A stretch of DNA of 64,000 bases from an uncultured Bacteroidales bacterium (GTDB lineage: Bacteria > Bacteroidota > Bacteroidia > Bacteroidales > GCA-2748055): NCBI GenBank assembly GCA_963764345.1, contig CAVXSF010000033.1, forward strand, positions 7,931 through 71,930, read 5' to 3'. Each line of letters begins with the position of its first letter. Within the stretch, counting starts at the first letter, position 1. The translations under genes and the position numbers were made by a program. This document shows positions 1-64,000 of the stretch, piece by piece. The notes under the pieces are model-generated. The model was not told the origin of the DNA, searched no databases, and saw only the letters and a list, made by a program, of their open reading frames with translations.

Positions 1-1
1 T

Positions 2-148
2 GATGATGTAATTGTGCCTACTGCCGGTTCCTGTGGCGTCGCGAAAGAGCGTATGGAAAGCAAAGAAAATATTAAATGCTACGATTGGTTCTTCTGCACC
101 AAACCAATCAGCAAAGAAGAGGTTGAAAAAACAATTTTAAAAAAGTAA
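2..148 (+). CDS. 3' end of hypothetical protein (runs in from window edge)
   Basis: Open frame DDVIVPTAGSCGVAKERMESKENIKCYDWFFCTKPISKEEVEKTILKK*, with the stop 1 bp before the next ATG. Confidence 0.7.
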   Translation, partial: DDVIVPTAGSCGVAKERMESKENIKCYDWFFCTKPISKEEVEKTILKK

Positions 149-149
149 G

Positions 150-515
150 ATGATGAATAAGAAAATTGCCATACCCATCGAAAATGGAGTATTATGTGCT
201 CATTTTGGGCATTGCCAGACATTTGCCATCGTAAATGTTGAAAATAATGAAATAACAGAGATAAAAGAAGTAATCCCCCCTGAACATGTACCGGGATTGT
301 ATCCCCGTTGGGTTGCCCAGTTTGGCGTTACCGACGTAATTGCAGGAGGCATGGGACAACAGGCAATAATGCTGTTCAATCAGCAAAATATCAATGCTTT
401 TGTTGGCGCACCAATAAAATCAGCCAAAGAATTGGTCAGTGAATTTTTGGAAAACAAGTTAAATCTTAGCGCCAATTACTGCAATCATGACCATGACCAT
501 CACCACGAACACTGA
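150..515 (+). CDS. NifB/NifX family (dinitrogenase FeMo-cofactor-like) protein with His-rich tail
   Basis: KIAIP...HFGHC..F, VIAGGMG motif; C-terminus CNHDHDHHHEH. Confidence 0.85.
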   Translation: MMNKKIAIPIENGVLCAHFGHCQTFAIVNVENNEITEIKEVIPPEHVPGLYPRWVAQFGVTDVIAGGMGQQAIMLFNQQNINAFVGAPIKSAKELVSEFLENKLNLSANYCNHDHDHHHEH

Positions 516-1404
516 AATTGCAAGCATTGATTCGCAAAACAAACTTGATGATCGGTGTAAAAGTTGTTTCTTCAATACTTATCAAAGGTTGTTTGATAAG
601 TTTAATGTCGGAAAAGTACAACGTCAAAAGTTTCTTGTATTTTATGATGAAACAATAAATAATCACAACCACCTTTCCAGCCCTGAGATACAAAGGGAAT
701 TGAATAATATGTTTTGCGGAATTATCAATGTTTCCAATCCGTTTGAAGAAGAAAAAATAAACAGTAACGCTATTTCATTAGAGTTGTACAAGGAATGGAA
801 ACCGAAAGTGCTTTCATCGCATGACCCTTTTGATTTAGCGTTACGGCTTGCCATTGCAGGAAATATTATGGATTACGGAGCAAATAATAGTTTCGACGTG
901 CATGAGACTATAAATACTGTTTTAAAGGCTTCGTTTGCCACTGATGATTCAAAGCTTCTGAGGAACAAGATTAATAAGGCAAACAAGATTTTATACATTG
1001 GAGACAACGCAGGTGAAATTGTTTTTGATAAACTTTTCATAGAAACCGTTAAGCATCAAAATGTCATATACGCGGTTAAAGATGCTCCTGTGCTGAACGA
1101 TGTAACGATGACAGATGCTAAAGAGGTTGGGATGGATTTGGTTGCCGGAGTTATTTCAAATGGCTTTGATGCCCCTTCAACAGTCTTGCAGAAATGCAGC
1201 AAAGAATTTCAGGAGATTTATAATTCTGCAGACCTTATCATTTCAAAAGGACAGGGGAATTTTGAAGGTTTGATGCACCAAAATGATTCAAGAATATTTT
1301 TTCTTCTCATGGCAAAATGTAATGTTATTGGTGAAATTTTAAATGTTGAAAAAGGAAGTTTTGTTGTTTATAATCAAAGCGAAAAGTTAAATGCAAAAAA
1401 TTAA
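487..1404 (+). CDS. DUF89/ARMT1-like damage-control phosphatase (true start probably ~20 codons downstream)
   Basis: N-terminal CKSC; AIAGNIMDYG, GDNAGEIVFD, ISKGQGNFE motifs. Confidence 0.85.
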   Translation: MTMTITTNTEIASIDSQNKLDDRCKSCFFNTYQRLFDKFNVGKVQRQKFLVFYDETINNHNHLSSPEIQRELNNMFCGIINVSNPFEEEKINSNAISLELYKEWKPKVLSSHDPFDLALRLAIAGNIMDYGANNSFDVHETINTVLKASFATDDSKLLRNKINKANKILYIGDNAGEIVFDKLFIETVKHQNVIYAVKDAPVLNDVTMTDAKEVGMDLVAGVISNGFDAPSTVLQKCSKEFQEIYNSADLIISKGQGNFEGLMHQNDSRIFFLLMAKCNVIGEILNVEKGSFVVYNQSEKLNAKN

Positions 1405-1834
1405 AATCGGAATCATCATATGCGACCGTTACCATACATGTGCAGGCGGCAAGTGTTTTAGGGCTCTTCAAAACAAAGAAGGTGCTTTTAAAATGTATCA
1501 GGATCAAGAGGTAGAACTTGCAGCTTACACAACATGTGGGGGATGCCCTGGCGGAAATATCGAATATGCACCCGAAGAGATGAAAAAAAACGGGGTTACA
1601 CATGTCCATTTTGCCACCGGATTTTTGGTTGGCTTTCCTCCTTGTCCATATATGGAACACTTTGAAAAGTTTATAACTGAAAAATACGACATGAAAGTCA
1701 TTTTTGGCACACATCCTATTCCTCAGAAATATTATTTATCTCATAGCAAAATGAATACCTGGGATGGGAATTTTTTGAAGAAGAAAATCCAAAATACGTT
1801 ATGCGACGAAAGAACCAGATTAAACTATGATTAA
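1391..1834 (+). CDS. CGGC domain protein
   Basis: CAGGKC, TCGGCPG, HFATG..VG.PPCP, GTH motifs. Confidence 0.85.
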   Translation: MQKIKIGIIICDRYHTCAGGKCFRALQNKEGAFKMYQDQEVELAAYTTCGGCPGGNIEYAPEEMKKNGVTHVHFATGFLVGFPPCPYMEHFEKFITEKYDMKVIFGTHPIPQKYYLSHSKMNTWDGNFLKKKIQNTLCDERTRLNYD

Positions 1835-2711
1835 ACCTTTAAATATAAAAATTGCCATTGCCAGCGGAAAAGGAGGAACGGGTAAAACTCTGGTTTCTAC
1901 GAACCTGTTCTATGTGGTTCAACAACATAACTATCAAACTATATTGGTTGATTGCGATGCTGAAGAACCAAATGATATGGTGTTTTTTAAAGGAAATAAT
2001 GTAAAATCTGTTGAAGTAAACCAAAAAGTTCCTGTAATAGATGAGAGTAAATGTACTTTTTGCGGAAGATGTCACGAATACTGCAATTATAACGCAATTT
2101 TCATTTTACCCCCAACTAAAATCATTAAAGTAATCGAAGACCTTTGTCACGGGTGCGGAGCTTGTTCTGTTGCTTGTAATGATGATGCTATCCGTGAAAA
2201 AGATGTTTCACTTGGAACGGTGAGTTGCTTTAGCATTACCGAAAAATCTGCGATTATCGAAGCTAAAATGAAAGTAGGCGTTTTTTCACCTGTTTCAGTA
2301 ATTAAAGAAGCAATAAAAGAGGCAGGGAATGATGGAATAATCCTTTTAGACTCACCTCCGGGTACTTCATGCCCATTTATTCAGACCGTCGCCAGGGCCG
2401 ATTATGTTATATTGGTTACAGAACCCACTCCCTTTGGTTTAAGCGATTTAAAACAATCGGTTGAAACACTAAAGACAATGAATAAAACCTGTGGTGTAAT
2501 TATTAACCGTGCAGGACTTGGAGATAATGCCATATACAATTATTTAAAACAGGAGCATATACCCTTATTGATGGAAATACCCTTTGATAAAGCTATTGCT
2601 TCATATTATTCAAAAGGAGAAGTGGTTATCAAAAACAATCAGCAATTGCAGCATCAATTCATTTCAATGTTTAACTCAATCATTGACGAATATGGAAATA
2701 GCTGTAATTAG
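1827..2711 (+). CDS. MinD-superfamily P-loop ATPase with inserted 2x[4Fe-4S] ferredoxin domain
   Basis: SGKGGTGKT, DCDAEEPN, CTFCGRC..YC and CHGCGAC..AC, DSPPGTSCP. Confidence 0.9.
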   Translation: MIKPLNIKIAIASGKGGTGKTLVSTNLFYVVQQHNYQTILVDCDAEEPNDMVFFKGNNVKSVEVNQKVPVIDESKCTFCGRCHEYCNYNAIFILPPTKIIKVIEDLCHGCGACSVACNDDAIREKDVSLGTVSCFSITEKSAIIEAKMKVGVFSPVSVIKEAIKEAGNDGIILLDSPPGTSCPFIQTVARADYVILVTEPTPFGLSDLKQSVETLKTMNKTCGVIINRAGLGDNAIYNYLKQEHIPLLMEIPFDKAIASYYSKGEVVIKNNQQLQHQFISMFNSIIDEYGNSCN

Positions 2712-3559
2712 TGGTAAGGGAGGAACGGGTAAAAGCAGCATAAGTGCTGCCTTTGCAACATTATCCGAAAGAGTTGTTTTGGCTGATTGCGATGTAGATG
2801 CAGCTAATTTATATATTCTTTTCAATCCTGCTCATGAAGATGAACAGGATATATATTGGCGGACAAAAAGCAGAAATCAACGATTCATTGTGTTCAAATT
2901 GCGGGGTGTGCATAGATTATTGTCGTTTTGGCGCTATTTCTATTTTGAATGATAAAGTGATCATTTCAGAAATCTCATGTGATGGCTGTAAACTGTGCTC
3001 CCGTATATGCCCTACTGAGGCAATTACGATGATTGACAGCAATAAAAGCCGCATGTATGCAGGGATCTTTCGTAATGGGAAAATGGTATATGGCCGGCTT
3101 GCTCCGGGTGAAGATAATTCAGGAAAACTTGTAAATATTGTGCGCCAAAAAGCCAAAACAATAGCCAAATCAGAAAAAATTGATAAAATTATTATTGATG
3201 GACCTCCGGGTATTGGTTGTCCGGTAATTTCAACAATTACGGGCGTTGACCATGTGGTTATCGTAACTGAACCCAGTATCTCAGCAATGCATGATTTAAA
3301 AAGGACCATTGAAATCGTTTCAAAATTCAATTTAAAATCCTGGGTCATTATTAATAAATACGACCTGAATTTTGATATGGCAAATGAGATTGAAATGTAT
3401 TGTAACAATCTAAACATACCCATTGCCGGGAAATTTCCTTTTAATACACAAGTAGTCGAGGCAATGGTTCATTGCAAAAGTATAATGGAATACGCTCCTG
3501 CCTCCGGTTTTGCAACTGAAATCCGATCAGCCTATAAAATGATTACAGATGGACACTAG
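2692..3559 (+). CDS. Second MinD-superfamily ferredoxin ATPase, apparent 1-bp frameshift at ~2849
   Basis: MEIAVISGKGGTGKSS...DCDVDAANL in one frame continues as YIGGQKAEIN..CSNCGVC...CDGCKLC...DGPPGIGCP in another; removing one base in caggatatatattggc joins them. Confidence 0.85.
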
Positions 3560-3739
3560 CAAAGTATGCATTCATTTATATACAGACAATGGTTAGGGAG
3601 TATCCGCCACTTCAAGTCTGTCAGTAAGAGCCACAGGAGGGGGAAAAGAGTGCTTATTGCTGAAATAGTAATAGGAAACTGGATAATGATTGGCGGGTAA
3701 GGCTTGAGAAAAATTGCTCTAAATTTCATACAAATAAAC

Positions 3740-5119
3740 ATGAAAACAACAGATGTATTAATTATCGGTGGCAGTGCCGCCGGAATGGTCGCCGCAGTAA
3801 CGGGTAAATCCCATTGGCCAAAAAAAGAATTTATCCTTGTGAAAAAACAAAAGGAAATGATGGTTCCCTGCGGTATCCCATACATTTTTGGAACACTTGA
3901 CAGCAGTGATAAAAATCTGATGCCTGTTGACGCTTTGCTACAAAAAAGCGGAATCACTTCCTTAGTTGATGAAGCTGTTGATATAAATACCGGCAGCAAA
4001 GAAGTTCTGTTTGCAAGTGGCGAAAAAATCAGATATCAAAAACTGGTTCTTGCGACAGGCTCAACCCCTATGAAACCTAAATGGCTAATGGGTGCTGATC
4101 TGGACAATGTTTTTGTAGTCCCAAAAGACAAGGTGTATCTTGATGACATGATAAAAAAGCTGGCTAATACAAAAAATATTGCTGTGATCGGGGGTGGTTT
4201 TATCGGTGTTGAACTTTCCGATGAACTTTCCAAGCATGGCTATACGGTTACCCTGATTGAAAAAATGCCTAACATTCTCAACCTGGCATTTGATGTTGAA
4301 GTTGCAGAGAAAATTCACGAATTACTTTTAACCAGAGGGGTTAATATTATCGCAGGGAAAGGGATTTGCAAAGTAATCGGGACCAACAAGGTGGAAGCTA
4401 TTGAGCTGGAAGACGGACAAAAGATGGATATGGACGCTGTTGTGCTGTCAATAGGCTACAAACCGAATAGTATACTTGCTAAAAAGGCGGATATCTATGT
4501 CGATGAAGCCAATTTTATTGCTGTTGACGAGTATATGCGTACACATGTAAAAGATGTGTTTGCTGTTGGAGACTGTGCTCAAAAACGTGACTTTGTAACT
4601 CGAAGCAGGGTTTCAACCATGTTAGCATCAACTGCCGTTGCAGAAGCCAGAATTGCAGGGATGAATTTATTTAATCTGAACGTGGTTAAGACCTTTAGCG
4701 GAACAATTGCAATTTATTCTACAGCCGTTGGCAACACTGGCTTTGGAACTGCAGGTGTAACCGAGCAAAGAGCGAAAGAGGAAGGTATTGCTACGATTAC
4801 CGGACTCTTTGAGGGCGTTAACCGTCACCCGGGGAATTTGCCCGATGCCCACAAGCAAATTGTAAAACTTGTCGCTGCCAAAAATTCTGGCGTCATTATA
4901 GGTGGAGAGGTGATTGGTGGGGAAGAGGCTGGAGAATTAACCAATATAATAGGGTTAGCCATACAAAATCGCATGTCTGTAAATTCATTTTTAACTATGC
5001 AAATTGGCACGCATCCATGCCTGACCGCTTCTCCTGCTGCATATCCATTGATAAAAGCCGCTGAAATTATTGCCAACAAAATATTAAATAATATGAAAGA
5101 AGAAACTGAATCCATGTAA
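3740..5119 (+). CDS. FAD-dependent pyridine nucleotide-disulfide oxidoreductase (NADH oxidase/CoA-disulfide reductase family)
   Basis: IIGGSAAG FAD motif, single Cys in VPCGIPY, GGGFIGVE NAD motif, FAVGDC, C-terminal dimerisation domain. Confidence 0.9.
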   Translation: MKTTDVLIIGGSAAGMVAAVTGKSHWPKKEFILVKKQKEMMVPCGIPYIFGTLDSSDKNLMPVDALLQKSGITSLVDEAVDINTGSKEVLFASGEKIRYQKLVLATGSTPMKPKWLMGADLDNVFVVPKDKVYLDDMIKKLANTKNIAVIGGGFIGVELSDELSKHGYTVTLIEKMPNILNLAFDVEVAEKIHELLLTRGVNIIAGKGICKVIGTNKVEAIELEDGQKMDMDAVVLSIGYKPNSILAKKADIYVDEANFIAVDEYMRTHVKDVFAVGDCAQKRDFVTRSRVSTMLASTAVAEARIAGMNLFNLNVVKTFSGTIAIYSTAVGNTGFGTAGVTEQRAKEEGIATITGLFEGVNRHPGNLPDAHKQIVKLVAAKNSGVIIGGEVIGGEEAGELTNIIGLAIQNRMSVNSFLTMQIGTHPCLTASPAAYPLIKAAEIIANKILNNMKEETESM

Positions 5120-5919
5120 AATAATGTCGTGGTTCGCTCTTAAATAATCATCCCGAAGAAAAATATTCTACTTTCGGAAAAGGTGGAGGAACTATACTAA
5201 CCTCTGAGATAAATTCAATCTTGTTGGGTCAAATGCCTATAGCTGCAGAAGCAAACGAGGCTTCCGGAATAGCACTGAGCATCAACAACCAACCTGACAA
5301 ACAGTTATTTCACCATTCCGGGGCAGATATTTACCCGAATGGACTTCTGCTGTCAGTACTTCATCGTCTAAAGACTTGATGTCCGACAGTTTCGTTACCG
5401 GCATGTTGTCAAGAGCCAGACGAACATTGGTTCCGCTGTTCCTGATACAGGTGCCGCAGCAGGATCTTACATGTGAGGATCTGCTCAATCAACCTTATTA
5501 TTTATTTTACTCATCCCCTCCCCTCCTGAAATTCGCTAAAGAAAGCAGGCCGTTCTCAACTTTGGAGGACGGTCTGAAATGATATACTGACAGGATCAGT
5601 CGTGAAGAAACACGTTCCTGGTTGTCCGGCATGGTGACTTTCTTGGTAAAAACACCTTTAAAATAGGTATTAACTGGGAAATCGGGAAATACATGTCCAT
5701 TTCACCGCAAATCTATAGTTCAGGCGATTTTACAGAGCTTTATCCGGTAGTACGGCTTGGGATCGGTTTTTAGAATGACTATGGTTTGTGCTTATTCCTG
5801 TTATTATTTATAATTACAGGTGATAAGGAAACTTTCGGATGGGACGCCTGACTCGTTATATTTCATTAAATTTACAAGCCCGGTCTCTCTGAAAGTACCA
5901 TAAAATAACTGAGCCTTCG

Positions 5920-8353
5920 ATGAAAAAATACGTTATTCTCCTGATGTTGGCGGCACCATTTTTCTTCTGCCGTTGCACATCAAACTCCGGAAACCTCGAT
6001 GCCGGCTGGGATCATGCCGCGTGGATCGGTTATGAGCAGCTTCCCGACAGTATGAAGGTGGTGCCGGGCGTTCACGGGGATGGGAACGAACTGGGTGAAA
6101 AATGTCTGGAGCCGGCTGTTGTGCCTTTGTTCAGAAGGGATTTCAAAATTCAAGGGGATGTAAAGTCAGCCACCATAAGGATCTGCGGGCTGGGACATTA
6201 CGAACTGCACCTGAACGGCAGGAAAGTGGATGACCATTTCCTCTCGCCGGGATGGAGTCTTTACCAGAAAAAAAGTCTTTATAACACGGTTGATGTTACC
6301 GGCTATATTCAGAAAGGTGAAAATACTATCGGCGCCGTCGTAGGTACGGGCTTTTACTATATCAGTCGTGAACGGTACAGGAAACTGGTGGAAGCCTATG
6401 GTTATCCCAGGCTCATCTTTGACCTTGCCATCCGGTATGCCAATGGAAAGGAAGTCCATATCGTTTCTGACGGTCAGTGCCGGGTGAGCCCCTCCCCAAT
6501 TACTTTTAGCAGCATTTACGGCGGTGAGGATTATAATGCCACACTCGAACAGCCGGGATGGGACAACGCGGGATTTGACGATTCACACTGGAATGTCCCG
6601 GTTATCCTCCGCGATTCCACAGGGAAGCTCGTGCCTCAGAAAGACAACCCGCTCAAAGTGATGCAGATATTTGACATTAAGAAGATCTCCATCTCCAAAA
6701 CCGGGCGGACGGTTTATGATTTCGGGCAGAATGCCTCCGGGATCATTGCCTTGCAGGTCAAAGGGAACAAAGGGGCCCGTATCAGGATCACCCCGGGGGA
6801 ACTGACGGACAGCCTTGGGAATGTAACCCAGCGTAGCAGCGGAGGCCCTTATGAATTCAACTATACTCTGAAAGGCGACGGTGTGGAAGAATGGCAGCCC
6901 CGTTTCACCTATTACGGGTTCAGGTATGCGGATGTAGAGATTGATGAGCCGCAAAACGCCGGTACTAATACGGAAGTCCTCACCCTCAGGCTTCTTCATA
7001 CGCGTAATTCAGCTCCTTCAGCGGGTTCTTTCAGTTGCTCCGATACACTGTTTAACCAGTATCTTCGATCTGATCAACTGGGGCATAAAAAACAACCTGG
7101 CCAGCGTGGCCACCGACTGCCCGCATCGTGAAAAACTGGGCTGGCTCGAGCAGACCTACCTGATGGGACCTTCCATCCAGTATAATTTCGACATTCACAG
7201 TCTGTACAGCAAGATCATCGGCGACATGACGGACTCCCAGCTTGAAAACGGACTGGTGCCGGATATTGCCCCGGAATATGTGCCGTTCAAAGGCGGATTC
7301 AGGGATTCACCGGAATGGGGAAGTGCCGCCGTCATTATCCCCTGGCAGTTATACCGTTGGTACGGCGATAAAAAGATCCTGGAAAGCGCCTATCCCATGA
7401 TGGTAAAATATACGGCCTACCTTTACGGGAAGGCAACCGGCGATCTGCTCGATTATGGCCTGGGCGACTGGTATGACCTGGGGCCGAATCCTCCCGGTGA
7501 AGCCCAGCTTACCCCTAAAGGTGTTACCGCCACATCGATATTTTACTATGATCTTAAAATTATGGAGAAAGTCTCGGCCCTGCTTGGCTTTAACCAGGAT
7601 CAGACCGAATATGGAAAACTGTCGTCTGCCGTTCAGGATGCTTTCCTCAGAAAATACTATGACCCTGAAACCGGCGTTTGTTCCACCGGCAGTCAGACCG
7701 CTTATGCGATGCCGCTGTATGTGGGGCTGATCCCCGAAGATCACCGGGACCTGACATTCAGTAACCTGGCAGACTCCATTAAAAGCAACGGTTATGCCCT
7801 TACCTCCGGGGATATCGGCTACCATTTCCTGGTGGAGGTCCTAAGTGATCACGGAAGGTCGGATATTCTTTACCGGATGAATAACCGGACCGACCGGCCG
7901 GGTTACGGCTACCAGCTGAAGAAAGGAGCCACCGCACTCACGGAAAGCTGGGCAGCCCTTACAACTTCCTCGAACGACCACATGATGCTCGGACACCTAA
8001 TGCAATGGTTCTACAGCGGCCTGGGTGGCATTTCGCAGACGGAGCTTTCAGTGGCATACAATGATATTCTGATTGCCCCTAAACCGGTCGGCAACATTCA
8101 TTGGGTAAAATGTTCCTATCAGTCGGTTCACGGGATCATTTCAACGGACTGGAAGGTTGAAGGGGAAAATTTTTCGTTGGTGATAACGATTCCCGACAGC
8201 ACAACCTCCAGAGTTATACTTCCGGAAAACTATCGCAATGATCTGCACGTTTTCAACCTGACAACTGGTCAGGAGGGCCCTCCTCTTACCTCCAAAGGCA
8301 GTTTCAGTACCGGCCCCGGAACATTCAGGGTAGAGTCAAAACGGGGATCCTGA
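5920..8353 (+). CDS. GH78 alpha-L-rhamnosidase-like lipoprotein, apparent +1 frameshift at 7060
   Basis: ICGLGHYEL, YDFGQNASG, FTYYGFRY in the first frame; TDCPHREKLGWLEQ, GLGDWY, GATALTESW, SNDHMMLG in the second; an extra t in aaccagTatcttc. Confidence 0.88.
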
Positions 8354-8397
8354 TCCCGTTCCGGCCCTTACAGAGGTCGGAGGGTCAGAATCCCCGT
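8341..8397. terminator. Long hairpin between convergent GH78 and sulfatase genes
   Basis: acggggatcctga ... tcagaatccccgt (12/13 complementary) plus inner stem tccggccct/gaggtcgga. Confidence 0.55.
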
Positions 8398-8417
8398 CAC
8401 ATCCCGGATTTCTTGTA

Positions 8418-10049
8418 CTACTTTTTATCTTCTGTTTTAGGGTTTTGTTTTACCTTTTCGATGATCTCCTTCAATTCTGAAACTTTATCCGGCATTGCGG
8501 AATACAGGTTTTTAGATTCCGATTCATCATTTCCCAGGTTATAAAGCTGTGGATCAGTGATAAAAGGACCATTTGGATACCAGGTTTCATTCCAGTGAGG
8601 TGTAGCAGCTTCAATATATTTCCATTCTCCTTCTCTTTCCACCATAGCTCCGCTCCCACCCGAGCTGACGGTAAGCGAATTTCGTTTTTGCGGGGCGCTA
8701 TTATCCAGCAGGTTTGAGAGGAAGCTGTAACTATCCTCACCCTCGCCGGAGGTCAGGCTATCACCAAGCAGGTCGGCAAATGTAGCCAGCAGGTCGGTGG
8801 TACTGATCATGTTATGATTAATCATCCCGGGTTTGATCTTTCCGGGCCACCTTACAATGAAGGGAACACGCAATCCGCCTTCCCATGCATCCGATTTAAA
8901 TCCAAGGAAGTCACCAGATGCCTTGTGACCGTAGGTAAGCCATCCGGCTTTCCATGTCGGGTTGCCGTTAGGGTCCTGGTATTGAGGTTTATCGTCATCC
9001 ATGTAATCGTAATAAAACTCTCTGGCCAGGGTTGAATCCTTCTTATACATGTCAAGAGAAATGACCGGATCACCCGGACGCGGTCCATTATCGGATGTCA
9101 CGATAAGGAGGGTATTGTCGAGAGCATGATTCCTGACAAGGGCATCGACGACCTGTTTAACCGACCAGTCGAATTCTTCTACCATATCGCCGCGCAGTCC
9201 GGCCTGGCTTTGACCCTTTGTAATGGTAGGAAGACATGGCCTATGTGGGGCACTCGCCGGAAAATACAGGAAAAGGGGCTGGTCAGCGTCATTCTTAAAA
9301 TGATTGTCCACTACGGCTACAGCTTTCTCAGTCAGGACCCTGTTCACTGTACGGGAATCCCAGTTTGGCGCTTTCTCGCAATTCTCGTCGAAATCGTAAA
9401 CAACGCCCTTGGGTACGGATGGAGCTTCCACGATACTGTCATTTTCAATGAATGCGAAAGGGATCATATTGATCGAGCCTGCCATTCCATAGAAATAATC
9501 GAAGCCTCTGTCATTCGGTCCTCCCTTGATAGGTTTTGAAAAATCGATATAGTCCTGGGACGTCAGATCCCAGGATTTAAAGACGGATTTCTCAGGATTC
9601 GGCGGCGTACTGTCTTTCAGGGCCCAACCCAGGCCGAGGTGCCATTTACCCACACAGGCAGTATAATACCCATTCTTTTTAAGCAGGGAGGCAATGGTTG
9701 TCCTCTTTTCCCTGATCAGGGGCTGTGCATAGTAGGTCAGAACACCAAATTTAAGAGGCGTTCGCCAGGAATAGCGACCCGTAAGAATGCTGTATCGTGA
9801 TGGAGAACATAAAGAGGAAGCCACATAAGCATCAGTAAATTTAACCCCCTGTGAAGCCAGGGTATCAATTTCCGGAGTCCTGATCCTGGTTGCTCCATAA
9901 CAGCTCAGGTCTCCGTAGCCCAGATCATCCGCAACGATGAGAACAATATTCGGTGGCGTTTCCTTTGGTTTTTCCTGGCTACAGGAAAATGGCAGGACAG
10001 CCAGCAGAAGACCGGTTCCTTTCAATACTTTATTTACAATTGAGTTCAT
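8418..10049 (-). CDS. Arylsulfatase (S1 family, Cys-type) lipoprotein
   Basis: IVADDLGYGD, CSPSRYSILTGRY (CxPxR), GKWHLG, SDNG; lipobox PFSC. Confidence 0.92.
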   Translation of the reverse strand: MNSIVNKVLKGTGLLLAVLPFSCSQEKPKETPPNIVLIVADDLGYGDLSCYGATRIRTPEIDTLASQGVKFTDAYVASSLCSPSRYSILTGRYSWRTPLKFGVLTYYAQPLIREKRTTIASLLKKNGYYTACVGKWHLGLGWALKDSTPPNPEKSVFKSWDLTSQDYIDFSKPIKGGPNDRGFDYFYGMAGSINMIPFAFIENDSIVEAPSVPKGVVYDFDENCEKAPNWDSRTVNRVLTEKAVAVVDNHFKNDADQPLFLYFPASAPHRPCLPTITKGQSQAGLRGDMVEEFDWSVKQVVDALVRNHALDNTLLIVTSDNGPRPGDPVISLDMYKKDSTLAREFYYDYMDDDKPQYQDPNGNPTWKAGWLTYGHKASGDFLGFKSDAWEGGLRVPFIVRWPGKIKPGMINHNMISTTDLLATFADLLGDSLTSGEGEDSYSFLSNLLDNSAPQKRNSLTVSSGGSGAMVEREGEWKYIEAATPHWNETWYPNGPFITDPQLYNLGNDESESKNLYSAMPDKVSELKEIIEKVKQNPKTEDKK

Positions 10050-10444
10050 AACAGGTATGTATTTAAATAATTTATTTAAACAGCTGAGAGGCGAGAACTG
10101 AGGGTAGAATATTGCGACCGGGGGCGAAAGCTCTCAAATTGCTAACTTTACCGGGGCCGGTGAACGATGTACCCACAGATCTCGGGGTGACATCGGGTTG
10201 AAACAAAAGTTGGCAACCTGACTTATCCTGAAACACCCTGATATGAACTTTTATAAAAGACAGATTCATGGTTGACTTCCCCTCTTAAAATTCTCATTAC
10301 ACACTTCTTTCATTCGATTAAGAGATGCCGGGAGAACAAGACCAATAACCACAAAACACTCCGGAATTTGAGAATTACCGGAGGATTCCGAAGTGTTTTA
10401 CGGTTATTTGAAAGGGTTAATCAGGCCGCTAACTACAAGTTAAA

Positions 10445-11515
10445 CTACCGTTTTATAAACTTAAGCGTTCTGTTTTCAACTCTGACAAAGTAGCACCCGG
10501 CATGCAGATCATCAATATTCAACGTAGTTTCTATACCGGTAGACTTGAAAGTCTTAATGATTCTTCCTGTAACGTCCATCAGGTTGATATCTGAAATTTT
10601 TCCGTTACTCAGGCCCCTGATCACGATCTGATCCCTGGCCGGGTTAGGATAGAGATTGATCCTTTCGGCAGCGGGAGTATTGATGCCGGTAACCACAGTA
10701 AAGGTAATGGTATAAGACTGGGTGGTGGTGCCGTCTTCGGCAGTAACAAGTACCGTGGCCGTTCTGGCGGATTCATCCCCATTCAGATCTGTAGCCTGGG
10801 TTATGTCAACTGTTGCGGAAGTATCATTTAAAACAGCGTCGACAGCCGGCACATCCGTAGTTCCCTGGGGAAGGTATACATCATAATGATAAACATCCGG
10901 ACTGAAATCGGCAACAGTTCCGCCCTCGATGGTCAGGTCTGAAAGCGTAGCGTCCGTACTCGGCACATTTACCATCACACTGGCATCATCAATATAAATC
11001 ACTTCTGAGCCGTCAAAATTTTCCTGGTCGTAAAATCTGAAGAACACATCAACGGTATCGGTCACAAAGCTGGTCCATTGCCAATTGAATTGCTGCCATT
11101 CATTTACAATGGTATTATCAGTATGGAGAGCGGCGCTGCTGGAGAAGGTATATGCTCCCGGCCCGAATCCGACTACCCATGCAAAATACACGTTGCCTTC
11201 AGTGTTATAAGACCAGACGGAGAAATCGTATGTAACACTGGAGTCGGCGATGAATACAAAATGTTCCCCAAAATCGGTATTCGCCTTATTCCCGGTTACG
11301 GTCACTGCTGCAGAATGAGTTCCTCCATGAACGATAGATGACTCCACCGCGACAGATATTCCGTCTTTTTTGATATCCCAGCCTGCCAATGTGTCGGCCA
11401 CCACGGTTTCCATATCCCCGTTAACGAGGAGATTTTGAGCAATGGTGTTCTTGTTGAAGCCAAAAGACAGAATCACCATTGTCAGTAAAATCCATTTTGT
11501 GTAATTTTTTTTCAT
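10445..11515 (-). CDS. T9SS-secreted protein: CBM4/9-like domain + cadherin-like beta-sandwich + type A CTD
   Basis: Signal peptide; NLLVNGDME...YIDDASV; DATLSDLT..TAEDG..TQSYTI; YPNPARD...YFVRV...KFIK. Confidence 0.75.
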   Translation of the reverse strand: MKKNYTKWILLTMVILSFGFNKNTIAQNLLVNGDMETVVADTLAGWDIKKDGISVAVESSIVHGGTHSAAVTVTGNKANTDFGEHFVFIADSSVTYDFSVWSYNTEGNVYFAWVVGFGPGAYTFSSSAALHTDNTIVNEWQQFNWQWTSFVTDTVDVFFRFYDQENFDGSEVIYIDDASVMVNVPSTDATLSDLTIEGGTVADFSPDVYHYDVYLPQGTTDVPAVDAVLNDTSATVDITQATDLNGDESARTATVLVTAEDGTTTQSYTITFTVVTGINTPAAERINLYPNPARDQIVIRGLSNGKISDINLMDVTGRIIKTFKSTGIETTLNIDDLHAGCYFVRVENRTLKFIKR

Positions 11516-11552
11516 GAGTGATGATTTTAAGTTGAATATTAACGATTTAAGT

Positions 11553-11584
11553 CAAAATTATGAATAATTACATATTTAAACAAA
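11553..11584 (-). promoter_or_regulatory. Bacteroidetes housekeeping promoter for the 11515 gene
   Basis: Minus strand TAATTTTG (11553-11560) fits TAnnTTTG; TTTG (11581-11584) lies 20 bp upstream. Confidence 0.6.
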
Positions 11585-11594
11585 CGTTTGCGCA
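11577..11594. promoter_or_regulatory. Candidate LacI operator
   Basis: TAAACAAACGTTTGCGCA, 15/18 to palindrome TGCACAAACGTTTGTGCA; overlaps the -33 element. Confidence 0.65.
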
Positions 11595-11655
11595 AATATG
11601 TTTAAAAATATTTCATTTCATCCTTTTTAGCCTGTAAAATAATGCTTTACCCAAA

Positions 11656-12864
11656 TCACATTGATATAATATACCTGGATTCTACAGACCCGTCTGAATA
11701 AATAATCCTGATCAGTTTTAAGCCTTTTCCCCCGAAGGGCAAATAAACCAAACCCGTTGCTGAGGTATGGTTTCCTGCTACGATTTTCTCTATCGTCCCT
11801 GAGACGGAGTAAATAATGACCCTATCTATCGCATTATCCGAGCTAATATTCAAATGACCGGAGCTCGGATTGGGATAAACAAGTGTCGCACCGGATTTGG
11901 AAGACGGGGAAGATTTGGTGGCATCCACGGGGTAGAATCCGATATCCGCAAGGAAGGATTTCATAAAAAAGAGGCAATAGATGAAATCGCGATGACCTGG
12001 TCCGCTTTTATTTTCGTTGTAATTCCCAAAACCGTGGCCCCTGCCGTCGAAGATAAATAGCCGGTCGTAGCCGTTCATTGCATGATAAGCCGAATCCCAT
12101 GCAATCATGCCTGTCAACGGAGCCAGCTTGTCAGCGGAGCCGCTCATGACCAGTGAAGGTATGTTCCGGCAAGATGAATCAACATGCTGAAGCGGTGACA
12201 ATGTAAGCCAATCGTCGCCCAGAAGATTATGCCCGTCGAGCCATCCTTCTTCTGACAGGTCAAATACAGGGTTTTGGAGGATCAACGCATCGGGAATCGA
12301 AGATATATCAAAATTTTCATTCGGATCTTCTACCCCTTTGATAAAGGCAGTTGATGCAGCCAGCTGCCCTCCGGCACTCATCCCCGCGGCAACGATACGG
12401 TTCGCGTCGATATTCAGCACTGCGGCATGTTGACGGATGTACCGTATGGCTGCTTTAGCATCCTGAACTTCATCATAGGGAGTAACGGCAGAAGAATCAT
12501 CAAATACCCGGTACTTTACAGCCATGGTAGTGAAGCCCAGACCGGAAAGATACCAGGCATATTGCTTATACTGATTCAGAGCCCTGGTCTGCCACCCCCC
12601 TCCATGAAAAAAAACGATACAGGAATGAGCATCACCAGCGGTTTTACTATCGAAAATACTAAGGGTCAGCTCAATCCAACCCAGATCCCGGTAGGTTACA
12701 ACCTTATCCCACCCGGGGACGTTATCTAAACCGGCCGGATTAAAAGAAGCGAAAAATGCTATCGCCTGTGGATCATTCGCAAATATAGAATCCGCATCAT
12801 ATCCCTGTGGAAATAATGGAAGGCTAATTTGCACCAACAGAATGTACAGACAAATTTTCATCAT
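11656..12864 (-). CDS. Alpha/beta hydrolase (carbohydrate esterase-like) with T9SS CTD
   Basis: FHGGGW, GMSAGG nucleophile elbow, D..GHGF; VYPNPSSG C-terminal domain. Confidence 0.82.
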   Translation of the reverse strand: MMKICLYILLVQISLPLFPQGYDADSIFANDPQAIAFFASFNPAGLDNVPGWDKVVTYRDLGWIELTLSIFDSKTAGDAHSCIVFFHGGGWQTRALNQYKQYAWYLSGLGFTTMAVKYRVFDDSSAVTPYDEVQDAKAAIRYIRQHAAVLNIDANRIVAAGMSAGGQLAASTAFIKGVEDPNENFDISSIPDALILQNPVFDLSEEGWLDGHNLLGDDWLTLSPLQHVDSSCRNIPSLVMSGSADKLAPLTGMIAWDSAYHAMNGYDRLFIFDGRGHGFGNYNENKSGPGHRDFIYCLFFMKSFLADIGFYPVDATKSSPSSKSGATLVYPNPSSGHLNISSDNAIDRVIIYSVSGTIEKIVAGNHTSATGLVYLPFGGKGLKLIRIIYSDGSVESRYIISM

Positions 12865-12942
12865 TTGTTCAGATATTTTATTCAGTCAGGGTTATCAATA
12901 CTGACCTGCATAAATGGGTTTCATGCAATCCACTGCAGGTTC

Positions 12943-14493
12943 CTAAAATTTAATTTCGTAAGGTTTGTCATCATAGATCACCGCATATTCCAGTTCAATA
13001 TGGGCGTAATCGGAAGGATTTAAAATTTTAATTACGACCTTATGTTTACCTCTTGGGAGCTGGTATTTCCAGAACGGGGTAAATCTCCTCTGATTGGTTG
13101 CAGTAGGAAGTTTAGCCTTCTCAACCAGTTTACCATCGATATACATTTCGGTATTAAACACGTAGTTCCTGGGACCGTAATCGGTTATATTCGGGGGGCC
13201 GGCAAGGGCAAAACCAATGCCTTCGAATTCGAAGCTGATCTGGTCCCTGGTTTGTACCGGGATAATCCGGGCTACCGGATAATGGCCTTCAAAGGATACT
13301 TCAAGGGGTACGGTTTTAGGTTTCTGAAACTGGATCACCACATTATCCTCATTCACTTTACCTCCGTTTCTGAGGATCATCTTCTCAGCATGTCTGAATG
13401 ACATATCGTATGCATCAGTCAGCGATATCTTTGTGCCCATGAATGGTATGTTTTCCACTTTATCCAGTCCCTGCGTCCAGAAAGCTGGAATTTTTTTAAA
13501 CCCTACAATGGCTGCCAGTACTCCTCCTGCTGACCCGGGATTACAGTCGGCGTCATCCCCGCAACGGGTAGCTATTTCGTAGGTCCGGGTAAAATCGCCG
13601 TGTCCGTACAGCAATCCCGTAACAACATGTGCAGCATTGATTTTGGCATCGATATCGAATGGTTCAAATACCCCTAAAGGCGAGCCTATGTCTGAGGCCC
13701 ATTTACGGTTAGTTTTGTACCAGTTTGTTTTCCAGTCGTCAGGGTTTTCATCGTACCACTTCAATACATCATTAATGCACCGGGCAAATTTACTTTCTGA
13801 AGGAATCGCCGACACTGCCTCCCTGATGATAGGCTCAATATCATCGATACTGCCGGATACCAGGGCAAGGGAATAGAGACCTGCCATGAATACCCCTCCG
13901 TAATATCCGTCACCATAATTCATGATGTGTCCGACTTTATCACATATCTGTAAGGCTGAATTTGTCATGCCCGGAGACATGATTCCCGCAAAGTCGGCTT
14001 CAATCTGGAAATCGATATCGTCGGCACATGGATTATTCAGCCAGTAACCCGATTCCGGGGGTTTTAGCCCGTTAAGGATATTATAACGGGCCGTCTGGTT
14101 GGCAAACCACAGTTTATAATCGGCTTGCGCAAACGATTCCGCAAACGTCATCGCTGGTGCATCGATGCCATGATCTTCAATGACCTGCATAAAGGTAAGG
14201 TCCATATATACATCATCATAGGTTCCCGGTCGCTCCCGGTATTCAACGGCCATGGATGAGTCATTCCAGGCCAGCTTATGATAGTCCCTGATCATGGTTG
14301 AATTGTACTTAAATTCCGAAGGAACGCCAAAGGTGACCCCAATGGTCTGTGCCGCCCAGGCACCTTTGATCTTATCTTTCAGTACATCTTTGGAAATGGT
14401 GATGGTATTGCCCGTTTTTGTCATCCCGTTGTTCTGGGCATAAGCGATACCTCCAAAGGCAATGATTGCAAATAAGAGAACCAAAGTTTTCAT
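12943..14493 (-). CDS. Exported ADP-ribosylglycohydrolase-family protein
   Basis: Signal peptide; DKIKGAWAAQTIGV, YDDVYMD, DDIDFQIE, CGDDADCNP motifs; extra C-terminal beta domain. Confidence 0.8.
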   Translation of the reverse strand: MKTLVLLFAIIAFGGIAYAQNNGMTKTGNTITISKDVLKDKIKGAWAAQTIGVTFGVPSEFKYNSTMIRDYHKLAWNDSSMAVEYRERPGTYDDVYMDLTFMQVIEDHGIDAPAMTFAESFAQADYKLWFANQTARYNILNGLKPPESGYWLNNPCADDIDFQIEADFAGIMSPGMTNSALQICDKVGHIMNYGDGYYGGVFMAGLYSLALVSGSIDDIEPIIREAVSAIPSESKFARCINDVLKWYDENPDDWKTNWYKTNRKWASDIGSPLGVFEPFDIDAKINAAHVVTGLLYGHGDFTRTYEIATRCGDDADCNPGSAGGVLAAIVGFKKIPAFWTQGLDKVENIPFMGTKISLTDAYDMSFRHAEKMILRNGGKVNEDNVVIQFQKPKTVPLEVSFEGHYPVARIIPVQTRDQISFEFEGIGFALAGPPNITDYGPRNYVFNTEMYIDGKLVEKAKLPTATNQRRFTPFWKYQLPRGKHKVVIKILNPSDYAHIELEYAVIYDDKPYEIKF

Positions 14494-14566
14494 AGCATGT
14501 CATTTTTTCAACACCGTCGGACTTTCCTGCAAAAGAGAACATATCTTCACAGTCAGCGTTCAGTGA

Positions 14567-17230
14567 TTATTGTTTAATAAATTTCATCGTATGATCCTCG
14601 TCGAGAACAAGAATATAAAGGCCGGGATTGAGTGAAGACACTACAATAGACGTCCCTTTTCCAGCCAATAATAGGTTTCCGGTAGCACTATAAACCATGT
14701 ATCGCGCTGAAGGTTTACTTCCGGTGATAAATAATATATCCGATACGGGGTTAGGATAAATCCCTATGATTTTCCCCGGGATGTTCACCGGCACATAAGT
14801 ATCGGGGTTTTCAGCCTCCGGCAAAAACACAGGTGTTTCAAGGTATTGTGTCTGCATCCCTGTCACGGTTAACCAGTCCGGGGGGCCGATCTGAACATCA
14901 TCGATGTACATCACGGCATTCAGGTTAAAGCCACGGAGTTTCAGTTGGTAATGACCTGACAAATCATGATCGATTGTTCTCGTAAAACTGTAGCCGGCCC
15001 AGTCGCGTGTAAGTGAAGCTTCACCGAACAGGAGGGTATCCAGGTTGTCGGCGTCCTGAATAAACGGGATCAGCCTTGCCCCGGAAATATTGGCTTTTGC
15101 CATGAACCGGATGGTCACCGTATTGCCAAGGCTCAAATGGAATTTCTCATTATCCTGAATAACGTATGATTCATCGCCACCAAGGTCTGTGACCACAGAT
15201 TTGAGTCCCGCGGAGCTATCCACACCGGTTTCGGGATCCAGCCTGACAATAAGGTTTGTATTTCCCGGTACCGCTACCCATCCTCCACTTTCCATATCTC
15301 CGTTCGTGATATAATTGGTATTGGTCAGCAATTGATGGTTGAACACGACACTGTCAAAAACGAAACCACTGAGGAATTCATCCGGGTCTTCTCCCTTGAT
15401 CTCATTCACGAAACTTGTGTTCATCGGCATTTGTACATTCCAGTTCTTCATCACCAGACCGTGAATGTGATCATGTGAATATGGATCGGGAGTGATCTTG
15501 AATACTTTGGGAATGGGATTTTCGGTCACGACATCCTCTATGAGCCAGTTTTCCTGGAGGTCTGATTTTCCGGGGCTTTTATAGTGATTTCCAACATCAC
15601 ACAACAAGGCGGAATTGAAGCCGGGCTTGTCCCATTCCGCATGAAGTACATCAATCCTGCTGAGCCTGACCCCCCTGGAGGTTGAGCCTCCGACAGCGCC
15701 GCCCCAGCTCATCTGAATAATACCCCCATTGTCAAGCTGCCAGACAACGATATCCGACCATGTTATCGAATCGCGGTAAACTTTTATGGCGTCATCATTG
15801 GCCCAGACGAAACATTTGGATACCGAAGAGCCTGCATATGCGGCAATCCCGTCACAGTTCCAGACCCAGCCTCCGACTACTTTGGTATAATTCACCGTAT
15901 TATGAGTACCAATCAGCCTGACCGCGAAATATTTCGGATCGGCAATAACCAGCCCTTCAAGTGTAATATTGTTACTTCCGTTAATAGCTTCCACACAATG
16001 GGACACCCTGTAGTTGAGCCGGGCAGAAGAAAGCACACCCCTGCCGAAGATCCTGACGCCGGGGTTTCCGTCCATGACCAGCGTGCCATATACCCAGGAT
16101 CCATCTTCAAAATAGACGTTCTTTATATGGAACGGGACGTGAAAAACACCAATGTCATGAATTCCCTTTTTAAAATAAATACCGGTGAAGGATGCAGGAA
16201 TATCAGACACATCTGCGGCAGTTGCCTCATTCAGAACCAGATAAGAAGGATCGGCCGTATCGGGAATATCCGTTTCAGGCGGATCGGCAAAAAGGAGGAG
16301 CCCATTTTTGTAGCCGTTTTCCCCAACCTCGACGGAATATTGAGCAGGTTCCCTGATAGTAAAAGTGATCAAATCCCCGTTCACAGTCGGAGTTACGCCA
16401 TACCTGGAAGGCAGGATCCTTACAGTCTGTCCGCTGACCGGCACTTTCCCTGTATCGGTAATCCGCACCTGGACCGTAACCGGATCATCGACCGTAAATT
16501 TGGCCCAGTTTATTGTCCTGCCTGCAAATATGCCCAACGGGGTTTGATCTTTTGTGGACATTCCCTGGTATCCCGGAGAATAAACCGGACAAGCATGCCT
16601 GAAAACATTGAGGCGCCGCAGGGAGTCATCCTGACCGATACTAACATCATAAATGTCGGACTGAGGAACTCCGCCATATTCATCAGGTCCAATCCTTACA
16701 TTATCGATCGAGATGGTTCCGGTGTTGTATCCTCTGAATTTGACTTTATAGTTATCGGATGATGCTGTGGATATTACTGCCGTGAAACTGTATTGTTTCC
16801 AGTCGGTGGAAAGATAAGCATCACCAAAATTCATCCATTCGAGGTTATCCGATTCCTGTATCCAGGGTTGCAGTCTCAGTCCTTCAACAGTACTCTTTGC
16901 CTGGAAACTGACGGAAATGAGGACATTCTGATCCAGGTGAAACACATCTTCACAACGGATAATATAATAGGTATCGCCTCCCATATCGTTAATTACGGAT
17001 ACCATGGCCGTACTGCCATCCATGCCCTGGCCGGCTTCAAAGGTACTGGCAAGATCGGTATTTCGCGGCACGTCCGCCCAACCTCCGTTCTCCATATCTC
17101 CCGAACTGATCAGGTCAGATGTCTGGGCCATCAAAGCCGTTCCCTGCATGATGACAAGGATGAGGTAAAGTAAAATTTTCACCATTCTGTTACTTGTTTT
17201 GTACTTCGTTAAAGCCGGTACGTCCGGCAT
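14567..17230 (-). CDS. GH49-like beta-helix glycoside hydrolase flanked by two CBM4/9-like modules, with T9SS CTD
   Basis: WNCDG...ANDDAIK...VWQLDNGGIIQMSWG resembles the GH49 catalytic region; GDMExGGW repeats at both ends; IYPNPVSD CTD. Start may be the second Met (MVKILL). Confidence 0.68.
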   Translation of the reverse strand: MPDVPALTKYKTSNRMVKILLYLILVIMQGTALMAQTSDLISSGDMENGGWADVPRNTDLASTFEAGQGMDGSTAMVSVINDMGGDTYYIIRCEDVFHLDQNVLISVSFQAKSTVEGLRLQPWIQESDNLEWMNFGDAYLSTDWKQYSFTAVISTASSDNYKVKFRGYNTGTISIDNVRIGPDEYGGVPQSDIYDVSIGQDDSLRRLNVFRHACPVYSPGYQGMSTKDQTPLGIFAGRTINWAKFTVDDPVTVQVRITDTGKVPVSGQTVRILPSRYGVTPTVNGDLITFTIREPAQYSVEVGENGYKNGLLLFADPPETDIPDTADPSYLVLNEATAADVSDIPASFTGIYFKKGIHDIGVFHVPFHIKNVYFEDGSWVYGTLVMDGNPGVRIFGRGVLSSARLNYRVSHCVEAINGSNNITLEGLVIADPKYFAVRLIGTHNTVNYTKVVGGWVWNCDGIAAYAGSSVSKCFVWANDDAIKVYRDSITWSDIVVWQLDNGGIIQMSWGGAVGGSTSRGVRLSRIDVLHAEWDKPGFNSALLCDVGNHYKSPGKSDLQENWLIEDVVTENPIPKVFKITPDPYSHDHIHGLVMKNWNVQMPMNTSFVNEIKGEDPDEFLSGFVFDSVVFNHQLLTNTNYITNGDMESGGWVAVPGNTNLIVRLDPETGVDSSAGLKSVVTDLGGDESYVIQDNEKFHLSLGNTVTIRFMAKANISGARLIPFIQDADNLDTLLFGEASLTRDWAGYSFTRTIDHDLSGHYQLKLRGFNLNAVMYIDDVQIGPPDWLTVTGMQTQYLETPVFLPEAENPDTYVPVNIPGKIIGIYPNPVSDILFITGSKPSARYMVYSATGNLLLAGKGTSIVVSSLNPGLYILVLDEDHTMKFIKQ

Positions 17231-17239
17231 CTCTCTGTT

Positions 17240-18220
17240 TTAAAATTCAACATGTCTGAAAACAAATTCCTGATCGGGGGTAGTTTTGTATTGCCGCAGA
17301 TAAGGTGACCAAGTTTTCACCGAGATAATGGAATCGGCTGTGTTAATAAAAACTTCTCTGAGAAAACCGTCACCCCCGTGTTCTGTACCCTGAACCCCGC
17401 ACTGGTAATTGGCCAGCATCTGGTAAACAGGGTTCCCGTGGATTCCAATACTGACCAATCTTCCCGTCCCGCTGTTTACCACATGACCACTGAAAACAAG
17501 AAGTACATCCGGATATTTGCCAACGAGTTTCTGCCACATCTGCTCCCCGTTATTCACGTCTCCCTTCAGGGTATCTTTTCCAATAGGATAGTCCTGCGGC
17601 AAGCCTGAGTGCCCGGGTTTAGAACCCATGCGTGAATTGTCAGAGTAAAGGTAGGCATGAGTATTGATGATCACTTTATATCCCGGGTGATTTTCAATAA
17701 CCTTACCGGCCCATTCAAGTACTTTTGTTCTCGGACCAAACTCAAGGGACAGGATGAGCCATTTATAGCCGCCGGCCTTAAAAGTATGCCAGGTATTATC
17801 CATTTTTCCCTTTTCAAAGACGCCCCCAAAGGTGGGTTGTTTGCTATACTTGCTATACGGAAGAAACTGGTTCATCAGGTCGGTATTTCTGGAATTTGTC
17901 CTGCCACTATCACCCATATCGTGATTTCCGTCAACGAAGGTAAAAGGGACTTTGCCATCCATCAGACTGAATGCCCCGGCCGCGATTTTCCATTCACCCG
18001 GCGTATTATGATCCGTGATGTCGCCCTGCTGGAGTACGAACGTAATATCCCCGGCATGGTCTGCGATCCATGAAGTCTGAGAACGGAAAATCTCCGGGTA
18101 ACGGTCTGTATAGCACTGTGTATCGGGAAGCAGGACAAGCATAAAAGTTTTATTCTTCCCGGAGCAGGAAGACAAGCTGCTTACAATCAATAGAAAGCAA
18201 AATTTCTGAAATGCCTTCAT
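17240..18220 (-). CDS. Calcineurin-like metallophosphoesterase lipoprotein
   Basis: LPDTQ, QQGDITD, GNHD, NTHAY, SGHV; lipobox LSSC. Confidence 0.85.
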   Translation of the reverse strand: MKAFQKFCFLLIVSSLSSCSGKNKTFMLVLLPDTQCYTDRYPEIFRSQTSWIADHAGDITFVLQQGDITDHNTPGEWKIAAGAFSLMDGKVPFTFVDGNHDMGDSGRTNSRNTDLMNQFLPYSKYSKQPTFGGVFEKGKMDNTWHTFKAGGYKWLILSLEFGPRTKVLEWAGKVIENHPGYKVIINTHAYLYSDNSRMGSKPGHSGLPQDYPIGKDTLKGDVNNGEQMWQKLVGKYPDVLLVFSGHVVNSGTGRLVSIGIHGNPVYQMLANYQCGVQGTEHGGDGFLREVFINTADSIISVKTWSPYLRQYKTTPDQEFVFRHVEF

Positions 18221-18247
18221 TTAGACAATTTTAAGGTATAGAGTATT

Positions 18248-20084
18248 TTATATTTCATAATGTTTTTCAAGATAGGAAATATCCTCCTTTTCATCATATA
18301 TCAGGAGACCTTCATCGCGGTGATGGGACTGAAAAGTTCTCAGATCGTCCAGTAGTTTAATCATCCTGTCTTCGGGTGCCTTTTCCGCTCTTGCCTCCTG
18401 GATTCTGAAGTCCAACTGAGCATACCTGAGCATCAGCATCAGGCCGGAGAAATTACCAGAAGCCTCAGGATCTGGCATCTGATTGTGCTTTTCGCAACTC
18501 TTCTTCCACAATCCCTGTTCTCTTTTCAGCCTCCTGAATCACGCTGGCCGGTTTAAGTGAAGAATTGCGGATATTGCCAAAAAAACGTACCGTTTGCTCC
18601 AGAAGGCTATAGGCTGTCCTGGCCTGCTCCCATCCCGTATCGTATCTTCCCCTGCAAAACACCGTGATCAGTGAATCGACATTTGTCCAGGGATCCCATT
18701 CCAGCTTTCCAAGTATAAAATGGTTCAATTCATAAGTGAACCAGTCTCCCGGCTCTGCATAGCATGAAATGCCCTGCAGGGGAAGTTTAGCATACCAGAT
18801 GAGATCTGCCTGCATATAATGCGGGATAATGTTTGGGAGTGATTTCCATGCGTACTTGCGATAGTATGTATAGATACCGATATCACCCCCGAACGTCTCC
18901 CTCCATCTCAGGATGGCAGCGGCATAGAGTCTGTTCTCTGCCGAAAGGGTATCAAAAATCTGTTTTTCAAAGTTTTGATTGATCGGGCAGATATCCACCA
19001 TGATGTCCCGGTTTAATGCAGCGGGTTCAAGGGTCTTTGCAAAGGCAATGGTTTCCAGCCTAACAGCAGATCTGCTTTCCGCAAGGGCTTTCCTTACCTT
19101 TTCCAGGAATGCGGCCTGCAATGCCGGCGGCGTTAAAGAATCTACTCTCTCAACAAGGCTCCAGCGGGCAACATCGGGAGGCCAGAGGTCAAAAATATCA
19201 ATTTCAGGATGGCTGCTAACATAAGACAGGAAATTATCATTGAAGAAACTTACAGCCTCAGGATTATCCGTATTGAATACCACATTCTCTGCTTCCGAAG
19301 GCCGGCCATTTTTATCTTTCCCGAACCAGCCGGGATGATCCTTGAAAATTTTTCCCCCGTTCATGCCGGCATTTAAAAAATTCTGGTAACCATGCTGTCC
19401 GACTTCTATAACGATCCCCCTTTTTTGTATTTCAGGTATGAGGCTTCTGTAATTATCCCACATCGTCCTTCCCTTATGGTGCATATTCATCGGCACCATG
19501 AGGGTATTCAGCCTGTTCTTGGCCATCCAGTCGATCATTTTATTCAAGGATGCAGTATCGGTGGTTTTTCCTTCAGCCACGTCCAGTTTCCGGTATGTAA
19601 AAACAGGATGCCTCCTGACGGATATATTTGCAGGAAAAGACAGGTTGGCAGCCCTGGGGATGATCTCGGCACGTCCGTCATAGAAATGAAAATCCGGAGC
19701 AAGCCAATGGCATCCGCACATTTCAAGAAAATCGTATACTGCATACAGGACAGACCGGTCAGAATTCCCGGCAAGGGTGATATTACGGGAACCGGAAATA
19801 ATGGAATAAGAATCTCCGGAGAGTGAACTGTCATATACAAGAGAAATGACAGGTCCCAAAATGTCTTTGATGTCAGTATTTAACTTAAATGTCGCTCCTG
19901 TAATCTGACCAAGGTATTTCGCAAGTTCATCTGCTGCAAAAATCTGTGATTCCGAACGAGGTGAATTCAGAACAATTGAAAATGGGGTTTTCCCGTTCCC
20001 GGCAAGCCGGATTTCTCCCCTGTCAAGGCTGCAAGCCTGAATGACCAGAAGACAGATAAAAATGATGAACGGCGTTATCCTCAT
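18248..20084 (-). CDS. DUF4838-domain lipoprotein (GH20-like N-domain), apparent 1-bp frameshift at ~18480
   Basis: FAADELAKYL.QITGA, LYAVYDFLE..GC.WL; frame ending AQSDARS* continues as MPDPEASGNF... in the next frame. Confidence 0.68.
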
Positions 20085-20338
20085 CTTGTGCTACATTTTT
20101 ACAAGCCGGCAATAATTTTTGCCTGTGCCTGACGATTTACTTACTGATGGATCCATGTTACGCCGGATAAATGAAATTTTTAACTTTACCCGGCTCTGCC
20201 TGCTTCTTCCAATCAACTCATACAGGCCTCTCCTTTCCTGTCATCTGTCCATCCTTCTTTTCGACGGTGATCGTCCCGGCCGAAAACCCCGGAAACTCCC
20301 ATCCATTGGATGGTTTTGGAACCACTGCCACACCCCTC

Positions 20339-22273
20339 CTATTGACTTATCGCATCCTGAACCCAGGTAAGTCTCCAGGTTCCGGGTGTTCTTCCCCCAG
20401 CTTCAAAGTAGGGAAGAAATTCTATTTCACCGTTATTCCCTGTCTTCAGGATATACCGTGTGCCCTGAAATTTCCCTTCCGTTTTAACCGGGATGAAAAG
20501 AGCTTCCGGGCCGCTACCTGACAGCGGGATCACTTTTTCCCTGTTTTCACCGTCAATCAAACCGTTTGTAGCATAAACCAGAGGTCCTCTGCTAAGAGAA
20601 AACCAGTCAACCCTGTAAATATCCTTCCTGCTTTGTGGTATAAGGGCAAACTCAGACCTGTGATGGACCTTCAGTCTGAAAGGGAAGGACAGTTCAATTT
20701 GGTCGTTCTTTTTCCAGACCCTGCTGATTTTGAAATATTCTCCGCTTCCGGCAATGGCTGTATCCGGGATTTTCCCGTTGATCCTGACTGAGACAGTATC
20801 TGCCCAATCGGGGATCCTGAGGAAAAGCGGGAAGGAACTACTTTTTTCGGGTGACACCGTAATACGTATATTCCCGTCAAAGGGGTACATGGTTTGCTGA
20901 CTGATACTTACCCTGGTATTTTCAAGCATGATATCGGCGCTGCTCTCTGTGTACAGGTTGCAGGATATCCCATTCTCTCTCAAGCCATAAATCGATCCGG
21001 CTACATCTTCAAGGGCCATGGCACCACTCGAAGGGCAGCAATCATTGAAATTAGCGGCATGTCTTCGACCGTTGACAAACGAATGATAACACCAGTTCAC
21101 GCCATCGGGATAAGCGGCTCCGGAAAGTGCGTTAAAGGCCGTTTTTTCGATCTCCTGGGCGTAACAGGCGGATCCGGTCAGACTTAGGAGCTCCCTGTTC
21201 AGCTGGATCCAGGCCATGGAACTGCAGGTTTCCGTGAAGCCGTACGGGCTCCAGAATCCGGCCTTGTCAAAACATTCATAAAAATTACCAATTCCTCCCC
21301 AAGGCCCGCCACATATGGTCAGATGATCGTTGAGGATTTCTTTCCAGGCATTCTCCACGGCTTTTAAGTAGGTAAGGTCGCCTGTGACAGCAACCAGGTC
21401 AGCTATAGCCTTCAGATTCCATATCACCTGGTATGCCTTGCCTTCACCCACCGTTGACATATCCCGGTTATGAAGCGCCGCAGGAATAAGCATTAAACCT
21501 TCCTTCTCATTCATTTCTTTGAGGATGAGTTTTGCGAAACTGAGATACCTCTCATCGCGGGTAAGCTTATATAATTCCACTACCGGGTCAAGGATGATGG
21601 TCGAAGAAATACCCTCCCGGGTTCCATAGTCTGTAATATTTTGTCTGCCGTCTCCAAACGTCTTGAGAAACAGTTCGCCTATCTTTTTCGCTGCATCCGA
21701 ATAAACAGGATCAGGGTAAAAATGATTCACCTCGAGCAGACCCAGAACCATGTAGCTCTGATCCCATACATCCCAGGAGTGTTTGTGTGAAACCTTACTG
21801 TTGGTAAACCTGACTCCTGGTGAATAGGTACCGAGGTACCCGTCAGGTTCCTGGTTGTCGACAAGGTAACCGGCTGTCTTAAGCAATAACGACTTCAGAC
21901 CCGGATCATTTGTGCGGGCAACAGCCAGGGCAGTTGCGTACATCCATTTCCCGGCATGTTCACCATACCAGTCCGTCTTATTATGGTTCAGCCTTGCTTC
22001 CTTACTGAACATCGAAATGAGTTCACCGTCGTTCCAATTTGGTAATTGCATCAGCCTGCCGGTTTCGCTTTGATGAAGTTCTTCTCCAAGGAATCCGCCA
22101 ACAGTAATGTTTTCTGGAGAGATGAATTCAATACCGGCCAGGGTATCTGTTACAACCTTCTGCCCTGACACCCTCGGGTCGGAGATCATTGCCAAAAGAA
22201 GGACTAAGAGAATTCCTTCTGCCAATGTCTTACCCGTGGTACCCCCGAAAATAGATCTTACACTTCGTTTCAT
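20339..22273 (-). CDS. GH127-family (beta-L-arabinofuranosidase-like) glycoside hydrolase
   Basis: GEHAGKW, DGYLGTY, ETCSS and DCCPSS Zn/Cys motifs, TMYPFDG, LRIPDWA, GPLVY. Confidence 0.85.
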   Translation of the reverse strand: MKRSVRSIFGGTTGKTLAEGILLVLLLAMISDPRVSGQKVVTDTLAGIEFISPENITVGGFLGEELHQSETGRLMQLPNWNDGELISMFSKEARLNHNKTDWYGEHAGKWMYATALAVARTNDPGLKSLLLKTAGYLVDNQEPDGYLGTYSPGVRFTNSKVSHKHSWDVWDQSYMVLGLLEVNHFYPDPVYSDAAKKIGELFLKTFGDGRQNITDYGTREGISSTIILDPVVELYKLTRDERYLSFAKLILKEMNEKEGLMLIPAALHNRDMSTVGEGKAYQVIWNLKAIADLVAVTGDLTYLKAVENAWKEILNDHLTICGGPWGGIGNFYECFDKAGFWSPYGFTETCSSMAWIQLNRELLSLTGSACYAQEIEKTAFNALSGAAYPDGVNWCYHSFVNGRRHAANFNDCCPSSGAMALEDVAGSIYGLRENGISCNLYTESSADIMLENTRVSISQQTMYPFDGNIRITVSPEKSSSFPLFLRIPDWADTVSVRINGKIPDTAIAGSGEYFKISRVWKKNDQIELSFPFRLKVHHRSEFALIPQSRKDIYRVDWFSLSRGPLVYATNGLIDGENREKVIPLSGSGPEALFIPVKTEGKFQGTRYILKTGNNGEIEFLPYFEAGGRTPGTWRLTWVQDAISQ

Positions 22274-22308
22274 GATGGCTGTTTAATTAAGTTAACCAGG
22301 TATTCCGG

Positions 22309-22344
22309 TTCCGGAATGTTTTTCTGTATGATAACATTCCGGAA
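22309..22344. terminator. Intergenic hairpin within the PUL
   Basis: Perfect 12-bp inverted repeat ttccggaatgtt / aacattccggaa with a 12-nt loop. Confidence 0.4.
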
Positions 22345-22416
22345 GGCAAATGGATTAACCTGACGAAATATCATGTAAGGATAAAGCAGACCTCATGTAA
22401 AAGGTATGGCCGAAAT

Positions 22417-23439
22417 TCAACGGCTGCCACCGGAGAGAACCTCCGGCAGGAATTCCTCATAGGCCATTCCCCTGTCCCTGAATACCAGGGTGTCGAAGAC
22501 CTGGTGGTTATAAATCCCTACCCTGTATTTATAATTCAGATAAATAACATCCCTCGGGCGTCCGCCCCAGGTATCCCCTCCGGGAACATAACTGCCGGAA
22601 ACACTCTGTGCAATTTTATATTTCGAAGAAGCATCTGATTCCACGATAGCATTCCCTGAGGAAGGGTCGATAATTATATTGAAGGCAAAACCGGCCCCGG
22701 TGTTGCCCCCTATAAAATCAGTTGTGACGGTATACCGGGCAGAAGTAGACAGGTGTACCACCTCATCCTGTTCAACATATTGATGATGATAGGTTGTCGT
22801 ATCCGTATTATGGCCAAAGGCATCCTGTCCGTAGTCGACACCTCGTCTGAGGTAAGCCCCGTGATATTCATTGACATATTTTATCATGTAGAGTGTAAAG
22901 TCCTTGGCCGGATTACCGGCATCCCAGTCGGACACTACGCGTTTGTCAGGATTCCCGACCGTCGGCACTCCGCTCAGGATCGAATCGGCGTTGGTATATG
23001 TGATCCTGAGGGGCACTACGTAGTGATCCCCGCTGGCAAGACTGTCGGCGAGAAAATCATTGGTTAACTGCACCAGAATATACCCTGAAAAAGAACCAGA
23101 AGGAATGGTAACTTCGCCAACCGGGTCGAGGGTATAATACGAGGATGGCAGTGCTTTAACATCATTGCCAAGGCTGTCACACAGGCTTTCGTCAACTTCA
23201 TATCCCACTTTCCAGTTTTTGGTATTGTGATACAGGCCGCCTATCGAAACGCCAATATGGAATTTAAGCTCCTTATCGAGTGAATTATCGATATCGTCGT
23301 TACCCAGGGAAAGGGTACGTACCGGAAACTGGACGGGAAAATAAACCGCATTATAGTTAAAATCAGGAAAGTCTTGATGCTTGTTTTCGCAGGCAATGAG
23401 ACCTGAGATCATTAACAATAAAATTAATGCCTTTTTCAT
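22417..23439 (-). CDS. DUF1735/DUF5627-type PUL surface lipoprotein
   Basis: Lipobox LIAC; VYFPVQFPVRTLSLG, YVVPLRI, YLRRG; directly after SusD. Confidence 0.72.
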   Translation of the reverse strand: MKKALILLLMISGLIACENKHQDFPDFNYNAVYFPVQFPVRTLSLGNDDIDNSLDKELKFHIGVSIGGLYHNTKNWKVGYEVDESLCDSLGNDVKALPSSYYTLDPVGEVTIPSGSFSGYILVQLTNDFLADSLASGDHYVVPLRITYTNADSILSGVPTVGNPDKRVVSDWDAGNPAKDFTLYMIKYVNEYHGAYLRRGVDYGQDAFGHNTDTTTYHHQYVEQDEVVHLSTSARYTVTTDFIGGNTGAGFAFNIIIDPSSGNAIVESDASSKYKIAQSVSGSYVPGGDTWGGRPRDVIYLNYKYRVGIYNHQVFDTLVFRDRGMAYEEFLPEVLSGGSR

Positions 23440-23525
23440 CTTCTGGTATTTTTATCAATTGTCTGTTTCAATTCTTTTATTTTTGTCTTATAAACACGCC
23501 CGGCAGGGAATCTGCCACCCTCCGG

Positions 23526-25229
23526 TTACCAGCCCATATTCTGAACCAGGCTATACTTCAGGGTTTCATTATAGGGTACCGGTCCGTATATCATATAATC
23601 GCTATAATTCCTGCTTTCAAGTAATTGCTTCTGATAAGGGGTCTGGCTGCTAAAGTTGATATACATGGCATTCACAGGAGCTTCCATCACTGTGGTAAGA
23701 TCCCACCTGCGGATATCCCAGAACCTGAAACCTTCGAAACACAGTTCAATCCGCCGTTCATTTCTGACCAACGTTCTGAAATCATCTTTAGTTGCTGTCA
23801 TGGAATTCAGGTAAGTATCTGAACCCATATCAGGTAAGCCTCCTCTCACCCGTATTGCGCTGATGATCTGCCGTGCGGTAAAGCCATAGCCCATAGGGTC
23901 AGCATCGGGTCCCCAGGCTTCATTCGCTGCTTCGGCATAGTTCAGGAAAACTTCGGTAAACCTGAAGTAGGTCACAAAATGTTCTGCCTGGGTAACATTG
24001 CCGGGAGCAAGATTAACCTTTGAATCCAGTAAAAACTTTTTAAGATAATAGCCTGAGCGGGTTGAAGTCACGGTTTTTGCGATACCATCAGACGGTGAAC
24101 TGACATCGGTACGGATCGTGTCTTTGATTACATTCCCATTGTATACGACGTATGCTGTAAGCCGGGGATCTCTGTCAAGGTATGGATTGGAAGGATCATA
24201 ACCACTTGATCCATCTGTTATGGGCATGCCGTTTCTCATCGGAAAGACATCCACCAGGTCCTGGGTTGGGTTGATCCTGCCCTTTCCGAATTTTGAGGGT
24301 GGATAATTATCCATTTCCAAGTCGTTGCTGTTGCTCCAGGCATTTTTCCATATAATTTCCGGATCCTGGTAATTCTTGTAAAATAGAAGTCCTGTTGGTG
24401 ATATAGCTGAAATACCACCGTTATCCCGGATGATTTCACCGGCAGCCTCAGCTGCTGTTTGCCAGTCGAGATATCCGTATGCCGGGCTGGCTGCATACAA
24501 AGTCACCCTTGATTTTAATGCGAGAGCAGCCAGTCCCGACATACGGTTCTGGTTCCTTGCGCCGAGTGTGCTGTTATACACCTGGTCGTTCGGGATATCT
24601 TTATAGGTATTAGGCAGGTACTTCACTGCGGTATCGATATCCGAGAGTATCTGATCGACACAGGCGGCATATGTACCTCTTGGAATCATGAAATCCGAGT
24701 TCCTGGTCAGCACGGTGGTTACGACAGGAAATCCGAGCAAGGACCCTCCCGCCGACATCCCGGCATGATTCTGCAGGATTTGGAACATCCACCATGCTCT
24801 GAGGCCATAAGCCTCACCGCGGAGTCGTTTCATCAAATTGGCATTTGCCGTTGCGTTCTCCCAGGACCATTGTACCTGGTCCATTTTCTGAAGAAAGGAG
24901 TTAATATAGAAAATTTCATGATAGGCTGCGGACCATTTTTCAATCGGATTAAAAGAGGACCTCCATTCACCTGTTGCCATTCTGCGTGAGGGCGAATTTT
25001 TATCGTTCGTCACAGCGTCATCGCTGGCGACGGCTTCCTTCAAAGCAGCCGAATCAGAAGGCATATCGTAATATGCATGGAGTAGTAAGCCTTCGAAAAA
25101 TGACGGATCATTCAGCATCTCGTCCTCGGTTAGCCGGTTATCCAGTCCGGGAGCAAGATATTTTTCACAGGACATTAATCCGGATCCCAAAATGACGACA
25201 ACTAAAACCAGTTGAATGTATTTTTTCAT
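23526..25229 (-). CDS. susD: RagB/SusD family lipoprotein
   Basis: Lipobox LMSC; GEAYGLRAW, DPRL, RFTEVFLNYAEAANE, RNERRIELCFEGFRFWDIRRW. Confidence 0.93.
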   Translation of the reverse strand: MKKYIQLVLVVVILGSGLMSCEKYLAPGLDNRLTEDEMLNDPSFFEGLLLHAYYDMPSDSAALKEAVASDDAVTNDKNSPSRRMATGEWRSSFNPIEKWSAAYHEIFYINSFLQKMDQVQWSWENATANANLMKRLRGEAYGLRAWWMFQILQNHAGMSAGGSLLGFPVVTTVLTRNSDFMIPRGTYAACVDQILSDIDTAVKYLPNTYKDIPNDQVYNSTLGARNQNRMSGLAALALKSRVTLYAASPAYGYLDWQTAAEAAGEIIRDNGGISAISPTGLLFYKNYQDPEIIWKNAWSNSNDLEMDNYPPSKFGKGRINPTQDLVDVFPMRNGMPITDGSSGYDPSNPYLDRDPRLTAYVVYNGNVIKDTIRTDVSSPSDGIAKTVTSTRSGYYLKKFLLDSKVNLAPGNVTQAEHFVTYFRFTEVFLNYAEAANEAWGPDADPMGYGFTARQIISAIRVRGGLPDMGSDTYLNSMTATKDDFRTLVRNERRIELCFEGFRFWDIRRWDLTTVMEAPVNAMYINFSSQTPYQKQLLESRNYSDYMIYGPVPYNETLKYSLVQNMGW

Positions 25230-25247
25230 GTCGTAAGACTTTAAAAT

Positions 25248-28200
25248 TTAAAATGAGACATTTATACCGGCGGCAAAGGTTCTGAACTGGGGTTCGGTAC
25301 CGATATTCAGTTCCCGTTTTTCCCTGATCTTCGAGATGGTCAGCAGGTTACTCCCCCGCACGTAAATCTGCATGCTTTTCATAAAATTGTTCATGGCTAT
25401 CTTATCTGGAAGGTTCACGGAGAGTTGTACCCTCTGAAGCGTAAACCAGTTATTCTTATCGAGCCAGAAAGTTGAATTCCTGAAATTATTGGCATTATTT
25501 ACCGATGAAAGCCTGGGATATGTGGCGGTCTCGGCGGTTTGAGGTGTCCAACTGTTCAGAACCAGGTCGGAGTATTTCCTCTCCCCGTAAACCCAGTAAT
25601 AGGCATTGTTGAATATTGTACTCTGGTCTGCCTGTCCTGTTCCCAGCACAAAGAGGTCGAAAATCCCGTATGAGAGGTTCATGTGAAATGCATATTGTAC
25701 TCTGGGAGAATTGTAGCCTATGACTTTCACATCAGTGACATCGATGATCCCGTCATTATTAAGGTCCTTGTACTTGATATCCCCAGGCTGCACTACCCCA
25801 AAGGTTTGAACGGCGTGAGAGTCAATGTCTTGCTGATCTTTAAACAAACCTTCAGCCACATACCCGAAAATAGCGTCCGTCGGCTTGCCAGTATGTCGCA
25901 GGTAGTCATAGGGGTAATCCGGTTCGTCAAGTTGCAGGACTTTTGGAACAGACCAAACGATGTTGGATCCGACTGAAAGGTTAAAATCATGAAATGAGGC
26001 ATGATAGGTAATTCCAAATTCAATGCCCTGATTAAGATGGCTGTTATAGTTTTCGTAAGGCAGGGTATTATCCACATCATTTGTCCTCTGTATGGTATCT
26101 CCTACAAAGACAGGGTAAAAACTGTTCCGGGTGGTAATTTCATCATACAGCCGGCTTCTGAAGAATGTGGCTTCCAGCGAAAGTGAACGGTTCAGTATCA
26201 GTGCGTCGAAACCCGCCGAGAGTTCTTCTCTCTTTATCCAGGTGATATCAGGATTTCCGATATTACCAAAATACCTCACCTGGTTTGATGCCACACCATT
26301 ATCATAAACGAATGTATTGCCCTGGGAAAAAGTGGTCTGATAAAGATAATAGTCAGCGATGTTCTGGTCGGTATGGATGATTCCCCAGTCCACCCTGAGT
26401 TTCAGGTAATCAAAGATTCCGGCGGGCATAAAGTTTTCATCACTTATAATCCAGGCCATACCGGCTGCCGGAGAGAAGGCATATTTGTTCTCTGATGCGA
26501 ACCGGGGGGACCCTGCCATGACACCTCCCACCTGCGCAATATATTTCTGCTTGAAACTGTAGTTTCCTTCTGCCCCGAAATGCAGATCCCGCATCGGGTG
26601 GATCTGCCCATCGAGCTGTAGCTGCTGTCGGTAAGCAACGGCGATGGCGTTTATTTCATGATCTGTATTGAAAACGCGATGATAATTCAATGTGCCGAAT
26701 AGACCTATTCTCCGGTAAAAATTAGGGTTAATCAGTGATTCACTGCTGGGATGGTCGTATTGCCCTATTTTCTGGTACCCTATACTGTCGCCCTGAGAAC
26801 CTGCCAGAACTACGGGGTGGTATACTTCGTACTTATTTAATAGCTGAGTTTCATAGTAATTGTGTACATCGAATGTCAGGTAACCTTTCGCAGTCAGACC
26901 TTCGGTAATGAAATTCAGGTCTAAATCCAGTCCCGTATTAATCTGCAGGGTCCTGTCCAGTGTGTTCCGGTAACCAGCGAGATCCAAATCACCATAGATG
27001 TTATCCTGGTAGATGTTTGATCCGCCGAGCACATATTTACCGTTGATCAGGGTGGCAGAGGCAAGAAGTGCGGAATCACTGACCGGGATTAAAACCGGTG
27101 CCTGATTGGGCAGAAAGGTGGAGGAATTTTTCCAGAAGTCACCGTTTTTCAGGTTTTTATTCAACTGAAATATAGCCACTCCGTCGGCTCTCATAGTGAT
27201 ATAATCATTGATCTTGTAATTGGCATTGCCTCTGAGATTAATCTGGTCAGTCCTGCCTTCCTTGCCGAGGGAAATCAGGCTGTTCTGCCGGTTCCATCCC
27301 ATATAGACATAATACTGAGCAGCATCATTGCCTCCGGAAGCTTCTGCTATCAGGTTATAGAATGACTTAAAATTGCGGAGGTATTCCGAGTTATAATAAC
27401 TTTCGTCGGGGTAAAGCACGTTATTGACTTTGTTTCGTGTATTCGCAATGGTGAGGCTGTCGTACTGCGGCAGTCTGCCGTCATTGGAAAGAGCCTCGTT
27501 ATAAAGGGTCATGTAGTCTGCAGCGCCCAGGTATTTTGGATAACTCACAGGACTCATCACCCCTGTTTCCATTCTTACGGTCATTTTGCTTTTATAAGCC
27601 TCGCCTCTCTTGGTTGTGAATAAAATGACCGGCTGACCGGCACGGGCACCGTAAAGCAGGCGCGACACAGGGTCTTTGAGAACGGTGATCTGGCTGATCT
27701 CCTGGAGATTCAGTGATGTTACGGGCCTGGGGATTCCATCCACCACCAACAATGCTGCTCCCATACCATATACATTAGTACTGTCGAAAAGACCGGGTAT
27801 TCTGCCATTCAAAGCCGAATAGATATTCTGATTCGCATCATATTTAAGGATCTCTTCCGGATTAAGCACGGTTACGGCACCTGTAAGGTAACGTTGCTTT
27901 ATTGTTCCGAAGGGTATATTAACATTATCCCGGTCGCTTAACAGGTAGGGTTGTTTATCGATGGCTATTTCAGCCGGAAGGTCGCTGTTAACGCTTTTTA
28001 TCAGGTGGCTGGCATAGCCGTCGGCTTCGATAAGTACCGGGCTGCCTTTGGAAACGGTTATGGAAAAGGTACCATCGGCAGCTGACCTTGCAACCCGGGC
28101 ACCCTCATTGCCATAAATATATGCATTTTCAACAGGGTTTCCTTCCTGATCAACAATCTTCGAGGATAGGTTTAAATTCTGCATTTCCTTTTCAGCTTTC

Positions 28201-28274
28201 TGAGATAACAGGCTTGCTGAGAATAAAAAGCTGATCAAAAAAGAAAATATGAAAACGGAAGAAAATTTTCTCAT
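25248..28274 (-). CDS. susC: SusC/RagA TonB-dependent transporter (second)
   Basis: Signal peptide, YLTGAVT plug, LKDPVS..LYG, GDIKYKDLNNDG, C-terminal aromatic residue (NVSF). Confidence 0.9.
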   Translation of the reverse strand: MRKFSSVFIFSFLISFLFSASLLSQKAEKEMQNLNLSSKIVDQEGNPVENAYIYGNEGARVARSAADGTFSITVSKGSPVLIEADGYASHLIKSVNSDLPAEIAIDKQPYLLSDRDNVNIPFGTIKQRYLTGAVTVLNPEEILKYDANQNIYSALNGRIPGLFDSTNVYGMGAALLVVDGIPRPVTSLNLQEISQITVLKDPVSRLLYGARAGQPVILFTTKRGEAYKSKMTVRMETGVMSPVSYPKYLGAADYMTLYNEALSNDGRLPQYDSLTIANTRNKVNNVLYPDESYYNSEYLRNFKSFYNLIAEASGGNDAAQYYVYMGWNRQNSLISLGKEGRTDQINLRGNANYKINDYITMRADGVAIFQLNKNLKNGDFWKNSSTFLPNQAPVLIPVSDSALLASATLINGKYVLGGSNIYQDNIYGDLDLAGYRNTLDRTLQINTGLDLDLNFITEGLTAKGYLTFDVHNYYETQLLNKYEVYHPVVLAGSQGDSIGYQKIGQYDHPSSESLINPNFYRRIGLFGTLNYHRVFNTDHEINAIAVAYRQQLQLDGQIHPMRDLHFGAEGNYSFKQKYIAQVGGVMAGSPRFASENKYAFSPAAGMAWIISDENFMPAGIFDYLKLRVDWGIIHTDQNIADYYLYQTTFSQGNTFVYDNGVASNQVRYFGNIGNPDITWIKREELSAGFDALILNRSLSLEATFFRSRLYDEITTRNSFYPVFVGDTIQRTNDVDNTLPYENYNSHLNQGIEFGITYHASFHDFNLSVGSNIVWSVPKVLQLDEPDYPYDYLRHTGKPTDAIFGYVAEGLFKDQQDIDSHAVQTFGVVQPGDIKYKDLNNDGIIDVTDVKVIGYNSPRVQYAFHMNLSYGIFDLFVLGTGQADQSTIFNNAYYWVYGERKYSDLVLNSWTPQTAETATYPRLSSVNNANNFRNSTFWLDKNNWFTLQRVQLSVNLPDKIAMNNFMKSMQIYVRGSNLLTISKIREKRELNIGTEPQFRTFAAGINVSF

Positions 28275-28303
28275 GACAAATGCTTTATTAAGTTTTGTTT
28301 TAG

Positions 28304-30076
28304 TTACCATCCGGGATTTTGCGGCCATCCAACGTACAGCAGCGTTTGAGATTTATAGAATGGCATCCAGTAATGTTTTTGCTCGAAAACACGGTTAAAG
28401 ATCAGTACTTTTTTAAAGGAGGTGTGTTCCTTGTTGAATACCAGGTCGTATTGCGGCTTGTTTTCGGGCAGGTGAGCGATATACCATCTGCGCATATCGT
28501 TCCATCTCGAACCTTCAAAGCAGAGTTCAACAGAACGCTCGTTGCGGATACGTTCTCTGAACGTTTCCTTACCGCCTGTGAACATGGCATCCACATCCGG
28601 CATATTCGACCTGTTTCTAACCAGATTGACCGCAGCCACCGCAGTTAGTCCGGCACCCTCTGCTGTTCCCGAAGGCCCAAAGGCTTCATTCACAGCCTCG
28701 GCATACATCAGGTAAACATCTGCCAGTCGCATGAGCGGAGTGGAATAGGTAAACTGTGCCCAAAGGTTGTCATACTGATTTACTCCTTTTGGCCAGTATT
28801 TATGGTTCAGGTAAGAAGTGAGAACACCGGGGTCGGATTTATCGATTCCTCCGTCATACAGCTGAAGAATTGTGAGGGGACTGAATCCCGCGGTATCCCC
28901 GTCTACGTATATGAATTTATGGAATCGCGGATCACGGTTATCCCAGGGATGCATCGGATCATAGCCGGACGCAGGATCATCGATAGGTAAGCCGTTTTTC
29001 ATCTCAAACCTGTCGACGAAGTTTTGTACAGGGGTTTCACAGATGGCATTTCCTCCGAAACGTGCCGGAGTATACAATCTGCCGAGCCTGTTCAGCATTC
29101 TTCCGGAACCGAATTGATTCGGGATTCTTTCCCAGATCGTTTCCGTAGTCCAGGGAATAGTACCATCCGTTTTTGCATAGAGGTCCTGGAAATTGGAGAA
29201 GGGTACGAGGCTGTAGGTGCCCTGGTCGGCCAGTTTAATCACTTCCCATGCGGCGTTGGCTGCGCGGACCATATATGACTGGTCGAAGTCGTAGGCACCG
29301 CCGGCATCGTGAACCATCAGGGGGCTTCCGGCATAAAGGAGGGCCTTGGCCTTATAAGCGAGAGCGGCCCCTTTGGTAGCTCTCCCGGTGTTAAAGCCGG
29401 TTCTGCTGCTTCCCACGGAGGTCTTGTCCCAGTCGACAGGCAGAAGTGCAGCTGCCGAATCGAGATCAGAGACGATCCTTTCGACGGTACCCTGAAAAGT
29501 CAGGCGCGGAATATCGAGGTTTTCGTCGGCAGCATAAACTTTGTCGGCGTAAGGAATTCCGCCCCACCGTACAGCGATTTCCCAATGCAGGTATGCCCGG
29601 AAGAAATAAGCCTGCCCTTTGATCAGGTTCCGTTGTTCATCCGTGCCTTGTAAAAGCGGGAGCTTTTCGAGACACTGATTAGCGATACGGATGCCCTTCC
29701 ATCCATCGGGCCATATGCCTGCCGGGGTACCCTGGGAGCCAAAAATTCCACCGTCATTCTCTTCCCAGTAGTTCGACTGCCAGAAATTATAGATCACTTC
29801 CCAGTAATTCCCTTCTGCAAACTTTCTGGCCGAAGCCCAGTTTTGCCAGGCAATGGAAAGGTCACCGTTTGCACTTCCCGTGGTCAGGGCCTGATTATTC
29901 GGATCGATAACACATCCGTACAGGGCATCCTCAAACCCCTGGAAACCCTCGTAGGTGCCGAATATGTCCTTTTCAGTAACAACAGCTTCAGGAGTTTTAT
30001 CCAGGTATTTCTCACACGACCATAAACAGGTTATGGAGATCAGGATTATTCCGGTAATGCGAATTAAACTTTTCAT
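28304..30076 (-). CDS. susD: RagB/SusD family lipoprotein
   Basis: Lipobox LWSC; GQAYFFRA, RDPRF, RLADVYLMYAEA, ERSVELCFEGSRWNDMRRW. Confidence 0.93.
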   Translation of the reverse strand: MKSLIRITGIILISITCLWSCEKYLDKTPEAVVTEKDIFGTYEGFQGFEDALYGCVIDPNNQALTTGSANGDLSIAWQNWASARKFAEGNYWEVIYNFWQSNYWEENDGGIFGSQGTPAGIWPDGWKGIRIANQCLEKLPLLQGTDEQRNLIKGQAYFFRAYLHWEIAVRWGGIPYADKVYAADENLDIPRLTFQGTVERIVSDLDSAAALLPVDWDKTSVGSSRTGFNTGRATKGAALAYKAKALLYAGSPLMVHDAGGAYDFDQSYMVRAANAAWEVIKLADQGTYSLVPFSNFQDLYAKTDGTIPWTTETIWERIPNQFGSGRMLNRLGRLYTPARFGGNAICETPVQNFVDRFEMKNGLPIDDPASGYDPMHPWDNRDPRFHKFIYVDGDTAGFSPLTILQLYDGGIDKSDPGVLTSYLNHKYWPKGVNQYDNLWAQFTYSTPLMRLADVYLMYAEAVNEAFGPSGTAEGAGLTAVAAVNLVRNRSNMPDVDAMFTGGKETFRERIRNERSVELCFEGSRWNDMRRWYIAHLPENKPQYDLVFNKEHTSFKKVLIFNRVFEQKHYWMPFYKSQTLLYVGWPQNPGW

Positions 30077-30089
30077 AAGATTTGCTTAC

Positions 30090-33000
30090 TTAAAATGAAA
30101 TATTGACACCAAGGCTGTATCGCCGCAATAAAGGATATTCAAACTGGCTGGTTGCATCCATCGGGCGGTCCCTGTCTTCCAAAAGCTTGTTCCAGATCAG
30201 CACATTATTGACCGCAACATATATCATGAGTTTATCCAGCCCGGAAGCTTCCAGTCGCCTGCCCGAAAACGTATAGGAAACCTGAGCATTCTGCAATTTG
30301 AAGTAGGAATAGTCCCATACATAGTACTGTCCTTTGGGTGAATAATAATTATACCTTACATGAGGATAGAGATCCCCGGAGGTTCTACCCACTTCAGGTG
30401 CCCAGGAATCGTTCATCTGGAAGTTGTAAGCTATATCGTAGTTCTGGTAAAATTCATTATACCAGTTATATGTGCCGCTTACATTAAATACTCCGTAAAA
30501 TTGGGCCTGGATGCCGAAACCCCTGTAATCATATCCAAGTGTAACACCATAGGAATATTCAGGAGTAAGGGTATACTGATAGGGAACCACATCATCCGAA
30601 TTGATTACCCCGTCTGCATTATAGTCGACCAGCCTGTAATCTCCAGGAAGATAGAAGGTATTATCATCGAGAACGACACCGTTATACATGTCATCCCATG
30701 ACTGGATGATACCTGAAGTCACCTGGGTCTTGGTCTGATCGATAGGAAAACCTGCCAGCTTTTTGTACTCGGGAGTAAGTTTCGGGTCATCCGCGAAAAT
30801 GATTTTATTATTCGTTCTGGACAGATTATATTTTGCCCAAAGTCGTGAATGGGGAAATGCTTTGGAGAAATTCAGTTCCAACTCCCATCCTTTAGATCTC
30901 AGTTCCCCCAGGTTGGCCGAGGGCATATCGGCGCCGAAGATGACATTACTGGCCCTGTCGGATCCGGAAATGAACATATCAGTACGGTGTTCCCAGTAAT
31001 AATCAAATGTCATGGACAACAGATTTTTAAAGATGCCTGCTTCGAGACCGATATCCTGTTTCTCCGCCACTTCCCAGTGAACATTCGGGTTGGCAATCGT
31101 TCCTTCAAAATTGAGCGGATATCCCGGCTGTGTAACCGGAGAACCAAAAGGCCTGGTATTGTTACTGGTATTCCAGCTTCCTACATACTGCCAGCGCAAA
31201 ATATTGTTATCATTTCCGGTTTTACCCCAAGAATACCGTAATTTAAGGGTATTTACGAAGGGCAGCGCAGACTGGAAGAATTTTTCATTCGACAGCATCC
31301 ATCCCCCTGCGAAAGACGGGAAAAATCCAAACCGGTATTTTCTTGAAAATTTTTCAGAACCGTTGTATGCCCCGTTAAATTCCAGAAAGTACCTGGAATC
31401 AAAATTATAAGTAGTTCTCCCTACCCATCCTTCCCGGTAACTTGGGAATTTACTCCCTACGGCGCTTGTCTCACGGTTAAAAAGAAGGAGGCCGGTCACC
31501 GACTGCTTCCCAAAATCATTGGCATAATTCAGGGATGTTTCGTAATAGAGGTGCCTGAAGACATACTGATTATTACTTGATGGTATATTCTCCGACGTGA
31601 GCTGAACAGGCTGGTTTATGTAGTTAAAGCCATGAGAAGGAGTGGTCGGATACATATACACAACGGCATTTGCTGAATCCTGTGCGGTGCTGGCATTCAG
31701 GATCGCCGGACTGACGTATTTGCGGATCCTGCCCACATCCGACACGTCCGGGCCGGTGGTGAAAAAATAATTATCAAAAGATGTTTTGGCTCTCACTGAA
31801 AGTCCTTTGGTAATAAAATCCAGTTTCTGCGTAAGCGCAAAATCGGTAGTCACCTCAGAACGGTTGTTCCTGTTAAGACCCAGGAAGTTACCGGTATAGG
31901 CAGTATTTGTAAAAGTGGTGAACTGGCTTGAACTTGCATAGGTACCATCAGCATATGTAACCGGGAACATATCCGGTGGATTGGAATAGAATCCCTTCCA
32001 GAGCTGGCTTCTGTCGTTTACACCAGGTGTTTTCTTAGAACCGTAGATACCGGCAAGGTTTACACTGAATTTGGTAGTTTTCGAAATATCAAAGTCAAAA
32101 TTGCTCCTGAAGTTATACCGGTCGTAGGCAAAGGAAGGATCGTATCCCTGCCCCATATCCGATAGATTCATAATATCACCCTGTCTCAGATATCCCAGTG
32201 AAAGGAAATACCTGACAAACTGGGTCCCGCCACGGACACCGAAGTTATATCTCTGGTCCCAGGCGTAGTCTTTGCTCATCACATCTCTCCAGTTAACGTC
32301 GGGGTATAATTCAGGGTATTGCTGTGTTTTGTAATACTGCAGTACATCCCAAGGAACGTAGGCACTCCAGGAACTTTCATCAGCCGGCAGACCGTACTCG
32401 ATGGCCATATCCTTAAGCTTATTCACATCGTAGGAATTCAGATCCTGCGGGAGTTTGGAAATGGTTCCGGCAGTTAAAATGCTCTCGAAGGAAAGTACCG
32501 GTTTCCCGATTTGTCCCCTCTTGGTAGTTATAAGGATAACTCCGTCGGCACCCCGTACACCGAAAACTGCGGTTGCAGAGGCATCCTTCAGAACAGAAAT
32601 ATTTTCAATCTCATTCGGGTCTACATCCATCAGGGAACGTTCAACACCGTCGACCAGAACAAGAGGTTCTCCTCCGTTCCATGTAGTTTGGCCACGAATA
32701 AAAATCTTTGTGGCATGGTCGTCTTTTCCTGCCGCATTGCTTAAAGGTGCACCACCGGGGACACCGGTCGACCTGATGGAGATTACACCGGGCATCAGCC
32801 CGTTCAGATCATCGGCAAGGTTGCTTCCCTGAAAATTTCGTTTAATGCTCTCACCCTTGGTTTGCCCAATGGCTCCAACCACACTCTCTTTTTTCTGAGA
32901 GCCATAACCGACCACGACAATTTCTTCGAGGGATGTTGACTCGGGCTTCAGGTTCACATCGATGGAATTCATCTGATCTGTCACCGTGAAGGTCTGTGTT

Positions 33001-33233
33001 TCCATTCCCACAAAAGAAAAACGTAACTGATCTCCTGCACTGACATTTATGGAATAGAAACCTTTCGCATTTGTGACTGTTCCCGTAGTTGTTCCTTCGA
33101 TAATGACGGTAACTCCAATCAAAGGATTGTTGTCCGGATCAGTAACAAACCCGGTTACCGTCCTGTTTTGGGCCCATATACTCTGCGAGGCCACGAATAA
33201 AACTAACATGAGTAGTTTTAGCTTTCTTTTCAT
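30090..33233 (-). CDS. susC: SusC/RagA TonB-dependent transporter (first)
   Basis: VVVGYGSQKKESVVGAI, ISVLKDASATAVFGVRGADGVILITTKRG, PGDYRLVDYNADG, ends NISF. Confidence 0.95.
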   Translation of the reverse strand: MKRKLKLLMLVLFVASQSIWAQNRTVTGFVTDPDNNPLIGVTVIIEGTTTGTVTNAKGFYSINVSAGDQLRFSFVGMETQTFTVTDQMNSIDVNLKPESTSLEEIVVVGYGSQKKESVVGAIGQTKGESIKRNFQGSNLADDLNGLMPGVISIRSTGVPGGAPLSNAAGKDDHATKIFIRGQTTWNGGEPLVLVDGVERSLMDVDPNEIENISVLKDASATAVFGVRGADGVILITTKRGQIGKPVLSFESILTAGTISKLPQDLNSYDVNKLKDMAIEYGLPADESSWSAYVPWDVLQYYKTQQYPELYPDVNWRDVMSKDYAWDQRYNFGVRGGTQFVRYFLSLGYLRQGDIMNLSDMGQGYDPSFAYDRYNFRSNFDFDISKTTKFSVNLAGIYGSKKTPGVNDRSQLWKGFYSNPPDMFPVTYADGTYASSSQFTTFTNTAYTGNFLGLNRNNRSEVTTDFALTQKLDFITKGLSVRAKTSFDNYFFTTGPDVSDVGRIRKYVSPAILNASTAQDSANAVVYMYPTTPSHGFNYINQPVQLTSENIPSSNNQYVFRHLYYETSLNYANDFGKQSVTGLLLFNRETSAVGSKFPSYREGWVGRTTYNFDSRYFLEFNGAYNGSEKFSRKYRFGFFPSFAGGWMLSNEKFFQSALPFVNTLKLRYSWGKTGNDNNILRWQYVGSWNTSNNTRPFGSPVTQPGYPLNFEGTIANPNVHWEVAEKQDIGLEAGIFKNLLSMTFDYYWEHRTDMFISGSDRASNVIFGADMPSANLGELRSKGWELELNFSKAFPHSRLWAKYNLSRTNNKIIFADDPKLTPEYKKLAGFPIDQTKTQVTSGIIQSWDDMYNGVVLDDNTFYLPGDYRLVDYNADGVINSDDVVPYQYTLTPEYSYGVTLGYDYRGFGIQAQFYGVFNVSGTYNWYNEFYQNYDIAYNFQMNDSWAPEVGRTSGDLYPHVRYNYYSPKGQYYVWDYSYFKLQNAQVSYTFSGRRLEASGLDKLMIYVAVNNVLIWNKLLEDRDRPMDATSQFEYPLLRRYSLGVNISF

Positions 33234-33480
33234 TTCAGTTGGGTTATTTGAATTGAATGATATGAAATGTACTGCTGACCATATTCCGCACGACACCTCT
33301 CACACACTCAGAGTAAGCATCTCATTCCACATTTTCCTTCATTTTATTTCAATCATTTGTTTTTTCAATCACCCCTGCTTATCTAAATGTTCGATAATCA
33401 GGGTTCGTTTTTTTTCAGAGATTTATTTCTAACCTCTCCCATTTAAAGGCTTTACCTAATATTTATTTGATCCAAATTCA

Positions 33481-33498
33481 TGAACAAACGTTTGTGCA
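33481..33498. promoter_or_regulatory. Candidate LacI operator upstream of susC operon
   Basis: TGAACAAACGTTTGTGCA, 17/18 to the palindrome. Confidence 0.72.
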
Positions 33499-33669
33499 AT
33501 ATAATAAATTTAATCTACACAAGAATTCTTTTATCAATTTTTTTTGCCTCCTCATAGTATATTCCCTCTAACCTTACCCGTTTATCGGGTTAATGTGGCA
33601 GAAAACGTAGTCCTGCAAAAAAGCAGGTAAAAAAGGGAGTTTACCGCTCAGGTGAAGAGGTAACATTTA

Positions 33670-35304
33670 TTAATCCTGATCCCCTCTTGCATAATCGATC
33701 CATTTCATCGACGGCTTATATTCAGGATTTTCGGGCATCATTTGGGCATTCACATCCTTTCTCCATTGATGGAGGATTTTTCTAAGTTCATCGACTTTCC
33801 CCGGATTCGTCCCGGAAAGGTCGTGTTGTTCCTGAGGGTCATTCTTCAGGTCGAACAGTTGGACCGTGTTGTTTTCGAAGTATTCGATCAGCTTATAATC
33901 GCCAAGGCGAACAGCCCCGCAAGGACTTTGCTGACCATGGTTGCTGTAGTGAGGAAAATGCCAGAACAAGGGTCTGTCTTCCGCTGTCTTTTCCCCCTGG
34001 ACGAATGGAACCAGACTTTCTCCGTCGAGGACATATTTAGCCGGATCAAACTTAATTCCAACCATTTCCAGGATAGTCGGAAAGAAATCAACGCTAATAA
34101 CAGGAACGTCACAAACGGTTCCTGTCTGGCCTGACTTAGGCCATTTGATGAGAAGAGGTTCACGTATTCCGCCTTCATAGAACCAGCCTTTCCCTCCCCT
34201 GAGGGGCAGATTGGATGTTGAGAAGGCTTTATTCAGCCGGGTTTTTGCGATTTTTCGCTTTGGATTCCCAAAATTGGCTGCCGACATACCTCCGTTATCA
34301 GAGAAAAAGATGAGGATGGTGTTATCTTCGAGACCAAGTCTTTTCAGTTCAGCCCTGATCCTTCCAACGCTTTCATCAACACTTTCCACCATCGCAGCAA
34401 ACTCCACGTTATCCTGATTTTGTTTAATCTTAACTGTCCTGTCGGGCAACAGACTGTACCCTTTGAAGGCATCTTCACCGATCATCCGGTCGAGTTCCCC
34501 GCGGGATAGTGGACTGGGTGAATCCGGATTTCCTTCGAGAATAAAAGGGGCTCCTTTGGATGGAGGTTCAGATTCCAGTTTTTCCTGGTATTTTTCAACC
34601 AGGTCGGGTCGTCCCATGATGGGGTCGTGTACGGCAAAGTGCGCCAGGTAGATGAAGAAAGGCTTATCCTTGTTTTTATCAATATATTTTATGGTTTCAT
34701 CGGTCAGGCGGTCGGTAAGGTATTCCCCTTTGGGAGCATCTTCAAGGCCTTTCATATGATAAGGGGCAAAATATGTTCCGTTAGGCCAGCCTTTGTTCCA
34801 CTGGGGGATATGAAGATCAAAGCCCTGTCTATGCGTGGAAGCGGAATCCTCTCCGAGATGCCATTTGCCGAATATAGCTGTCTGATAACCATTTTCTTTC
34901 ATCACTTCCGGCAGGGTTGTTATATCGTAAGGCAAATGTTGGTTTATCTCAGCATTTTCAAGCTCCTGAAAAGGATAATTCTTACGACCCGGCAACCAGT
35001 CGGTTAAATGAAGGCGGGCCGGATATTTGCCTGTAATGATACTTGCCCTGGTGGGTGAACATACAGAGCAGGCTGCATAGGCCTGGGTGAATTTTACACT
35101 TTCCTCCGCCAGTTTGTCTATATTGGGTGTATTATAAAAGCTGCTTCCGTAACACCCGATATCACTCCAGCCAAGGTCATCCACCAGGATAAACAGGACA
35201 TTTGGTTTATCCTGTTTCCGGCCGCCACCGTTGTCTGTCTGAAAGGCTGTTGTGAGGCCTGCGAGGCCCAGACCCAGTCCCAGTGTTAAAATATCCTTAT
35301 TCAT
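33670..35304 (-). CDS. Sulfatase (S1 family, Cys-type), exported
   Basis: ILVDDLGWSD, CSPTRASIITG, GKWHLG, AHFAVH.P, FSDNGG, YEGGIREP. Confidence 0.92.
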   Translation of the reverse strand: MNKDILTLGLGLGLAGLTTAFQTDNGGGRKQDKPNVLFILVDDLGWSDIGCYGSSFYNTPNIDKLAEESVKFTQAYAACSVCSPTRASIITGKYPARLHLTDWLPGRKNYPFQELENAEINQHLPYDITTLPEVMKENGYQTAIFGKWHLGEDSASTHRQGFDLHIPQWNKGWPNGTYFAPYHMKGLEDAPKGEYLTDRLTDETIKYIDKNKDKPFFIYLAHFAVHDPIMGRPDLVEKYQEKLESEPPSKGAPFILEGNPDSPSPLSRGELDRMIGEDAFKGYSLLPDRTVKIKQNQDNVEFAAMVESVDESVGRIRAELKRLGLEDNTILIFFSDNGGMSAANFGNPKRKIAKTRLNKAFSTSNLPLRGGKGWFYEGGIREPLLIKWPKSGQTGTVCDVPVISVDFFPTILEMVGIKFDPAKYVLDGESLVPFVQGEKTAEDRPLFWHFPHYSNHGQQSPCGAVRLGDYKLIEYFENNTVQLFDLKNDPQEQHDLSGTNPGKVDELRKILHQWRKDVNAQMMPENPEYKPSMKWIDYARGDQD

Positions 35305-35353
35305 CTTTTTGAAATTTAATCGTCATCATTTTTTGCTTCTGTATTTAACAGGA

Positions 35354-36256
35354 CTACGACACCACCTCCTTAAGGAAAGGGATCGATGTGGAGGCACCCA
35401 GTCTTGTGACCGAGATAGAGGCTGCGTTGTTGGCCAGGCGAACTGCTTCCTTCAGCGACTCTCCCCTGGCCAGGGAAACCGCCAGGAAGCCATTAAACGT
35501 ATCACCGGCAGCGGTGGTATCAACCACGCTTACCTTATTTCCGTCCTGTATGCCCAGCTGTCCGTTATTTGAAAACAGGACTCCATTTTCTCCAAGGGTA
35601 ATAATGATGGTATTCAGTCCCAACCCTTTCAAAGCATTGATAAGTTCGGCATTTCCGACCTCTTCACCATCCATAAAGGCAATTTTTGCCGCCTCCTGTT
35701 CATTGGGTGTAATAATGGTGACGAGTTTCAGTACTTCGGGATCCAGGTACCGGGCAGGTGCAGGATTGAGAATAACCGGAATATTGTGTCCGGAAGTAAT
35801 CCGTATCGTGCTGTACACTGTTTCCACCGGGATTTCAAGTTGGAGAAGCACCATATCAGCGCTTTTAATCACCTCACTGAGGTTCTCAATGTCTTCAGGC
35901 ATCAGGTGACTGTTTGCCCCGGGAGCAACGGTTATGCTGTTTTCACCCGAATCGGACACATTTATCAAAGCCACCCCTGAGGTGGTATTTTCTACGAATT
36001 TGATATATGAAGTATCTATTCCTTCCTTATCCAATATTTCCAGGGCATTCTTTCCAAAAGTATCCTTCCCGAGGCAGGTAAGGAAAACAACATCACCTCC
36101 TGCCCTCGCGGAAGCAATTGCCTGGTTGGCTCCCTTCCCTCCGTTGACCATATGGAATTGCCCTCCGAGTACAGTTTCTCCCGGTACCGGGAGGTGAGGT
36201 ACTTTAATGATCATGTCGGTGTTCGAACTTCCAATTACAACTATACGTGGTTTCAT
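35354..36256 (-). CDS. rbsK: Ribokinase
   Basis: VVIGSSNTDM..LP.PGETV, GGKGANQAIA, LLQLEIP, TPNEQEA, DTTAAGDTFNG. Confidence 0.9.
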   Translation of the reverse strand: MKPRIVVIGSSNTDMIIKVPHLPVPGETVLGGQFHMVNGGKGANQAIASARAGGDVVFLTCLGKDTFGKNALEILDKEGIDTSYIKFVENTTSGVALINVSDSGENSITVAPGANSHLMPEDIENLSEVIKSADMVLLQLEIPVETVYSTIRITSGHNIPVILNPAPARYLDPEVLKLVTIITPNEQEAAKIAFMDGEEVGNAELINALKGLGLNTIIITLGENGVLFSNNGQLGIQDGNKVSVVDTTAAGDTFNGFLAVSLARGESLKEAVRLANNAASISVTRLGASTSIPFLKEVVS

Positions 36257-36276
36257 ATACTGTTCTGTTTGTAGGA

Positions 36277-37278
36277 TCAATAAACTCTGGCTGCGATGAT
36301 GAAGGCAAGCCCGATGATATAGGAGAGGAACATAAGAAACAGCAGGGTATTCACATTTTTCACCCCTTTAAATTCCTTCCATATGAATACACCCCAAAAT
36401 GCAGCGATGAGCGTGGCTCCCTGTCCGAGACCGTAGGATATGGCAAATCCGGCCTGGCCTGAAGCAATAATATTCAGCGTCATCCCAAGGCTCCAGATGG
36501 CCCCACCCAGTATACCAATCATATGCAGGCTTATATTTCCTTTGGTGAAGTAATCTTTATAAGTTGCTTTCTCTCCTGAGACAGGCTTATACATAAAATA
36601 TGTGTTCCAGATGAAATTCGAGAGGATCAGCCCGACGGAAAAAATTACAGATGCTGAATAAGGTGTAAATTTCCCGGCCTCAGGCATGTCAAAATGAGTT
36701 ATCATGGAGCCTGCAACAAAATAGTAGAAAAACCCCATCAGGATACCGGCCCCTATCGAGATAAAAATACCTTTTGCCGATGTCTTGCCTTCACTTGACG
36801 ATTTTTTCCGATAGGCCAGTGCATCAAGAACGATTGCCACAGTAACCATGATAACACCGAGGAACAAGATCACCGGGTTTCCCACTGGTTTTGCAATGTA
36901 ATTCGTTACGACTCCAATGACCAGGGCAAGACCTATTCCGAGAGGAAAGGCAACCGCCATCCCAGCCATATCGATAGCCACAACCAGGAGGATATTGGCA
37001 AGATTAAAAACGATCCCGCCAAGGAGTGCAAGCCCGAAAGATGAGCCTGAAGCCTGCCGCAGGTCTTCTATAAAACCTCTGCCTTCTGTCCCCGAACTTC
37101 CAAAAGTAAAAGCCAGAATGAGAGAGAGTATAAAGACGCCAATGGCATAATCCCAGTAAAACAATTGAAAAGCCCAGGTTTTGGAGGCAAGCTTCTGCGT
37201 ATTTGCCCATGATCCCCAGCAAAGCATTGTGACGATGCAGAGTATCACGGCCCAGGGGTAGGAATTTACAATGACCAT
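36277..37278 (-). CDS. DMT-superfamily sugar (ribose-type/GRP, ureide-permease-like) transporter
   Basis: About 10 TM helices; MLCWGSWANTQK, FYWDY, SYGLGQGATLIAAFWGVFIWKEF; adjacent to rbsK. Confidence 0.75.
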   Translation of the reverse strand: MVIVNSYPWAVILCIVTMLCWGSWANTQKLASKTWAFQLFYWDYAIGVFILSLILAFTFGSSGTEGRGFIEDLRQASGSSFGLALLGGIVFNLANILLVVAIDMAGMAVAFPLGIGLALVIGVVTNYIAKPVGNPVILFLGVIMVTVAIVLDALAYRKKSSSEGKTSAKGIFISIGAGILMGFFYYFVAGSMITHFDMPEAGKFTPYSASVIFSVGLILSNFIWNTYFMYKPVSGEKATYKDYFTKGNISLHMIGILGGAIWSLGMTLNIIASGQAGFAISYGLGQGATLIAAFWGVFIWKEFKGVKNVNTLLFLMFLSYIIGLAFIIAARVY

Positions 37279-37296
37279 GTTTTAGGGTTTTAAGTT

Positions 37297-37314
37297 TGCT
37301 CTAACGTTTGTGCA
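37297..37314. promoter_or_regulatory. Candidate LacI operator upstream of transporter-rbsK
   Basis: TGCTCTAACGTTTGTGCA, 16/18 to the palindrome. Confidence 0.68.
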
Positions 37315-37336
37315 AGTAAATAAAAAAAAACCAATT

Positions 37337-38377
37337 TCAATTAATTTCATTTAAATTTTTTACTGATTTTCTGATAATCAGTGTGGTTTTAAGTTTCATG
37401 CTGACCGGCTTCACCTTGAAACCCTTATTTTCAATGAGCTTTGTTATGACACTCACTGCAAGCTGGCCCAGCTCACTCTTTTTTTGTTCAATGGTAGTTA
37501 GAGGTGTTCCCAGGTAAGCTGAGTACGGTTGCTCATCATAGGAGATCAGGGAAACATCCTCGGGAATGGACAGTCCCATTTCACTTAAAGCCTGTATTAC
37601 GCCAAGTGAAATCAAGTTGCTCAATGCAAAAATAGCTGTCGGAGTATTATCGACACTGTAAAGAATCTGGGTTTGTTTATACCCGTTCTCGGTGCTGAAA
37701 TCTTCTCCGGAAATTAAGGAATGGTCTACGTTTATATGATTTTTCTTCAAAGCGTCGACATATCCCATAACCCTTTCCTTACTTGGCTGAGAGTCTTTTA
37801 TTCCCTGGATACAGGCGATCTTTCTGTGCCCCATTGAGATCAGGTGATTCACTGCATCGAAAGCTCCCTGGTAGTTATCGGAAGTGATATATGGAAGATT
37901 CATCCCAGGCGAGTACCTGTCCACGATAACCAGGGGAAGACCAGATTCATAGATCCGGATGAGGTGATCAAAATTAGTACCGACGGGTGCAATGATTATG
38001 CCTTCAACCTTATGTCCAAGCAAGAGATTGATGAGTTCTTTCTCAACGGGCAATTCTTCCCGGCTGTCGCATAGAAAAATGGAAAAACCTTTAAGACGGG
38101 CCTCCAGTTCAATGCTCTTGGCAATATCAGCAAAGAAGGGATTAGCAATATCCGGAATGATCAATCCCAGTGTCTCTGTTTTATCGGTTTTTAATCCGCG
38201 TGCAATCTTGTTCGGGATGTAATTGTGTTCCTTTGCTGCATCCAAAACGCGCTGCTGCGTGGAGGAACTAATCCTGTATGTCTCTGCTTTTCCGTTCAGG
38301 ACACGTGAAACTGTTGTAATCGAAAGCCCAAGTAAATCAGCTAAACCACGAATATTATTAACACTTTTGCTACCCAT
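37337..38377 (-). CDS. LacI-family transcriptional regulator
   Basis: IRGLADLLGLSITTVSRVLNG HTH, YIPNKIARGL hinge, IIPDIANPFF, VSLISYD. Confidence 0.95.
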   Translation of the reverse strand: MGSKSVNNIRGLADLLGLSITTVSRVLNGKAETYRISSSTQQRVLDAAKEHNYIPNKIARGLKTDKTETLGLIIPDIANPFFADIAKSIELEARLKGFSIFLCDSREELPVEKELINLLLGHKVEGIIIAPVGTNFDHLIRIYESGLPLVIVDRYSPGMNLPYITSDNYQGAFDAVNHLISMGHRKIACIQGIKDSQPSKERVMGYVDALKKNHINVDHSLISGEDFSTENGYKQTQILYSVDNTPTAIFALSNLISLGVIQALSEMGLSIPEDVSLISYDEQPYSAYLGTPLTTIEQKKSELGQLAVSVITKLIENKGFKVKPVSMKLKTTLIIRKSVKNLNEIN

Positions 38378-38574
38378 TTCAATTTAAGGTATCCGTTCGG
38401 CACAAAAAGTAAAACATAAAAATAATCGAATATCTTAAGCCTGCTGTTTGTTTAACAACAAAGATGCTTTTCACACCCATGAAGGAGATTCAAGGATCAT
38501 ATCTTTTAATCCATTTCAAGATTTTCAATGAAATGCAAATAAAAACTGAAGGCTATCCGGGAAACTTTCAGATC

Positions 38575-38613
38575 CAAAATTAATCCATCCTGTACTGCAC
38601 AAACCTTTTCGCA
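38575..38613 (-). promoter_or_regulatory. Candidate lacI promoter with overlapping operator
   Basis: TAATTTTG on minus strand (38575-38582); TGCACAAACCTTTTCGCA (38596-38613, 15/18) covers a TTTG 17 bp upstream. Confidence 0.5.
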
Positions 38614-38764
38614 AATTTAAACATTAATTCTTATTAGTCAATTTTTTTTCATCATATCTGAACAGGATCAATGTTTGTGGATAAACAGCTTTCAGGTAAA
38701 GATCAAAGTCTTACATAATGATTATCAATTTATTGATTCCATCCAAAAATAGAAAAATCAATAG

Positions 38765-38782
38765 AGCGCAAACGATTGAACC
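38765..38782. promoter_or_regulatory. Weaker candidate LacI operator in the divergent lacI/GH2 region
   Basis: AGCGCAAACGATTGAACC, 12/18; the GCGCAAACG half equals the reverse complement of the 11577 site half. Confidence 0.35.
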
Positions 38783-39308
38783 ATTAAGCCGGGAAAATCG
38801 TGAAAGGTTGAAAAAGCTGTGTATATCTTTTCATCCATTACAACAGTCCGTTCATAAAGCCAGATAAGGGATTATATCAACCTGCGATGTTAGAGACTTC
38901 CATACCACCCTCCTGCTCCGTACTACTGGGTGCTTCAATCAGGGATTTAGTACAGTCCGAACGGTAAGCTCATGAAGATCCAACCAATCCCGAAACGGAT
39001 GCTTTTTCTGCTCTGTTTCCCATCTTCTGCTTTCTCCTGGTCAGAATTTCCGGGAAGCGCAAGAAAATTTACCAGTCACCCTGCAACATGAATAATGCTT
39101 ACGATCAGCACAGTATCGTTTAATATTAATGAACAGGATTGAAAAATATGGGAAGGATTATCAGAAAATTTTTGCCAATCGTTTCAATACACGCTGTAAC
39201 AAACTCAAAATATTTTCATACTTTTAAGTTCATTCAGATCACAAACAAATGAAATCCGACATCCTATCATTCCTCATCCAATTCCAGTTAAAACCTAAAT
39301 CCATATCT

Positions 39309-41780
39309 ATGAGCACAAGATATCTTTCCCTCCGAACATCTGTATTCCTGGTTTCAGCCATCCTTTTCCTTACTACAGGATGTAAGAATACGGCTCCCGG
39401 CCACGGTTATTCCCGGGTTCAGGATTTCAACAACGGCTGGCTTTTCTTCGAGGGCACTGCTGAGGGTGCCGAGAATCCGGCTTTCAATGATGCTGACTGG
39501 AGAACCGTCGATCTGCCTCACGACTGGAGTGTTGAAGACTATGCGGTACAGGATTCAACGCACTACGGCCCTTTTTTCAAAGCCATGGAAAATGGTCACG
39601 ATGTCGGCTACCTCAGGGGCGGGACGGGCTGGTACCGGAAATCATTTACCGTTCCTCCTTCAGAAAGAAATAAACAGGTGATCCTGAATTTCGACGGTGT
39701 GCAGTCGGAAGCCACACTCTTCGTGAACGGCAAAGAAGCTGGCAGGCATGTATACGGATATACTCCATTCCATTTTAACATCACTCCCTACCTGAATCAC
39801 AATGGCAAGGCCGAGGTCCTTGCCGTCAAAGTCTACAAGCCGGAACAGAACTCCCGCTGGTTTACCGGAGCCGGCATATACCGTCCGGTGGCAATTTCCT
39901 ACCTCAGCCCGGTTCATATCGCCCCCTGGGGAGTCGGTGTCACCTCTACCCTACCCGGCGACAATAAGGCTGAAATAGTGGTAAAGGTGATGCTCGAAAA
40001 TTCAGATAGCACGGATGCAGATGTCACCCTTCATGCTGATATTTTATCTCAGGCAAAGGTGAAGGTAGCAGAAGCTGAACAGCAAGGCAAGCTGTCTTCC
40101 AATGGTACGGCGTCTTTTGCGCTGACCACGGCGGTTGCCGCCCCTGAGCTCTGGGATATAAGCAAACCGGTGCTGTATACTGCCTCGGTTTCGTTGATGA
40201 GACATGGTGTTGCAATCGATACATACGAAGTACCTTTCGGCATCAGAACCATTCGTTTTTCTGCAGAGGAAGGCTTCCTCCTGAACGGCAAGCCGGTTCT
40301 CATGAAAGGCGGGTGTATGCACCACGACAACGGCCTTCTCGGGGCCGCAGCTTTTAACCGGGCTGAAGAACGCCGTGTTGAGATCATGAAAAAGAACGGC
40401 TTCAATGCCATCCGTACCAGCCATAATCCCCCGTCCAAAGCTTTTCTCGATGCCTGCGACCGTCAGGGTATGCTGGTGATAGATGAAGCTTTCGATTGCT
40501 GGATGAAGGCAAAAAGACCAAACGATTATCATACTCATTTCAACGACTGGTGGAAACACGACCTGGATGAGATGATTCTCAGGGACCGGAACCACCCTTC
40601 TATTGTAATCTGGAGCATCGGAAACGAGATCCAGGAAAGGTCGGATTCTGCAGGACTGGTCATTGCCCGGAACCTGATCAGGGAAATCAAATCTATAGAC
40701 ACGACCCGGCCGATAACCGAAGCGGTCTGTGCGTTCTGGGACAATCCAGGAAAGGACTGGGACTATTCTGCCAATGCCTTCAGTGTGCTCGATGTTTGCG
40801 GGTATAACTATCAGTGGCAGAACTATGAGAATGACCATGCAAAGTACCCTGACCGCATCATGGCGGGTACAGAATCCGTCCCAAAAGAGGCATTTGAAAA
40901 CTGGCGCCTTGTAAAAAGCCAGCCTTACGTTATCGGTGATTTTGTGTGGACGGGATGGGATTACCTGGGAGAAGCCGGGATTGGCCACGCCACCTGGCAG
41001 TCTGATAAACATTTCCAGGATCCGTTTGCGATGCCCTGGCCCTGGTATGTCTCTAACTGCGGGGATATAGATATCACCGGGCATAAGAAACCACAATCGT
41101 ATTACCGTGATGTGGTTTGGGGTGAGAGCAACCTCGAAATGGCAGTTCACGAACCTGCCCCCGACGGCAAGTTTGAGATGGTCTTTTTCTGGGGCTGGCC
41201 ACAGGAAGTTCAGAGCTGGAACTGGCCGGGCGAAGAAGGCAAACCACTGAAGGTTACCGTGTATTCTTCCTATCCGAAGGTGAGACTGGAACTGAATGGC
41301 ACGGTGCTCGGTGAACAGGAAATTCCGGCTGATTCGGCATATAAGGCACGGTTTACCGTCCCCTATCAACCCGGCGAACTTAAAGTCAGTGGCATTGACA
41401 ACGGAGAAGTGAAGGAAACGAAAGTATTTCAAACCAGCGGCCAGGTTGTCCGCCTGAAACTCGAACCGGAGAGGACAACTATCCGGGCCGACAGAGGGGA
41501 GATCGTTTATATTAATGTGACGGCGGTTGACAGCGCGGGAAATATTGTTCCGGATGCATCCTTACCGGTTCGTGTGAAAATTTCCGGTGAAGGAGAACTC
41601 CTGGCTGCAGGAAATGCCTCCCCGCAGGCAGAAGGCAGCCTTCAGGATAACAGCTTTACTTTGTTCCGGGGAAGAGGACAGATCATTGTTCGATCAACCG
41701 GTAAAGCCGGAAGTATAATGGTTGAAGCTACGCCGGAGGGCGTTGAGAATGCGAAGACTGAGGTTAGGGCGGGGGATTGA
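39309..41780 (+). CDS. GH2 beta-galactosidase-like lipoprotein
   Basis: LPHDW, FDGVQS, GAGIYRPV, KGGCMHHDNG, IRTSHNP, RNHPSIVIWSIGNE, GDFVWTGWDYLGE; lipobox TTGC. Confidence 0.92.
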   Translation: MSTRYLSLRTSVFLVSAILFLTTGCKNTAPGHGYSRVQDFNNGWLFFEGTAEGAENPAFNDADWRTVDLPHDWSVEDYAVQDSTHYGPFFKAMENGHDVGYLRGGTGWYRKSFTVPPSERNKQVILNFDGVQSEATLFVNGKEAGRHVYGYTPFHFNITPYLNHNGKAEVLAVKVYKPEQNSRWFTGAGIYRPVAISYLSPVHIAPWGVGVTSTLPGDNKAEIVVKVMLENSDSTDADVTLHADILSQAKVKVAEAEQQGKLSSNGTASFALTTAVAAPELWDISKPVLYTASVSLMRHGVAIDTYEVPFGIRTIRFSAEEGFLLNGKPVLMKGGCMHHDNGLLGAAAFNRAEERRVEIMKKNGFNAIRTSHNPPSKAFLDACDRQGMLVIDEAFDCWMKAKRPNDYHTHFNDWWKHDLDEMILRDRNHPSIVIWSIGNEIQERSDSAGLVIARNLIREIKSIDTTRPITEAVCAFWDNPGKDWDYSANAFSVLDVCGYNYQWQNYENDHAKYPDRIMAGTESVPKEAFENWRLVKSQPYVIGDFVWTGWDYLGEAGIGHATWQSDKHFQDPFAMPWPWYVSNCGDIDITGHKKPQSYYRDVVWGESNLEMAVHEPAPDGKFEMVFFWGWPQEVQSWNWPGEEGKPLKVTVYSSYPKVRLELNGTVLGEQEIPADSAYKARFTVPYQPGELKVSGIDNGEVKETKVFQTSGQVVRLKLEPERTTIRADRGEIVYINVTAVDSAGNIVPDASLPVRVKISGEGELLAAGNASPQAEGSLQDNSFTLFRGRGQIIVRSTGKAGSIMVEATPEGVENAKTEVRAGD

Positions 41781-41868
41781 GGGATTGAGGGATTGAGGGA
41801 TTGAGGGATTGAGGGATTGAGGGATCAGGGATTGAGGGATTGAGAGGATTGAGGGATTGAGGGATTGA
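41773..41868 (+). repeat. Tandem octamer (GGGATTGA) x12, G-quadruplex-prone
   Basis: Read directly; the first unit contains the GH2 stop codon; two variant units. Confidence 0.95.
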
Positions 41869-41995
41869 GTTAGAAAGTTAGAAAGTTTGAGATAAGCCAG
41901 ATACGACTAAACAAGCTTAGACAAGATAGAAAGTTAGAGATTCGTGATAACCGTCGAACTGTTCAATTAAGTGGTGTAACACTAGAAGTACGACT

Positions 41996-42063
41996 AACAA
42001 CTCAACAACTAAACAACTCAACAACTAAACAACTAAACTCAATCTAGTGCTAATCTGTGGTGA
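41996..42063 (+). repeat. (AACAACTC/AACAACTA) x5 followed by AATCTGTGGTGA motif
   Basis: Read directly; reverse complement of the units at 60063-60137. Confidence 0.85.
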
Positions 42064-42320
42064 ATCTTTTCCCCTAGGGAGTTAGAAAGTCCGTTCTGGC
42101 GTCCTTCTTCACCCATAGCTTCTTCTGTCCAAAATGATTTTCAGGAAGAATATTTTCAAACATTTTATTGAGCGGGCTGTTAACAGGATGCCGGAAAACG
42201 ATAGTCCGGCGTGGAGGATTTGTCTGAATGTTTTTTCGTTCACATGTTGCCGGAAGGACGATATATCAACATCCGGCAGCACCTCCAAAAATAAAAAAGT
42301 GGATTTAAAACCAGTGCGCC

Positions 42321-43306
42321 ATGAACAATACACAGAAACATATAAATTATGTCTACAACGATTCAAACTTGCTGGATGCTTATTCAGACACGATAACCGG
42401 AGTGGTCAGTGACGTTGCAGATGCTGTCGTGCATGTTGAAGTAGATAAAAAGATTAAGGATCCGCGAACAAATCAGGTCGGGATACAGACCGGTGCCGCT
42501 TCCGGGTTTTCCATTTCCACCGACGGGTATATCATTACCAACCATCATGTGATTGAAGATGCTGAAAACATCAGGGTCATCCTTAATGACGGACGAAAGG
42601 TTGATGCCGATATCAGAGGCAGTGATCCTTCGACGGATATCGCTGTGATTAAAATATACGAGACGCTTCATACCCTCTCTCTTGCTGATTCTTCGAAGCT
42701 GAAACCCGGGCAGATTGCCATCGCTATCGGTAACCCACTTGGATTGCAGCATACAGTAACCACCGGTGTGGTAAGCGCCCTGGGAAGATCTCTTCGCGCA
42801 ACCAACGGCAGGCTTATCGACGATGTGATCCAGACCGATGCTGCCCTGAATCCGGGCAACAGCGGCGGTCCCTTGCTGGATTCCCATGGAAACGTAATCG
42901 GGGTGAATACAGCCATCATTAATATGGCCCAGGGCATCTGTTTTGCCGTATCTTCCAACCTTGCAGGAAATGTGGCAGGACTGCTTATCCTGGAGGGGAA
43001 AATTGTCCGGTCGCAACTTGGGATAGCCGGGCAGACGGTGCATCTTACTCCAAGAATGGTAGCCGTGAACAAGCTGGAAAAGCCTTCCGGAGTCTATGTG
43101 TATGAGATATTAAAAGAAAGTCTTGCCGAAAATAAAAACCTCATACCGGTGATATCATTGTCAGGTTCGAAGATTCGCCAATCGGCAGCATCGATGACCT
43201 TCACCGTTTACTTACCCGTGAGAAAATAGGCATTTCCGCAAACATAGGTGTTTTACGGCAAGGCAGATTGGAAAGTGTGACAGTGGTTCCGTCGGAGGTG
43301 GTTTGA
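42321..43306 (+). CDS. HtrA/DegP-like S1C serine protease with PDZ domain, apparent 1-bp deletion at ~43142
   Basis: IITNHHV, TDIAVIK, QTDAALNPGNSGGPL; the alternate frame gives TGDIIVRFED..I.SIDDLHRLL...VV* ending at 43306. Confidence 0.85.
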
Positions 43307-43565
43307 TCCTTAATCCATGGTAAGTCAGCCGCTATGCCACGTGTTCCGGAATATTCGATTTAATACTGATTATCTGTAATCACTTACCCTATGCCCCGGT
43401 TCTTTCCCTCCCCACATTCGGGTAGGACAATGAATCAGCCAACAATACTTCTGCTCCGGTGTTTTGATGATGAAGCAGAATGCAGGCATATTGGCTCAGA
43501 TACTGATTAGATTTATATGTCTTTCTTACTGTAAAGTTTTTAGGATTTGAATTTAGGTTTCGCGT

Positions 43566-44525
43566 ATGGAATACAAAGATTACTATAAAACTCTTGGCGT
43601 TGCAAAAAATGCCAGTCAGGATGAGATAAAGAAGGCTTACCGCAAGCTTGCGGTAAAATTTCACCCTGATAAAAACCAGGGAAACAAGCAGGCGGAAGAC
43701 CGCTTCAAGGAGGTCGGAGAAGCTTATGAAGTACTGAAAGATCCGGAGAAGAGGAAGAAGTACGACCAGCTTGGGGCAAACTGGAAACAATATGAGCAGG
43801 CCGGAGCAAATGCCGGCGGCGGTTTTGGAGGGTCACCGTTTACAGGCCGGGGCCGTAGTGGCGGAGGACAGACTTTTTATTATGAAGGAGACATGGGGGA
43901 TATGTTCGGAGGCACGGAGGGCGGGTTCTCTGACTTTTTCAATGCCTTTTTTGGAAATATGGGCGGCGGGCGCCGTTCAGATCCTTTCAGAAGCCGGAGC
44001 CAGAGCATAAAAGGCCAGGACCTGCGGGCTGACATGGTTATCCCGCTCGAAGAGGCTTATCATGGCACTTCGCGTATTCTGAATGTGAATGGTCAGAAAT
44101 TGCGCATAACGACAAAACCGGGTGCCTACGACGGCCAGGAGTTAAGAATCAAGGGGAAGGGTGCTCCGGGTATGAACGGTGGTCCAAACGGTGATATTTA
44201 TATTCGCATACATGTTACCCCTCATCCGGTATTCAGGCGCGACGGCAACGACCTGGTTATGGAAAAGGACATCGACCTGTACACCGCGGTGCTTGGAGGA
44301 AAAGTTGAGATCACTACCCTTTCGGGAAAGGTCAGTGTGCCTGTGGCAAAAGGGTCACAAAACGGGACCAGACTCAGGCTGAAAGAAAAAGGAATGCCGG
44401 TATATGATCAGCCGCAGAAATCCGGAGATCTCTATATCAGGCTGAACATCATTATTCCCTCTAAACTGAGCAAAGAAGAAACGGAACTCTTTCAAAAACT
44501 CGGGAATTTAAACAAACGGGCATAG
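43566..44525 (+). CDS. cbpA: DnaJ-class (CbpA-like) chaperone
   Basis: DYYKTLGV...HPD J-domain, G/F-rich linker, no Zn finger, DnaJ C-terminal domain. Confidence 0.85.
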
Positions 44526-44546
44526 AACATTAAAAATGATCAGGAT

Positions 44547-44906
44547 ATGGTGTCAATTATTCAATATTTTCAGTCCGGACAGCAGAACCCATTCCTGAAG
44601 GATTTCACAGACCGGATGGAGGAACTTCGTTACCGGTATTATGCCAGTGAACTCCTTGTCCAGCTGTTACATTCACCCGATTTCGACCTGAACGAGGCTG
44701 TCAGGAAGGCCATGGCTCTCTGTAAGCTTTCGGGTATTCGGGTTCAGGATCACTTTACGGCTGTTTACCGTTCAGAATTCGGCGGACTGGCCAGGGACTG
44801 GAAGCTTTCGGAGCTGGCATGCGGCTTTGTGATCATCAGTTTAAATGCCGGAAATGATGAAGCCCGTGACATCCAGGAAGCGTTCATCCATTATCTCGGA
44901 CTGTAG
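44547..44906 (+). CDS. Hypothetical protein
   Basis: 119-aa ORF 22 bp after cbpA with plausible composition. Confidence 0.6.
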   Translation: MVSIIQYFQSGQQNPFLKDFTDRMEELRYRYYASELLVQLLHSPDFDLNEAVRKAMALCKLSGIRVQDHFTAVYRSEFGGLARDWKLSELACGFVIISLNAGNDEARDIQEAFIHYLGL

Positions 44907-45196
44907 GATGAAAGGATGCTGACAAGCTCTTCCCTGGAGGTAAGCCCCGACTTCCTCCATGAAATCCCACCGTTCTTAAAGAGGATAAGGGTTGGTATAC
45001 TCCGGATCTGGTAACGCCCGGATATGCCGGGATTTTTATCCACATCAATTTTGATGACCTTTACCTTGTCACCAAGTTCTCCGGCCACCTGTTCGACGAT
45101 CGGAGACTGAACCCTGCAGGGCTGACACCATTCAGCCCAAAAATCCACTAAAACCGGGATGTCTGAATCAATAATCGTGTTAAAATTCCCTTTCAT
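44891..45196 (-). CDS. trxA: Thioredoxin
   Basis: VLVDFWAEWCQPC, KIDVD, IRSIPTLILFKNG. Confidence 0.92.
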   Translation of the reverse strand: MKGNFNTIIDSDIPVLVDFWAEWCQPCRVQSPIVEQVAGELGDKVKVIKIDVDKNPGISGRYQIRSIPTLILFKNGGISWRKSGLTSREELVSILSSYSPR

Positions 45197-45262
45197 ACAG
45201 GTTATTATTAAAAATTTCTATTGTGGAAGGATTAACGGGCCGGACAATCCGGCAACCTGGAT

Positions 45263-46198
45263 TTAGAATGGTGCACCTGATTCCTGTTTCATTTCACGGT
45301 GAATGATTTTTTCCGCCATCAAGGGAGCATGGCGGTACAGCCAGGTGATAAGCCTTCCTTCCGTAGTCAGCGTGATATCCTTCTTTTTATGTATGATACC
45401 TTCCACTACTTCTTCGGCCACCCGTTCCGCTGTCATTAGACTGTCTTCCTCCCTGGGTGTGCTTACCTGTGGAAATCCCCGGCCATCAAGGGCTCTGTGT
45501 CTTATGTCGGAATTTGTAAATCCCGGATGCACCAGCATAACATGAAGTCCTTTACCTATGTTTTCTATCCGCAAAGTCTCAAGAAACCCGTCAAGAGCAT
45601 GCTTGGAGGCCACATAGCCTGTACGGCCGGGCAAAGGTGTAATACCGCAAATGGAAGAGATACCCACTATGCTTCCCCTGGACTCGAGCAGGTATGGAAA
45701 TGCAAATCTTGTGCAGTATACCGAACCCCAGAAGTTCGTATCCATAAGCTTTTTCAATACAGAGATACGGACATCGCTGAAATTTGCCCTCATTGAGATT
45801 CCTGCGTTATTTACCAGGATATCCATCTGGCCATATGCCTGTATCGTTTTATTTATAAGGACTTTGCATTGCAATTCATCGGATACATCCGTGGGTACCG
45901 ACAGTGCCGTTCCTCCCCTTTTCACAATGTCACCGGCAAGATCATCCAATATACTCCCGTTACGTGAAGCCAGGACAACTTTTGCCCCTCTTGCAGCCAG
46001 TTCGAGGGCGATAGCACGTCCGATTCCCGATGAAGCACCGGTGACGACAGCCACCTTGTTCTTTACCGTCTCTTCCTCATTTCCATAGAAGGACTGAAAA
46101 TACGATTTTCCAAGATTACGGGTATTTTCAAAGATCAACCCCATCGATGGGAATTCCCATTCACGGTTGGAAATGAGAGGATGAAAATAGTTCTTCAT
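45263..46198 (-). CDS. Short-chain dehydrogenase/reductase (start uncertain)
   Basis: VTGASSGIG, LVNNAG, YVASK catalytic YxxxK. Confidence 0.9.
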   Translation of the reverse strand: MKNYFHPLISNREWEFPSMGLIFENTRNLGKSYFQSFYGNEEETVKNKVAVVTGASSGIGRAIALELAARGAKVVLASRNGSILDDLAGDIVKRGGTALSVPTDVSDELQCKVLINKTIQAYGQMDILVNNAGISMRANFSDVRISVLKKLMDTNFWGSVYCTRFAFPYLLESRGSIVGISSICGITPLPGRTGYVASKHALDGFLETLRIENIGKGLHVMLVHPGFTNSDIRHRALDGRGFPQVSTPREEDSLMTAERVAEEVVEGIIHKKKDITLTTEGRLITWLYRHAPLMAEKIIHREMKQESGAPF

Positions 46199-46496
46199 AG
46201 TCGCGCCAACTTTGGTTCGTTATATATCCGGACTGGTTATAACCGTCCTTTAGAATACAAACAATCCGGGAAAAAGTTGTTTTTTCATTCATGCTATCCT
46301 TCCCTGATTCACCTAATTTAATGATAGCTGAATGATCCTTTTGTGAAGGTCTCTTTTCTCATGGAAACCAAAATCCATATTCATCTTTGATCCGGGATGA
46401 ACATTTTGCATCATTCTCCGGTTTGACAAGTACGTCCGGGTTGTTTTCAGCATAAGCGCATATCAGGATCCGGCAGTATATTCATCTGATTAAGAA

Positions 46497-47087
46497 ATGA
46501 ACTTAGATTTTACGCTTTCGTTGCAGGACGATCTCGTCCTGCTAAGACCTTTGGAAAAAGAAGATTTTCAGGAATTCAAGGGGCTTACCCGTGACCGGTC
46601 AATGTGGACCTGGTTCACCCACGATTTGTCGGATGAGAAAGTACTTTTGGAATGGGTATCTTCCTCTATTTCTGAAATGACCAACAAGACAAGGCTCGCC
46701 TTCACTGTCGTTGAAAAGGCCTCCGGAAAAATTGCAGGTTGCACCAGTTTTGGAAATATCTCTTATCGGGACAAGCGACTTGAGATTGGCTGGACATGGC
46801 TCGGAACAGACTTTCAGGGCAGGGGGCTTAACCAGTCCATGAAATTCCTGATGCTGGAATATAGTTTTGAAGATATGCTTTTTGAAAGGGTGGAAAGCAA
46901 AACGGATGTTCTGAATGTTCCGGCCCGTAAAGCGCTTGCCCGTTCAGGTATGTCTGAAGAGGGTATACTGAGGAGCCATACGCTGATGACTAACAACCGC
47001 CGGAGAGATACCATATATTACAGTATGCTGAAAAAGGAATGGCCTGAGATGAAAATCCGGTATCTGAAGAGTAAAGGCTCAAAATGA
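46497..47087 (+). CDS. GNAT (RimJ/RimL-type) N-acetyltransferase
   Basis: LLRPL, EIGWTWLG..FQGRG.N, EGILRSH...RRDTIYYS. Confidence 0.88.
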   Translation: MNLDFTLSLQDDLVLLRPLEKEDFQEFKGLTRDRSMWTWFTHDLSDEKVLLEWVSSSISEMTNKTRLAFTVVEKASGKIAGCTSFGNISYRDKRLEIGWTWLGTDFQGRGLNQSMKFLMLEYSFEDMLFERVESKTDVLNVPARKALARSGMSEEGILRSHTLMTNNRRRDTIYYSMLKKEWPEMKIRYLKSKGSK

Positions 47088-47472
47088 AATGGTTATGATC
47101 TCTCATTCTTTTGCTCCCTTACGGAAGAAGGTCCTGGAGGGCACAGAGGTGAACTCTTAATACCTAAAGGTCCATCACCGGGTAAAACATAACTAATGAG
47201 CATTTTTACTATATTCTCTGTTCTCCCGGAAAAGGTTAAAACGGGCATCCACAGCAAATGGCCTGTGTCTCCGGTAAAGATTTCAGGGAGGGAAAAAAGA
47301 TTCATGAACCTCCACCTGGCACTTTCAATATCAGGATTGAAAATCTGATAATTAAGATTGTACTTCCATTTATAAGAATTTCTCAAATTATTAAACCAAT
47401 CGCCATGATGCGTGTTTTACTTCATTATTATTATTTTCATCAGTACATTATGTTCCTTAGAAACCAAGTTTT

Positions 47473-48900
47473 TTGAACGACATGAAAATTAACCATGCAT
47501 TCTTAACGTGTAGTAAGTTTTCAATGGAAACTGCGGAAAAATCATCCGCTATTTTTTTGCTGCAGTTTTCCGTTTTCCTGATCCTGTCGTCGTTATCCCT
47601 TTCCCTCTATTCCCAGCCAGTGGGGAGCAGCCTTACTGACAGTGTCAGTCTCGATCAGTGCCTGACATGGGCAATGCAACATTCCCCGGTAGTGAAACAG
47701 CTGGAACTGGATGAGCGCATTTCACAACAGGACATTCGTATTGCCTATTCCGACTGGCTGCCCCAAATCACATCCAGTGCCAATTATCAGTACTACCTTA
47801 AGCAGCCTGTGATTTTTCTGCCGAACTTTTCAGATCCGACGGGACCGAAAACGGAAATCTCGACGGGCGTAAAGAACAATTCGACGGTTACTTTTGCAGC
47901 CAACCAGATCCTGTTTAATCCTGACGTGTACCTGGCTGCAAGGACATCGGGCTATTACCGGCAGCAGTCCAAACAAAATACCAGGGACGCGCTGATCAGC
48001 CTGGTCGCCGATATCAGCAAGGCCTATTACGGGGTTATCGGGGCCGTTCAGCAGGTCAATATTATTAAGGAAGATATCCAGCGCATCAATAAAAGTCTGC
48101 GGGATGCCTATGCTAAATATGAGACCGGTGTAAGTGACGACATTGATTACAAGCGGGCGACCATTTCTCTGAATAACGCCAAAACACAGCTGATCACGGC
48201 CGGTGAAAATATGGAAGCCGGACTTCTGAACCTGAAAAAACTGATTGAATATCCGGATGATAAACCCCTCATTCTTAAAAGTGATTTTTCCAGTATGGAG
48301 AAGGAGATCAGGATAGACAAAAAACCCGAACTGGACTATTCAAACCGCATTGAATATCAGCTTCTGAAAACCAATATCGAGCTTCAGAAATCCATGGTTG
48401 ATTATTACCGTCTCGACTTTCTGCCCACCCTCTCCGGATTTGCTACATACAACATTGCCTATCAAAATGATAATTTCTCAGGCCTGTACAGCAGGTCGTT
48501 TCCAAATTCGGTGGTTGGACTTACACTCGGCTTCCCTATTTTTCAGGGAACAAAAAGAATCGCCAACCTGAAAAAGGCAAATCTGACTTACGACAGGATG
48601 ACCCTCGACACCCTTAACCTGAGGAATCAGATGAGTGTTGAATTCACACGTGCCATGGCTTCCTATAAAAGTTACCTGACAGCCTACCTCGCAACCATTA
48701 AAAATGAAGAGATTGCCGGTGAAGTATACAATACTGTAAAATCCCAGTATGACCAGGGCATCAAGTCATTCCTGGAGGTGATCGTTTCGGAAACAGACTT
48801 GCGGACGGCACAGATCAACCACATCAACACCCTTGTTTTGCTTTTATCAGCCAAAGTAGACCTGGAACGCTCCATGGGCAAAATTTCCGTAAATTATTAA
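47473..48900 (+). CDS. TolC-family outer membrane efflux protein
   Basis: SLDQCL..A..HSP, WLPQI, FLPTL, PIFQG, helical repeats; first gene of the efflux operon. Confidence 0.88.
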   Translation: MNDMKINHAFLTCSKFSMETAEKSSAIFLLQFSVFLILSSLSLSLYSQPVGSSLTDSVSLDQCLTWAMQHSPVVKQLELDERISQQDIRIAYSDWLPQITSSANYQYYLKQPVIFLPNFSDPTGPKTEISTGVKNNSTVTFAANQILFNPDVYLAARTSGYYRQQSKQNTRDALISLVADISKAYYGVIGAVQQVNIIKEDIQRINKSLRDAYAKYETGVSDDIDYKRATISLNNAKTQLITAGENMEAGLLNLKKLIEYPDDKPLILKSDFSSMEKEIRIDKKPELDYSNRIEYQLLKTNIELQKSMVDYYRLDFLPTLSGFATYNIAYQNDNFSGLYSRSFPNSVVGLTLGFPIFQGTKRIANLKKANLTYDRMTLDTLNLRNQMSVEFTRAMASYKSYLTAYLATIKNEEIAGEVYNTVKSQYDQGIKSFLEVIVSETDLRTAQINHINTLVLLLSAKVDLERSMGKISVNY

Positions 48901-48911
48901 CTCCATTCATC

Positions 48912-50072
48912 ATGACAATATCTCCTGTAAAACCTTCAGTTACGCTTATCATATCCTTAGCCTTCCTTTCCCTGGCTTCATGCACTAAGAAGGGAAAGCC
49001 GGGAGGGTATCAGGGTCAGGGACAAAATCCGGTCTCGGTTACCCCGTACATTGTAAATGAACAGAGCGTTGCCTATTACGATGTATACCCCGCTACGGTC
49101 ACCGCATTGCAACAGGTAGAACTCCGCAGTGAGGTGAGCGGTTTCATAACCGGCATCTATTTTAAAGAGGGGTCGTATGTCGAGAGTGGCAGCAGACTCT
49201 ATGAGATCGACCGGAGCAAGTACCAGGCGGTTTATGAACAGGCCAGTGCAGGTGTGGCCATTGCCAATGCCAATCTTCAGAAAGCACAGCGTGACCTTGA
49301 CAGGTATACCAGTCTGAACCAGCAGAATGCCATTGCAAAACAGACCTTTGATGATGCCCGGACGACCCTGGATAATGCAAAGACGCAGGTCAAAGCTGCC
49401 AAAGCCGAACTGGACAATGCACAAACCGACCTTGGTCATTCCATAATAACAGCCCCTTTCAGCGGCACCATCGGCTTTTCACAGGTAAAGAAGGGAACCT
49501 ATGTTGTAGCCGGGCAAACACTGATGAATACCATTTCTTCCAATAATCCCACCGGCGTTGATTTCGCCATCGACTCAAAGGAATTGCCTTATTACAGGGA
49601 TATTGAACGTCAGGGAAAAGGCCAGGTCGACAGCACCTTTCTCCTGATGCTGCCCGACGGAAGCCGCTATGCATCTCCTGGCAGACTTAGTGTGATAGCC
49701 CGGGCAGCTGATCCTCAGACAGGAACGATCATGGTCAGGGTCATCTTCCCCAATGAAGACGGAAAACTGAAAACCGGCATGAATATCAGGGCCAGGGTTT
49801 TGAACAAAGAATCCGGCAGACAGGTTGTCATCCCCTTCAAGGCTGTAACTGAGCAGATGAGTGAGTACTTTGTATTTCAGGTTCACGGCAATAAGGTGAA
49901 GCAGACCCGTATTGAATCCGGGCTGAACCTGGGAGAATATATTGTGGTGCTATCAGGGGTACAACCCGGTGATACCATTGTTGCTGAAGGTATTCGGAAT
50001 ATCCGGAACGGATCTTCCGTTAAGCTCACGAAGCCGGGCGAAAAAGCCGGAAAAGAAAGGGTAACCGATTAA
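48912..50072 (+). CDS. RND efflux periplasmic adaptor subunit
   Basis: Lipobox LASC, ELRSEVSGFI, ITAPFSGTIG, DPQTGT, LKTGM. Confidence 0.92.
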   Translation: MTISPVKPSVTLIISLAFLSLASCTKKGKPGGYQGQGQNPVSVTPYIVNEQSVAYYDVYPATVTALQQVELRSEVSGFITGIYFKEGSYVESGSRLYEIDRSKYQAVYEQASAGVAIANANLQKAQRDLDRYTSLNQQNAIAKQTFDDARTTLDNAKTQVKAAKAELDNAQTDLGHSIITAPFSGTIGFSQVKKGTYVVAGQTLMNTISSNNPTGVDFAIDSKELPYYRDIERQGKGQVDSTFLLMLPDGSRYASPGRLSVIARAADPQTGTIMVRVIFPNEDGKLKTGMNIRARVLNKESGRQVVIPFKAVTEQMSEYFVFQVHGNKVKQTRIESGLNLGEYIVVLSGVQPGDTIVAEGIRNIRNGSSVKLTKPGEKAGKERVTD

Positions 50073-50084
50073 TCCTAACCCATT

Positions 50085-53000
50085 ATGATTGCAAACACGT
50101 TCATCAAGCGTCCCAATACAGCCATCGTCATTTCCCTGATACTGATTATCCTGGGTGTGATCTCCATTGTTACCCTGCCTGTCAGCCAGTATCCCGACAT
50201 CACCCCTCCCGTCGTCCAGGTTTCTGCCCGGTACACCGGGGCCGATGCGCAGACAGTGGAGCAGACGGTAGCCACCCCGATTGAATCTTCGGTAAACGGG
50301 GTCCCGGGAATGTCTTACATGGAATCGACCAGCACCAACAGCGGGAGTATGGGGATGAATGTTACCTTTGACATCGGCACCGACATTGATATTGCCGCGC
50401 TTGACGTGCAGAACCGGGTAAACACAGCAATGCCGCAGGTTGCCTGACGAGGTAAAGAATCTTGGCGTAACGGTAAGGAAAAGGACACCGAGCATCATGA
50501 TGGTGATTGCCATCTACTCTCCGAACCATACCCACGGGATCAAGTTCATCGACAATTACACCAATATTTTCATACGTGATGCCCTGTTACGGGTTAAAGG
50601 CGTGGGTGATATCTTTACCCATGCTGAAGATTTCAGCATGCGGATCTGGCTAAATCCCGATAAGCTTGCTTCCCTTAATATGACCGCCTCCGATGTAATC
50701 CAGGCTGTACGCGAACAGAATGTCCAGGTCGCCGCAGGCATTGTGGGTGCTCCTCCCCAGCCTGAGACACAGGCCTTTGAATATACGGCTTTTGTTGATG
50801 GCAGGCTTGCATCGATAAAAGAGTTTCAGAATATAGTGGTCAAGACAAAACCCCAGGACGGATCACTGGTCCATCTCAGCGATGTAGCCAGGGTTGAACT
50901 GGGAAAATTCAATTATTCAGGCGGTTCCTATGTCGACGGAAAAAAAGGGTCTTTTCTTTTGATATTCCAGTCACCCGGAAGTAATGCCATGGAAACGGCA
51001 GATGGAATCTATGCCCAGATGAAAAAACTGAAACAGTCCTTCCCCGTTGATCTCGATTACATCATTCCGTTTGAAACGGTATCGGTCGTAAAAGTTTCCA
51101 TCAACGAAGTGGTCAGGACACTTGTTATTGCCCTGCTGCTGGTAGCCATCGTGGTCTTTCTTTTTCTGCAGAGCTGGCGTGCCACACTCATCCCCATCCT
51201 TGCCATACCCGTGTCCATCGTGGGCACTTTTTCCTTTTTTGGCCCGCTGGGCTTCACCATCAACACGCTGACCTTATTCGGACTGGTCCTTGCAATCGGT
51301 ATCGTTGTGGACGACGCTATCATCGTGGTTGAAGCCGTTCAGCATTATATCGACGACAAACACCTGAAGCCCAGAGAGGCCGCATATAAAGCCATGGAGG
51401 ATATTTCCGGCCCTGTAGTAGCCATTGCTTTGATCCTCGCTGCCGTTTTCGTTCCTGTGGGCTTCATCCCGGGAATCGTCGGTAAGCTGTACCAGCAGTT
51501 CGCCATCACCATTGCCATCTCCGTTCTTATCTCTGCCTTCGTTGCCCTCACCCTCACCCCTGCCCTCTGTTCCCTGATGCTTGTGCCCAAAAAAACAGAA
51601 CGACCAGAAGGACCGGCAAACCTGTTCTTCAACTGGTTTAACCGAATGTTTGACAAGGGACTGAATACCTATTCCACCAGTGTAAAAAAGGCTATCCGGG
51701 GAGCCCGGTATATTGTCATTCTGCTGGTTCTGGTGTTTGTAGCCACCATTCTTCTGTTCAAAAATAAACCAACGGGCTTTATCCCTACCGAAGACAACGG
51801 AAGGCTTTTTATTACCTTTGAACTGCCTGAAGCCGCATCAACATCACGAACCGTTGAAGTATTGCACCAGGTCATGGATTCATTGCAGGTTACTCCGGGC
51901 ATCGGCCATTTTGCCGGCATTGCAGGATTAAACGTAGTGTCCTTTACGACCAAGTCCAATAGCGGAACGATCTTCACTCAGCTCAAACCGTGGGATGAAC
52001 GTACCTCCAAAGCCGAACAGTTACAGGGCATTATCAGTGATCTGAACAGAAGATTTTCCGGCATTCAGGGTGCACATATCCTGGTCATCACCCCGCCTTC
52101 CATTCCCGGTCTTGGCAGTACGGGTGGATTCAGCTTCGTACTGCAGCAACAGGAAAGTACCGATGATATCCAAGGCTTTCAGCGGGTGGTCATGCAGTTT
52201 ATGATGGCCGCCAATAAGCAGCCGGAAATCGGAAGTGCTTTCACCTTTTTTACAGCCGGCACCCCCGGATACAAAATTTCGGTCGACCGTGAGAAATGTA
52301 AAAAAGCAGGTGTGAGCCTTACCGATGTATTCAGCACACTTCAGACCTTCCTGGGAAGTTACTATATCAATGATTTTACCCTTTACGGGCGTAATTTCAG
52401 GGTAGTGGCCCAGGCTGACACTTCTTTCCGTGATGCTGTTACAGCCCTGGGTAAGTATTATGTCAGGAACAACCAGGGCAATATGATGCCTCTAAGCACC
52501 CTGATAAATTACAAAGTGATTGAAAGCGCACCGAATATCTCCCATTTCAACCTGTACCGGTCTGCCAATTTTAATGGCGATGCTGCTCCCGGATACAGCA
52601 GCGGACAGGCCATAGAGGCCCTGCGCAAAACGGCCGCCGAGGTTTTGCCTGCCGGGTACGGTTATGATTTTTCCGGTCTAAGCAGGGAAGAGATCGAGGC
52701 GGGAAAGAAATCGGTGCTGATCTTTTCCATCTCCATCCTGTTTGTTTTTCTTTTCCTCACCGCCCTGTATGAGAGCTGGTCTGTACCCTTTTCCGTTCTC
52801 CTTGCCGTGCCGCTTGGGGCTTTTGGAGCTATACTTGCGCTGACCTTTGTACCCAGGCTATCGGATAATGTGTACGCCCAGGTAGGCCTGATTACCCTGA
52901 TCGGACTGGCTGCAAAAAATGCCATATTGATCGTAGAGTTCGCCAAGCAAAGGGTCGATCACGGAATGGATATTAACAAAGCCACACTTGAGGCCATACG

Positions 53001-53259
53001 GCTAAGGCTTCGCCCCATCCTGATGACCTCACTGGCATTCATCTTCGGTATCTCACCGCTGATCTTCGCCAAAGGCGCCGGAGCCATTGCCCGCCAGACC
53101 ATCGGCTGGACAGTGTTCGGCGGCATGCTTGCGGCTACCTTTATCGGAATATTTATGGTGCCTGTGTTGTTTGTAGTGATCACCCGACTGGCCTATGGGA
53201 AAAAGAAGCTTGCTCAACTAAAAAGAGAACACCGGCCCGGCGACGACTATCATGTCTGA
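50085..53259 (+). CDS. AcrB/HAE1-family RND permease, apparent +1 frameshift at 50439
   Basis: FIKRP...QYPDITPP; the frames join as AMPQ-LPDEVK if one g is removed; AIGIVVDDAIIVVE, KNAILIVEFA, RLRPILMTSLAF. Confidence 0.9.
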
Positions 53260-53387
53260 TCATCCTGAGGCCTTATGTTTACAGGAATCATAAGTATTAT
53301 CTAACCAGATCTTTTTCAGGTGTGTTCCTCTCAGAACGTGTACCCCTGACAAAGCTGGCTCTATTTTCATTTTAATCTCCGATAAAT

Positions 53388-53395
53388 TAAATTTG
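53388..53395 (+). promoter_or_regulatory. Possible Bacteroidetes -7 element for the LytTR gene
   Basis: TAAATTTG fits TAnnTTTG; the -33 element matches only partly. Confidence 0.3.
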
Positions 53396-53573
53396 AAAAA
53401 GTTAATTGAAATGGGATATCAAAATTGTTGGTTTAAATAAAGGTTCACGAAGCAAAAAGATATATGCCAGCTCTTTCCTGCTTGATTCGCTCCGGTGCAT
53501 AACGCAGCCCTGGCTTAACCTGGGATCGTAATTTATAAAGAAGTATCTATGCGGCTTTCTTCTGAAAATAACA

Positions 53574-54417
53574 ATGAGTCCAACAAACGGAAATGATTTG
53601 AGATACGAGCTTACCGTCTCATTCAGCATCAGTCTCGCTCTTTTTCTGTTCGCCCTTTTTTTCCGCCCCTTCAATGCCTCCCAATATTTCACGGATAATG
53701 CCATTCTGTTCATGGCCGGTTTCGGAGGTATCAACTTTCTGTTCATGTCCATATTTATCAGCTTTATGCCACGAATCATGACGGATTGGTATTGGACCAT
53801 TAACCGGGATCACAACCCCACCAATGCCACCCTGGCGCTTGTCTGGGTATTTGATACGGTGGCCTATGGTTTTTATATCCGTTACGTGGGCCAGGCTCCC
53901 GTCACAATGTTCCTTATGTTCAAGGTCGCTCTCCTGTGCCTGGGCGCCGTGGCAGTCTTAAAAGCTTTATATCTCAACGAGTCACTCAACCGCCAGATTT
54001 CACTTCTGAATGAAAAAATCATGAGGAACCAGGAAGTTATGGATCAGTTTGAGACCAATCACCGTAATGATGTCGTTGAAATTTATTCGGATAATCATTC
54101 GGAAAAAATATCAACAAGCATCCGGGACCTCATTTTAATTAGATCGGCAGATAATTACGTTGAAATCATTTACATGGATGAAGGCAGAGACAGTCAAAAA
54201 ACTTATTCGCAATACACTGAAAAATATGGAGTACCACCTGGCAAAATATCAGAAATTCATTCGCTGCCACCGGTCCTATATTATCAACCTTGACTTTGTG
54301 GATAAACTGCTGAAGAAGTACAATATTTACAGTATCAGGGTGAAAGATCTGGATGAAGAACTTCCGGTCTCAAGACAATATCTGCTCAGGCTGCGGGAAG
54401 CCCTGGAAAAGGATTGA
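53574..54417 (+). CDS. Membrane-anchored LytTR-family regulator, apparent frameshift in A6 run at 54196-54201
   Basis: About 4 TM helices, then IRSADNYVEI; the alternate frame gives LIRNTLKNME...FIRCHRSYIINL...LPVSRQY. Confidence 0.8.
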
Positions 54418-54551
54418 TCTATTCCATCCCTTTATCCGGGATGAATCGCACCTGACTTTTTTAATTGCCTTCTATCCCAATTACATGTCGCCTGTCCTTA
54501 TTTTTTGGACAAAACCGGCCCGGAGTTTAAAATTACCGGAAATTTTCATTT

Positions 54552-56030
54552 ATGAACGTTCTGCTTGTCAATCCCAAATATCCTGATACTTTCTGGAGTT
54601 TTACCCATGCTCTCCGTTTCATTTCAAAGCGGGCTGCACATCCTCCACTGGGGCTGCTTACTGTGGCAGCTCTACTGCCATCTGAATGGACACGGAAAGT
54701 TGTCGATATGAATGTCAGCCGTTTAAATGACGAGGAAATACTGGAAGCCGATTTCGTATTCATCAGTGCCATGTCGGTGCAACAATCCTCGGCCATCGAA
54801 GTTATTCAGAGATGCCGGTCATTGAAAACAAAAATCGTAGCCGGCGGACCACTTTTCACAGAGGAGTTTGAAAATTTTGACATGGTCGATCACCTTATTC
54901 TGAATGAAGCAGAGATCACCCTGCCCTTGTTCATCCATGATCTGGAACAGGGTGAAGCCAGGAAAATATATCGGACCAGTGAATATGCCGATATCAGGCT
55001 TACACCCCCTCCCGATTATTCCCTGATCCCATTGTCGAAATATGTTTCACTCAGCATCCAGTATTCCCGAGGTTGTCCTTTTGACTGTGAATTTTGCGAT
55101 ATTACCGCCCTTTTTGGACACCGGGTCAGGACAAAAACAAGCGATCAGATCATCAGTGAACTCGAAAATCTATACCTCAGTGGCTGGCGAAGCGGGATAT
55201 TTTTTGTGGATGATAATTTTATCGGGAACAAATCAAAACTAAAGCATGATTTACTCCCCGCCATTTCCCGATGGATGAAGGCTCATAAGTATCCCTTTAC
55301 CTTCACAACGGAAGCATCAATCAATCTTTCCGACGATAAAGAACTCATGACGCAGATGGTCAGTGCCGGTTTCTCAAAAGTATTTGTGGGAATAGAAACC
55401 CCCGACATTGCCTGTCTGACCGAATGCAATAAAGTTCAGAATTACAAAACGGATCTCCTGCAAAGTGTCAGAAAAATACAGTCGATGGGATTGGAAGTCT
55501 TCGGAGGTTTTATCGTCGGTTTCGATAATGATACCGAATCCGTATTTAAAAAGCAGATCGATTTTATTCAGAAGAGTGGAATTGTTACTGCCATGGTCGG
55601 ACTTCTGAATGCCCCGAAAAAAACCAGGCTTTATGAAAGGATGGAACAGGAAGGCCGGATCACAGGAGATTTTGAGGGAGACAACACCAATTTCTCCATG
55701 AATTTCCGGCCTAAGATGGATATGGGCAAATTACTGGAGGGTTATCATCAGATACTGGAAGGGATCTATTCCGGTAAAGCCTATTATACCCGGATTAAAA
55801 CATACCTGAAAAACTTCAAACCCTCTCCCGGACACAAGAGAAAACTCACGATGAACAACCTTCTTGCCTTTGTAAAATCACTTTACCTCATCGGCCTGAT
55901 GGATAAGACCAGGAGATATTACTGGCAACTTTTATTCTGGAGTTTGTTCAGAAAACCCTCGGCCTTTGCTTATGCCATAACGTACAGTATCCAGGGGTAT
56001 CATTACCGCAAAATATACCTGGTTGACTGA
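54552..56030 (+). CDS. B12-binding radical SAM protein (DUF4070-type)
   Basis: PPLGLLTVAA, SRGCPFDCEFC CxxxCxxC, VDDNF, GFIVGFDND. Confidence 0.9.
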   Translation: MNVLLVNPKYPDTFWSFTHALRFISKRAAHPPLGLLTVAALLPSEWTRKVVDMNVSRLNDEEILEADFVFISAMSVQQSSAIEVIQRCRSLKTKIVAGGPLFTEEFENFDMVDHLILNEAEITLPLFIHDLEQGEARKIYRTSEYADIRLTPPPDYSLIPLSKYVSLSIQYSRGCPFDCEFCDITALFGHRVRTKTSDQIISELENLYLSGWRSGIFFVDDNFIGNKSKLKHDLLPAISRWMKAHKYPFTFTTEASINLSDDKELMTQMVSAGFSKVFVGIETPDIACLTECNKVQNYKTDLLQSVRKIQSMGLEVFGGFIVGFDNDTESVFKKQIDFIQKSGIVTAMVGLLNAPKKTRLYERMEQEGRITGDFEGDNTNFSMNFRPKMDMGKLLEGYHQILEGIYSGKAYYTRIKTYLKNFKPSPGHKRKLTMNNLLAFVKSLYLIGLMDKTRRYYWQLLFWSLFRKPSAFAYAITYSIQGYHYRKIYLVD

Positions 56031-56032
56031 TC

Positions 56033-57436
56033 TTAGCTCCAGTCGCGGTCCCATGAATCCCGTTCGTTCCATTCATCTGTCGGGGCAAACAATTTCTCTC
56101 CCTTTCTCAGATGTTCTTTTGCAACGTCCTCATTGAGATCGACACCCACGCCGGGTTTGTCGGGCACCGTAACATAGCCGTTCTTCACAAAAGGTTTATC
56201 GATGCCCGTCACCAGGTCTTCCCACCACGGATTATCGACCGAATGATGTTCGAGAGCTATGAAATTTTCTGTTGCGGCCGCCGTATGCACTGCGCCGAGC
56301 CAGGTTATGGGCGATGATGCATGATGCAGGGCCATGGCAATGCCGTGTTCCTGTGCATAATCACCGATCCTTTTCGTTTCCAGGTATCCTCCTGCCGTCA
56401 GGGGATCGGGATGAACCATATCCACTGCCCTGTTCTCGATCAGGTCTTTAAAACCTTCCTTCAAATAGATATCTTCACCGGTAAGAGTTGGTACGTCGAC
56501 CGATTCTGAAATTTCCTTCCACATATCCGTATACTGCCAGGGCACGAGGTCCTCGAGCCAGGCTACATTATAAGGTTCATAAGCTTTAGCCAGCCGTATC
56601 ATGCTGTTTACGCCCATGTGCCCGATGTGGTCGATGGCTACCGGGATTTCCCATCCTATGGTATCGCGGACAAGGGCAAGGTACTTCACAAGTTCGGCTG
56701 TCCCTTTATCGGTAATCTGAACCCGGGTGAAAGGGTGCCTGGTTAAACCATAGGTACCGGGAGTCTGGCTCCATCCCTGCAAATCGCCCCAGGGTTCGGT
56801 ATTGTTTAACGTTCCGGGGATATCTTTAATCAGACCGATACCCACATCCATTTTCATGAAAGTAAATCCCATATTGAGGCGGCCTCTCATTTTTTCGGCA
56901 AAAAGTTCCGGATCCTTTTCCGTGGGTGTATCCACATAAACCCTGACTTTATCGCGGTATTTCCCTCCCAGCAGCTGGTAAAGAGGCACATTGTAGGCTT
57001 TGCCCGTAAGATCCCAGAGGGCTGTCTCAACGCCGGAGACACCTCCGCCCTGCCTGCCATGATTCCCAAATTGTTTAATGATCCTGAAAATCTTTTCAAC
57101 ATTGCAGGGGTTTTCACCAAGGATCCGGCTTTTCAGCATCAGGGCGTAACGTTTGTCGGCGCCGTCACGCACGTCGCCGAGGCCGTATAAGCCCTGGTTG
57201 GTATAGATCTTCACGATCGGGACACGGCCTACCTCGGCAATCCGCATATCTGTAATCTTCAGGTCTGAAGGCCCCGAATACCTGTTTACATTCTGGGTGG
57301 CATATTCGAGCTGAGCTTCCAGCGGAGACGACATCATCATACCGCCAAGGCTGAGACCGGAAAGACCGGCCAGTTTCATGAATGACCTCCGGTCGAACCC
57401 GGATTTCCGGTTTTTTTTGTTATCTGAATCTGACAT
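56033..57436 (-). CDS. Mandelate racemase/enolase-superfamily acid-sugar dehydratase with Tat signal
   Basis: DRRSFMK twin-arginine; SGVETALWDL, KMD, metal ligands AIDH / LED / GED. Confidence 0.85.
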   Translation of the reverse strand: MSDSDNKKNRKSGFDRRSFMKLAGLSGLSLGGMMMSSPLEAQLEYATQNVNRYSGPSDLKITDMRIAEVGRVPIVKIYTNQGLYGLGDVRDGADKRYALMLKSRILGENPCNVEKIFRIIKQFGNHGRQGGGVSGVETALWDLTGKAYNVPLYQLLGGKYRDKVRVYVDTPTEKDPELFAEKMRGRLNMGFTFMKMDVGIGLIKDIPGTLNNTEPWGDLQGWSQTPGTYGLTRHPFTRVQITDKGTAELVKYLALVRDTIGWEIPVAIDHIGHMGVNSMIRLAKAYEPYNVAWLEDLVPWQYTDMWKEISESVDVPTLTGEDIYLKEGFKDLIENRAVDMVHPDPLTAGGYLETKRIGDYAQEHGIAMALHHASSPITWLGAVHTAAATENFIALEHHSVDNPWWEDLVTGIDKPFVKNGYVTVPDKPGVGVDLNEDVAKEHLRKGEKLFAPTDEWNERDSWDRDWS

Positions 57437-57652
57437 GGCTGTGTCTGATTTTAAAGGTTAGAACGTTTGAATTCAAGAGTACATTTATAAAAGCTTAAAA
57501 AGAATATTAAAATTTTCTTTTAAAGTTAAAGAATCAGAATTAAATTCGGGACTATCTGTGAACGAAATATTCCTACTCAAAGAATCCGGAACAGGGTGAA
57601 GAACTGGAAATGTGGAATGAAAGTCCGGAGATCGTTAAACAAGACTACTGAC

Positions 57653-58990
57653 ATGAACAGAAAGAAACTGTACCGGACACTGTTATGGATCTCTGTTTTT
57701 TTAGCCCTTAGCACCGTCCTTACCCTTATTTTCCATCTCCCTGCTTTCACCGGACCGTTGTTGATCCTGTTTTTCGTCACGCTGGCCTTCAGCGTACGCG
57801 GCAATGAATTTCTGAAGGGATTCTCCTACACGATCATGATCTTTGCCGCGGTGACCATCGCCATGTTTTACCCGGGACTGTTCACCCGCTGGGGGCATTT
57901 CGAGCTGAAGATCCTGATCGTCCCCCTTCTTCAGATCATCATGTTCGGCATGGGATCTCAGATGAGTTTCAAGGATTTTGCAGCGGTAGTCAGGATGCCT
58001 AAGGGCGTTATCCTGGGCCTGGCATGCCAGTTCACCATTATGCCCTTCGTGGGTTATATCATCGCCACTACCTTTGGTTTCCCTCCCGAAATTGCAGCCG
58101 GCATCATCCTGATCGGGTCATCGCCCAGCGGACTGGCTTCCAATGTGATGTCATTCATTGCCAAAGCCAACCTTGCCCTTTCCGTAACTCTCACAGCCTT
58201 TGCCACCATGCTGGCACCTCTCATCACTCCCACCCTGATGAAGTTCCTGGCCGGACAGTTTGTTCCGGTGGATTTCTGGAGTATGATGCTGGGCATCATT
58301 AACATTGTTATCCTGCCCATTATTGCCGGACTGATTTTCAATGCTATCGCCTACGGAAAGGAAAAAAGCAAAAGCATTATCGTACAGATGTCCGTATATT
58401 TTCTGATCATTTTGCTGAAGAATTATATTCTCTATTCTACCAGCGATATCGGGATGAAAGCAACGGAATACCAGTTTGTTAAGGATCTTTTCTGGTTTCT
58501 TCTGCTCCCGGCAGCAGGCTCATGGCTGTTCAAATCCGTTGCAGCGGGAAGACACGCATTTCTTGACCGCCTCCTTGCCTTTTTCTCCATGGCCGGTATC
58601 GGGGTGATCATCACCATCATTACGGCGGCAGGGCGCGACAGCCTCCTGGAGATCGGACTGCTGCTCCTTTTCGCCAGTCTTATTCACAATATTTCAGGCT
58701 ATTTTCTTGGCTACTGGATCTGCCGCTTTGCCCGTATGGATGAGAATTCCTGCCGGACCATCGCACTTGAAGTGGGCATGCAGAACGGGGGGCTGGCGTC
58801 GGGCATTGCCCTGCAAATGGGCAAAGTAGCTACCATCGGGCTGGCACCGGCGGTCTTCGGCCCGCTGATGAACATCACCGGCTCATCACTGGCTACATGG
58901 TGGAGAGGTAAGCCCGTTGTTGAAAAAGAAACAATAATGAATGACACACAAGAAATAGAAAGAAAACATCATAAACCTTCATCATCATGA
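57653..58990 (+). CDS. Bile acid:sodium symporter (BASS) family transporter
   Basis: IMFGMGSQM, CQFTIMP, SPSGLASNV, RTIALEVGMQNGGLA. Confidence 0.88.
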   Translation: MNRKKLYRTLLWISVFLALSTVLTLIFHLPAFTGPLLILFFVTLAFSVRGNEFLKGFSYTIMIFAAVTIAMFYPGLFTRWGHFELKILIVPLLQIIMFGMGSQMSFKDFAAVVRMPKGVILGLACQFTIMPFVGYIIATTFGFPPEIAAGIILIGSSPSGLASNVMSFIAKANLALSVTLTAFATMLAPLITPTLMKFLAGQFVPVDFWSMMLGIINIVILPIIAGLIFNAIAYGKEKSKSIIVQMSVYFLIILLKNYILYSTSDIGMKATEYQFVKDLFWFLLLPAAGSWLFKSVAAGRHAFLDRLLAFFSMAGIGVIITIITAAGRDSLLEIGLLLLFASLIHNISGYFLGYWICRFARMDENSCRTIALEVGMQNGGLASGIALQMGKVATIGLAPAVFGPLMNITGSSLATWWRGKPVVEKETIMNDTQEIERKHHKPSSS

Positions 58991-59913
58991 AAAAAACCGC
59001 ACTAATCCTTTTGGCTCTGGCGAGTCTTCCGCTCACCCAACTCTTTTCCCAGTTTTTTGACACAAAAAATGAACTCACCTACTATACACAGGAATGGAAA
59101 GGAGAGCGCTTTCCTGACGGCCGGCCAAAAGTGCCGGACAATATCCTCGAACGCATGAAGAATGTTTCCCTTGAAGAAGCCTGGGGTATCCTCCGGTCGA
59201 AAGGGTATTCCAATCAGTTTGCCGGAGACTGGACGATCCTTCATGATGACCAGGTGATGGTTGGCCGTGCGCTTACAGCCTCCTACCTGCCCAAGAGGCC
59301 GGAACTTTCCGACAGGCTCACCGAAAAAGGTCATGAGGAAGGGCGTATCGGGGCTATGAACTCCTGGCCGATCGATGCCTTGCAAAAAGGAGATGTTTAC
59401 GTTGCCAACTGTTTCGGCAAAGTCAAAGACGGCACCCTCATTGGGGATAACCTGGGAAATGCCATCTATGCCAATTCGGGCAATGGTGTAGTGTTTGATG
59501 CCGGCGCGCGTGATATGGAAGGTCTTGCAGAAATCGAAGGATTCAACGCATGGGTCAGAGGCTGGGATCCCTCCTACCTCCAGGAAACCATGCTTATGGG
59601 TATCAATATCCCGATACGTATCGGCGAAGCCACCGTTTTTCCGGGAGATGTGGTACTGGCAAAGAAAGAGGGCGTACTGTTCATCCCTGCCCATCTTGCA
59701 GAAGAGGTGGTGATCCGTTCCGAATTCATCATGCTGAAGGATAAGTTCGGACACCAGATGCTTCGTGAGGGTAAATACACACCCGGCCAGATCGACGGAC
59801 GCTGGAGCGATGAGATCAAGGACGCTTTCCTGAAATGGATCGATAAACACCCGGAGGAGCTGCCGATGAGCAGGGAAGAGCTGGATGATTTTTTGAAGGA
59901 TAGGACGTGGTAG
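58987..59913 (+). CDS. RraA/HMG-aldolase-like protein with signal peptide
   Basis: Sec signal peptide; DGRPKVPD, GDNLG..GVVFDAGARD, IGEATVFPGDVVLA; ATGA overlap with the BASS gene. Confidence 0.8.
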   Translation: MKKTALILLALASLPLTQLFSQFFDTKNELTYYTQEWKGERFPDGRPKVPDNILERMKNVSLEEAWGILRSKGYSNQFAGDWTILHDDQVMVGRALTASYLPKRPELSDRLTEKGHEEGRIGAMNSWPIDALQKGDVYVANCFGKVKDGTLIGDNLGNAIYANSGNGVVFDAGARDMEGLAEIEGFNAWVRGWDPSYLQETMLMGINIPIRIGEATVFPGDVVLAKKEGVLFIPAHLAEEVVIRSEFIMLKDKFGHQMLREGKYTPGQIDGRWSDEIKDAFLKWIDKHPEELPMSREELDDFLKDRTW

Positions 59914-60140
59914 GGAGTTAGGGAGTTATGGAGTTAGGGAGTGAGGGATTTAGGGATTTAGGGATTTAGGGATTTAGGGATTTAGGGATTTAGGGATTTA
60001 GGGATTTAGGGATTTAGGGATTTAGGGATTTAGGGAGTTAGGGAGTTAGGGAGTTAGGGAGTTGAGTTGTTGAGTGTGAGTTGAGTTGTTGAGTTGTTTA
60101 GTTGTTTAGTTGTTTAGTTGTTTAGTTGTTTAGTTGTTGA
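59911..60140 (+). repeat. Composite octamer array: 19 units TAGGGAGT/TAGGGATT, then TGAGTTGT/TTAGTTGT units
   Basis: Read directly; begins at the TAG stop; 10 perfect TAGGGATT units at 59951-60030. Confidence 0.95.
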
Positions 60141-60154
60141 ATTCCTCCCCTAAT

Positions 60155-60236
60155 AATCTGTGTAATCTGTGCAATCTGTGGTGATACCCCCTCTGAATTA
60201 AACTCTCCCCCATTCAATCTGTGCAATCTGTGGTGA
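60155..60236 (+). repeat. AATCTGTG motif cluster (5 copies; two groups ending AATCTGTGGTGA)
   Basis: Read directly; the same terminal motif occurs at 42052-42063. Confidence 0.75.
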
Positions 60237-60669
60237 AAAATATGAAAAGGCAAAGTGTCTCAAGTACTCCCGGAATTAAGTCTTCCCAAATGCCGGAGGA
60301 AGCTAACCGAAGGCTTACACTTAAAGTATTATATGTTTCTAATGAAACTCCAGAGTTCTTCATCCGGGGAGGATCAGTTCACCCTACGGGTAAAAACAAC
60401 ACCTGACTTTACCCGTTAATCAAATAAAATGCTTATTTTCAATTATTTATTGAACTAAGAACAGGTGTGTGCTACTGCCCGTGCAGCACACACAGGCGGC
60501 ACATTATATGTCTGGCCTTTTGCGGTTAATATAAATAAGTTCTAAATTAGCCTACACAATGAATGATTGTCTGCAGATTTTAAGGTCGTTACAGCCCGTA
60601 CCGCTGAACCGTGAAATAGCAATATACACAAACACAAAATGCCAAAACCATAAATAAGGAGAAACGAAA

Positions 60670-61086
60670 ATGAAAAAAACAACATTGATTTTAGCAGTAA
60701 TCACTTTAAGCATTGCAATGTTTTCTTGTGGAAATAACACAAACAACAAATCTACCACTGAAAAGAAATCCGATACTAAAGAAATTACCATGGATGATTT
60801 AGCAGGCGAATGGGAGTGTACAGATATTACAAATGGATTAAGCCATATGGAGAATATTGCCAAAATGCAACCACATATTATATTTAATAATGAAAATGAA
60901 ATTCTCTCAAAAATGAAGTTACCCGATGGCAGTTTTGTTTCTCAGAAAGTTGGTTCATTTAGCATTGAAGGGGGAAAAATCGTATCCAAACTTTATGAAA
61001 AAAGCCCTTATATGGAAAATAATAAATTAATAATAGATAATCCCTCAGAAGATAATAAACTGATTTATGATAAAATAAATAAGTAA
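60670..61086 (+). CDS. Hypothetical lipoprotein (lipocalin-like size)
   Basis: Lipobox MFSC, LAGEWEC; AT-rich; purine-rich RBS-like sequence upstream. Confidence 0.75.
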   Translation: MKKTTLILAVITLSIAMFSCGNNTNNKSTTEKKSDTKEITMDDLAGEWECTDITNGLSHMENIAKMQPHIIFNNENEILSKMKLPDGSFVSQKVGSFSIEGGKIVSKLYEKSPYMENNKLIIDNPSEDNKLIYDKINK

Positions 61087-61099
61087 AGGAGACTATAAA

Positions 61100-62071
61100 A
61101 TGAAAAATGTAACATTAGTTTTAGCAGTAGCTTTATTAATAGTTTCAACAAATCTTTTTGCACAAAGGAAAACAGATATTGAAGGTAGTAAAGATTATCC
61201 TCTGGTGTCAAGATTTGAAGGTTCTGTTATCGAGTATTATAAAGATACAAAATGGGATACTTACAAATTACCCGTTTATGAAGATAACATAACACAACCA
61301 AATTATAAAAATCCTGTCACTTTAGAAGGAGAAGTTATCAGAACTCAATATTCTGTACCATCTGACAATAATCCTTCTTATGTTATGAAGAACTTCGAAA
61401 AAGCGTTTACTTCAAAGAATTACAAAATTCTTTTAGAAGGAAAACCCGGAGAAGGAATTGAAGAAGGACCGGCTGGTTTCAACGGAGATTTTTACGGTAG
61501 TCAGAAAGCTTTAAATCTTGACAAGTTCAGATATGCTTATGAACCAACCGGAGATGGCGATAAAGCAATAATTGTTGCAAAAACAAATAAAGATGGAAAG
61601 GCTATTTATATTGTAGAAGTAATAGGTGCTTTTTCTAATACAACATTAATAACTCAGGATGTAATAGAAGTTGAGGAAGCAGAAACAGGAAAGGTTACGG
61701 CTTTAGATATTAATAAAGACATAACATCAAACGGGCACATTGCTATTTACGATATTCACTTCGATACAGGGAAATCAACATTAAAAACAGAATCGGCAGA
61801 AGCATTAAAAAATATTGCAGAATTTTTAAACGGTCATCCTTCAAAGAAATTTTTAATTGTTGGGCATACTGATAATGTAGGAAATTTTGATGCTAACTTA
61901 AAACTATCAAAAGATAGAGCAGATGCTGTTTTGAATGAATTAGTGACAAATCATTCAGTAAAAGCTGAGCAATTACAAGCCTATGGAGACGGTTCTACAG
62001 CTCCTGTTGCGAGTAATTCAACTGAAACCGGAAAAGCAAAAAACAGAAGAGTTGAAATCGTAGAACTATAA
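61100..62071 (+). CDS. OmpA-family protein with N-terminal DUF4892-like domain
   Basis: GSKDYPLVSRFEGS; IHFDTGKS, GHTD..G..D.N.KLS.DRA, NRRVEIV. Confidence 0.88.
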   Translation: MKNVTLVLAVALLIVSTNLFAQRKTDIEGSKDYPLVSRFEGSVIEYYKDTKWDTYKLPVYEDNITQPNYKNPVTLEGEVIRTQYSVPSDNNPSYVMKNFEKAFTSKNYKILLEGKPGEGIEEGPAGFNGDFYGSQKALNLDKFRYAYEPTGDGDKAIIVAKTNKDGKAIYIVEVIGAFSNTTLITQDVIEVEEAETGKVTALDINKDITSNGHIAIYDIHFDTGKSTLKTESAEALKNIAEFLNGHPSKKFLIVGHTDNVGNFDANLKLSKDRADAVLNELVTNHSVKAEQLQAYGDGSTAPVASNSTETGKAKNRRVEIVEL

Positions 62072-62091
62072 TATACTACTGCCGGTCGGGT

Positions 62092-62295
62092 AGGCGTCTG
62101 ATCCCGACTAAGCGGGACCGGTACGCCTCTCCCGCCACTTCCTCCCGAAAGTTTTCGGGAGGTCATGAATACAGCGCTTTCCCGATTGAATAACCGGGAC
62201 AGGCAATTCAATTGAAGGGGTACGGTTTTATCCATCTCCGAAAACCTAACCGTTTCATATAGTCAAAGGTCAGCCTCCCGCAGAGCGGGACAGGT
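62092..62295. repeat. Cluster of four REP-like TCCCG..CGGGA hairpins
   Basis: atcccgactaagcgggac, cctcccgaaagttttcgggagg, ttcccgattgaataaccgggac, cctcccgcagagcgggac. Confidence 0.7.
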
Positions 62296-62584
62296 CGTGC
62301 AAAAATTCCCCCTTCGTTGTTAATACCCTATTCTTTTACAAATTACCTGATCAGCAGCGATTTATTTTGAAATAGATCAAAATCCAAGGATTCCAAACGG
62401 GGAACGGACCGCAACCAGATGATGATGTTCTGCCTGGGAAGCTCCATTGCCCGGGATTCGTTTGTTCGTGTGGCTGATGCCTTCGCAGATGTTACCGGTC
62501 TAAAGGGTGCTGCCCGGAGCAGTACATTAAAACTGTTGCATATACCTTCCGATAGGGAGGGATATATTCAACTGTGCAGGAGTT

Positions 62585-62866
62585 TTGACAATATTATTTT
62601 ACCAAACCACCGGGAAGGAATATTCAGCAAGCTGCATACAGAATATAGTCCATGCTGCGGTAAAAGCTGCCGGGATAAAAAAGAAGACGTCACTTCATAC
62701 CCTTCGGCTCACGTATGCCGCACACAATCGGGGAAAGGGGGTAAATTTAAGGTACATTCAAGATATGATGAGACATTCAAGCAGCAAGACGACGGAGATA
62801 TACACCCCTATAACTCAAAAAGGCTTTAATCAAATAAAAAGTCCGATGGATGACTTGGATTTGTAA
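62585..62866 (+). pseudogene. Truncated tyrosine recombinase/integrase (C-terminal ~93 aa)
   Basis: HTLR box, LRYIQDMMRHSSSKTTEIY, terminal IKSPMDDLDL; N-terminal two-thirds absent; HSFATH and LGH motifs degenerate. Confidence 0.8.
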
Positions 62867-62941
62867 AATTATTGCTATATTTATTTAACTAAACTAAACT
62901 AAAGGGGCTGAACACATATGCAAAATAAATGCAACTGTTAC

Positions 62942-62999
62942 ATATACTCCTCAAATTTGAGGAGTATATACAATGGGTGTGTTTAGCCACTCGTTGGGC
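62942..62999 (+). mobile_element. attI-like region: perfect 28-bp palindrome + GTTGGGC core site
   Basis: ATATACTCCTCAAA/TTTGAGGAGTATAT (62942-62969); GTTRRRY at 62993-62999. Confidence 0.5.
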
Positions 63000-63185
63000 G
63001 GTAATTACAAAGAGAAAACCGACACTTGGATTAAATAAAAAAAACCACGTCTTACCTATGCGAACGAAGACTATTAAGCTTTAATCGTATCTGGTGTAAC
63101 ATAGATAGTTAACGGTAATCGAAAACCTTTGAATTATAAAGCAATATGTCATGAATTCCTAAGTTAAATCTGGATTGAAACTTGA

Positions 63186-63326
63186 GAGAGGGTGTGGATA
63201 CAAATATACCGTGATTTAAACTTCGATAAATTAAATACAGATGGGCAGGAATGGGATACTGGAATCAAAGTAGACGTCATTCTGGAGATCAAAAATGGAT
63301 TGATTCATTGGAAAGCTATTAGGTAA
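63186..63326 (+). pseudogene. Decayed cassette ORF remnant
   Basis: Start-less frame ERVWIQIYRDLNFDKLNTDGQEWDTGIKVDVILEIKNGLIHWKAIR*, preceded by an in-frame stop and ending 45 bp before the attC-like site. Confidence 0.4.
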
Positions 63327-63371
63327 TTCGCAAGGCACCAATATGTACAAGGAGTTCGAATAATGAAAACG

Positions 63372-63508
63372 TTGCCGCCAACATCCGGTAAATTTCATTG
63401 CCAGGTTCGTTCCTTTATTTTGTAAATTCGTTATTACGATGAATTAATAATATTAACGAAGGCTAACGCCAGCTGGCAACGAAACTTACCGGTAACGCGT
63501 TGGGTTGC
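63372..63508 (+). mobile_element. attC-like recombination site
   Basis: TTGCCGCCAAC inverse core; arms 63384-63404 and 63473-63493 are 18/21 complementary; GTTGGGT core at 63499-63505; ~135 bp. Confidence 0.62.
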
Positions 63509-63547
63509 AATTGTACCGACAAGCCAGCACGATTAAAAGTGAGTTAA

Positions 63548-64000
63548 ATGAGTGAAAAATTTCTTCAAAAGTTTAGTTTTTATGATTATGAAAATGTTTC
63601 TATTGATTATAGTATAAAAACTAAATTGTTAGATTTGAACACTTTAGTTGATTATATAAAGATTAATCCGACTCGAGGATATAGTAAAGCTGAAAAATAT
63701 ATTGGAAAGCATCTTAATCCTTCAACAAAGAAAATTGAAACATCTGAGAGGCAACGGCCATGGACATTGTGGGTTTATAGCACAAATGGAATGGTGACGA
63801 GTAAGAGATTTGATGACCATGCAGAACACTTGATTCTAAAGGTGCAAAATGCAAAAGGACAAATAAAGGAATTTATTAATCAGCCTGACAGGTTTGAGAT
63901 AATGATACAGATTTACTTATCGGTTTATAAAAAAGAGAATTATTTTGGATTTGGGATTAAGTCTGATTTATTTGGCAAATTGATTGAGATTACGAATTTT
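63548..64000 (+). CDS. DUF4279-like hypothetical protein (runs off window end), cassette-like
   Basis: Open frame of 151 codons from ATG 63548 (MSEKFLQKF...IKINPTRGYSKAEK...RPWTLWVYST...); very AT-rich; starts 43 bp after the core site. Confidence 0.65.
   Translation, partial: MSEKFLQKFSFYDYENVSIDYSIKTKLLDLNTLVDYIKINPTRGYSKAEKYIGKHLNPSTKKIETSERQRPWTLWVYSTNGMVTSKRFDDHAEHLILKVQNAKGQIKEFINQPDRFEIMIQIYLSVYKKENYFGFGIKSDLFGKLIEITNF

Follow-up and report, generated by a model that had tools for sequence, protein, structure and literature searches.

Results

Gene content of the locus

The locus lies at positions 8418-41780 of the window, the 64,000-nucleotide stretch of DNA that was analysed, in the 5.15-Mb genome of an uncultured Bacteroidales bacterium whose sequence was detected in soil and salt-marsh DNA runs only. 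Gene content was checked with Pfam and NCBIfam profile searches, and every gene that the first-pass annotation had named here was present. The genes, including the neighbouring GH78, are listed below (coordinates, strand, product):

5920..8353, plus, GH78 alpha-L-rhamnosidase (Pfam Bac_rhamnosid_N, Bac_rhamnosid6H, Bac_rhamnosid_C)
8418..10049, minus, sulfatase 1, Cys-type S1 lipoprotein, S1_15-like (PF00884, 183 bits; CSPSR motif, residue 81)
10445..11515, minus, cadherin-like beta-sandwich protein with T9SS sorting domain (PF18962, 48 bits; PF12733; TIGR04183)
11656..12864, minus, alpha/beta-hydrolase esterase, BD-FAE type (PF20434, 75.8 bits)
12943..14493, minus, exported ARH-fold (ADP-ribosylglycohydrolase family) enzyme with C-terminal beta-sandwich (PF03747, 116.6 bits; Sec signal peptide)
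14567..17230, minus, GH49-like beta-helix enzyme with CBM4-like module and T9SS sorting domain (PF18962)
17240..18220, minus, metallophosphoesterase lipoprotein (PF00149, 30 bits; GD, GNHD and GH motifs visible)
18465..20084, minus, DUF4838 lipoprotein, GH20b-like N-terminus and putative TIM barrel (PF16126, 64 bits)
20339..22273, minus, GH127-family enzyme, furanosidase-type (PF07944, 112 bits; PF20736, 85 bits)
22417..23439, minus, BT_3987-like/DUF5627 lipoprotein (PF18620, PF08522; lipoprotein signal)
23526..25229, minus, SusD-like 2 (PF07980, 148.6 bits)
25248..28328, minus, SusC-like 2 (TIGR04056, 481 bits, cut-off 368)
28304..30076, minus, SusD-like 1 (PF07980, 142.8 bits)
30090..33296, minus, SusC-like 1 (TIGR04056, 746.7 bits)
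33670..35304, minus, sulfatase 2, Cys-type S1, S1_16-like (PF00884, 201 bits; CSPTR motif)
35354..36280, minus, ribokinase (TIGR02152, 348 bits, cut-off 299.65)
36277..37278, minus, DMT/GRP-type sugar permease in the RusT position (PF07168, PF06800, PF07857)
37337..38377, minus, LacI-family repressor (PF00356, PF00532, PF13377; HTH and periplasmic-binding domains)
39249..41780, plus, GH2, beta-galactosidase-like (GH2 Pfam domains)

LacI repressor and operators

The LacI protein was roughly equidistant from CytR, RbsR and PurR and scored under all three NCBIfam cut-offs. Allowing up to 2 mismatches, an 18-bp palindrome, TGnACAAACGTTTGTnCA, was found three times in the locus and at no other position of the genome. 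Scanning the locus with the pattern TGNACAAACGTTTGTNCA gave 4 matches where 0.23 were expected; none of 100 shuffles yielded as many as 4. The sites were as follows:

11577-11594, no strand, operator O3, TAAACAAACGTTTGCGCA, 2 mismatches, ahead of the cadherin-like gene
33481-33498, no strand, operator O2, TGAACAAACGTTTGTGCA, 0 mismatches (perfect match), upstream of SusC1
37297-37314, no strand, operator O1, TGCTCTAACGTTTGTGCA, 2 mismatches, in the gap from the LacI stop to the permease start
38596-38613, no strand, weak operator O0, TGCACAAACCTTTTCGCA, 3 mismatches; the feature with its -7 box spans 38596..38619

O3 is located 10-17 nt upstream of a perfect Bacteroidetes -7 box (TAATTTTG, 11560-11553) and was kept at the same place in L002 to L004, O1 was kept in the sister species L072 to L074, and an O2-equivalent site was found ahead of SusC in L010, L015, L017, L021, L024, L048 and L058. 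O0 abuts a perfect -7 box (TAAATTTG, 38619-38612, minus strand) 242 nt upstream of LacI. At this position (TAnnTTTG)CGAAAAGGTTTGYGCA was conserved in L072 and L074 while the spacers around it have diverged; in L073 the operator half was conserved and the -7 box was imperfect. O0 is at the LacI promoter, and LacI is probably autoregulated. The remaining two CAAACGTTTG cores of the genome were both inside coding regions. In sister species (L002 to L004 and L072 to L074) the palindrome occupies the same positions, and it was also present beside every LacI orthologue found in loci of other families (L012, L015, L021, L024, L048, L058 and L075). Sulfatase 2 is followed by a terminator-like hairpin (33612..33627, minus strand), which sets the permease-kinase-sulfatase unit apart from the SusC1 unit. 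Unregulated promoters might be present in the internal gaps of 244 and 254 bp.

The first-pass annotation had linked all these genes by one operator motif; the link held for the four sites and failed for GH2, near whose start region no convincing operator was found. GH2, which scored 594 bits against NF041462 (GalA), under the cut-off of 900, adjoins LacI in G001 (divergent) and G003 (co-directional), and is tied to the locus by position and synteny only. GH78 is convergent with the locus and is broken into two ORFs by a +1 frameshift, the frames switching at 7052-7059 by comparison with the intact L004 orthologue; its synteny was kept in L001, L003 and L004, L002 having a partial copy at the edge of the locus, and it is a possible peripheral member.

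Ribokinase, permease and sulfatases

As far as its sequence speaks, the kinase was shown to be a ribokinase by the equivalog score together with conserved ribose contacts: in the alignment to 1gqt, residues N14, D16, G41, G42, K43, N46, E143 and D255, which we take to be the ribose contacts of E. coli RbsK, were all conserved. The permease gene overlaps the ribokinase start by 4 nt.

Sulfatase 2 matched the solved structure 9fo1, 'k-carrageenan sulfatase S1_16', with E 3.8e-140, while the best solved relatives of sulfatase 1 were 7p26, 6s20 (GalNAc-6-O-sulfatase) and 9bau/9bas (S1_15B/A), with E 1e-71 to 1e-66. The nearest solved relatives of both are enzymes on galactose or GalNAc 4- and 6-sulfate. 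The anSME maturase of the genome scored 503 bits against a cut-off of 349.

Conservation in related loci

Two sets were compared, 29 related loci with an ARH homologue at least 62% identical and 33 contrast loci with more distant ARH homologues. Ribokinase was found in 22 of the related loci, the permease in 18 and the S1_16-like sulfatase in 19; these sulfatase orthologues were absent from all 33 contrast loci. Permease orthologues (54-66% identity) occurred in 18-26 related loci and GH127 orthologues (47-60%) in 8-15. Sulfatase 2 orthologues (57-67% identity) adjoin the ARH gene in those 19 loci, a partnership conserved in other genomes, so that sulfate, which the first-pass annotation had also named, is a core feature. 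The conserved core comprises ribokinase, the exported ARH-fold enzyme, the S1_16-like sulfatase and the permease, often with GH127 or a GH49-like enzyme too.

A compact PUL consisting of LacI, operator, SusC, SusD, GH127, ribokinase, ARH, sulfatase and permease was seen in L017, L021, L024 and L058, with L076 as a further independent example. Cultured carriers of the compact version include Chryseolinea sp. T2 and Marinifilum caeruleilacunae JC070.

That two or more unrelated systems merely adjoin each other, a ribose uptake cassette (LacI, permease, kinase) beside an independent sulfated-glycan PUL, was considered, since about 20 kb separate kinase and permease from the ARH gene in the window, another kinase-permease pair is present elsewhere in the genome at C13, and GH2 and GH78 are without operators. 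However, SusC1 and the cadherin-like unit are preceded by the same operator, the kinase lies within 10 kb of ARH in 22 other loci (directly adjacent in 16) together with the sulfatase, and the architecture is kept in four species, which makes this arrangement very improbable. The earlier proposal of a single LacI-operator regulon, centred on a ribokinase, permease and ARH-fold core with tandem SusC/D, is supported by the operator sites and the conservation.

Exported ARH-fold enzyme

The AF2 model of the ARH-fold enzyme (pLDDT 89.6, pTM 0.90) gave DraG and ARH3 as top Foldseek matches, with target-normalised TM of 0.6-0.77 and 10-15% identity. Like ARH3, DraG and ARH1 (PF03747), it has the N-terminal G..G.P.E and C-terminal GDDADC motifs and the same fold; acidic metal motifs are present, and E60, D93, D94, D314 and D316 were invariant. 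Unlike them, it is exported, carries the extra C-terminal beta-sandwich and is encoded in a glycan locus, and its relatives are fused to glycoside hydrolase modules. Since the family is large and such fusions are frequent (GH84-like, GH92, GH43 and esterase/CBM32-like modules), an unclassified glycosidase is suggested, and we propose that it may be a ribose-releasing glycosidase, or ribofuranosidase. We know of no characterised ARH-family enzyme acting on a polysaccharide, and a ribofuranosidase was unmentioned in the literature searched.

Metallophosphoesterase and a possible phosphodiester-linked target

A phosphodiester-linked or nucleotide-derived target (a teichoic-like or polyribosyl-ribitol-phosphate capsule, poly(ADP-ribose) or nucleic-acid breakdown products), as the first-pass annotation had put forward, would have the metallophosphoesterase cut phosphate links and the ARH enzyme act on ADP-ribose-like bonds. 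The motifs of the phosphoesterase lipoprotein are mostly intact, homologues (62-64% identity) adjoin ARH/sulfatase clusters in L005 and L008, ARH3 and DraG come closest to the ARH fold, and nucleosides and ADP-ribose support growth via the rus locus of B. thetaiotaomicron (10.1101/574913). However, the gene was found in only 2 of the 29 related loci, besides a truncated copy in the near-identical MAG L001, and was absent from the sister species L002 to L004; it is a rare accessory gene, and the idea of a phosphodiester polymer, which rested on it, is weak. Moreover, nuclease, nucleoside hydrolase and GDPD genes are all absent from the locus by Pfam, the conserved partners are sulfatases rather than phosphatases, the ARH-fold enzyme is only 10-15% identical to ADP-ribose hydrolases, and members of its family occur as fusions with glycoside hydrolase and CBM-like modules. 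We consider such a target quite unlikely.

Glycan-degrading enzymes and a possible algal target

The GH49-like enzyme matched PDB dextranase 6nzs (E 2.9e-21) and 1ogm (E 7e-10). D376, D395 and D396 of 1ogm, presumably the GH49 catalytic Asp triad, aligned with D and DD in it, and it is proposed to be a secreted endo-acting depolymerase. The E-T-C and C-C-P motifs of GH127 aligned with those of 4qjy. For the DUF4838 lipoprotein, a putative accessory glycosidase, a PDB sequence search returned no match and the AF2 model had a pLDDT of 40. The esterase, probably a deacetylase, has a weak T9SS tail (PF18962, 20.7 bits, under the cut-off of 27). From its domains the cadherin-like protein is probably a secreted or surface binding protein, and the DUF5627 lipoprotein is a candidate surface glycan-binding protein in the SusE/F position.

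The GH49, GH127, GH2 and GH78 set would suit a green-algal sulfated arabinogalactan, in which ribose is not known to occur; this, like the galactose and GalNAc sulfate substrates of the nearest solved sulfatase relatives, counts against the main reading, in which ribose is salvaged from the polymer. The target would then be the sulfated xylo-arabino-galactan of Cladophora/Chaetomorpha ("cladophoran") or a similar sulfated galactan or arabinan: the GH49-like enzyme would be a sulfated-arabinan endo-hydrolase, GH127, GH2 and GH78 would remove arabinofuranose, galactose and rhamnose, and the ribose module would serve a minor decoration only, or mainly as a sensing hook. The conserved triad, the closeness of the sulfatases to Gal/GalNAc-6S (S1_15) and Gal-4S (S1_16) enzymes, the presence of these hydrolases in the locus area and the salt-marsh and soil samples are in line with this. 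To our knowledge ribose is not a reported component of such polymers, which counts against it, and the compact conserved PULs are without GH49, GH2 and GH78 yet retain ARH, ribokinase, sulfatase and GH127; we regard this target as unlikely. It is also favoured by two distant GH49 relatives from Bacteroides plebeius (DSM 17135), for which a sulfated-arabinan polymer in the cell walls of Chaetomorpha and Cladophora is the substrate (Helbert et al. 2019, PMC6442616). By family they are comparable to the enzyme of the window, both being GH49-related and from Bacteroidales; they act on a sulfated algal polymer, and the window's enzyme sits among sulfatases. The window's enzyme differs in its CBM and T9SS tail.

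Discussion

We propose that this is a polysaccharide utilisation locus of the rus type, repressed by LacI, in an uncultured anaerobic Bacteroidales bacterium, and give this reading, with the mechanism below as a whole, a probability of roughly 65%. LacI would bind the four palindromes found at its own promoter and ahead of permease-ribokinase-sulfatase 2, SusC1 and the cadherin-like gene. The T9SS-secreted GH49-like enzyme with its CBM, the cadherin-like protein and possibly the esterase may act on a sulfated heteroglycan outside the cell; export signals and catalytic residues were found, and the heteroglycan is the presumed substrate. Judging from their families, the DUF5627 lipoprotein and SusD proteins would bind the fragments and the two SusC/D pairs would import them. 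In the periplasm, the S1_15-like and S1_16-like sulfatases, both of which the anaerobic maturase of the genome could mature, would desulfate the fragments, GH127, DUF4838, GH2 and the esterase would trim the chain and the ARH-fold enzyme would free ribose. Ribose would enter via the DMT permease and be converted to ribose-5-phosphate by the ribokinase, and, by analogy with rus, ribose or ribose phosphate would derepress LacI. A sulfated polymer that carries ribose is not known to us.

Glowacki et al. (bioRxiv 10.1101/574913; later Cell Host & Microbe 2020) described 70 rus configurations across Bacteroidetes, with LacI-type regulators (the commonest after RusR), ADP-ribosylglycohydrolases, carbohydrate esterases, aryl sulfatases, cpdA-type phosphodiesterases and loci of up to 36 genes. 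The present system is thus not of a new kind, since large rus-type loci with LacI, ADP-RGH and aryl sulfatases are already catalogued. It shares ribokinase, sugar permease, SusC/D and variable exported enzymes with that catalogue and with B. thetaiotaomicron rus (BT2802-BT2809), which has the activator RusR, two kinases, a nucleoside hydrolase, one GH and one SusC/D pair. In contrast, the window has a LacI repressor with four operators, one kinase, two SusC/D pairs, T9SS-exported enzymes, two sulfatases and the ARH-fold enzyme instead of the nucleoside hydrolase; the ARH-like enzyme that had been attributed to the B. thetaiotaomicron locus belongs to other rus types (10.1101/574913).

The compact Cytophagales/Chitinophagales loci, such as those of Chryseolinea sp. 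T2 (L024) and a Flammeovirgaceae MAG (L058), have orthologous ribokinase and permease and the same operator, with identities to the window of 65-70% for ARH, 57-59% for the S1_16-like sulfatase, 47-52% for GH127 and 44-45% for LacI. In the window, unlike in these, LacI has gained the kinase, permease and sulfatase as neighbours, and a second SusC/D pair, GH49-like, DUF4838, phosphoesterase, esterase, cadherin-like, S1_15-like sulfatase, GH2 and GH78 genes were added. By gene order and content, the window's version is a rearranged and expanded form of the compact conserved PUL.

In conclusion, the locus is an enlarged version of the described ribose-utilisation (rus) loci under one repressor, and its genes suggest that it most likely digests a sulfated sugar polymer from which ribose would be salvaged.

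Gene content and affiliation of the locus

Each gene named for the locus at 8418-41780 in the first-pass annotation was confirmed by ORF listing together with Pfam and NCBIfam scans. Genes on the minus strand follow one another from 38377 to 8418 in the order shown.

Genes of the locus and the adjoining GH78 gene
minus strand, LacI regulator (first gene, from 38377)
minus strand, DMT/GRP-type permease
minus strand, ribokinase
33670-35304, minus strand, sulfatase 2
minus strand, SusC1, SusD1, SusC2 and SusD2
minus strand, BT_3987-like/DUF5627 lipoprotein
minus strand, GH127
minus strand, DUF4838 protein
minus strand, metallophosphoesterase lipoprotein
minus strand, GH49-like enzyme with a CBM4-like module and a T9SS sorting domain
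12943-14493, minus strand, exported ADP-ribosylglycohydrolase-family (ARH-fold) protein
minus strand, BD-FAE-type esterase
minus strand, cadherin-like T9SS protein
8418-10049, minus strand, sulfatase 1
plus strand, GH2, divergent from LacI
5920-8353, GH78 rhamnosidase, frameshifted, converging on sulfatase 1

All enzymes of the locus carry a signal peptide or a lipoprotein box at the N-terminus, and the flanks consist of housekeeping or efflux genes unrelated to it. Type A C-terminal T9SS sorting domains were found above the cut-off in the GH49-like and cadherin-like proteins, while the match in the esterase was weak (20.7 bits, cut-off 27). PDB sequence searches with the DUF4838 and metallophosphoesterase proteins gave no matches, and the AF2 model of the former, built from a 3-sequence alignment, was poor (pLDDT 40). 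The locus comes from an uncultured member of the Bacteroidales. In a sequencing-run search the window sequence was found in soil and salt-marsh DNA metagenome runs only; a Microflora Danica MAG encodes an ARH-fold protein 99% identical to that of the window, in DNA of about 95% identity.

The ribokinase scored 348 bits with TIGR02152 (cut-off 299.65), and on alignment with E. coli RbsK the residues N14, D16, G41, G42, K43, N46, E143 and D255, which we take to be the ribose contacts of that enzyme, were all conserved. The start of the kinase gene is overlapped by the permease gene, assigned by family, which occupies the position of RusT in the B. thetaiotaomicron ribose utilisation system (Bt rus, BT2802-BT2809). 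The locus also has two SusC/D pairs, with LacI encoded directly upstream. Across Bacteroidetes, 70 rus configurations of up to 36 genes have been catalogued, which include LacI regulators, ADP-ribosylglycohydrolases, esterases, aryl sulfatases, cpdA-type phosphodiesterases and at least 22 GH families; LacI is the second most common regulator after RusR, and ribose induced eight tested rus systems 100- to 1000-fold (Glowacki et al., 10.1101/574913). The locus fits this already catalogued family and is not a new kind of system. The interpretation given in the first-pass annotation was upheld in part. An ARH-like enzyme was wrongly ascribed there to Bt rus, which encodes RusR, two ribokinases, SusC/D, a GH, a nucleoside hydrolase and a permease (10.1101/574913). 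In four related loci (L025, L043, L048 and L067) a nucleoside-hydrolase-fold gene (IU_nuc_hydro) follows the permease, so that some ribokinase loci encode enzymes of both the ARH and the nucleoside hydrolase fold.

The same genome encodes, on contig C13 (258000-277900), a further ribokinase-like kinase (43% identity) together with a permease (58% identity). Their neighbours are a GH63/MGH1-like hydrolase, two sulfatases, a prokaryotic ketohexokinase and an alcohol dehydrogenase. Here too a kinase-permease cassette is paired with sulfatases, but an ARH gene is lacking.

LacI operators and transcription units

The LacI protein has the HTH and periplasmic-binding-protein fold domains in Pfam and reached none of the NCBIfam equivalog cut-offs (CytR 237 bits, RbsR 237 bits, PurR 224 bits). 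By reading the intergenic spacers, a CG-centred 18-bp palindrome, TGnACAAACGTTTGTnCA, was recognised as the predicted operator. The window contains four copies where 0.23 would be expected, and this number was reached in 0 of 100 shuffles.

Predicted LacI operators
38596-38613, O0, 3 mismatches, upstream of LacI
37297-37314, O1, 2 mismatches, between LacI and the permease
33481-33498, O2, 0 mismatches, before SusC1
11577-11594, O3, 2 mismatches, before the cadherin-like gene

In the whole 5.15-Mb assembly, O1 to O3 are the only sites with two mismatches or fewer. The other CAAACGTTTG cores, on contigs C4 and C5, are the only ones besides the locus; they lie inside coding regions and were rejected as regulon members. 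A perfect Bacteroidetes -7 box of the TAnnTTTG type (TAATTTTG) lies a short way downstream of O3, and O0 abuts another (TAAATTTG). Upstream of LacI in two sister-species loci (L072 and L074) O0 is kept as (TAnnTTTG)CGAAAAGGTTTGYGCA while the rest of the spacers has diverged; in a third (L073) the operator half is kept and the -7 box is imperfect. O1 and O3 are both kept in sister species. In more distant loci (Dysgonomonadaceae, Saprospiraceae, Cyclobacteriaceae, Chryseolinea, Flammeovirgaceae, Marinifilum and others) a ACAAACGTTTGT core adjoins every LacI orthologue, mostly between LacI and SusC.

A terminator-like hairpin was found 3' of sulfatase 2, and this was the sole informative feature of the sigma-70 promoter and terminator scans, whose counts were at or below chance. 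The operator positions, the -7 boxes and this hairpin therefore delimit three likely transcription units: LacI, probably autoregulated, with the genes of the permease, the kinase and sulfatase 2; the genes from SusC1 to the esterase; and the cadherin-like gene with sulfatase 1. The internal gaps contained no perfect -7 box, but internal promoters may exist.

The proposal that one operator motif links the whole locus held for the LacI, permease, SusC1 and cadherin-like units and failed for GH2. Close to the GH2 start, the best site had 6 mismatches by eye and was rejected, and GH2 is tied to the locus through synteny alone; it neighbours LacI in two sister species, with an orientation that differs between them. 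In the window (41781-42090), the GH2 stop codon is followed by octamer arrays and the motif AATCTGTGGTGA. The same elements come after GH2 in the GH2-LacI spacer (L072) of sister species G003, in which GH2 and LacI have the same orientation. Since the repeats follow GH2 in both orientations, the GH2-plus-repeat segment appears to have been inverted between the species.

Conserved core across related loci

Close ARH homologues were present in 66 of the 69 loci compared. Gene counts were made in the 29 loci with an ARH-fold protein at least 62% identical to that of the window, four close relatives being left out. The ribokinase was present in 22 of these and the permease in 18, while an orthologue of sulfatase 2 (57-67% identity) was found in 19 and was directly adjacent in about half of those 19. 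Sulfatase 1 had orthologues in 10/29 loci, GH127 in 8/29 and the GH49-like enzyme in 7/29. The metallophosphoesterase was retained in only two, and DUF4838, the esterase and GH2 in only one each. Among 33 loci with more distant ARH homologues, no orthologue of either sulfatase was detected. This comparison shows that the ribokinase, the ARH-fold enzyme, the S1_16-like sulfatase and the permease make up the conserved core, to which GH127 and the GH49-like enzyme may be added.

Two layouts recur. The first is a compact PUL in the order LacI, operator, SusC, SusD, GH127, ribokinase, ARH, sulfatase and permease (L017, L021, L024 and L058). The second, from Bacteroidales/Prolixibacteraceae (L005 to L009, L022, L023, L039 and L076), consists of a GH49-like enzyme, a second beta-helix protein, an S1_15-like sulfatase, further sulfatases, ribokinase, ARH, an S1_16-like sulfatase and permease. 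The window locus combines both layouts in rearranged form, and its architecture is common to three sister species, with LacI 86-87% identical. The compact PUL is present in two cultured organisms, Chryseolinea sp. T2 and Marinifilum caeruleilacunae JC070.

Between the cadherin-like gene and sulfatase 1, sister species have a gene for a beta-helix protein of about 475 aa (PF13229; L002, 14172-15608). It is cleanly absent in the window, where a 395-bp spacer is found (10050-10444), and in the near-identical MAG (L001); paralogues of 27-32% identity lie elsewhere in the genome.

Sulfatases, glycoside hydrolases and candidate substrates

Both sulfatases have the Cys-type C-x-P-x-R motif, and an anaerobic sulfatase maturase (anSME) is encoded in the genome. 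Judged from the nearest PDB entries only, sulfatase 2 is a candidate member of subfamily S1_16 (9fo1, named as a kappa-carrageenan sulfatase, E 3.8e-140) and sulfatase 1 of subfamily S1_15, being nearest to the S1_15 Gal/GalNAc-6-O-sulfatases. The GH49-like beta-helix enzyme aligned with dextranases (6nzs, E 2.9e-21) and scored 20.4 bits with the N-domain model, the only GH49 model in Pfam (cut-off 21.3); its D and DD residues aligned with D376, D395 and D396 of 1ogm, presumably the catalytic Asp triad of GH49. GH127 matched PF07944 (112 bits) and PF20736 (85 bits), its ETC (E-x-C) and CCP motifs aligned with 4qjy, and it failed the aceric-acid-hydrolase equivalog (143 bits, cut-off 950). GH2 was beta-galactosidase-like, below the equivalog cut-offs.

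The core counts show sulfate as the conserved chemical feature, with phosphate as an accessory. The phosphodiester-linked substrates suggested earlier (teichoic-like polymer, PRP, poly(ADP-ribose) and nucleic acid) are therefore weak candidates. In the literature, activity of GH49 on a sulfated polymer is reported only for two B. plebeius enzymes, which hydrolyse cladophoran, a sulfated arabinan (PMC6442616). No link to these hydrolases was established, the best 120 GH49-like homologues being all environmental sequences; one homologue (P0249) belongs to another MAG with the same module. Polymers of Cladophorales contain arabinose, galactose, xylose, rhamnose and sulfate. Such a composition would suit the GH49-like, GH127, GH2 and GH78 enzymes and the two sulfatases, with ribose left unexplained, and is taken as a lead only. 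The exopolysaccharide of Nostoc commune, which has pendant D-ribofuranose, is likewise a lead to the substrate type and nothing firmer. The Psychrobacter capsule has Ribf but is not sulfated, and was rejected. Literature searches gave no publication with GH49, sulfatase and ribokinase together, and nothing relevant on a sulfated ribofuranose exopolysaccharide.

The ARH-fold enzyme

The ARH-fold protein scored 116.6 bits with PF03747 (cut-off 26.2). Its AF2 model (pLDDT 89.6, pTM 0.90) matched the DraG and ARH3 folds in Foldseek at 10-15% identity and has an extra C-terminal beta-sandwich. The PDB sequence search gave no matches, and a profile of homologues gave weak ARH3 and DraG matches only. 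The acidic residues of the putative metal site, D93/D94, D314-x-D316 and E60, were invariant in 31 homologues; we assume that they correspond to D77/D78, D314/D316 and E41 of ARH3.

The family comprises 401 representatives (50% clustering, E <= 1e-30). Fusions to GH84-like, GH92, GH43, esterase/F5_F8 (F5/8-type-C), PKD, Laminin_G and FIVAR modules were found in proteins of up to 2390 aa (P0002, P0012, P0047, P0090 and P0004). As judged from domain composition, this pattern is the modular habit of carbohydrate-active enzymes, unlike protein de-ADP-ribosylases, and the genomic context likewise argues for a putative glycan substrate. A second full-length ARH-fold paralogue (48% identity) is encoded on contig C18 of the same genome (37675-39123; L071, 9161-10720), outside any ribokinase or SusC/D context and near M14 carboxypeptidase genes.

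We propose, at odds of roughly one in three, that the ARH-fold protein represents an unclassified metal-dependent GH family, most likely of D-ribofuranosidases. The window subclade would form an obligate pair with its own S1_16-like sulfatase, the two acting on an as yet undescribed glycan that is sulfated, carries ribose and comes from algae, cyanobacteria or other bacteria. The compact PUL of LacI, SusCD, GH127, kinase, ARH, sulfatase and permease would then be the minimal system dedicated to it. A literature search for a ribofuranosidase found no publication.

Likely assembly indels

The GH78 gene is divided into two ORFs by a frameshift near 7052-7059. In the near-identical MAG (L001, 95% identical) a different GH78 indel lies about 80 bp away, DUF4838 is split and the phosphoesterase is truncated, while the orthologue in the sister-species locus L004 is intact. 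The differing indels and the intact orthologue point to probable long-read assembly indels, not real pseudogenes. An AcrB-type RND pump (50085-53259) is likewise divided, into a 120-aa ORF and a 939-aa ORF starting at profile position 117, probably by another single-base indel.

Conclusion

In conclusion, this analysis adds to the rus family a set of conserved core genes, a LacI operator, sulfate rather than phosphate as the conserved chemistry, and cultured carriers. Loci of rus type with ARH-fold enzymes occur widely in Bacteroidota from gut, soil and marine sources, and to our knowledge they have no known natural polymeric substrate. Chryseolinea sp. T2 and M. caeruleilacunae JC070 open both the substrate and the activity of the ARH-fold enzyme to direct testing. 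Glycosidase activity of this enzyme, if confirmed, would establish a new CAZy family and suggest that a sulfated glycan bearing ribose has been overlooked.

Follow-up and report, generated by a model that had tools for sequence, protein, structure and literature searches.

The non-phosphorylative oxidative sugar pathways (L-rhamnose LRA1-6, the L-fucose FucD route, RhmD/RhmA/RhmT of E. coli, De Ley-Doudoroff and Dahms) follow the same order of steps, with a sugar dehydrogenase, a lactonase, an enolase-superfamily dehydratase and a C-C cleavage that gives pyruvate, together with a dedicated transporter. To our knowledge, all those described are cytoplasmic, and their cleavage enzymes are of the HpcH/HpaI, DHDPS/NAL or FAH families, not RraA-like. 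Periplasmic oxidation of sugars has precedents in the PQQ glucose dehydrogenase of Pseudomonas/Gluconobacter and in the Tat-exported glucose-fructose oxidoreductase of Zymomonas, the latter being a case in which an oxidoreductase fold that is usually cytoplasmic passes through Tat with its cofactor bound. Known periplasmic oxidation goes no further than the aldonate or ketoaldonate, the form that is taken into the cell, and we know of no description of extracytoplasmic dehydration and C-C cleavage.

The D-glucosaminate DgaE/DgaF system of Salmonella and the EF_0837/selA_rel cluster (TIGR01437, TIGR03583, NF006689) combine a PRK09237 amidohydrolase and a DgaE-family PLP ammonia-lyase with a subsequent cleavage-type enzyme; DgaE/DgaF is cytoplasmic, with a PTS-phosphorylated substrate and a KDPG-type aldolase. 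The BASS family includes carriers of 2-oxo/keto-acids (PanS, and the pyruvate:Na+ symporter BASS2 of plants). The HMG/CHA aldolase (LigK/PcmE type; P. putida F1, 3NOJ) has the RraA-like fold, and is a cytoplasmic class II enzyme of aromatic degradation that splits a 4-hydroxy-2-oxo acid to yield pyruvate. FlDet of Flavobacterium sp. UMI-01, also of the RraA family, is a 2-keto-3-deoxy-D-glucarate dehydratase/decarboxylase that is activated by divalent metal, acts on a 2-keto-3-deoxy sugar acid and rejects KDG (PMC8563752).

The three-gene locus

The window analysed here is a 64,000-nucleotide stretch of DNA from an uncultured Bacteroidales bacterium. A preliminary description had noted in it a Tat-signal (RRSFMK) enolase-superfamily gene divergent from a BASS gene, which overlaps an RraA-like gene carrying a signal peptide and an RD motif. 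All three genes were found in the place that it gave, at 56033-59913. The features are as follows.

56033..57436, minus strand: ENO ('ENO1' type), enolase-superfamily acid-sugar-dehydratase-like enzyme, 467 aa, predicted to be Tat-exported; Pfam MR_MLE_N and MR_MLE_C
57314..57436, minus strand: first 41 residues of ENO, a predicted Tat signal peptide with an RRSFMK motif, a hydrophobic region rich in Gly/Ser, and cleavage between LEA and Q
57437..57652, no strand: ENO-BASS divergent intergenic region, AT-rich, with presumed promoters
57653..58990, plus strand: BASS-family (SBF) sodium-coupled symporter, 445 aa from a conserved ATG; Pfam SBF
58987..59913, plus strand: RRAA, long-form RraA-like protein (class II aldolase/decarboxylase fold), 308 aa, predicted to be Sec-exported
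58987..59052, plus strand: first ~22 residues of RRAA, a predicted Sec-type signal peptide with MKK, a hydrophobic core, and cleavage between LFS and Q

As read from the sequence, the spacer between the divergent ENO and BASS genes is about 216 bp, and a promoter scan of it gave sites no more numerous than in shuffled sequence. The BASS reading frame (57596-58990, plus strand) opens at a GTG at 57596, and its start was placed from orthologues, which begin at the ATG at 57653 (MNRKKLYR). The BASS stop and RRAA start share 4 nt (ATGA), the overlap that had been reported, and by this arrangement BASS appears to be translationally coupled to RRAA. Flanking the trio in the window are a repeat array and genes for an RND pump and a radical-SAM protein; none of its neighbors there encodes an oxidase, a lactonase or a glycosidase, which speaks against the reading favored below.

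On balance, and with moderate confidence, we favor the view that the three genes encode a single conserved module for extracytoplasmic catabolism of a sugar acid, with C-C cleavage by RRAA and import by BASS. ENO would be folded in the cytoplasm and then exported by Tat, and RRAA would be exported by Sec. In the periplasm, ENO would dehydrate a sugar acid to a 2-oxo-3-deoxy acid, needing Mg2+ and no diffusible cofactor; its substrate is probably an aldonate from periplasmic sugar oxidation, and for the window's lineage one candidate is a 6-deoxy-hexonate, for instance L-rhamnonate. RRAA, a putative divalent-metal enzyme of the RraA/HMG-aldolase fold, would cleave a C-C bond of the ENO product to give pyruvate and a small aldehyde or acid, and BASS would import the oxo-acid product with Na+. 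We infer the periplasmic location, the substrate, the RRAA reaction and the BASS cargo from the comparisons described below.

Gene neighborhoods in other genomes

Four genera of the window's own family share the trio in synteny, and the same gene set recurs in hundreds of bacterial species. Among 400 evenly drawn Bacteroidota genomes, ENO1-type genes are present in 12 and RRAA in 22, and all 12 fall within the 22, bearing out the expectation that the genes co-occur across Bacteroidota. RRAA adjoins ENO or BASS in 19 of these 22 genomes (ENO1 in 10, BASS in 16), and has BASS but not ENO1 as a neighbor in nine, which indicates that ENO is not obligatory. The same tendency holds for 80 loci from other species, where RRAA adjoins an ENO-type gene and/or BASS in 69 (ENO1 in 47, BASS in 51, both in 29), and a paralogous RRAA2-ENO2 pair repeats the design. 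By these counts the arrangement appears to be far beyond chance, and functional coupling of ENO, BASS and RRAA is well supported by comparative evidence.

In 19 loci an exported PRK09237 amidohydrolase (deacetylase; 444 bits, above cut-off) stands in for ENO, and the two layouts do not overlap. This second layout retains RRAA in 19/19 and BASS in 16/19, and includes a Tat DgaE-like ammonia-lyase and a Tat RidA in 12/19 and a GSDH-cytochrome c in 10/19. It resembles the DgaE/DgaF system in its amidohydrolase, ammonia-lyase and subsequent cleavage-type enzyme, but every enzyme carries a signal peptide (of the Tat type for the DgaE-like protein and RidA), no phosphorylation is possible, and RRAA occupies the aldolase position. 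Since it would converge on the same step, it suggests that RRAA acts on a 2-oxo-3-deoxy acid. The amidohydrolase/DgaE layout was not found in the window's genome.

Cytoplasmic orthologues of ENO and RRAA in Firmicutes sit with two SDR dehydrogenases, a lactonase and sugar ABC transporters, which, as judged from gene content, is exactly the layout of the oxidative non-phosphorylative sugar pathways. The window's module differs from those pathways in that its dehydratase and cleavage enzyme have export signals and its transporter is a BASS protein. In some Firmicutes the cytoplasmic RraA-like gene lies beside KdgK-like and Eda-like genes; a second aldolase looks redundant there, a point against the favored view. 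Genes for Tat Gfo/Idh/MocA proteins adjoin the module in 13/80 loci, and the window's genome holds orthologues of these and of the GSDH-cytochrome c, both of which are reminiscent of known periplasmic sugar oxidation. Of the four sequenced loci closest to the window within its RRAA clade, three (L030, L031, L033) carry a GH78 rhamnosidase gene beside ENO1. In Chitinophagaceae, FGGY gluconokinase-like and AraC genes adjoin the module.

Active sites and candidate reactions of ENO and RRAA

ENO matches both MR_MLE domains (MR_MLE_C, 154 bits, cut-off 29.4, E 5.7e-45; MR_MLE_N, 43.9 bits, cut-off 22), as do the mandelate racemase-type acid-sugar dehydratases of the enolase superfamily. Its top NCBIfam match is galactonate dehydratase (GalD), at 182 bits and under the cut-off of 311, while it scores 154 bits against the ManD model (cut-off 550), 98 against talarate/galactarate dehydratase and 27 against glucarate dehydratase. 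The closest solved structure is 2qq6 (E 2e-60). Residues D269/E295/E321 and D344-H371 are invariant in 41 ENO1 and 11 ENO2 proteins and align with their 2qq6 counterparts, and K195 is likewise invariant. By analogy with GalD and MR, we take the first three, where barrel strands 3-5 end, to bind Mg2+, and the pair to be the His-Asp general-base dyad; with ligands and dyad kept, the catalytic residues of ENO appear to be intact. ENO1 proteins have a D-H-x-G-H motif (D269-H270-x-G-H273) in place of the canonical D-x-H-G-R, which ENO2 and 2qq6 retain, and a hydrophobic residue where the canonical general-acid His would sit, so that the reaction may differ from those of GalD or ManD. Assignment of ENO as a D-galactonate dehydratase (DgoD) or ManD member was rejected, since the D-x-H motif is missing and the scores fall below the equivalog cut-offs.

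RRAA matches the Pfam RraA-like family (64 bits, cut-off 24.5), and Foldseek comparison of its AF2 model (pLDDT 92.6) returned 3k4i, 5x15, 3noj (E 9e-13) and 2c5q, with TM (target) of 0.75–0.91 for the first three. The RD motif is R175-D176, a pair that is invariant in 83 homologues, aligns with R123-D124 of the HMG/CHA aldolase 3NOJ, and in this fold binds the 2-oxo acid and metal; RRAA thus has both the fold and the catalytic Arg-Asp pair of the RraA-like/HMG-CHA aldolase proteins. Its reaction is less easily read. RRAA lies below the cut-offs of every NCBIfam model, the best-scoring being NF006093/PRK08245 (108 bits, cut-off 208), against which RRAA2 scores 94, a cytoplasmic orthologue 89 and FlDet 341 bits. 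The HMG/CHA aldolase equivalogs NF006731 (64.8 bits, cut-off 179) and TIGR02798 (63 bits, cut-off 304.5) are further examples. The nearest characterized relative is FlDet (31% identity over 209 aa, E 2e-19), while the match to the HMG/CHA aldolase is weaker (E 7.8e-10), with an identity of only ~18–25% that is confined to the core. The HMG-type retro-aldol chemistry put forward in the preliminary description is therefore not established for RRAA, as its closest characterized relative is a dehydratase/decarboxylase and not the HMG/CHA aldolase.

An unlikely but credible alternative is that the same exported module performs FlDet-type chemistry, in which ENO would dehydrate an aldarate (glucarate/galactarate type), RRAA would dehydrate and decarboxylate the resulting 2-keto-3-deoxy-aldarate to alpha-ketoglutarate semialdehyde, and BASS would import this for cytoplasmic oxidation to 2-oxoglutarate. 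The relationship to FlDet, which shares the RraA fold and Arg-Asp pair and is a true member of the family whose model is also the top one for RRAA, speaks for it, and the product, itself a 2-oxo acid, would suit a BASS carrier. FlDet also took only KDGR and not KDG (PMC8563752). However, RRAA scores far short of that model's cut-off and has extensions at both ends, a WKGERFxDGRP N-terminal segment and C-terminal helices, that are absent from FlDet, a cytoplasmic protein of 237 aa (native N-terminus Met-Thr-Thr...). An aldehyde dehydrogenase gene occurs in 0/80 neighborhoods, whereas fldet adjoins the alpha-KGSA dehydrogenase gene (fldeg) and not an enolase-superfamily or BASS gene. The ENO scores are nearer to aldonate dehydratases (GalD, ManD) than to either aldarate dehydratase, and the amidohydrolase/DgaE layout would need an amino-aldarate substrate.

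We think it improbable that the exported module includes an extra oxidation, whereby the Tat Gfo/Idh/MocA protein would oxidize the 2-keto-3-deoxy acid at C4 and RRAA would be a 2,4-diketo-3-deoxy-acid hydrolase, taking the role of LRA6 or the FAH-family hydrolase in the L-rhamnose and L-fucose diketo routes, to give pyruvate and lactate. It would accord with the two SDRs beside ENO1 and the RraA-like gene in Firmicutes clusters, where there is no FAH hydrolase, with the Gfo/Idh/MocA neighbors and the linked GH78 rhamnosidase, and with the match of RRAA to the RraA-like part of NF009399, a model of FAH proteins fused to an RraA-like domain. Against this, Gfo/Idh/MocA is not adjacent to the trio in the window, its orthologue being on another contig, and a periplasmic oxidoreductase with bound NAD(P) would need an electron acceptor, of which none was identified. 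We also know of no description of an RraA-fold diketo-acid hydrolase.

BASS and the predicted export of the two enzymes

BASS matches Pfam SBF (127 bits, cut-off 24.3) and aligns with ASBT_NM (3zuy, E 5e-49), conserving Q-F-x-x-M-P, A-S-N-V-M, L-S-V-x-x-T and E-V-G-M-Q-N, of which the ASNVM and EVGMQN stretches are identical. These stretches are presumably the Na1/Na2 sites of the ASBT_NM structure, and the SBF domain together with these residues marks BASS as an SBF (SLC10-like) Na+ symporter. Its scores are below the subfamily cut-offs (TIGR00841, 212.5 bits, cut-off 326.3; PanS NF047939, 196 bits, cut-off 400), and it differs from ASBT_NM, PanS and plant BASS2 in having two further hydrophobic segments at its N-terminus and, at residues 237-304, an insertion of 68 residues. 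BASS substrates are not readable from sequence, and the linkage could be real even if BASS served a cytoplasmic route by importing the sugar-acid substrate or some unrelated anion, while the exported enzymes detoxify or scavenge, say, an envelope-derived acid. The gluconokinase-like and AraC neighbors in Chitinophagaceae suggest that cytoplasmic phosphorylation of some sugar acid takes place as well. Such a role is doubtful, given the apparent translational coupling of BASS to RRAA and the presence of BASS with RRAA in both the ENO-type and the amidohydrolase-type layouts, which fits a common cargo that would be the RRAA product.

The N-terminus of ENO reads MSDSDNKKNRKSGFD-RRSFMK-LAGLSGLSLGGMMM-SSPLEA, followed by Q at the predicted cleavage site. 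A Tat signal was expected to show a motif of the S/T-R-R-x-F-L-K type, a region of moderate hydrophobicity and a site resembling A-x-A, with Tat machinery present; ENO has D-RRSFMK, then LAGLSGLSLGGMMM, then LEA before Q, and the window's genome encodes TatC (234 bits). For Sec (signal peptidase I) export, a positive n-region, a hydrophobic core, small residues at -3/-1 and no lipobox were looked for, as a heuristic judgement, and RRAA (MKKTALILLALASLPLTQLFS, followed by QFF) combines MKK, TALILLALASLPL and TQLFS before the Q. The 52/52 full-length ENO homologues have an RR motif with a hydrophobic stretch after it, and a hydrophobic leader, most often ending in A-Q, precedes the conserved W-x-G-E-R-x-x-D-G-R-P motif in 82/86 RRAA homologues, across Bacteroidota, Verrucomicrobiota, Planctomycetota and Rhodothermota. 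The cytoplasmic Firmicutes orthologues (MR_MLE protein 48–51% identical, with the DHFGH motif shared; RraA-like protein 45–47% identical) begin at about residue 42 of ENO and residue 23 of RRAA, just past the predicted cleavage sites, and the signals appear to be precise add-ons to otherwise cytoplasmic enzymes. No internal Met is conserved, and the canonical 'MKITD' start of the cytoplasmic homologues reads 'LKITD' here. Neighboring genes elsewhere also encode exported proteins related to carbohydrates or sugar acids (SusC/D, GH78, lactonase, GSDH-cytochrome c, Tat Gfo/Idh/MocA). Export of ENO and RRAA is well supported by these comparisons, and their location would be the periplasm. That the N-terminal extensions fail to direct export, or that internal starts are used and the enzymes are cytoplasmic, is very improbable in view of leaders kept across four phyla, the lack of a conserved internal Met, the exported neighbors, and the existence of true cytoplasmic orthologues that merely lack the leader.

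Comparative sequence analysis supports the family assignments, the add-on signal peptides, the linkage across phyla and the presence of intact catalytic residues. Cytoplasmic location, internal starts or a failure of the genes to co-occur would each have spoken against the preliminary reading of a periplasmic pathway, and none was seen at the sequence level. That reading stands in its export signals, backed by TatC, its co-occurrence and its novelty, and not in its retro-aldol step. The observation of an enolase-superfamily enzyme with a Tat signal, an RraA-like enzyme with a Sec signal and a BASS protein is confirmed. Our literature search likewise found no description of an exported ENO-RRAA-BASS arrangement. 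Where known periplasmic oxidation ends with import of the aldonate or ketoaldonate, the module proposed here would go further, and the gene set points to an undescribed extracytoplasmic stretch of sugar-acid breakdown.

Gene arrangement and co-occurrence

The genes for an enolase-superfamily enzyme (ENO), an SBF-family Na+ symporter (BASS) and a long-form RraA-like enzyme (RRAA) were found where the preliminary description had placed them, and their family assignments were confirmed:

56033-57436, minus strand: ENO, 467 aa, Pfam MR_MLE_N and MR_MLE_C
57653 (ATG, start of the orthologues; open frame from GTG 57596): BASS, SBF-family transporter (Pfam)
58987-59913: RRAA, 308 aa, RraA-like (Pfam)

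ENO and BASS are divergent and separated by an AT-rich spacer of about 216 bp, and the RRAA start codon overlaps the BASS stop codon (ATGA). A promoter and terminator scan of the locus returned sites at a level not above that of shuffled sequence. At 59911-60240, directly 3' of the RRAA stop, about 19 copies of an 8-nt unit (GGGAGTTA / GGGATTTA) form an array, after which come GTTGTTTA-type units and, in two copies, AATCTGTG(C/G)... The region from 60000 to 64000 is AT-rich (GC 0.34-0.39 versus about 0.47 elsewhere) and may be a mobile-element remnant; by eye, it carries a lipoprotein gene, an OmpA-like gene and a short integrase-like fragment (62585-62866). On the other flank, a B12-binding radical-SAM gene with a DUF4070 domain (54552-56030) converges on ENO and ends 2 nt from its stop; this gene adjoins ENO in a locus of the same genus (L027), and not in other genera. 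Two overlapping ORFs (53574-54293 and 54160-54417) resemble, by eye, a membrane-anchored LytTR-type regulator, the split of which may reflect a frameshift or a sequencing error. The 50 kb upstream of the trio holds a sulfatase/GH127/GH78 SusC/D region, T9SS cargo, an RND pump and the B12 radical-SAM gene, and these were rejected as parts of the module since none is conserved beside the trio in other genera.

The closest named relative is a same-genus MAG ('uncultured Bacteroidales bacterium'). The layout of the trio is identical in four genera of the family, and RRAA is directly beside ENO in two more. Besides Bacteroidota, the module is carried by Verrucomicrobiota, Planctomycetota and Rhodothermota. 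ENO1 and RRAA are both present in the cultured Eudoraea adriatica DSM 19308, Chitinophaga agrisoli and Fibrella rubiginis. The RRAA family is very large, with more than 8000 database clusters at E < 1e-10, and a relative is encoded in at least 578 species genomes. Among the 80 best RRAA loci, over which neighborhood counts were taken, genes of the ENO type (ENO1) occur in 47, BASS in 51 and both in 29; seven of the 80 lack ENO1, BASS and the amidohydrolase described below, and four of these seven are contigs of less than 4 kb. In many cases a paralogous pair comes after the first one: RRAA2 (about 50% identical; a separate clade with support 100/100) and ENO2 (about 33%, likewise with a Tat signal).

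For an unbiased count, 400 high-quality Bacteroidota genomes were sampled evenly. Of these, 22 (from 17 of 179 genera) encode RRAA and 12 have ENO1-type genes, all 12 being nested within the RRAA-positive set. Within that set, RRAA lies no more than 2.5 kb from ENO1 in 10 genomes and from BASS in 16. It is near neither in three, one of which is a fragmented assembly with the two genes on separate contigs and ENO 657 bp from a contig end. No P value is given, as related genomes are not independent, but the pattern of gene content and adjacency is far from chance. The co-occurrence on which the preliminary description depended is borne out by this nesting and by adjacency in most cases.

Export signals and leaderless orthologues

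By textbook accounts, the dehydration of sugar acids and aldol-type cleavage take place in the cytoplasm. The N-terminus of ENO comprises a basic region, the motif D-RRSFMK and a hydrophobic Gly/Ser-rich stretch, with predicted cleavage between LEA and Q, and that of RRAA comprises MKK and a hydrophobic core, with predicted cleavage between LFS and Q. Both leaders are retained in same-family genomes despite sequence drift. Across the 80 loci, all from other species, 52/52 full-length ENO-type proteins have an RR motif with a hydrophobic segment behind it, and a hydrophobic leader precedes the conserved W-x-G-E-R-x-x-D-G-R-P in 82 of 86 RRAA-type proteins, the four leaderless exceptions looking like start-call errors. 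TatC is encoded in the window's genome. The objection, raised at the outset, that internal starts might be used fails on sequence grounds and such starts were rejected for both proteins: there is no conserved Met downstream of the leader in ENO or RRAA homologues, and the 'MKITD' at which cytoplasmic homologues usually start is 'LKITD' in ENO1, with Leu at the canonical Met position.

Leaderless orthologues of both enzymes were found in Firmicutes, namely in Cohnella luojiensis, Massilimaliae timonensis and a metagenome scaffold. With ENO, their MR_MLE proteins have in common 48-51% of residues and the unusual DHFGH motif; identity between their RraA-like proteins and RRAA is 45-47%. Alignments with the exported proteins begin at most a few residues away from the predicted cleavage sites, so that the leaders are precise additions to an older cytoplasmic enzyme pair. 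Of all the comparisons made, these orthologues provide the strongest argument that the signals of ENO and RRAA are real. Export of the two enzymes, as originally proposed, is well supported by the comparative evidence, as is functional coupling of the three genes. A leaderless long-form RraA-like gene also occurs in a second recurring context on Clostridia-type contigs (L109, L113 and L114), where its neighbors are LacI, an Eda-like aldolase, a PfkB kinase, an unannotated protein (about 435 aa), a hydantoinase-A-like protein of 710 aa and two small proteins. On L114 there is, in addition, a short paralogue of the RraA-like gene.

Protein families and neighborhood layouts

The best curated models for ENO are galactonate dehydratase, gluconate/galactonate dehydratase and ManD, all NCBIfam equivalog scores being below cut-off, so that none assigns a substrate. 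Its best solved relative, 2qq6 (E 2e-60), is itself uncharacterised. ENO retains the three metal ligands (D269, E295 and E321) as well as K195 and the D344-H371 dyad. In the ENO1 clade, D-H-x-G-H stands in place of the D-x-H-G-R of ENO2, 2qq6, GalD and ManD, and this altered motif marks the clade as a distinct, uncharacterised subgroup of the enolase superfamily.

RRAA has a confidently predicted RraA-like fold (pLDDT 92.6) with an extra helical C-terminus (residues 235-303), and its R175-D176, invariant in homologues, matches the catalytic pair of HMG/CHA aldolase. A 532 aa homologue (P0123, 60% identical) carries, behind its signal peptide, an N-terminal domain of about 240 residues that resembles, by eye, the DUF1080 / 3-keto-disaccharide-hydrolase type. 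BASS aligns with the transporter ASBT_NM in two halves (E 5e-49), the stretches that form the Na+ sites being identical, and has, in addition, two hydrophobic segments at its N-terminus and an insertion of 68 residues.

Gene-order maps revealed two layouts that have RRAA, and usually BASS, in common. The first, that of the window, includes SusC/SusD, an AraC regulator and a cytoplasmic FGGY gluconokinase-like kinase, together with RRAA, ENO1 and BASS, then RRAA2-ENO2 and a Tat Gfo/Idh/MocA oxidoreductase; some loci add a GH78 alpha-L-rhamnosidase, an exported PIG-L deacetylase or sulfatases. In L030, L031 and L033, which make up three of the four closest sequenced loci from the window's RRAA clade, GH78 lies immediately downstream of ENO1. 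The second layout (19 loci) lacks ENO and has instead an exported PRK09237 amidohydrolase/deacetylase (444 bits, above cut-off); ENO and this amidohydrolase were found together in none of the 80 loci. A DgaE-family PLP ammonia-lyase and RidA are present in 12 of the 19, with twin-arginine leaders on both in 12/12, and the layout also holds a RidA lipoprotein, a GSDH-type dehydrogenase-cytochrome c fusion in 10 loci and occasionally an SMP-30 lactonase. Its RRAA proteins fall into two separate clades, the substrates of which therefore probably differ in detail. Dyadobacter, Niastella soli and Flagellimonas pacifica are among the bacteria with this second layout.

No oxidase or lactonase adjoins the trio in the window. 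Elsewhere in the same genome are orthologues of the GSDH-cytochrome c (46% identity), of the module-linked Tat Gfo/Idh/MocA (64%, beside a Tat TIM-barrel protein and a GH78-like gene), of the linked GH78 (65%, with about ten GH78 paralogues) and of the PIG-L deacetylase (66%). The amidohydrolase/DgaE layout is absent from this genome and was used as comparative evidence only. Within the window, two ORFs that overlap (5920-7131 and 6941-8353) together represent a split GH78 alpha-L-rhamnosidase-like gene, and the ENO-linked GH78 query matches both pieces at 5920-8353 (tblastn). Another contig of the genome (C7:25006-28777) encodes a leaderless RraA-like protein (226 aa), an SDR, an EamA-type transporter and an MR_MLE protein (373 aa), a cytoplasmic counterpart of the exported module at 25-31% identity only.

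Reaction of RRAA and a candidate periplasmic pathway

A 2-oxo-3-deoxy acid results when a dehydratase acts on a hydroxy acid, and likewise when a deacetylase, an ammonia-lyase and RidA act on an acetamido acid. It is mainly because the two layouts converge on this product that RRAA is placed on a 2-oxo-3-deoxy acid. Around the cytoplasmic Firmicutes pair lie two SDR genes, genes for a lactonase and for sugar ABC transporters, and a UxuA-like gene, the classic arrangement of an oxidative, non-phosphorylative sugar pathway. The SDRs themselves are generic (140 bits against L-rhamnose 1-dehydrogenase Lra1, cut-off 400). 'Sugar acid' as the substrate class is supported by context, and we infer a retro-aldol reaction for RRAA and pyruvate import by BASS. 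RRAA and BASS occur together in both layouts, and in the window they are translationally coupled, so that the cargo of BASS would most simply be the common product of RRAA.

A non-aldolase reaction of RRAA is also in play. FlDet of Flavobacterium sp. UMI-01, a cytoplasmic RraA-family enzyme of 237 aa, converts 2-keto-3-deoxy-D-glucarate to alpha-ketoglutarate semialdehyde and does not accept KDG (PMC8563752). RRAA is 31% identical to FlDet (E 2e-19), which makes FlDet its closest characterised relative, nearer than any aldolase; FlDet is a full member of NF006093, whereas RRAA scores below the cut-off. Against such a reaction, no aldehyde dehydrogenase gene that could encode an alpha-KGSA dehydrogenase was found in the 80 neighborhoods, and ENO is nearer to aldonate than to aldarate dehydratases. 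As a third option, RRAA may hydrolyse a 2,4-diketo-3-deoxy acid formed by Gfo/Idh/MocA oxidation, as the pair of SDRs in the Firmicutes clusters suggests; this route would release pyruvate as well.

We tentatively propose, at rather below even odds, that Bacteroidota, PVC bacteria and Rhodothermota possess a complete periplasmic oxidative pathway for sugars (or amino sugars) that needs no ATP and no free NAD. Uptake by SusC/D and glycosidase action would be followed by oxidation, by GSDH-cytochrome c or by Gfo/Idh/MocA enzymes with bound cofactor, with electrons passing to the respiratory chain. The lactone would then be hydrolysed, and the acid either dehydrated by the Tat-exported enolase-superfamily enzyme or deacetylated and deaminated by the PLP-dependent enzyme, before the exported RraA-like enzyme cleaves a C-C bond. 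Only pyruvate-size products would cross the inner membrane, via the Na+-coupled BASS, and the pathway would have arisen by the addition of signal peptides to a pre-existing cytoplasmic enzyme pair. A full-text literature search found no report of an exported enolase-superfamily or RraA-like enzyme, the sole paper bearing on function being that on FlDet (PMC8563752), and the earlier statement that no such pathway is described holds for the literature that could be searched.

The Firmicutes and exported orthologues form a natural experiment in pathway relocation by signal-peptide addition, and the former are easy proteins for assays. A periplasmic location of these reactions would change the picture of carbon entry in abundant glycan degraders of soil, marine and sediment habitats, explain SusC/D loci without cytoplasmic downstream genes, and alter genome-based metabolic models of these phyla. 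Two groups of enzymes would also gain their first physiological function, namely a large, so far uncharacterised subfamily of RraA-like proteins and the enolase-superfamily clade whose active-site motif is altered, and for a BASS transporter a 2-oxo acid would become a likely bacterial cargo.

Follow-up and report, generated by a model that had tools for sequence, protein, structure and literature searches.

Can a locus in a Bacteroidales genome be a platform for gene-cassette capture when large phyla, Bacteroidota included, are held to essentially lack integrons (PMC9024848; bioRxiv 10.1101/2024.07.02.601686) and Bacteroidota rank among the clades "previously found without any integrons" (bioRxiv 10.1101/2024.07.02.601686)? 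The end of the window, as we call the whole stretch of 64,000 nucleotides analysed, had been read in an original prediction as a Bacteroidota-type platform of this kind, and the features named in that reading are all present, far beyond what chance would produce. We find that the locus is very probably a gene-cassette platform of the integron type, now decayed, whose recombinase family lacks the insert specific to integron integrases.

The recombinase gene remnant and the attI-like site

The ORF at 62585-62866, proposed to encode a tyrosine integrase C-terminus, matches Pfam Phage_integrase (E 2.7e-13) and shares 84 % amino acid identity with the C-terminus of an intact 546-aa paralogue, whose gene lies on a different contig of the genome (C11:36987-38624) and heads another array there. 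The region 62264-62866 is what remains of a tyrosine recombinase gene after two internal deletions. Its C-terminal piece (62607..62866, + strand) corresponds to aa 461-546 plus the stop codon, with 94 % DNA identity to C11:37243-36854. The segment with the first catalytic Arg and the Lys has been deleted and the window's integrase gene is therefore dead. The locus had been called integrase-dead (CALIN-like); the loss of the integrase holds for the locus but not for the genome, given the intact paralogue. Since two deletions destroyed the window's recombinase, its array is mobile only if the C11 paralogue acts on it in trans, as it could.

The remnant reaches further upstream than the earlier reading had recognized. 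An N-terminal piece (62503..62613, + strand), 85 % identical to C11:38531-38420 and in a different frame from the C-terminal piece, represents aa 32-68 of the intact protein, within the first of its HARP-like modules. Before it, 240 nt of the upstream region of the integrase gene are kept (62264..62504, + strand), a non-coding leader or promoter region of the platform with 83 % identity to C11:39253-39004, immediately upstream of the intact paralogue. In canonical integrons a common promoter (Pc) before attI drives the promoterless cassettes; here, inspection by eye of the conserved region upstream of attI revealed no convincing Bacteroidota-type promoter (TTTG ... TAnnTTTG).

Directly 3' of the integrase stop codon lies an attI-like insertion site (62867..62995, + strand) that ends in ...TTTAGCCACTC-GTT. 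The genome holds six copies, 90-98 % alike through ...CCACTCGTT and unrelated after GTT, each with a different cassette next to it. These conserved copies ending at GTT mark a site, adjoining the integrase gene, where cassettes would enter. The palindrome that had been reported is perfect (62942..62969, self-match 100 % over 28 nt) and forms the inner hairpin of this site. The reported GTTGGGC is the crossover box (62993..62999, + strand), with G at 62993 and TT at 62994-62995 as placed by the paralogue alignment and by metagenome contigs, and the first cassette begins at letter 62996. The attI-like region folds strongly (z-score -6.4), its consensus fold having 35 pairs, only 2 of them with compensatory change. 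A TATAC-N4-6-GTTRRRY box similar to the attI end also follows the stop codon of recombinase homologues.

We considered whether the palindrome belongs to another attC. The site does not align with the attCs or match the attC model, and the R''-like CTAAAC before the palindrome varies among the attI-like copies; we treat the site as attI. The idea that the integrase gene is itself a cassette, which would explain its six copies, was likewise rejected, no attC being present upstream of any copy.

attC-type sites and cassette boundaries

The decayed ORF noted after GTTGGGC corresponds to cassette 0 (62996..63505, + strand), a decayed unit without any ORF of at least 60 aa that runs from the attI box to its end in attC A. 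attC A (63376..63505, + strand) has an R'' of CGCCAAC, 20-nt arms and an R' of GTTGGGT. It is the inverted repeat ending in GTTGGGT that had been described at ~135 bp, a length we refine to 130 nt. Cassette 1 (63506..64000, on to window-equivalent 64392, + strand) contains a DUF4279 ORF (63548-64021) and a DUF6980 ORF (64030-64251) followed by attC B (130 nt, window-equivalent 64263-64392, past the window). The first of these is the new ORF placed within 45 bp of the repeat, starting 43 nt after it at 63548; ORF starts lie 43, 8 and 9 nt downstream of the preceding attC. The array continues past 64000, as had been expected: in the 1937 bases by which the contig extends beyond the window are two further 130-nt sites, attC B and the third site, attC C (window-equivalent 64907-65036), and then an IS1595-type transposase gene that reaches the contig end. 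The window's array consists of cassettes 0 to 3, the last of which is cut by the IS1595 element.

To characterize the sites we built a covariance model from 11 of them, as had been recommended. attC A scores 92.3 bits against this model (E 1.3e-18) and further sites like it were found both downstream and elsewhere in the genome, which brings the count to three at the locus, attC A included, and about 20 in other places. Array fragments are spread over contigs C33, C8, C18, C6, C32 and C31. The absence of such sites would have spoken against the original prediction. Among 54 sites the length is 126-133 nt and the YAAC...GTTR core is present in 52-54, giving the general form nnnYAAC-A ... C-GTTRnnn over roughly 130 nt. 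Compensatory changes occur in 16 of 18 stem pairs across the 11 aligned sites. The sites are thus imperfect inverted repeats with ends of the R''/R' type in which structure rather than sequence is conserved. Bulged extrahelical bases are missing, the paired arms being equal (20/20 nt). Instead, at two fixed stem positions the top strand has A.C and the bottom strand correspondingly G.T, in 8 of 11 and 10 of 11 sites.

A search with the strict RYYYAAC...GTTRRRY pattern and a fold filter returned zero sites because the outer box letters vary; the search that worked was a relaxed one for AAC...GTT plus arm complementarity. Scanned against Rfam at E up to 1, the locus matched nothing, so the hairpins do not belong to a curated RNA family. 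In 47 of the 54 sites folding favours the bottom strand, with a mean of -3.3 kcal/mol (p = 2e-8), a bias that concerns folding as such. For attC A the values are -28.4 kcal/mol (bottom) and -25.2 kcal/mol (top).

If cassettes are exchanged at these sites, the boundaries should carry a trace of it. Across arrays, we found 34 of 52 pairs of consecutive sites in which the R'' of the second site is perfectly complementary to the four variable letters that follow GTT in the first, for about 3.4 expected by chance. Consecutive sites complement each other at a mean of 3.25 of 4 letters, a level not attained in any of 2000 shuffles; the mean is 1.92 within the same site and 1.55 for random pairs. This is the signature of circular permutation. 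On contig C18, the R'' of the first attC (GCACAAC) is exactly complementary to the junction GTTGTGC. The window's own boundary from attI to attC A matches at only 2 of the 4 variable letters.

Natural junctions locate the crossover in the same place. Among soil-metagenome contigs, attI is joined straight to cassette 2 via a shared CGTT; in addition, a different cassette can follow attI or attC C, and in both cases the switch comes right after GTT. No public run contains more than 18 % of the sampled words from the locus, and the runs are available as contigs only; the contigs with the joints are short and of low depth (151-240 nt, one side only 27 nt). The joints may come from another strain or, because the genome has six attI copies, from another platform. 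Pair complementarity and homology breaks at GTT place the crossover between G and TT, with TTRRRY at the 5' end of each cassette.

One could argue that the 130-nt hairpins are no more than transcription terminators, or selfish repeats of the REP/MITE type, that accumulate between genes without any cassette mobility. They are indeed intergenic, palindromic and numerous, and most come just after stop codons. However, they occupy one strand per array beside a recombinase gene, have no T-run, and combine stem covariation with conserved YAAC/GTT ends. The perfect complementarity at 34 of 52 boundaries and the sharp homology breaks at GTT fit site-specific cassette exchange rather than the insertion of repeats or terminators, and we regard a repeat or terminator origin as extremely unlikely.

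We therefore favour cassette exchange of the integron type. A platform would consist of a tyrosine recombinase gene, about 130 nt leading to an attI-like end at G|TT, and then co-oriented, mostly promoterless cassettes, each ending in an attC-type hairpin of roughly 130 nt. Recombination of attC with attC would excise cassettes as circles and recombination of attI with attC would place them at attI, in both cases with crossover between G and TT. The likely substrate is the folded bottom strand of attC, and linkage suggests that the adjoining recombinase catalyses the reaction.

A recombinase family without the IntI-specific insert

Integron biology rests on the premise that attC recombination requires the IntI-specific domain. 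The best NCBIfam match of the intact paralogue is the integron integrase model TIGR02249, with 211.9 bits for a cut-off of 265, and model positions 181-238 are left unmatched. Its best PDB match is VchIntIA (2a3v), which ranks first in both sequence and fold and whose residues 183-244 (IntI4) are replaced by 19 residues in the paralogue. The KGxKDR and HxLRH motifs are 65 aa apart, closer together than in Xer (73) or canonical IntI (107). A check for the IntI-specific insertion had been proposed, and these three comparisons agree that an insert of roughly 40 aa is absent. The additional domain specific to IntI, described as an insert around patch III with the I2 helix (Messier and Roy 2001, as cited in PMC9668308), is lacking from the recombinase.

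Placement of the homologues in a tree relative to IntI and Xer had also been suggested. The family groups with canonical IntI, and a 100/99 branch separates it from the genome's housekeeping Xer proteins. Scores remain below the Xer cut-offs (XerA 203 against 220 bits, XerD 161 against 330, XerC 158 against 335). Archaeal XerA (PDB 5hxy, 4a8e), which functions in chromosome dimer resolution at dif, is the second-best match in sequence and fold and aligns without gaps. IntI and XerA thus come nearest to the recombinase, which falls in an IntI/XerA-like branch of tyrosine recombinases, yet is not an IntI.

These affinities raise the alternative that an Xer-type recombinase shuffles modules between dif-like double-stranded sites, as with the pdif modules of Acinetobacter, the hairpin being incidental. 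The gap-free alignment to XerA and the missing IntI insert would suit it. We consider it very unlikely: the tree puts the family with canonical IntI across the 100/99 branch from housekeeping Xer, Xer models score far under their cut-offs, and the units are covarying hairpins of about 130 nt with a bottom-strand bias rather than 28-bp sites in alternating orientation. The cassettes are also permuted at G|TT in the manner of integrons.

Precedent for hairpin exchange by an insert-less enzyme comes from XerCD, which integrates folded single-stranded CTX phage DNA at dif (PMC3442271). There the substrate is a folded single-stranded hairpin, and one pair of strands is exchanged on it by an Xer-type enzyme lacking the IntI insert, which means that the insert is in principle not needed for hairpin recombination. 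The CTX case differs in being a housekeeping recombinase hijacked by a phage, without cassette arrays, an attI platform or an attC family. An "integron-like subgroup" of simple tyrosine recombinases has been defined, whose insert-less members were not linked to cassette arrays in that work (Smyshlyaev et al. 2021, PMC8138268).

The AlphaFold model of the 546-aa protein (mean pLDDT 80.6 from a 66-sequence alignment; a single-sequence model gave 41) shows three N-terminal beta-beta-alpha-beta-beta-alpha modules at residues 1-58, 101-154 and 183-241. HARP (Pfam PF07443) is found in the third at residues 198-229 (31.3 bits, cut-off 25). Foldseek with the whole model returned recombinase matches only. 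Whatever part the modules may play, they cannot be essential, since some family members are only about 280 aa long, lack them and still adjoin arrays.

Spread in Bacteroidota and comparison with known systems

To estimate how general the arrangement is, we examined 23 homologue loci: all 19 distinct attC-model matches were downstream of the recombinase gene and co-oriented with it, and in all 12 fetched loci the matches lay on a single strand, with 1 to more than 20 sites each. Intact homologues in many Bacteroidota are thus followed by co-oriented arrays; a cultivable Tenacibaculum isolate is among the carriers. With the further sites downstream and elsewhere in the genome, both observations that could have contradicted the original prediction turned out in its favour, which supports the reading as a Bacteroidota-type cassette-capture platform. 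Co-orientation itself, which had been singled out as unusual, is no distinguishing trait: relatives also show the classical divergent layout, and the unusual part is the missing IntI-specific insert.

Of 301 sampled genomes of the phylum, about 110 have recombinase homologues and about 110 have attC-type sites, the two lying side by side. The odds ratio for their co-occurrence is 5.8 (p = 8e-12, kinship ignored) and the association is imperfect, with 41 genomes having attC only and 43 the recombinase only. About a third of the sampled genomes are thereby indicated to run integron-type capture with a recombinase that lacks the IntI-specific domain. Canonical IntI genes are present in 92 of the 301, almost all in other classes.

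It is conceivable that the locus is an ordinary integron remnant (CALIN) with canonical attC sites, its canonical IntI lost or unassembled and the insert-less recombinase a bystander. Canonical integrons have the same R boxes (YAAC / GTTR) and follow the same cassette logic, canonical IntI genes exist in other classes of the phylum, and the genome is a draft of 35 contigs, 95.9 % complete. In that draft, however, no TIGR02249 match exceeds the cut-off, and only one "same class" genome in the sample has a canonical IntI compared to 36 same-order or same-class genomes with sites. Every locus examined has its array directly after, or divergently beside, the insert-less recombinase, and six copies conserve attI along with this recombinase gene's 3' end. 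Where both recombinase types are present, canonical IntI could act on similar sites but is mostly distant from them. We judge a remnant of this kind very unlikely and retain the insert-less recombinase as the probable partner of these arrays.

The system has much in common with canonical (sedentary chromosomal) integrons such as the Vibrio cholerae superintegron: a tyrosine recombinase adjoining attI, arrays of co-oriented, mostly promoterless cassettes, toxin-antitoxin cassettes among them, attC hairpins with RYYYAAC/GTTRRRY-type ends, a G|TT crossover with circularly permuted cassette boundaries, and a bottom-strand folding bias. It differs from them in a recombinase that lacks the I2 region and stays under the integron-integrase cut-off, and that in the present lineage carries three N-terminal HARP-like modules. 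Its attC arms are symmetric, conserved G.T/A.C positions replacing bulged extrahelical bases, and the spacer from R'' to the stem is only 2-3 nt. The attI-like site is, unlike canonical attI, a conserved hairpin, and several platforms occur in one genome. "Inverted-integrase" integrons of the Treponema denticola type are also known, in which the integrase is transcribed toward the array and attI lies past its 3' end; their enzymes are true IntI with the additional domain. The integrase here likewise reads toward the cassettes with attI after its 3' end, whereas the insert-less family shows both co-oriented and divergent layouts. Our literature search, directed at integron-like systems of Bacteroidota with a recombinase other than IntI, at HARP with tyrosine recombinases and at Flavobacteria, found no description.

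More broadly, we think it fairly likely that Bacteroidota own a widespread integron class, with hairpins of about 130 nt (sometimes 75 nt) and IntI-related recombinases that never had or have lost the I2 insert. Fixed G.T wobbles and an asymmetric spacer would take the place of extrahelical bases in strand and structure recognition, and HARP-type modules, binding DNA by its structure, may help in one lineage. Both parts would escape standard integron finders, and this would account for reports of an almost integron-free phylum. If confirmed at the bench, cassette-based gene exchange reaches a major environmental and gut phylum, a blind spot of integron-finding software is exposed, and nature has provided an experiment on the recognition of folded single-stranded sites without the I2 helix. 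The window's own contribution is an attI cleanly defined by six paralogous copies, along with natural junction variants at the crossover point.

A decayed platform copy and its array

The window spans C33:7931-71930 in a draft genome of 5.15 Mb in 35 contigs, and a public MAG of an uncultured Bacteroidales bacterium is nearly identical to this genome. The original prediction described an integron-like cassette platform with a dead integrase, and all the features it listed are present. The ORF at 62585-62866 encodes a tyrosine recombinase C-terminal end (Pfam Phage_integrase, E 2.7e-13) and is followed by a perfect 28-bp palindrome (62942-62969), a GTTGGGC box (62993-62999) and an imperfect inverted repeat, attC A (63376-63505, CGCCAAC...GTTGGGT), which measures 130 nt where about 135 bp had been claimed. 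The next ORF, placed within 45 bp of this repeat, starts 43 nt past it at 63548. We also read the array in 1937 bases of contig past the window end, giving window-equivalent coordinates, and found the anticipated continuation: attC B (64263-64392, AACCAAC...GTTAGGC) and attC C (64907-65036, GCCTAAC...GTTAGCC) are 130-nt repeats of the same design, with ORFs starting 8 and 9 nt past them respectively.

Cassette 0, the 510 bases from 62996 to 63505, is gene-free and lacks any ORF that reaches 60 aa. Cassette 1 holds a DUF4279 ORF and a DUF6980 ORF, and cassette 2 a lipoprotein-like ORF of 164 aa with no Pfam match. In the fourth unit, cassette 3, an IS1595-family transposase gene (zinc ribbon and DDE domain; 65238-65936, or 4238-4936 of the fetched locus L001) cuts a short ORF that is again lipoprotein-like. 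The contig ends inside this transposase gene, so the array probably goes on in another contig, possibly C8, whose start consists of five attC sites.

A tblastn search of the same genome found an intact recombinase gene at C11:36987-38624, encoding 546 aa and 84 % identical to the window fragment, together with further 3' ends of decayed copies on C11, C18 and C32. DNA comparison shows that the window copy corresponds to the intact gene minus two deletions: 62264-62504 matches the integrase upstream region, 62503-62613 codons 32-68 and 62607-62866, in another frame, codons 461-546. The deletions remove the segment that carries the catalytic lysine and the first catalytic arginine, and the window copy is therefore dead, as had been proposed. 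At this locus an integron-type platform is preserved as a dead copy, and the cassette-platform interpretation is supported.

Several minor observations concern these copies. In a closely related MAG, the integrase orthologous in position to the intact gene (L039:9870-10583, against C11:36855-38755) has an internal deletion identical to that of the window copy (C11 38420 to 37243, with the junction at a CCGG microhomology), which points to shared ancestry or platform-to-platform gene conversion. Tandem-repeat tracts at C11:12000-12700 and C32:167558-167891 lie immediately upstream of two truncated integrase copies and translate as repeated PPYVSSCALCGSSL or HMRSHKEEEG units. A 66-nt segment at the platform left edge (62264-62329) has further copies at C11:17534, at C34:5304 and, in front of the intact integrase, at C11:39253; it may be a left-end mark of the platform or a separate small repeat. 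Between the OmpA-family gene (61100-62071) and the integrase-upstream homology lies a G+C-rich non-coding stretch of about 190 nt (62075-62263) with a perfect 10-bp stem at 62141-62162, no Rfam match and no second copy in the genome.

Candidate recombination sites and cassette boundaries

The stretch of about 107 nt directly after the integrase stop codon, including the palindrome, occurs in six copies in the genome with 90-98 % identity, and every copy (6/6) comes after an integrase 3' end. When aligned, the six are alike up to ...TTTAGCCACTCGTT and then at once unrelated, their junction boxes being GTTGGGC, GTTGTGC, GTTGCAA, GTTGTGC, GTTGTGT and GTTAGCT. This break in homology is the pattern expected of an insertion site, with a putative crossover at G|TT. 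The attI-like region folds strongly (z = -6.4) into a consensus fold of 35 pairs, with at most two compensatory changes because the copies vary too little. Homologues in other genomes have a comparable TATAC-N4-6-GTTRRRY box after the stop codon, similar to the 3' half of attC sites. Behind the attI copies on C18 (1418-2216) and C6 (24657-25452), the first cassette is the same two-gene unit, which judged by eye appears to be a HigB-like toxin with a HigA-like HTH antitoxin; toxin-antitoxin cassettes are common in large chromosomal integrons.

A simple scan found attC-type sites of the same design, 126-133 nt long, also on C8, C11 and C18. Their ends are conserved (nnnYAAC-A ... C-GTTR), and in an alignment of 11 sites 16 of the 18 stem pairs show compensatory changes. 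The paired arms are equal in length and thus leave no bulged extrahelical bases. Two fixed stem positions are A.C on the top strand and hence G.T on the bottom strand in 8/11 and 10/11 sites; consistent with these positions, 47 of the 54 sites drawn from this genome and others fold more stably as bottom strand, by a mean of 3.3 kcal/mol (p = 2e-8). A covariance model built from the 11 sites, R1, has 24 matches in the genome, so that the attC-like repeats expected elsewhere do exist. At C11:25483-36064, at least seven sites on the strand of the intact integrase form an array that starts directly behind this gene and its attI; smaller arrays are found on C8, C18, C32, C6 and C31.

In integrons, the 5' end of each cassette is formed by the TTRRRY that belongs to the attC of that cassette. 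If this holds here, the box that follows the G of site n-1 is expected to be complementary to R'' of site n and not to the R'' of its own site. We compared the four variable letters in 52 pairs of neighbouring sites, taken from ten other loci as well as this genome, and found perfect complementarity in 34, with a mean of 3.25 of 4. For comparison, same-site pairs have a mean of 1.92 (perfect in 10/76) and random pairs of 1.55, and the observed mean was not reached in any of 2000 shuffles. The consecutive boundaries of the window's own array match in 2, 3 and 4 of 4 letters. Natural junction variants come from soil-metagenome contigs, which being short and of low depth are supporting evidence only: in one, attI is joined straight to cassette 2 via a shared CGTT, and directly after GTT a second runs from attI, and a third from attC C, into different sequence.

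From these sequence patterns we infer the whole mechanism: hairpin attC sites would bound the cassettes, crossover would fall at G|TT, and cassettes would travel as circles and insert at attI. The family recombinase would presumably be the catalyst, and the folded bottom strand its substrate.

A recombinase family related to IntI

Residues 275-531 of the intact protein correspond to the Pfam domains Phage_int_SAM_4 and Phage_integrase, and an N-terminal match to HARP scores 31.3 bits against a cut-off of 25. The best NCBIfam model, TIGR02249 (integron integrase), scores 211.9 bits where its cut-off is 265, and is followed by XerA (203 bits) and XerC/XerD (about 160). The TIGR02249 match is split in two and leaves out model positions 181-238. 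Likewise, the best solved-structure match by sequence, the Vibrio integron integrase 2a3v, is in two pieces, with 19 residues replacing IntI4 residues 183-244; the XerA alignment is gap-free. The spacing from the KGxKDR hairpin to HxLRH is 65 aa in the family, 107 in canonical IntI of the same phylum and 73 in Xer. An AlphaFold model (66 homologues, mean pLDDT 80.6) predicts three beta-beta-alpha-beta-beta-alpha modules (residues 1-58, 101-154 and 183-241) before the recombinase core; Foldseek ranks 2a3v first and XerA second for this model.

In a tree of 38 rows, a 100/99 branch separates housekeeping Xer from a clade of two groups, canonical IntI and all insert-less array-linked recombinases. 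Canonical IntI is monophyletic (100/100), and the tree fixes no order among these groups. In sequence the family is IntI-like and related to IntI, but it is without the insert that defines IntI. The additional domain has been called the defining feature of IntI (PMC9668308); Smyshlyaev et al. found it incompletely conserved in an 'integron-like' subgroup, yet called it essential to integron function (PMC8138268). Among the 212 full-length homologues of the protein collection, no names occur other than XerD, tyrosine recombinase and site-specific integrase.

A second, divergent tyrosine recombinase of 308 aa (C11:22276-23091, + strand; L016:16198-17124), with 32 % identity and a long tree branch, occupies the opposite strand where the C11 array reaches its far end. 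The related MAG has the same 2.5-kb segment inside an array, between two attC sites (L038:2760-5293), and a recombinase gene may therefore be carried as cassette cargo.

Distribution in Bacteroidota

We examined 23 homologue-encoding loci, from Bacteroidales, Lentimicrobiaceae, Saprospiraceae, Ekhidna, Aquimarina, Tenacibaculum and others. Their 19 distinct R1 hits are without exception downstream of the recombinase gene on the same strand; intact homologues thus lead arrays, as does the intact integrase on C11. Of 301 genomes sampled evenly across the phylum, 112 have a homologue (E <=1e-40), 110 have R1 sites (E <=1e-5) and 69 have both (odds ratio 5.8, p = 8e-12, uncorrected for phylogeny). 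R1 sites were one-stranded in 12/12 regions fetched around homologues, mostly as arrays and as a single detected site in two. The co-orientation of integrase and cassettes that had been predicted holds in the window and for the R1 hits of the 23 loci, but is not general among homologues, which also occur in a divergent layout, that of classical integrons. The divergent-layout recombinases are 280-306 aa long and have no N-terminal modules, which makes the modules the accessory of one lineage and not a requirement.

Canonical IntI, defined by a full-length TIGR02249 match (300-497 bits), is present in 92/301 genomes, almost all from other classes; one of the 92 shares the class label of the window's genome, which is itself absent among them. 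Where canonical IntI and R1 sites occur in one genome, they are mostly far apart. For Bacteroidetes, IntegronFinder 2.0 reported a single complete integron, from Salinibacter, and otherwise only In0 elements (PMC9024848), and a preprint of 2024 counts Bacteroidota among the clades in which no integrons had been found before (bioRxiv 10.1101/2024.07.02.601686). Literature searches directed at Bacteroidota integron-like systems, at HARP with tyrosine recombinases and at Flavobacteria gave no published description of such a system.

A large array in one same-order genome (L040; G243:C1:526000-545900) packs more than 20 detected sites into 20 kb, with hits spanning about 43 kb. Most of these sites are a short form of 75 nt with 60 % G+C, which recalls the uniform repeats seen in Vibrio superintegrons.

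Follow-up and report, generated by a model that had tools for sequence, protein, structure and literature searches.

Integrons are the textbook bacterial device for capturing and shuffling genes, and are defined by the integrase IntI and its special domain, an additional domain near patch III that reads extrahelical bases (2A3V structure). In the literature, as cited in PMC9668308, this IntI-specific domain counts as both defining and necessary. Surveys have found integrons to be nearly absent from Bacteroidetes, with IntegronFinder 2.0 reporting a complete integron in one strain, Salinibacter ruber M1, and an earlier study reporting only In0 elements (PMC9024848); reviews include Bacteroidota when they list phyla with detected integrons. 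Full-text literature searches found no published account of arrays such as those described here, or of a HARP-fused recombinase.

We have analysed a 64,000-nt stretch of DNA (the window) from an uncultured Bacteroidales bacterium, in which an integron-like array begins with a 506-bp cassette at 62994-63499; the array comprises at least four cassettes and runs past the window to the end of the contig. The reading that we favour, with a probability of about 0.75, is that this array is moved by a tyrosine recombinase with N-terminal HARP-like modules and, somewhat less certainly, that this enzyme acts on the folded bottom strand. The system is integron-like in its working but lacks two of the classical marks, namely the additional domain of IntI and extrahelical bases in the sites, and these two absences fit together because the IntI domain reads those bases.

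The likeness to classical integrons extends to co-oriented arrays of mostly one-gene, seemingly promoter-less cassettes, to an attI that adjoins a tyrosine recombinase gene, and to a recombinase whose core fold is nearest to VchIntIA (2A3V). Each cassette ends in an imperfect hairpin of the form R''-L''...L'-R' with AAC and GTT at its cores, an inferred crossover at G|TT and an inverse core complementary to the left end of the same cassette; the hairpins are diverse in sequence but share one structure, which folds better on the bottom strand. As in the 'inverted' chromosomal integrons, such as that of Treponema denticola, and in archaeal integrons, the recombinase gene is co-oriented with the cassettes and attI lies 3' of it. 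Unlike classical integrons, the system has a recombinase that lacks the IntI additional domain, falls below the TIGR02249 cut-off and carries one to three HARP-like modules, and its sites have no conserved extrahelical bases, a one-sided bulge of 3-5 nt where a classical site has a symmetrical central spacer, and positions that are almost invariably A·C on the top strand and T·G on the bottom strand. The core consensus is also looser (GTTRNNN), and there are several platform copies per genome, about nine of them in one species of the same genus.

With XerC, XerD and XerA the recombinase shares the size and fold of its catalytic core and the absence of the IntI insertion, but it reaches no curated Xer model, has no dif-type site, bears a HARP extension and heads cassette arrays. 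The HARP fold, as known from SMARCAL1, binds forked DNA. The N-terminal modules of the recombinase resemble the HARP domains of SMARCAL1 and HepA-related proteins in that they pass the Pfam HARP threshold and match 4O66, and differ from them in being fused to a tyrosine recombinase rather than to an SNF2 motor.

The array and its first cassette

The features at the right-hand end of the window are as follows.

62264-62866, + strand: decayed recombinase gene, a copy of a 546-aa HARP-type tyrosine recombinase with deletions and frameshifts
62867-62993, + strand: attI-like region, from the recombinase stop codon to the crossover G; ~127 bp, kept in all copies
62942-62969, no strand assigned: perfect 28-bp palindrome ATATACTCCTCAAATTTGAGGAGTATAT, within the attI-like region
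62993-62999, + strand: core GTTGGGC, with the inferred crossover at G62993/T62994, where homology between attI copies ends
62994-63499, + strand: cassette 1, 506 bp, no credible gene
63372-63508, + strand: attC-like site of cassette 1 in situ (R''-L''-loop-L'-R'), with core GTTGGGT at 63499-63505
63372-63382, + strand: extended inverse core (R'') of cassette 1, TTGCCGCCAAC
63385-63404, + strand: L'' arm of the cassette 1 hairpin, 20 nt, 90% complementary to 63473-63492
63473-63492, + strand: L' arm of the cassette 1 hairpin
63500-64386 (the window ends at 64000), + strand: cassette 2, with genes for a DUF4279 protein (63548-64021) and a DUF6980 protein (64030-64251)

The sequence-only reading that drew attention to this locus had described a unit whose inverse core pairs with its own left end. 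Its positions are correct for the junction G|TTGGGCGGTAA (62993-63004, with G at 62993 and TT at 62994-62995), the inverse core TTGCCGCCAAC (63372-63382) and the downstream core GTTGGGTTGC (63499-63508), and the reverse complement of TTGCCGCCAAC does differ from the own left end TTGGGCGGTAA by one substitution and one gap. Against the downstream core there are two substitutions and one gap. The further claim that the inverse core fits its own end better than the downstream one is right in direction (6/9 against 5/9, gapped score), but the margin is a single base and lies within chance for cassette 1 alone.

As had also been predicted, 62994-63499 refolds on circularisation into a long bottom-strand hairpin (-32.1 kcal/mol, z = -5.73, with 0 of 200 shuffles as good), for which the top strand gives a weaker fold (-29.2 kcal/mol). 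All 20 positions of the L'' arm are paired on the bottom strand in the predicted fold, G·T wobbles included. The expectation of extrahelical bases was not borne out, those of the classical kind being absent from the predicted folds of these hairpins. A covariance model scores the cassette 1 site among the best in the genome (96.9 bits, E 9e-19), this site being one of its training sequences, and the same hairpin class also borders unrelated cassettes on a different contig.

The longest open frame on the + strand of cassette 1 measures 46 codons from stop to stop. Its 379-bp interior had no relative in the 60 related genomes searched, save one partial match of 33 nt, and zero matches in the five same-genus species. 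Gene-less cassettes are usual in integrons, and the comparisons made here support 62994-63499 as a genuine mobile cassette that would be either gene-less or left with decayed gene remains only.

The contig extends 1937 nt beyond the window, and the array was followed there. The inverse core of cassette 2 agrees with the form predicted for it by the sequence-only reading, GCAACCAAC (64261-64269) against GCAACCCAAC with one C fewer, and is complementary to that cassette's own left end GTTGGGTTGC; with flanks included, 14 of 16 positions of the cassette 2 end AACAACTGCAACCAAC pair with the own left end GTTGGGTTGCAATTGT. The rebuilt site of cassette 2 folds at -35.0 kcal/mol (z = -7.09), compared with -27.2 kcal/mol with its in-situ neighbour, and has a one-base bulge in the R stem in common with the rebuilt site of cassette 1. 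Cassette 3 (64387-65030) shows a 9/9 match of GCGCCTAAC and GTTAGGCGC and a rebuilt site with z = -6.2, and cassette 4 begins at 65031 and is interrupted by an IS1595-family transposase gene at the end of the contig. A homologue of cassette 2 (DUF4279 and DUF6980, protein 76% identical) lies in an array on a metagenome contig, where it has the same extended inverse core, another hairpin and other neighbours; the DUF4279 protein of cassette 2 has a single relative in the protein collection searched.

Pairing rule, junctions and hairpin structure

Additional sites were collected from contigs C8, C11, C18, C6 and C32 of the same genome using BLAST, nhmmer and a simple stem scanner. The scanner gave false matches at low thresholds in tandem repeats (C5, C9, C12, C13), and the scanner sites retained are those in arrays, those that obey the pairing rule or those found by the covariance model only. 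For the 18 cassettes with both ends known, drawn from four arrays and compared over nine bases beyond AAC/GTT, complementarity of the inverse core averaged 7.5/9 with the cassette's own end, 3.8 with the adjacent core in situ and 3.6 with non-cognate ends, and a permutation test attained the observed total in 0 of 20000 trials. One site on C8 that the scanner had missed was forecast by the pairing rule and afterwards located. At least eight unrelated hairpin sequence classes in this genome share a single architecture, and the rule is also obeyed in loci from Flavobacteriaceae, Flavobacterium, Aquiflexum and Gilvibacter.

On the attI side, the six copies in this genome align as far as ...GTTTAGCCACTCGTT and are divergent straight after GTT, and ten more junctions from two same-genus species have the same break point followed by ten different sequences, two of these junctions having a base change within GTT. 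Altogether there are 16 attI-cassette junctions, and every break is at GTT. Together with the pairing rule and the hairpins and cassettes shared between arrays, these breaks support the earlier proposal that the unit of about 506 bp was inserted as a circle, presumably by site-specific recombination.

The 28-bp palindrome, which may be a terminator or a protein-binding element, occurs in every platform copy but the truncated C11b, with a few base changes in some. The recombinase is intact at one of the six platform copies in this genome (C11) and truncated at the other five, a pattern that may point to a system in decay here. Upstream of the truncated copies lies ordinary DNA, and no hairpin sites of the kind that would mark the attI module as itself a cassette were found there.

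The sites measure ~120-140 nt and are ordered R''(..AAC) - L'' - variable loop - L' - R'(GTT..); AAC/GTT is invariant or almost so, in all 19 sites from this genome and in 32-33 of the 34 foreign ones. In minimum free energy folds of the 19 sites, which are predictions with DNA energy parameters, the R stem adjoins a bulge of 3-5 nt on the R'-L' side with 0-2 nt opposite, and the L stem is nearly continuous over 15-21 bp with at most a 1x1 mismatch; no recurrent bulged (extrahelical) base was found in the L stem across these folds.

The stems also show strong covariation. In a top-strand alignment of the 19 sites with a structure set by hand, used in place of a bottom-strand MAFFT alignment that mis-registered several sites, 80% of cells are paired, against 56% when shuffled and 30-40% with the partners slid, and double-sided changes occupy 122 cells against 45 in shuffles. 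Compensatory changes occur in 18 of the 21 L-stem pairs of these sites, and in 18-20 overall when the foreign set is included. For the 34 foreign sites the corresponding values are 84% against 57% paired and 225 against 76 double-sided changes, in an alignment that was fitted to the covariance model and is biased towards the structure and A·C position of that model.

One stem position is fixed as a top-strand A facing C: it is seen in 18 of the 19 sites, and in 33 of the 34 foreign sites as aligned to the model; a second top-strand A·C is present in 11 of the 19, and an A·C pair beside AAC/GTT in 32 of the 34. On the bottom strand a top-strand A·C becomes a T·G wobble, so that the hairpin would be weakened on the sense strand, and in the mRNA, but not on the bottom strand. 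In 17 of the 19 sites the predicted fold of the bottom strand is more stable than that of the top strand, with a mean difference of 3.3 kcal/mol (Wilcoxon p = 3e-4, a value that is only indicative given that related sites are non-independent). No Rfam family was over threshold in the whole window, and none was found at E <= 0.01 in 61900-64000; the hairpins are therefore not explained by any curated RNA family.

The candidate recombinase and its range

The decayed gene beside the window array aligns in three pieces with the intact copy on C11 at the DNA level: 62264-62504 with C11 39253-39004 (83%), 62503-62613 with C11 38531-38420 (85%) and 62607-62996 with C11 37243-36854 (94%), with ~0.47 kb and ~1.2 kb deleted between them. 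Its catalytic motifs read HTLRL for HTLRH and YTP for YTH, and it matches TIGR02249 over positions 239-315 only (63 bits). With the neighbouring recombinase dead, the window array may be frozen. On C11 itself an intact 546-aa gene is followed by attI and then by ten or more rule-obeying cassettes, all co-oriented; as that gene is intact and the two attI regions are nearly identical, the C11 enzyme could serve the window array in trans.

Pfam identifies Phage_int_SAM_4, Phage_integrase and HARP in the C11 recombinase, the HARP match being modest (29-31 bits against a cut-off of 25), and a sequence search places the third N-terminal module near the HARP domain of SMARCAL1 (PDB 4O66, E 2.8e-4). 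An AlphaFold model (pLDDT 76.8) has three beta-beta-alpha-beta-beta-alpha modules ahead of the core. Among solved structures its fold is nearest to VchIntIA, the integron integrase of Vibrio, on its site (2A3V, E 1.3e-17), and next to a XerA structure (5HXY, E 5e-16); the full-length model was used for this comparison, in which the catalytic core prevailed and the N-terminal modules were without a match. The top NCBIfam match is TIGR02249 at 211.9 bits, under the cut-off of 265, in two stretches that leave out profile positions 181-238, and alignment with IntI1 and Vibrio IntI leaves a gap of ~40 residues at the site of the IntI additional domain, while the C-terminal ..SP(L/M)D.L tail is common to all three proteins. 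The Xer models likewise all stay below their cut-offs: XerA (NF040815) at 203 against 220, XerD at 161 against 330 and XerC at 158 against 335.

Other tyrosine recombinases in this genome include separate Xer-sized open frames on C35 (305 aa) and C18 (311 aa). A 313-aa recombinase at C11:22276-23124 was considered as a second integrase and set aside, being part of an element with an IS91-type Y2 transposase gene.

Of 8000 candidates scored, 4898 are relatives of the HARP-type recombinase at E <= 1e-10, and the 120 matches listed among them range from 483 to 584 aa in length and from 52 to 100% in identity with the query. The family is conserved over its full length, with one, two or three HARP-like modules. 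The source records call its members nothing more specific than XerD, site-specific integrase or tyrosine-type recombinase, and where a taxon is given it is Bacteroidota or a Bacteroidales MAG.

The covariance model, trained on sites of this genome only, finds 22 sites in the 5.15-Mb genome, 21 of them in or at the ends of mapped arrays. The weakest site that it reports (E 0.0013) lies close to the end of contig C31. Applied to 16 foreign loci, the model reports 34 sites, all of which lie on the same strand as the recombinase gene and downstream of it, and gives no match in equally long upstream flanks. Co-oriented downstream arrays are present in Flavobacteriaceae bacterium S0862, a Flavobacterium MAG, Aquiflexum sp. 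TKW24L, a Gilvibacter MAG and several metagenome contigs. Across the order, sampled as one genome per genus, 84 of 120 genera have hairpin sites, 58 have the recombinase (at E <= 1e-40, a tally that includes some matches to the catalytic domain only) and 55 have both (odds ratio 21, p = 5e-9). A further 29 genera have hairpin sites without a recombinase match, which may be explained by fragmented assemblies, as most of these assemblies are.

Given this association, the HARP-type enzyme is probably the recombinase of the array; that recombination takes place on the single-stranded bottom strand, with the HARP modules reading the folded site, also appears likely, if somewhat less certain. Under this scheme the 546-aa non-IntI enzyme, with a core closest to IntI and XerA and three N-terminal HARP-like modules, would cut between G and TT of R' on a folded bottom strand, as in integrons. 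The cassette would leave as a circle in which its TT... left end is rejoined to its own hairpin, and would re-enter at the attI-like site 3' of the recombinase gene. The choice of strand may be set by the top-strand A·C pairs (T·G or G·T on the bottom strand) and the 3-5-nt R'-L' bulge, with no visible role for extrahelical bases. Beyond this locus, the evidence tilts towards an integron lineage that spans the Bacteroidota, with a recombinase related to IntI and XerA but lacking the IntI domain, and with hairpins that would be read by HARP modules and marked for strand by G·T wobbles and the bulge. Searches keyed to IntI may miss such a lineage.

Competing explanations and implications

The strongest competitor, which we nevertheless regard as unlikely, is that the HARP-type recombinase acts on double-stranded cores in the manner of Xer or lambda, and that the hairpins are terminators or insulators that travel with the genes. 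The core of the enzyme is about equally near to XerA and IntI, the enzyme is without the insertion by which IntI reads folded DNA, and gene-terminal hairpins might serve as terminators. However, the pairing rule requires R'' and R' to be united across the entire hairpin, and the stems are 15-21 bp long and covary strongly, with no T-runs after them in the window array and its continuation. The sense-strand A·C would weaken an mRNA terminator, yet pairs as G·T on the bottom strand, and the N-terminal modules match in sequence (4O66) a domain type that binds forked DNA in SMARCAL1.

Slightly less probable is that 62994-63499 is a decayed cassette, or filler between attI and a solitary hairpin, and is now immobile. 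The unit has no gene, its R'' meets its left end with a gap and a mismatch, and the adjoining recombinase is dead. Against this, its hairpin is intact at 96.9 bits (as a training sequence of the model), its rebuilt site folds well and shares the R-stem bulge with cassette 2, the lack of a gene is nothing unusual for an integron cassette, and an intact recombinase with a near-identical attI exists elsewhere in the genome.

We consider it improbable that the array is the work of a classical IntI, whether one that still acts on it in trans or one that has disappeared, and that the recombinase next to the array is unrelated to it. The R''/L''/L'/R' layout with AAC...GTT, the G|TT crossover and the own-end pairing are all traits of classical attC sites, and CALINs turn up commonly in published surveys (PMC4889954). 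Nothing in this 95.9% complete genome reaches the TIGR02249 cut-off, however, and across the order a classical IntI over the cut-off was found in one of 121 genomes, against hairpin sites in 84 of 120. The sites are also without extrahelical bases, and the arrays are headed by a HARP-type recombinase or its remnant and by a conserved attI that ends at G|TT.

Hardly credible is a REP- or MITE-type repeat without moving cassettes, whose own inverted termini would account for the end complementarity: the sites are indeed repeated, palindromic and intergenic, with some classes on several contigs, but the extended inverse core agrees with the core one site back rather than with the one in its own site (7.5/9 against 3.8/9), which rules out a self-contained repeat as its source. 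In addition, at least eight unrelated sequence classes have one structure, and 16 different sequences follow the same attI from a fixed nucleotide.

If the favoured reading is true, a gene-capture system for which we found no published description operates in a phylum that is both large and dominant ecologically, and in the order sampled this system is present in most genera. The IntI insertion would be dispensable for recombination of folded single-stranded DNA, and how a HARP-fused enzyme reads a hairpin would become a question in its own right. That G·T wobbles mark the strand is a simple hypothesis, testable by mutation. The cassette pool may also prove to be a large uncatalogued reservoir of accessory and defence functions: cassette genes in related loci include TIR, NACHT and type I restriction-modification genes, and the cargo of the C11 array includes a TonB_C-domain cassette and a multi-gene cassette of 4.5 kb.

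A group II intron and the ends of the two arrays

The cassette array on contig C11 of the source genome, which lies outside the window and follows an intact gene for a 546-aa HARP-type tyrosine recombinase, is interrupted within the R' core of one of its attC-like hairpin sites by an intron of ~700 nt without an ORF.

L009 (C11 locus) about 655-1358, equal to C11 about 30654-31357, minus strand: group II intron, from Rfam

The Rfam models matched were group-II-D1D4-2 (76 bits) and Intron_gpII (62 bits), and the intron has the same orientation as the cassettes. With the flanks of the intron joined, the core again reads GTTGTGTGGCA and pairs with the inverse core of the next C11 cassette; on this sequence comparison, the point of insertion therefore appears to lie between GT and T of the core.

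A transposase gene is found in the element at the distal end of the C11 array, and another in the fourth cassette of the window array, which starts at 65031.

C11:22276-24683: IS91-type element, distal end of the array
L016 (locus running past the window) 5169-5867, equivalent to window 65238-65936 and so beyond it: IS1595-family transposase gene, with zinc ribbon and DDE domain

The IS1595-family gene breaks the fourth cassette and the contig ends at it, so that four cassettes are a minimum for the window array. The IS91-type element comprises a Y2 transposase gene, a gene for a 313-aa tyrosine recombinase and a terminal hairpin; the stem scanner mistook this hairpin for an attC-like site. 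The DNA beyond the element begins GTTAGCCTTTGT, similar to the last cassette boundary in C11, GTTAGCCTTTAT, in the opposite orientation.

Sequence upstream of the recombinase gene and its remnant

In the window, a GC-rich stretch (62072-62330), to which Rfam gave no match, separates the OmpA-family gene from the remnant of the recombinase gene. Its final part, from 62264, reads TCAGCCTCCCGC..GCGGGACAGGTCGTGCAAAAA.TCCCCC; this part also stands upstream of the intact C11 recombinase gene, and is found again at C11:17469-17534 and C34:5304-5347, the latter on a further contig of the same genome. This recurring part may be regulatory, or may form the terminus of a mobile element.

L009 9379-10018, minus strand: two-gene pair immediately 5' of the intact recombinase gene, in the same orientation
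Window 60000-60140: tandem octamer arrays just past the stop codon of an RraA-like gene

Translations of the pair, read by eye, look like a Gp49/HigB-type toxin and an XRE-family antitoxin, and the GCCAAC... that follows resembles the start of a hairpin site. The octamer arrays begin with (AGGGATTT)n / (AGGGAGTT)n and continue in units of the (GTTGTTTA)n type.

Related recombinases, platform copies and cassette cargo

Among same-genus species (G124, G125), the platform, consisting of the recombinase 3' end and attI, is present in about nine copies in one and three in another, with zero copies in two other species of the genus; platform copy number thus differs sharply within the genus. The HARP-type recombinase also has full-length relatives, with 34-38% identity over the best segment, at two loci (L027 and L039) whose contigs bear the labels Candidatus Undinarchaeales archaeon and Gemmatimonadota; this may reflect spread outside the Bacteroidota or a binning error. 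At two further loci, L097 (10932-20806) and L099 (11692-21143), the genes in the cassettes that follow homologous recombinases are of defence type: one unit of >7 kb holds all the genes of a type I restriction-modification system, and a TIR-domain protein and a NACHT protein are also encoded.
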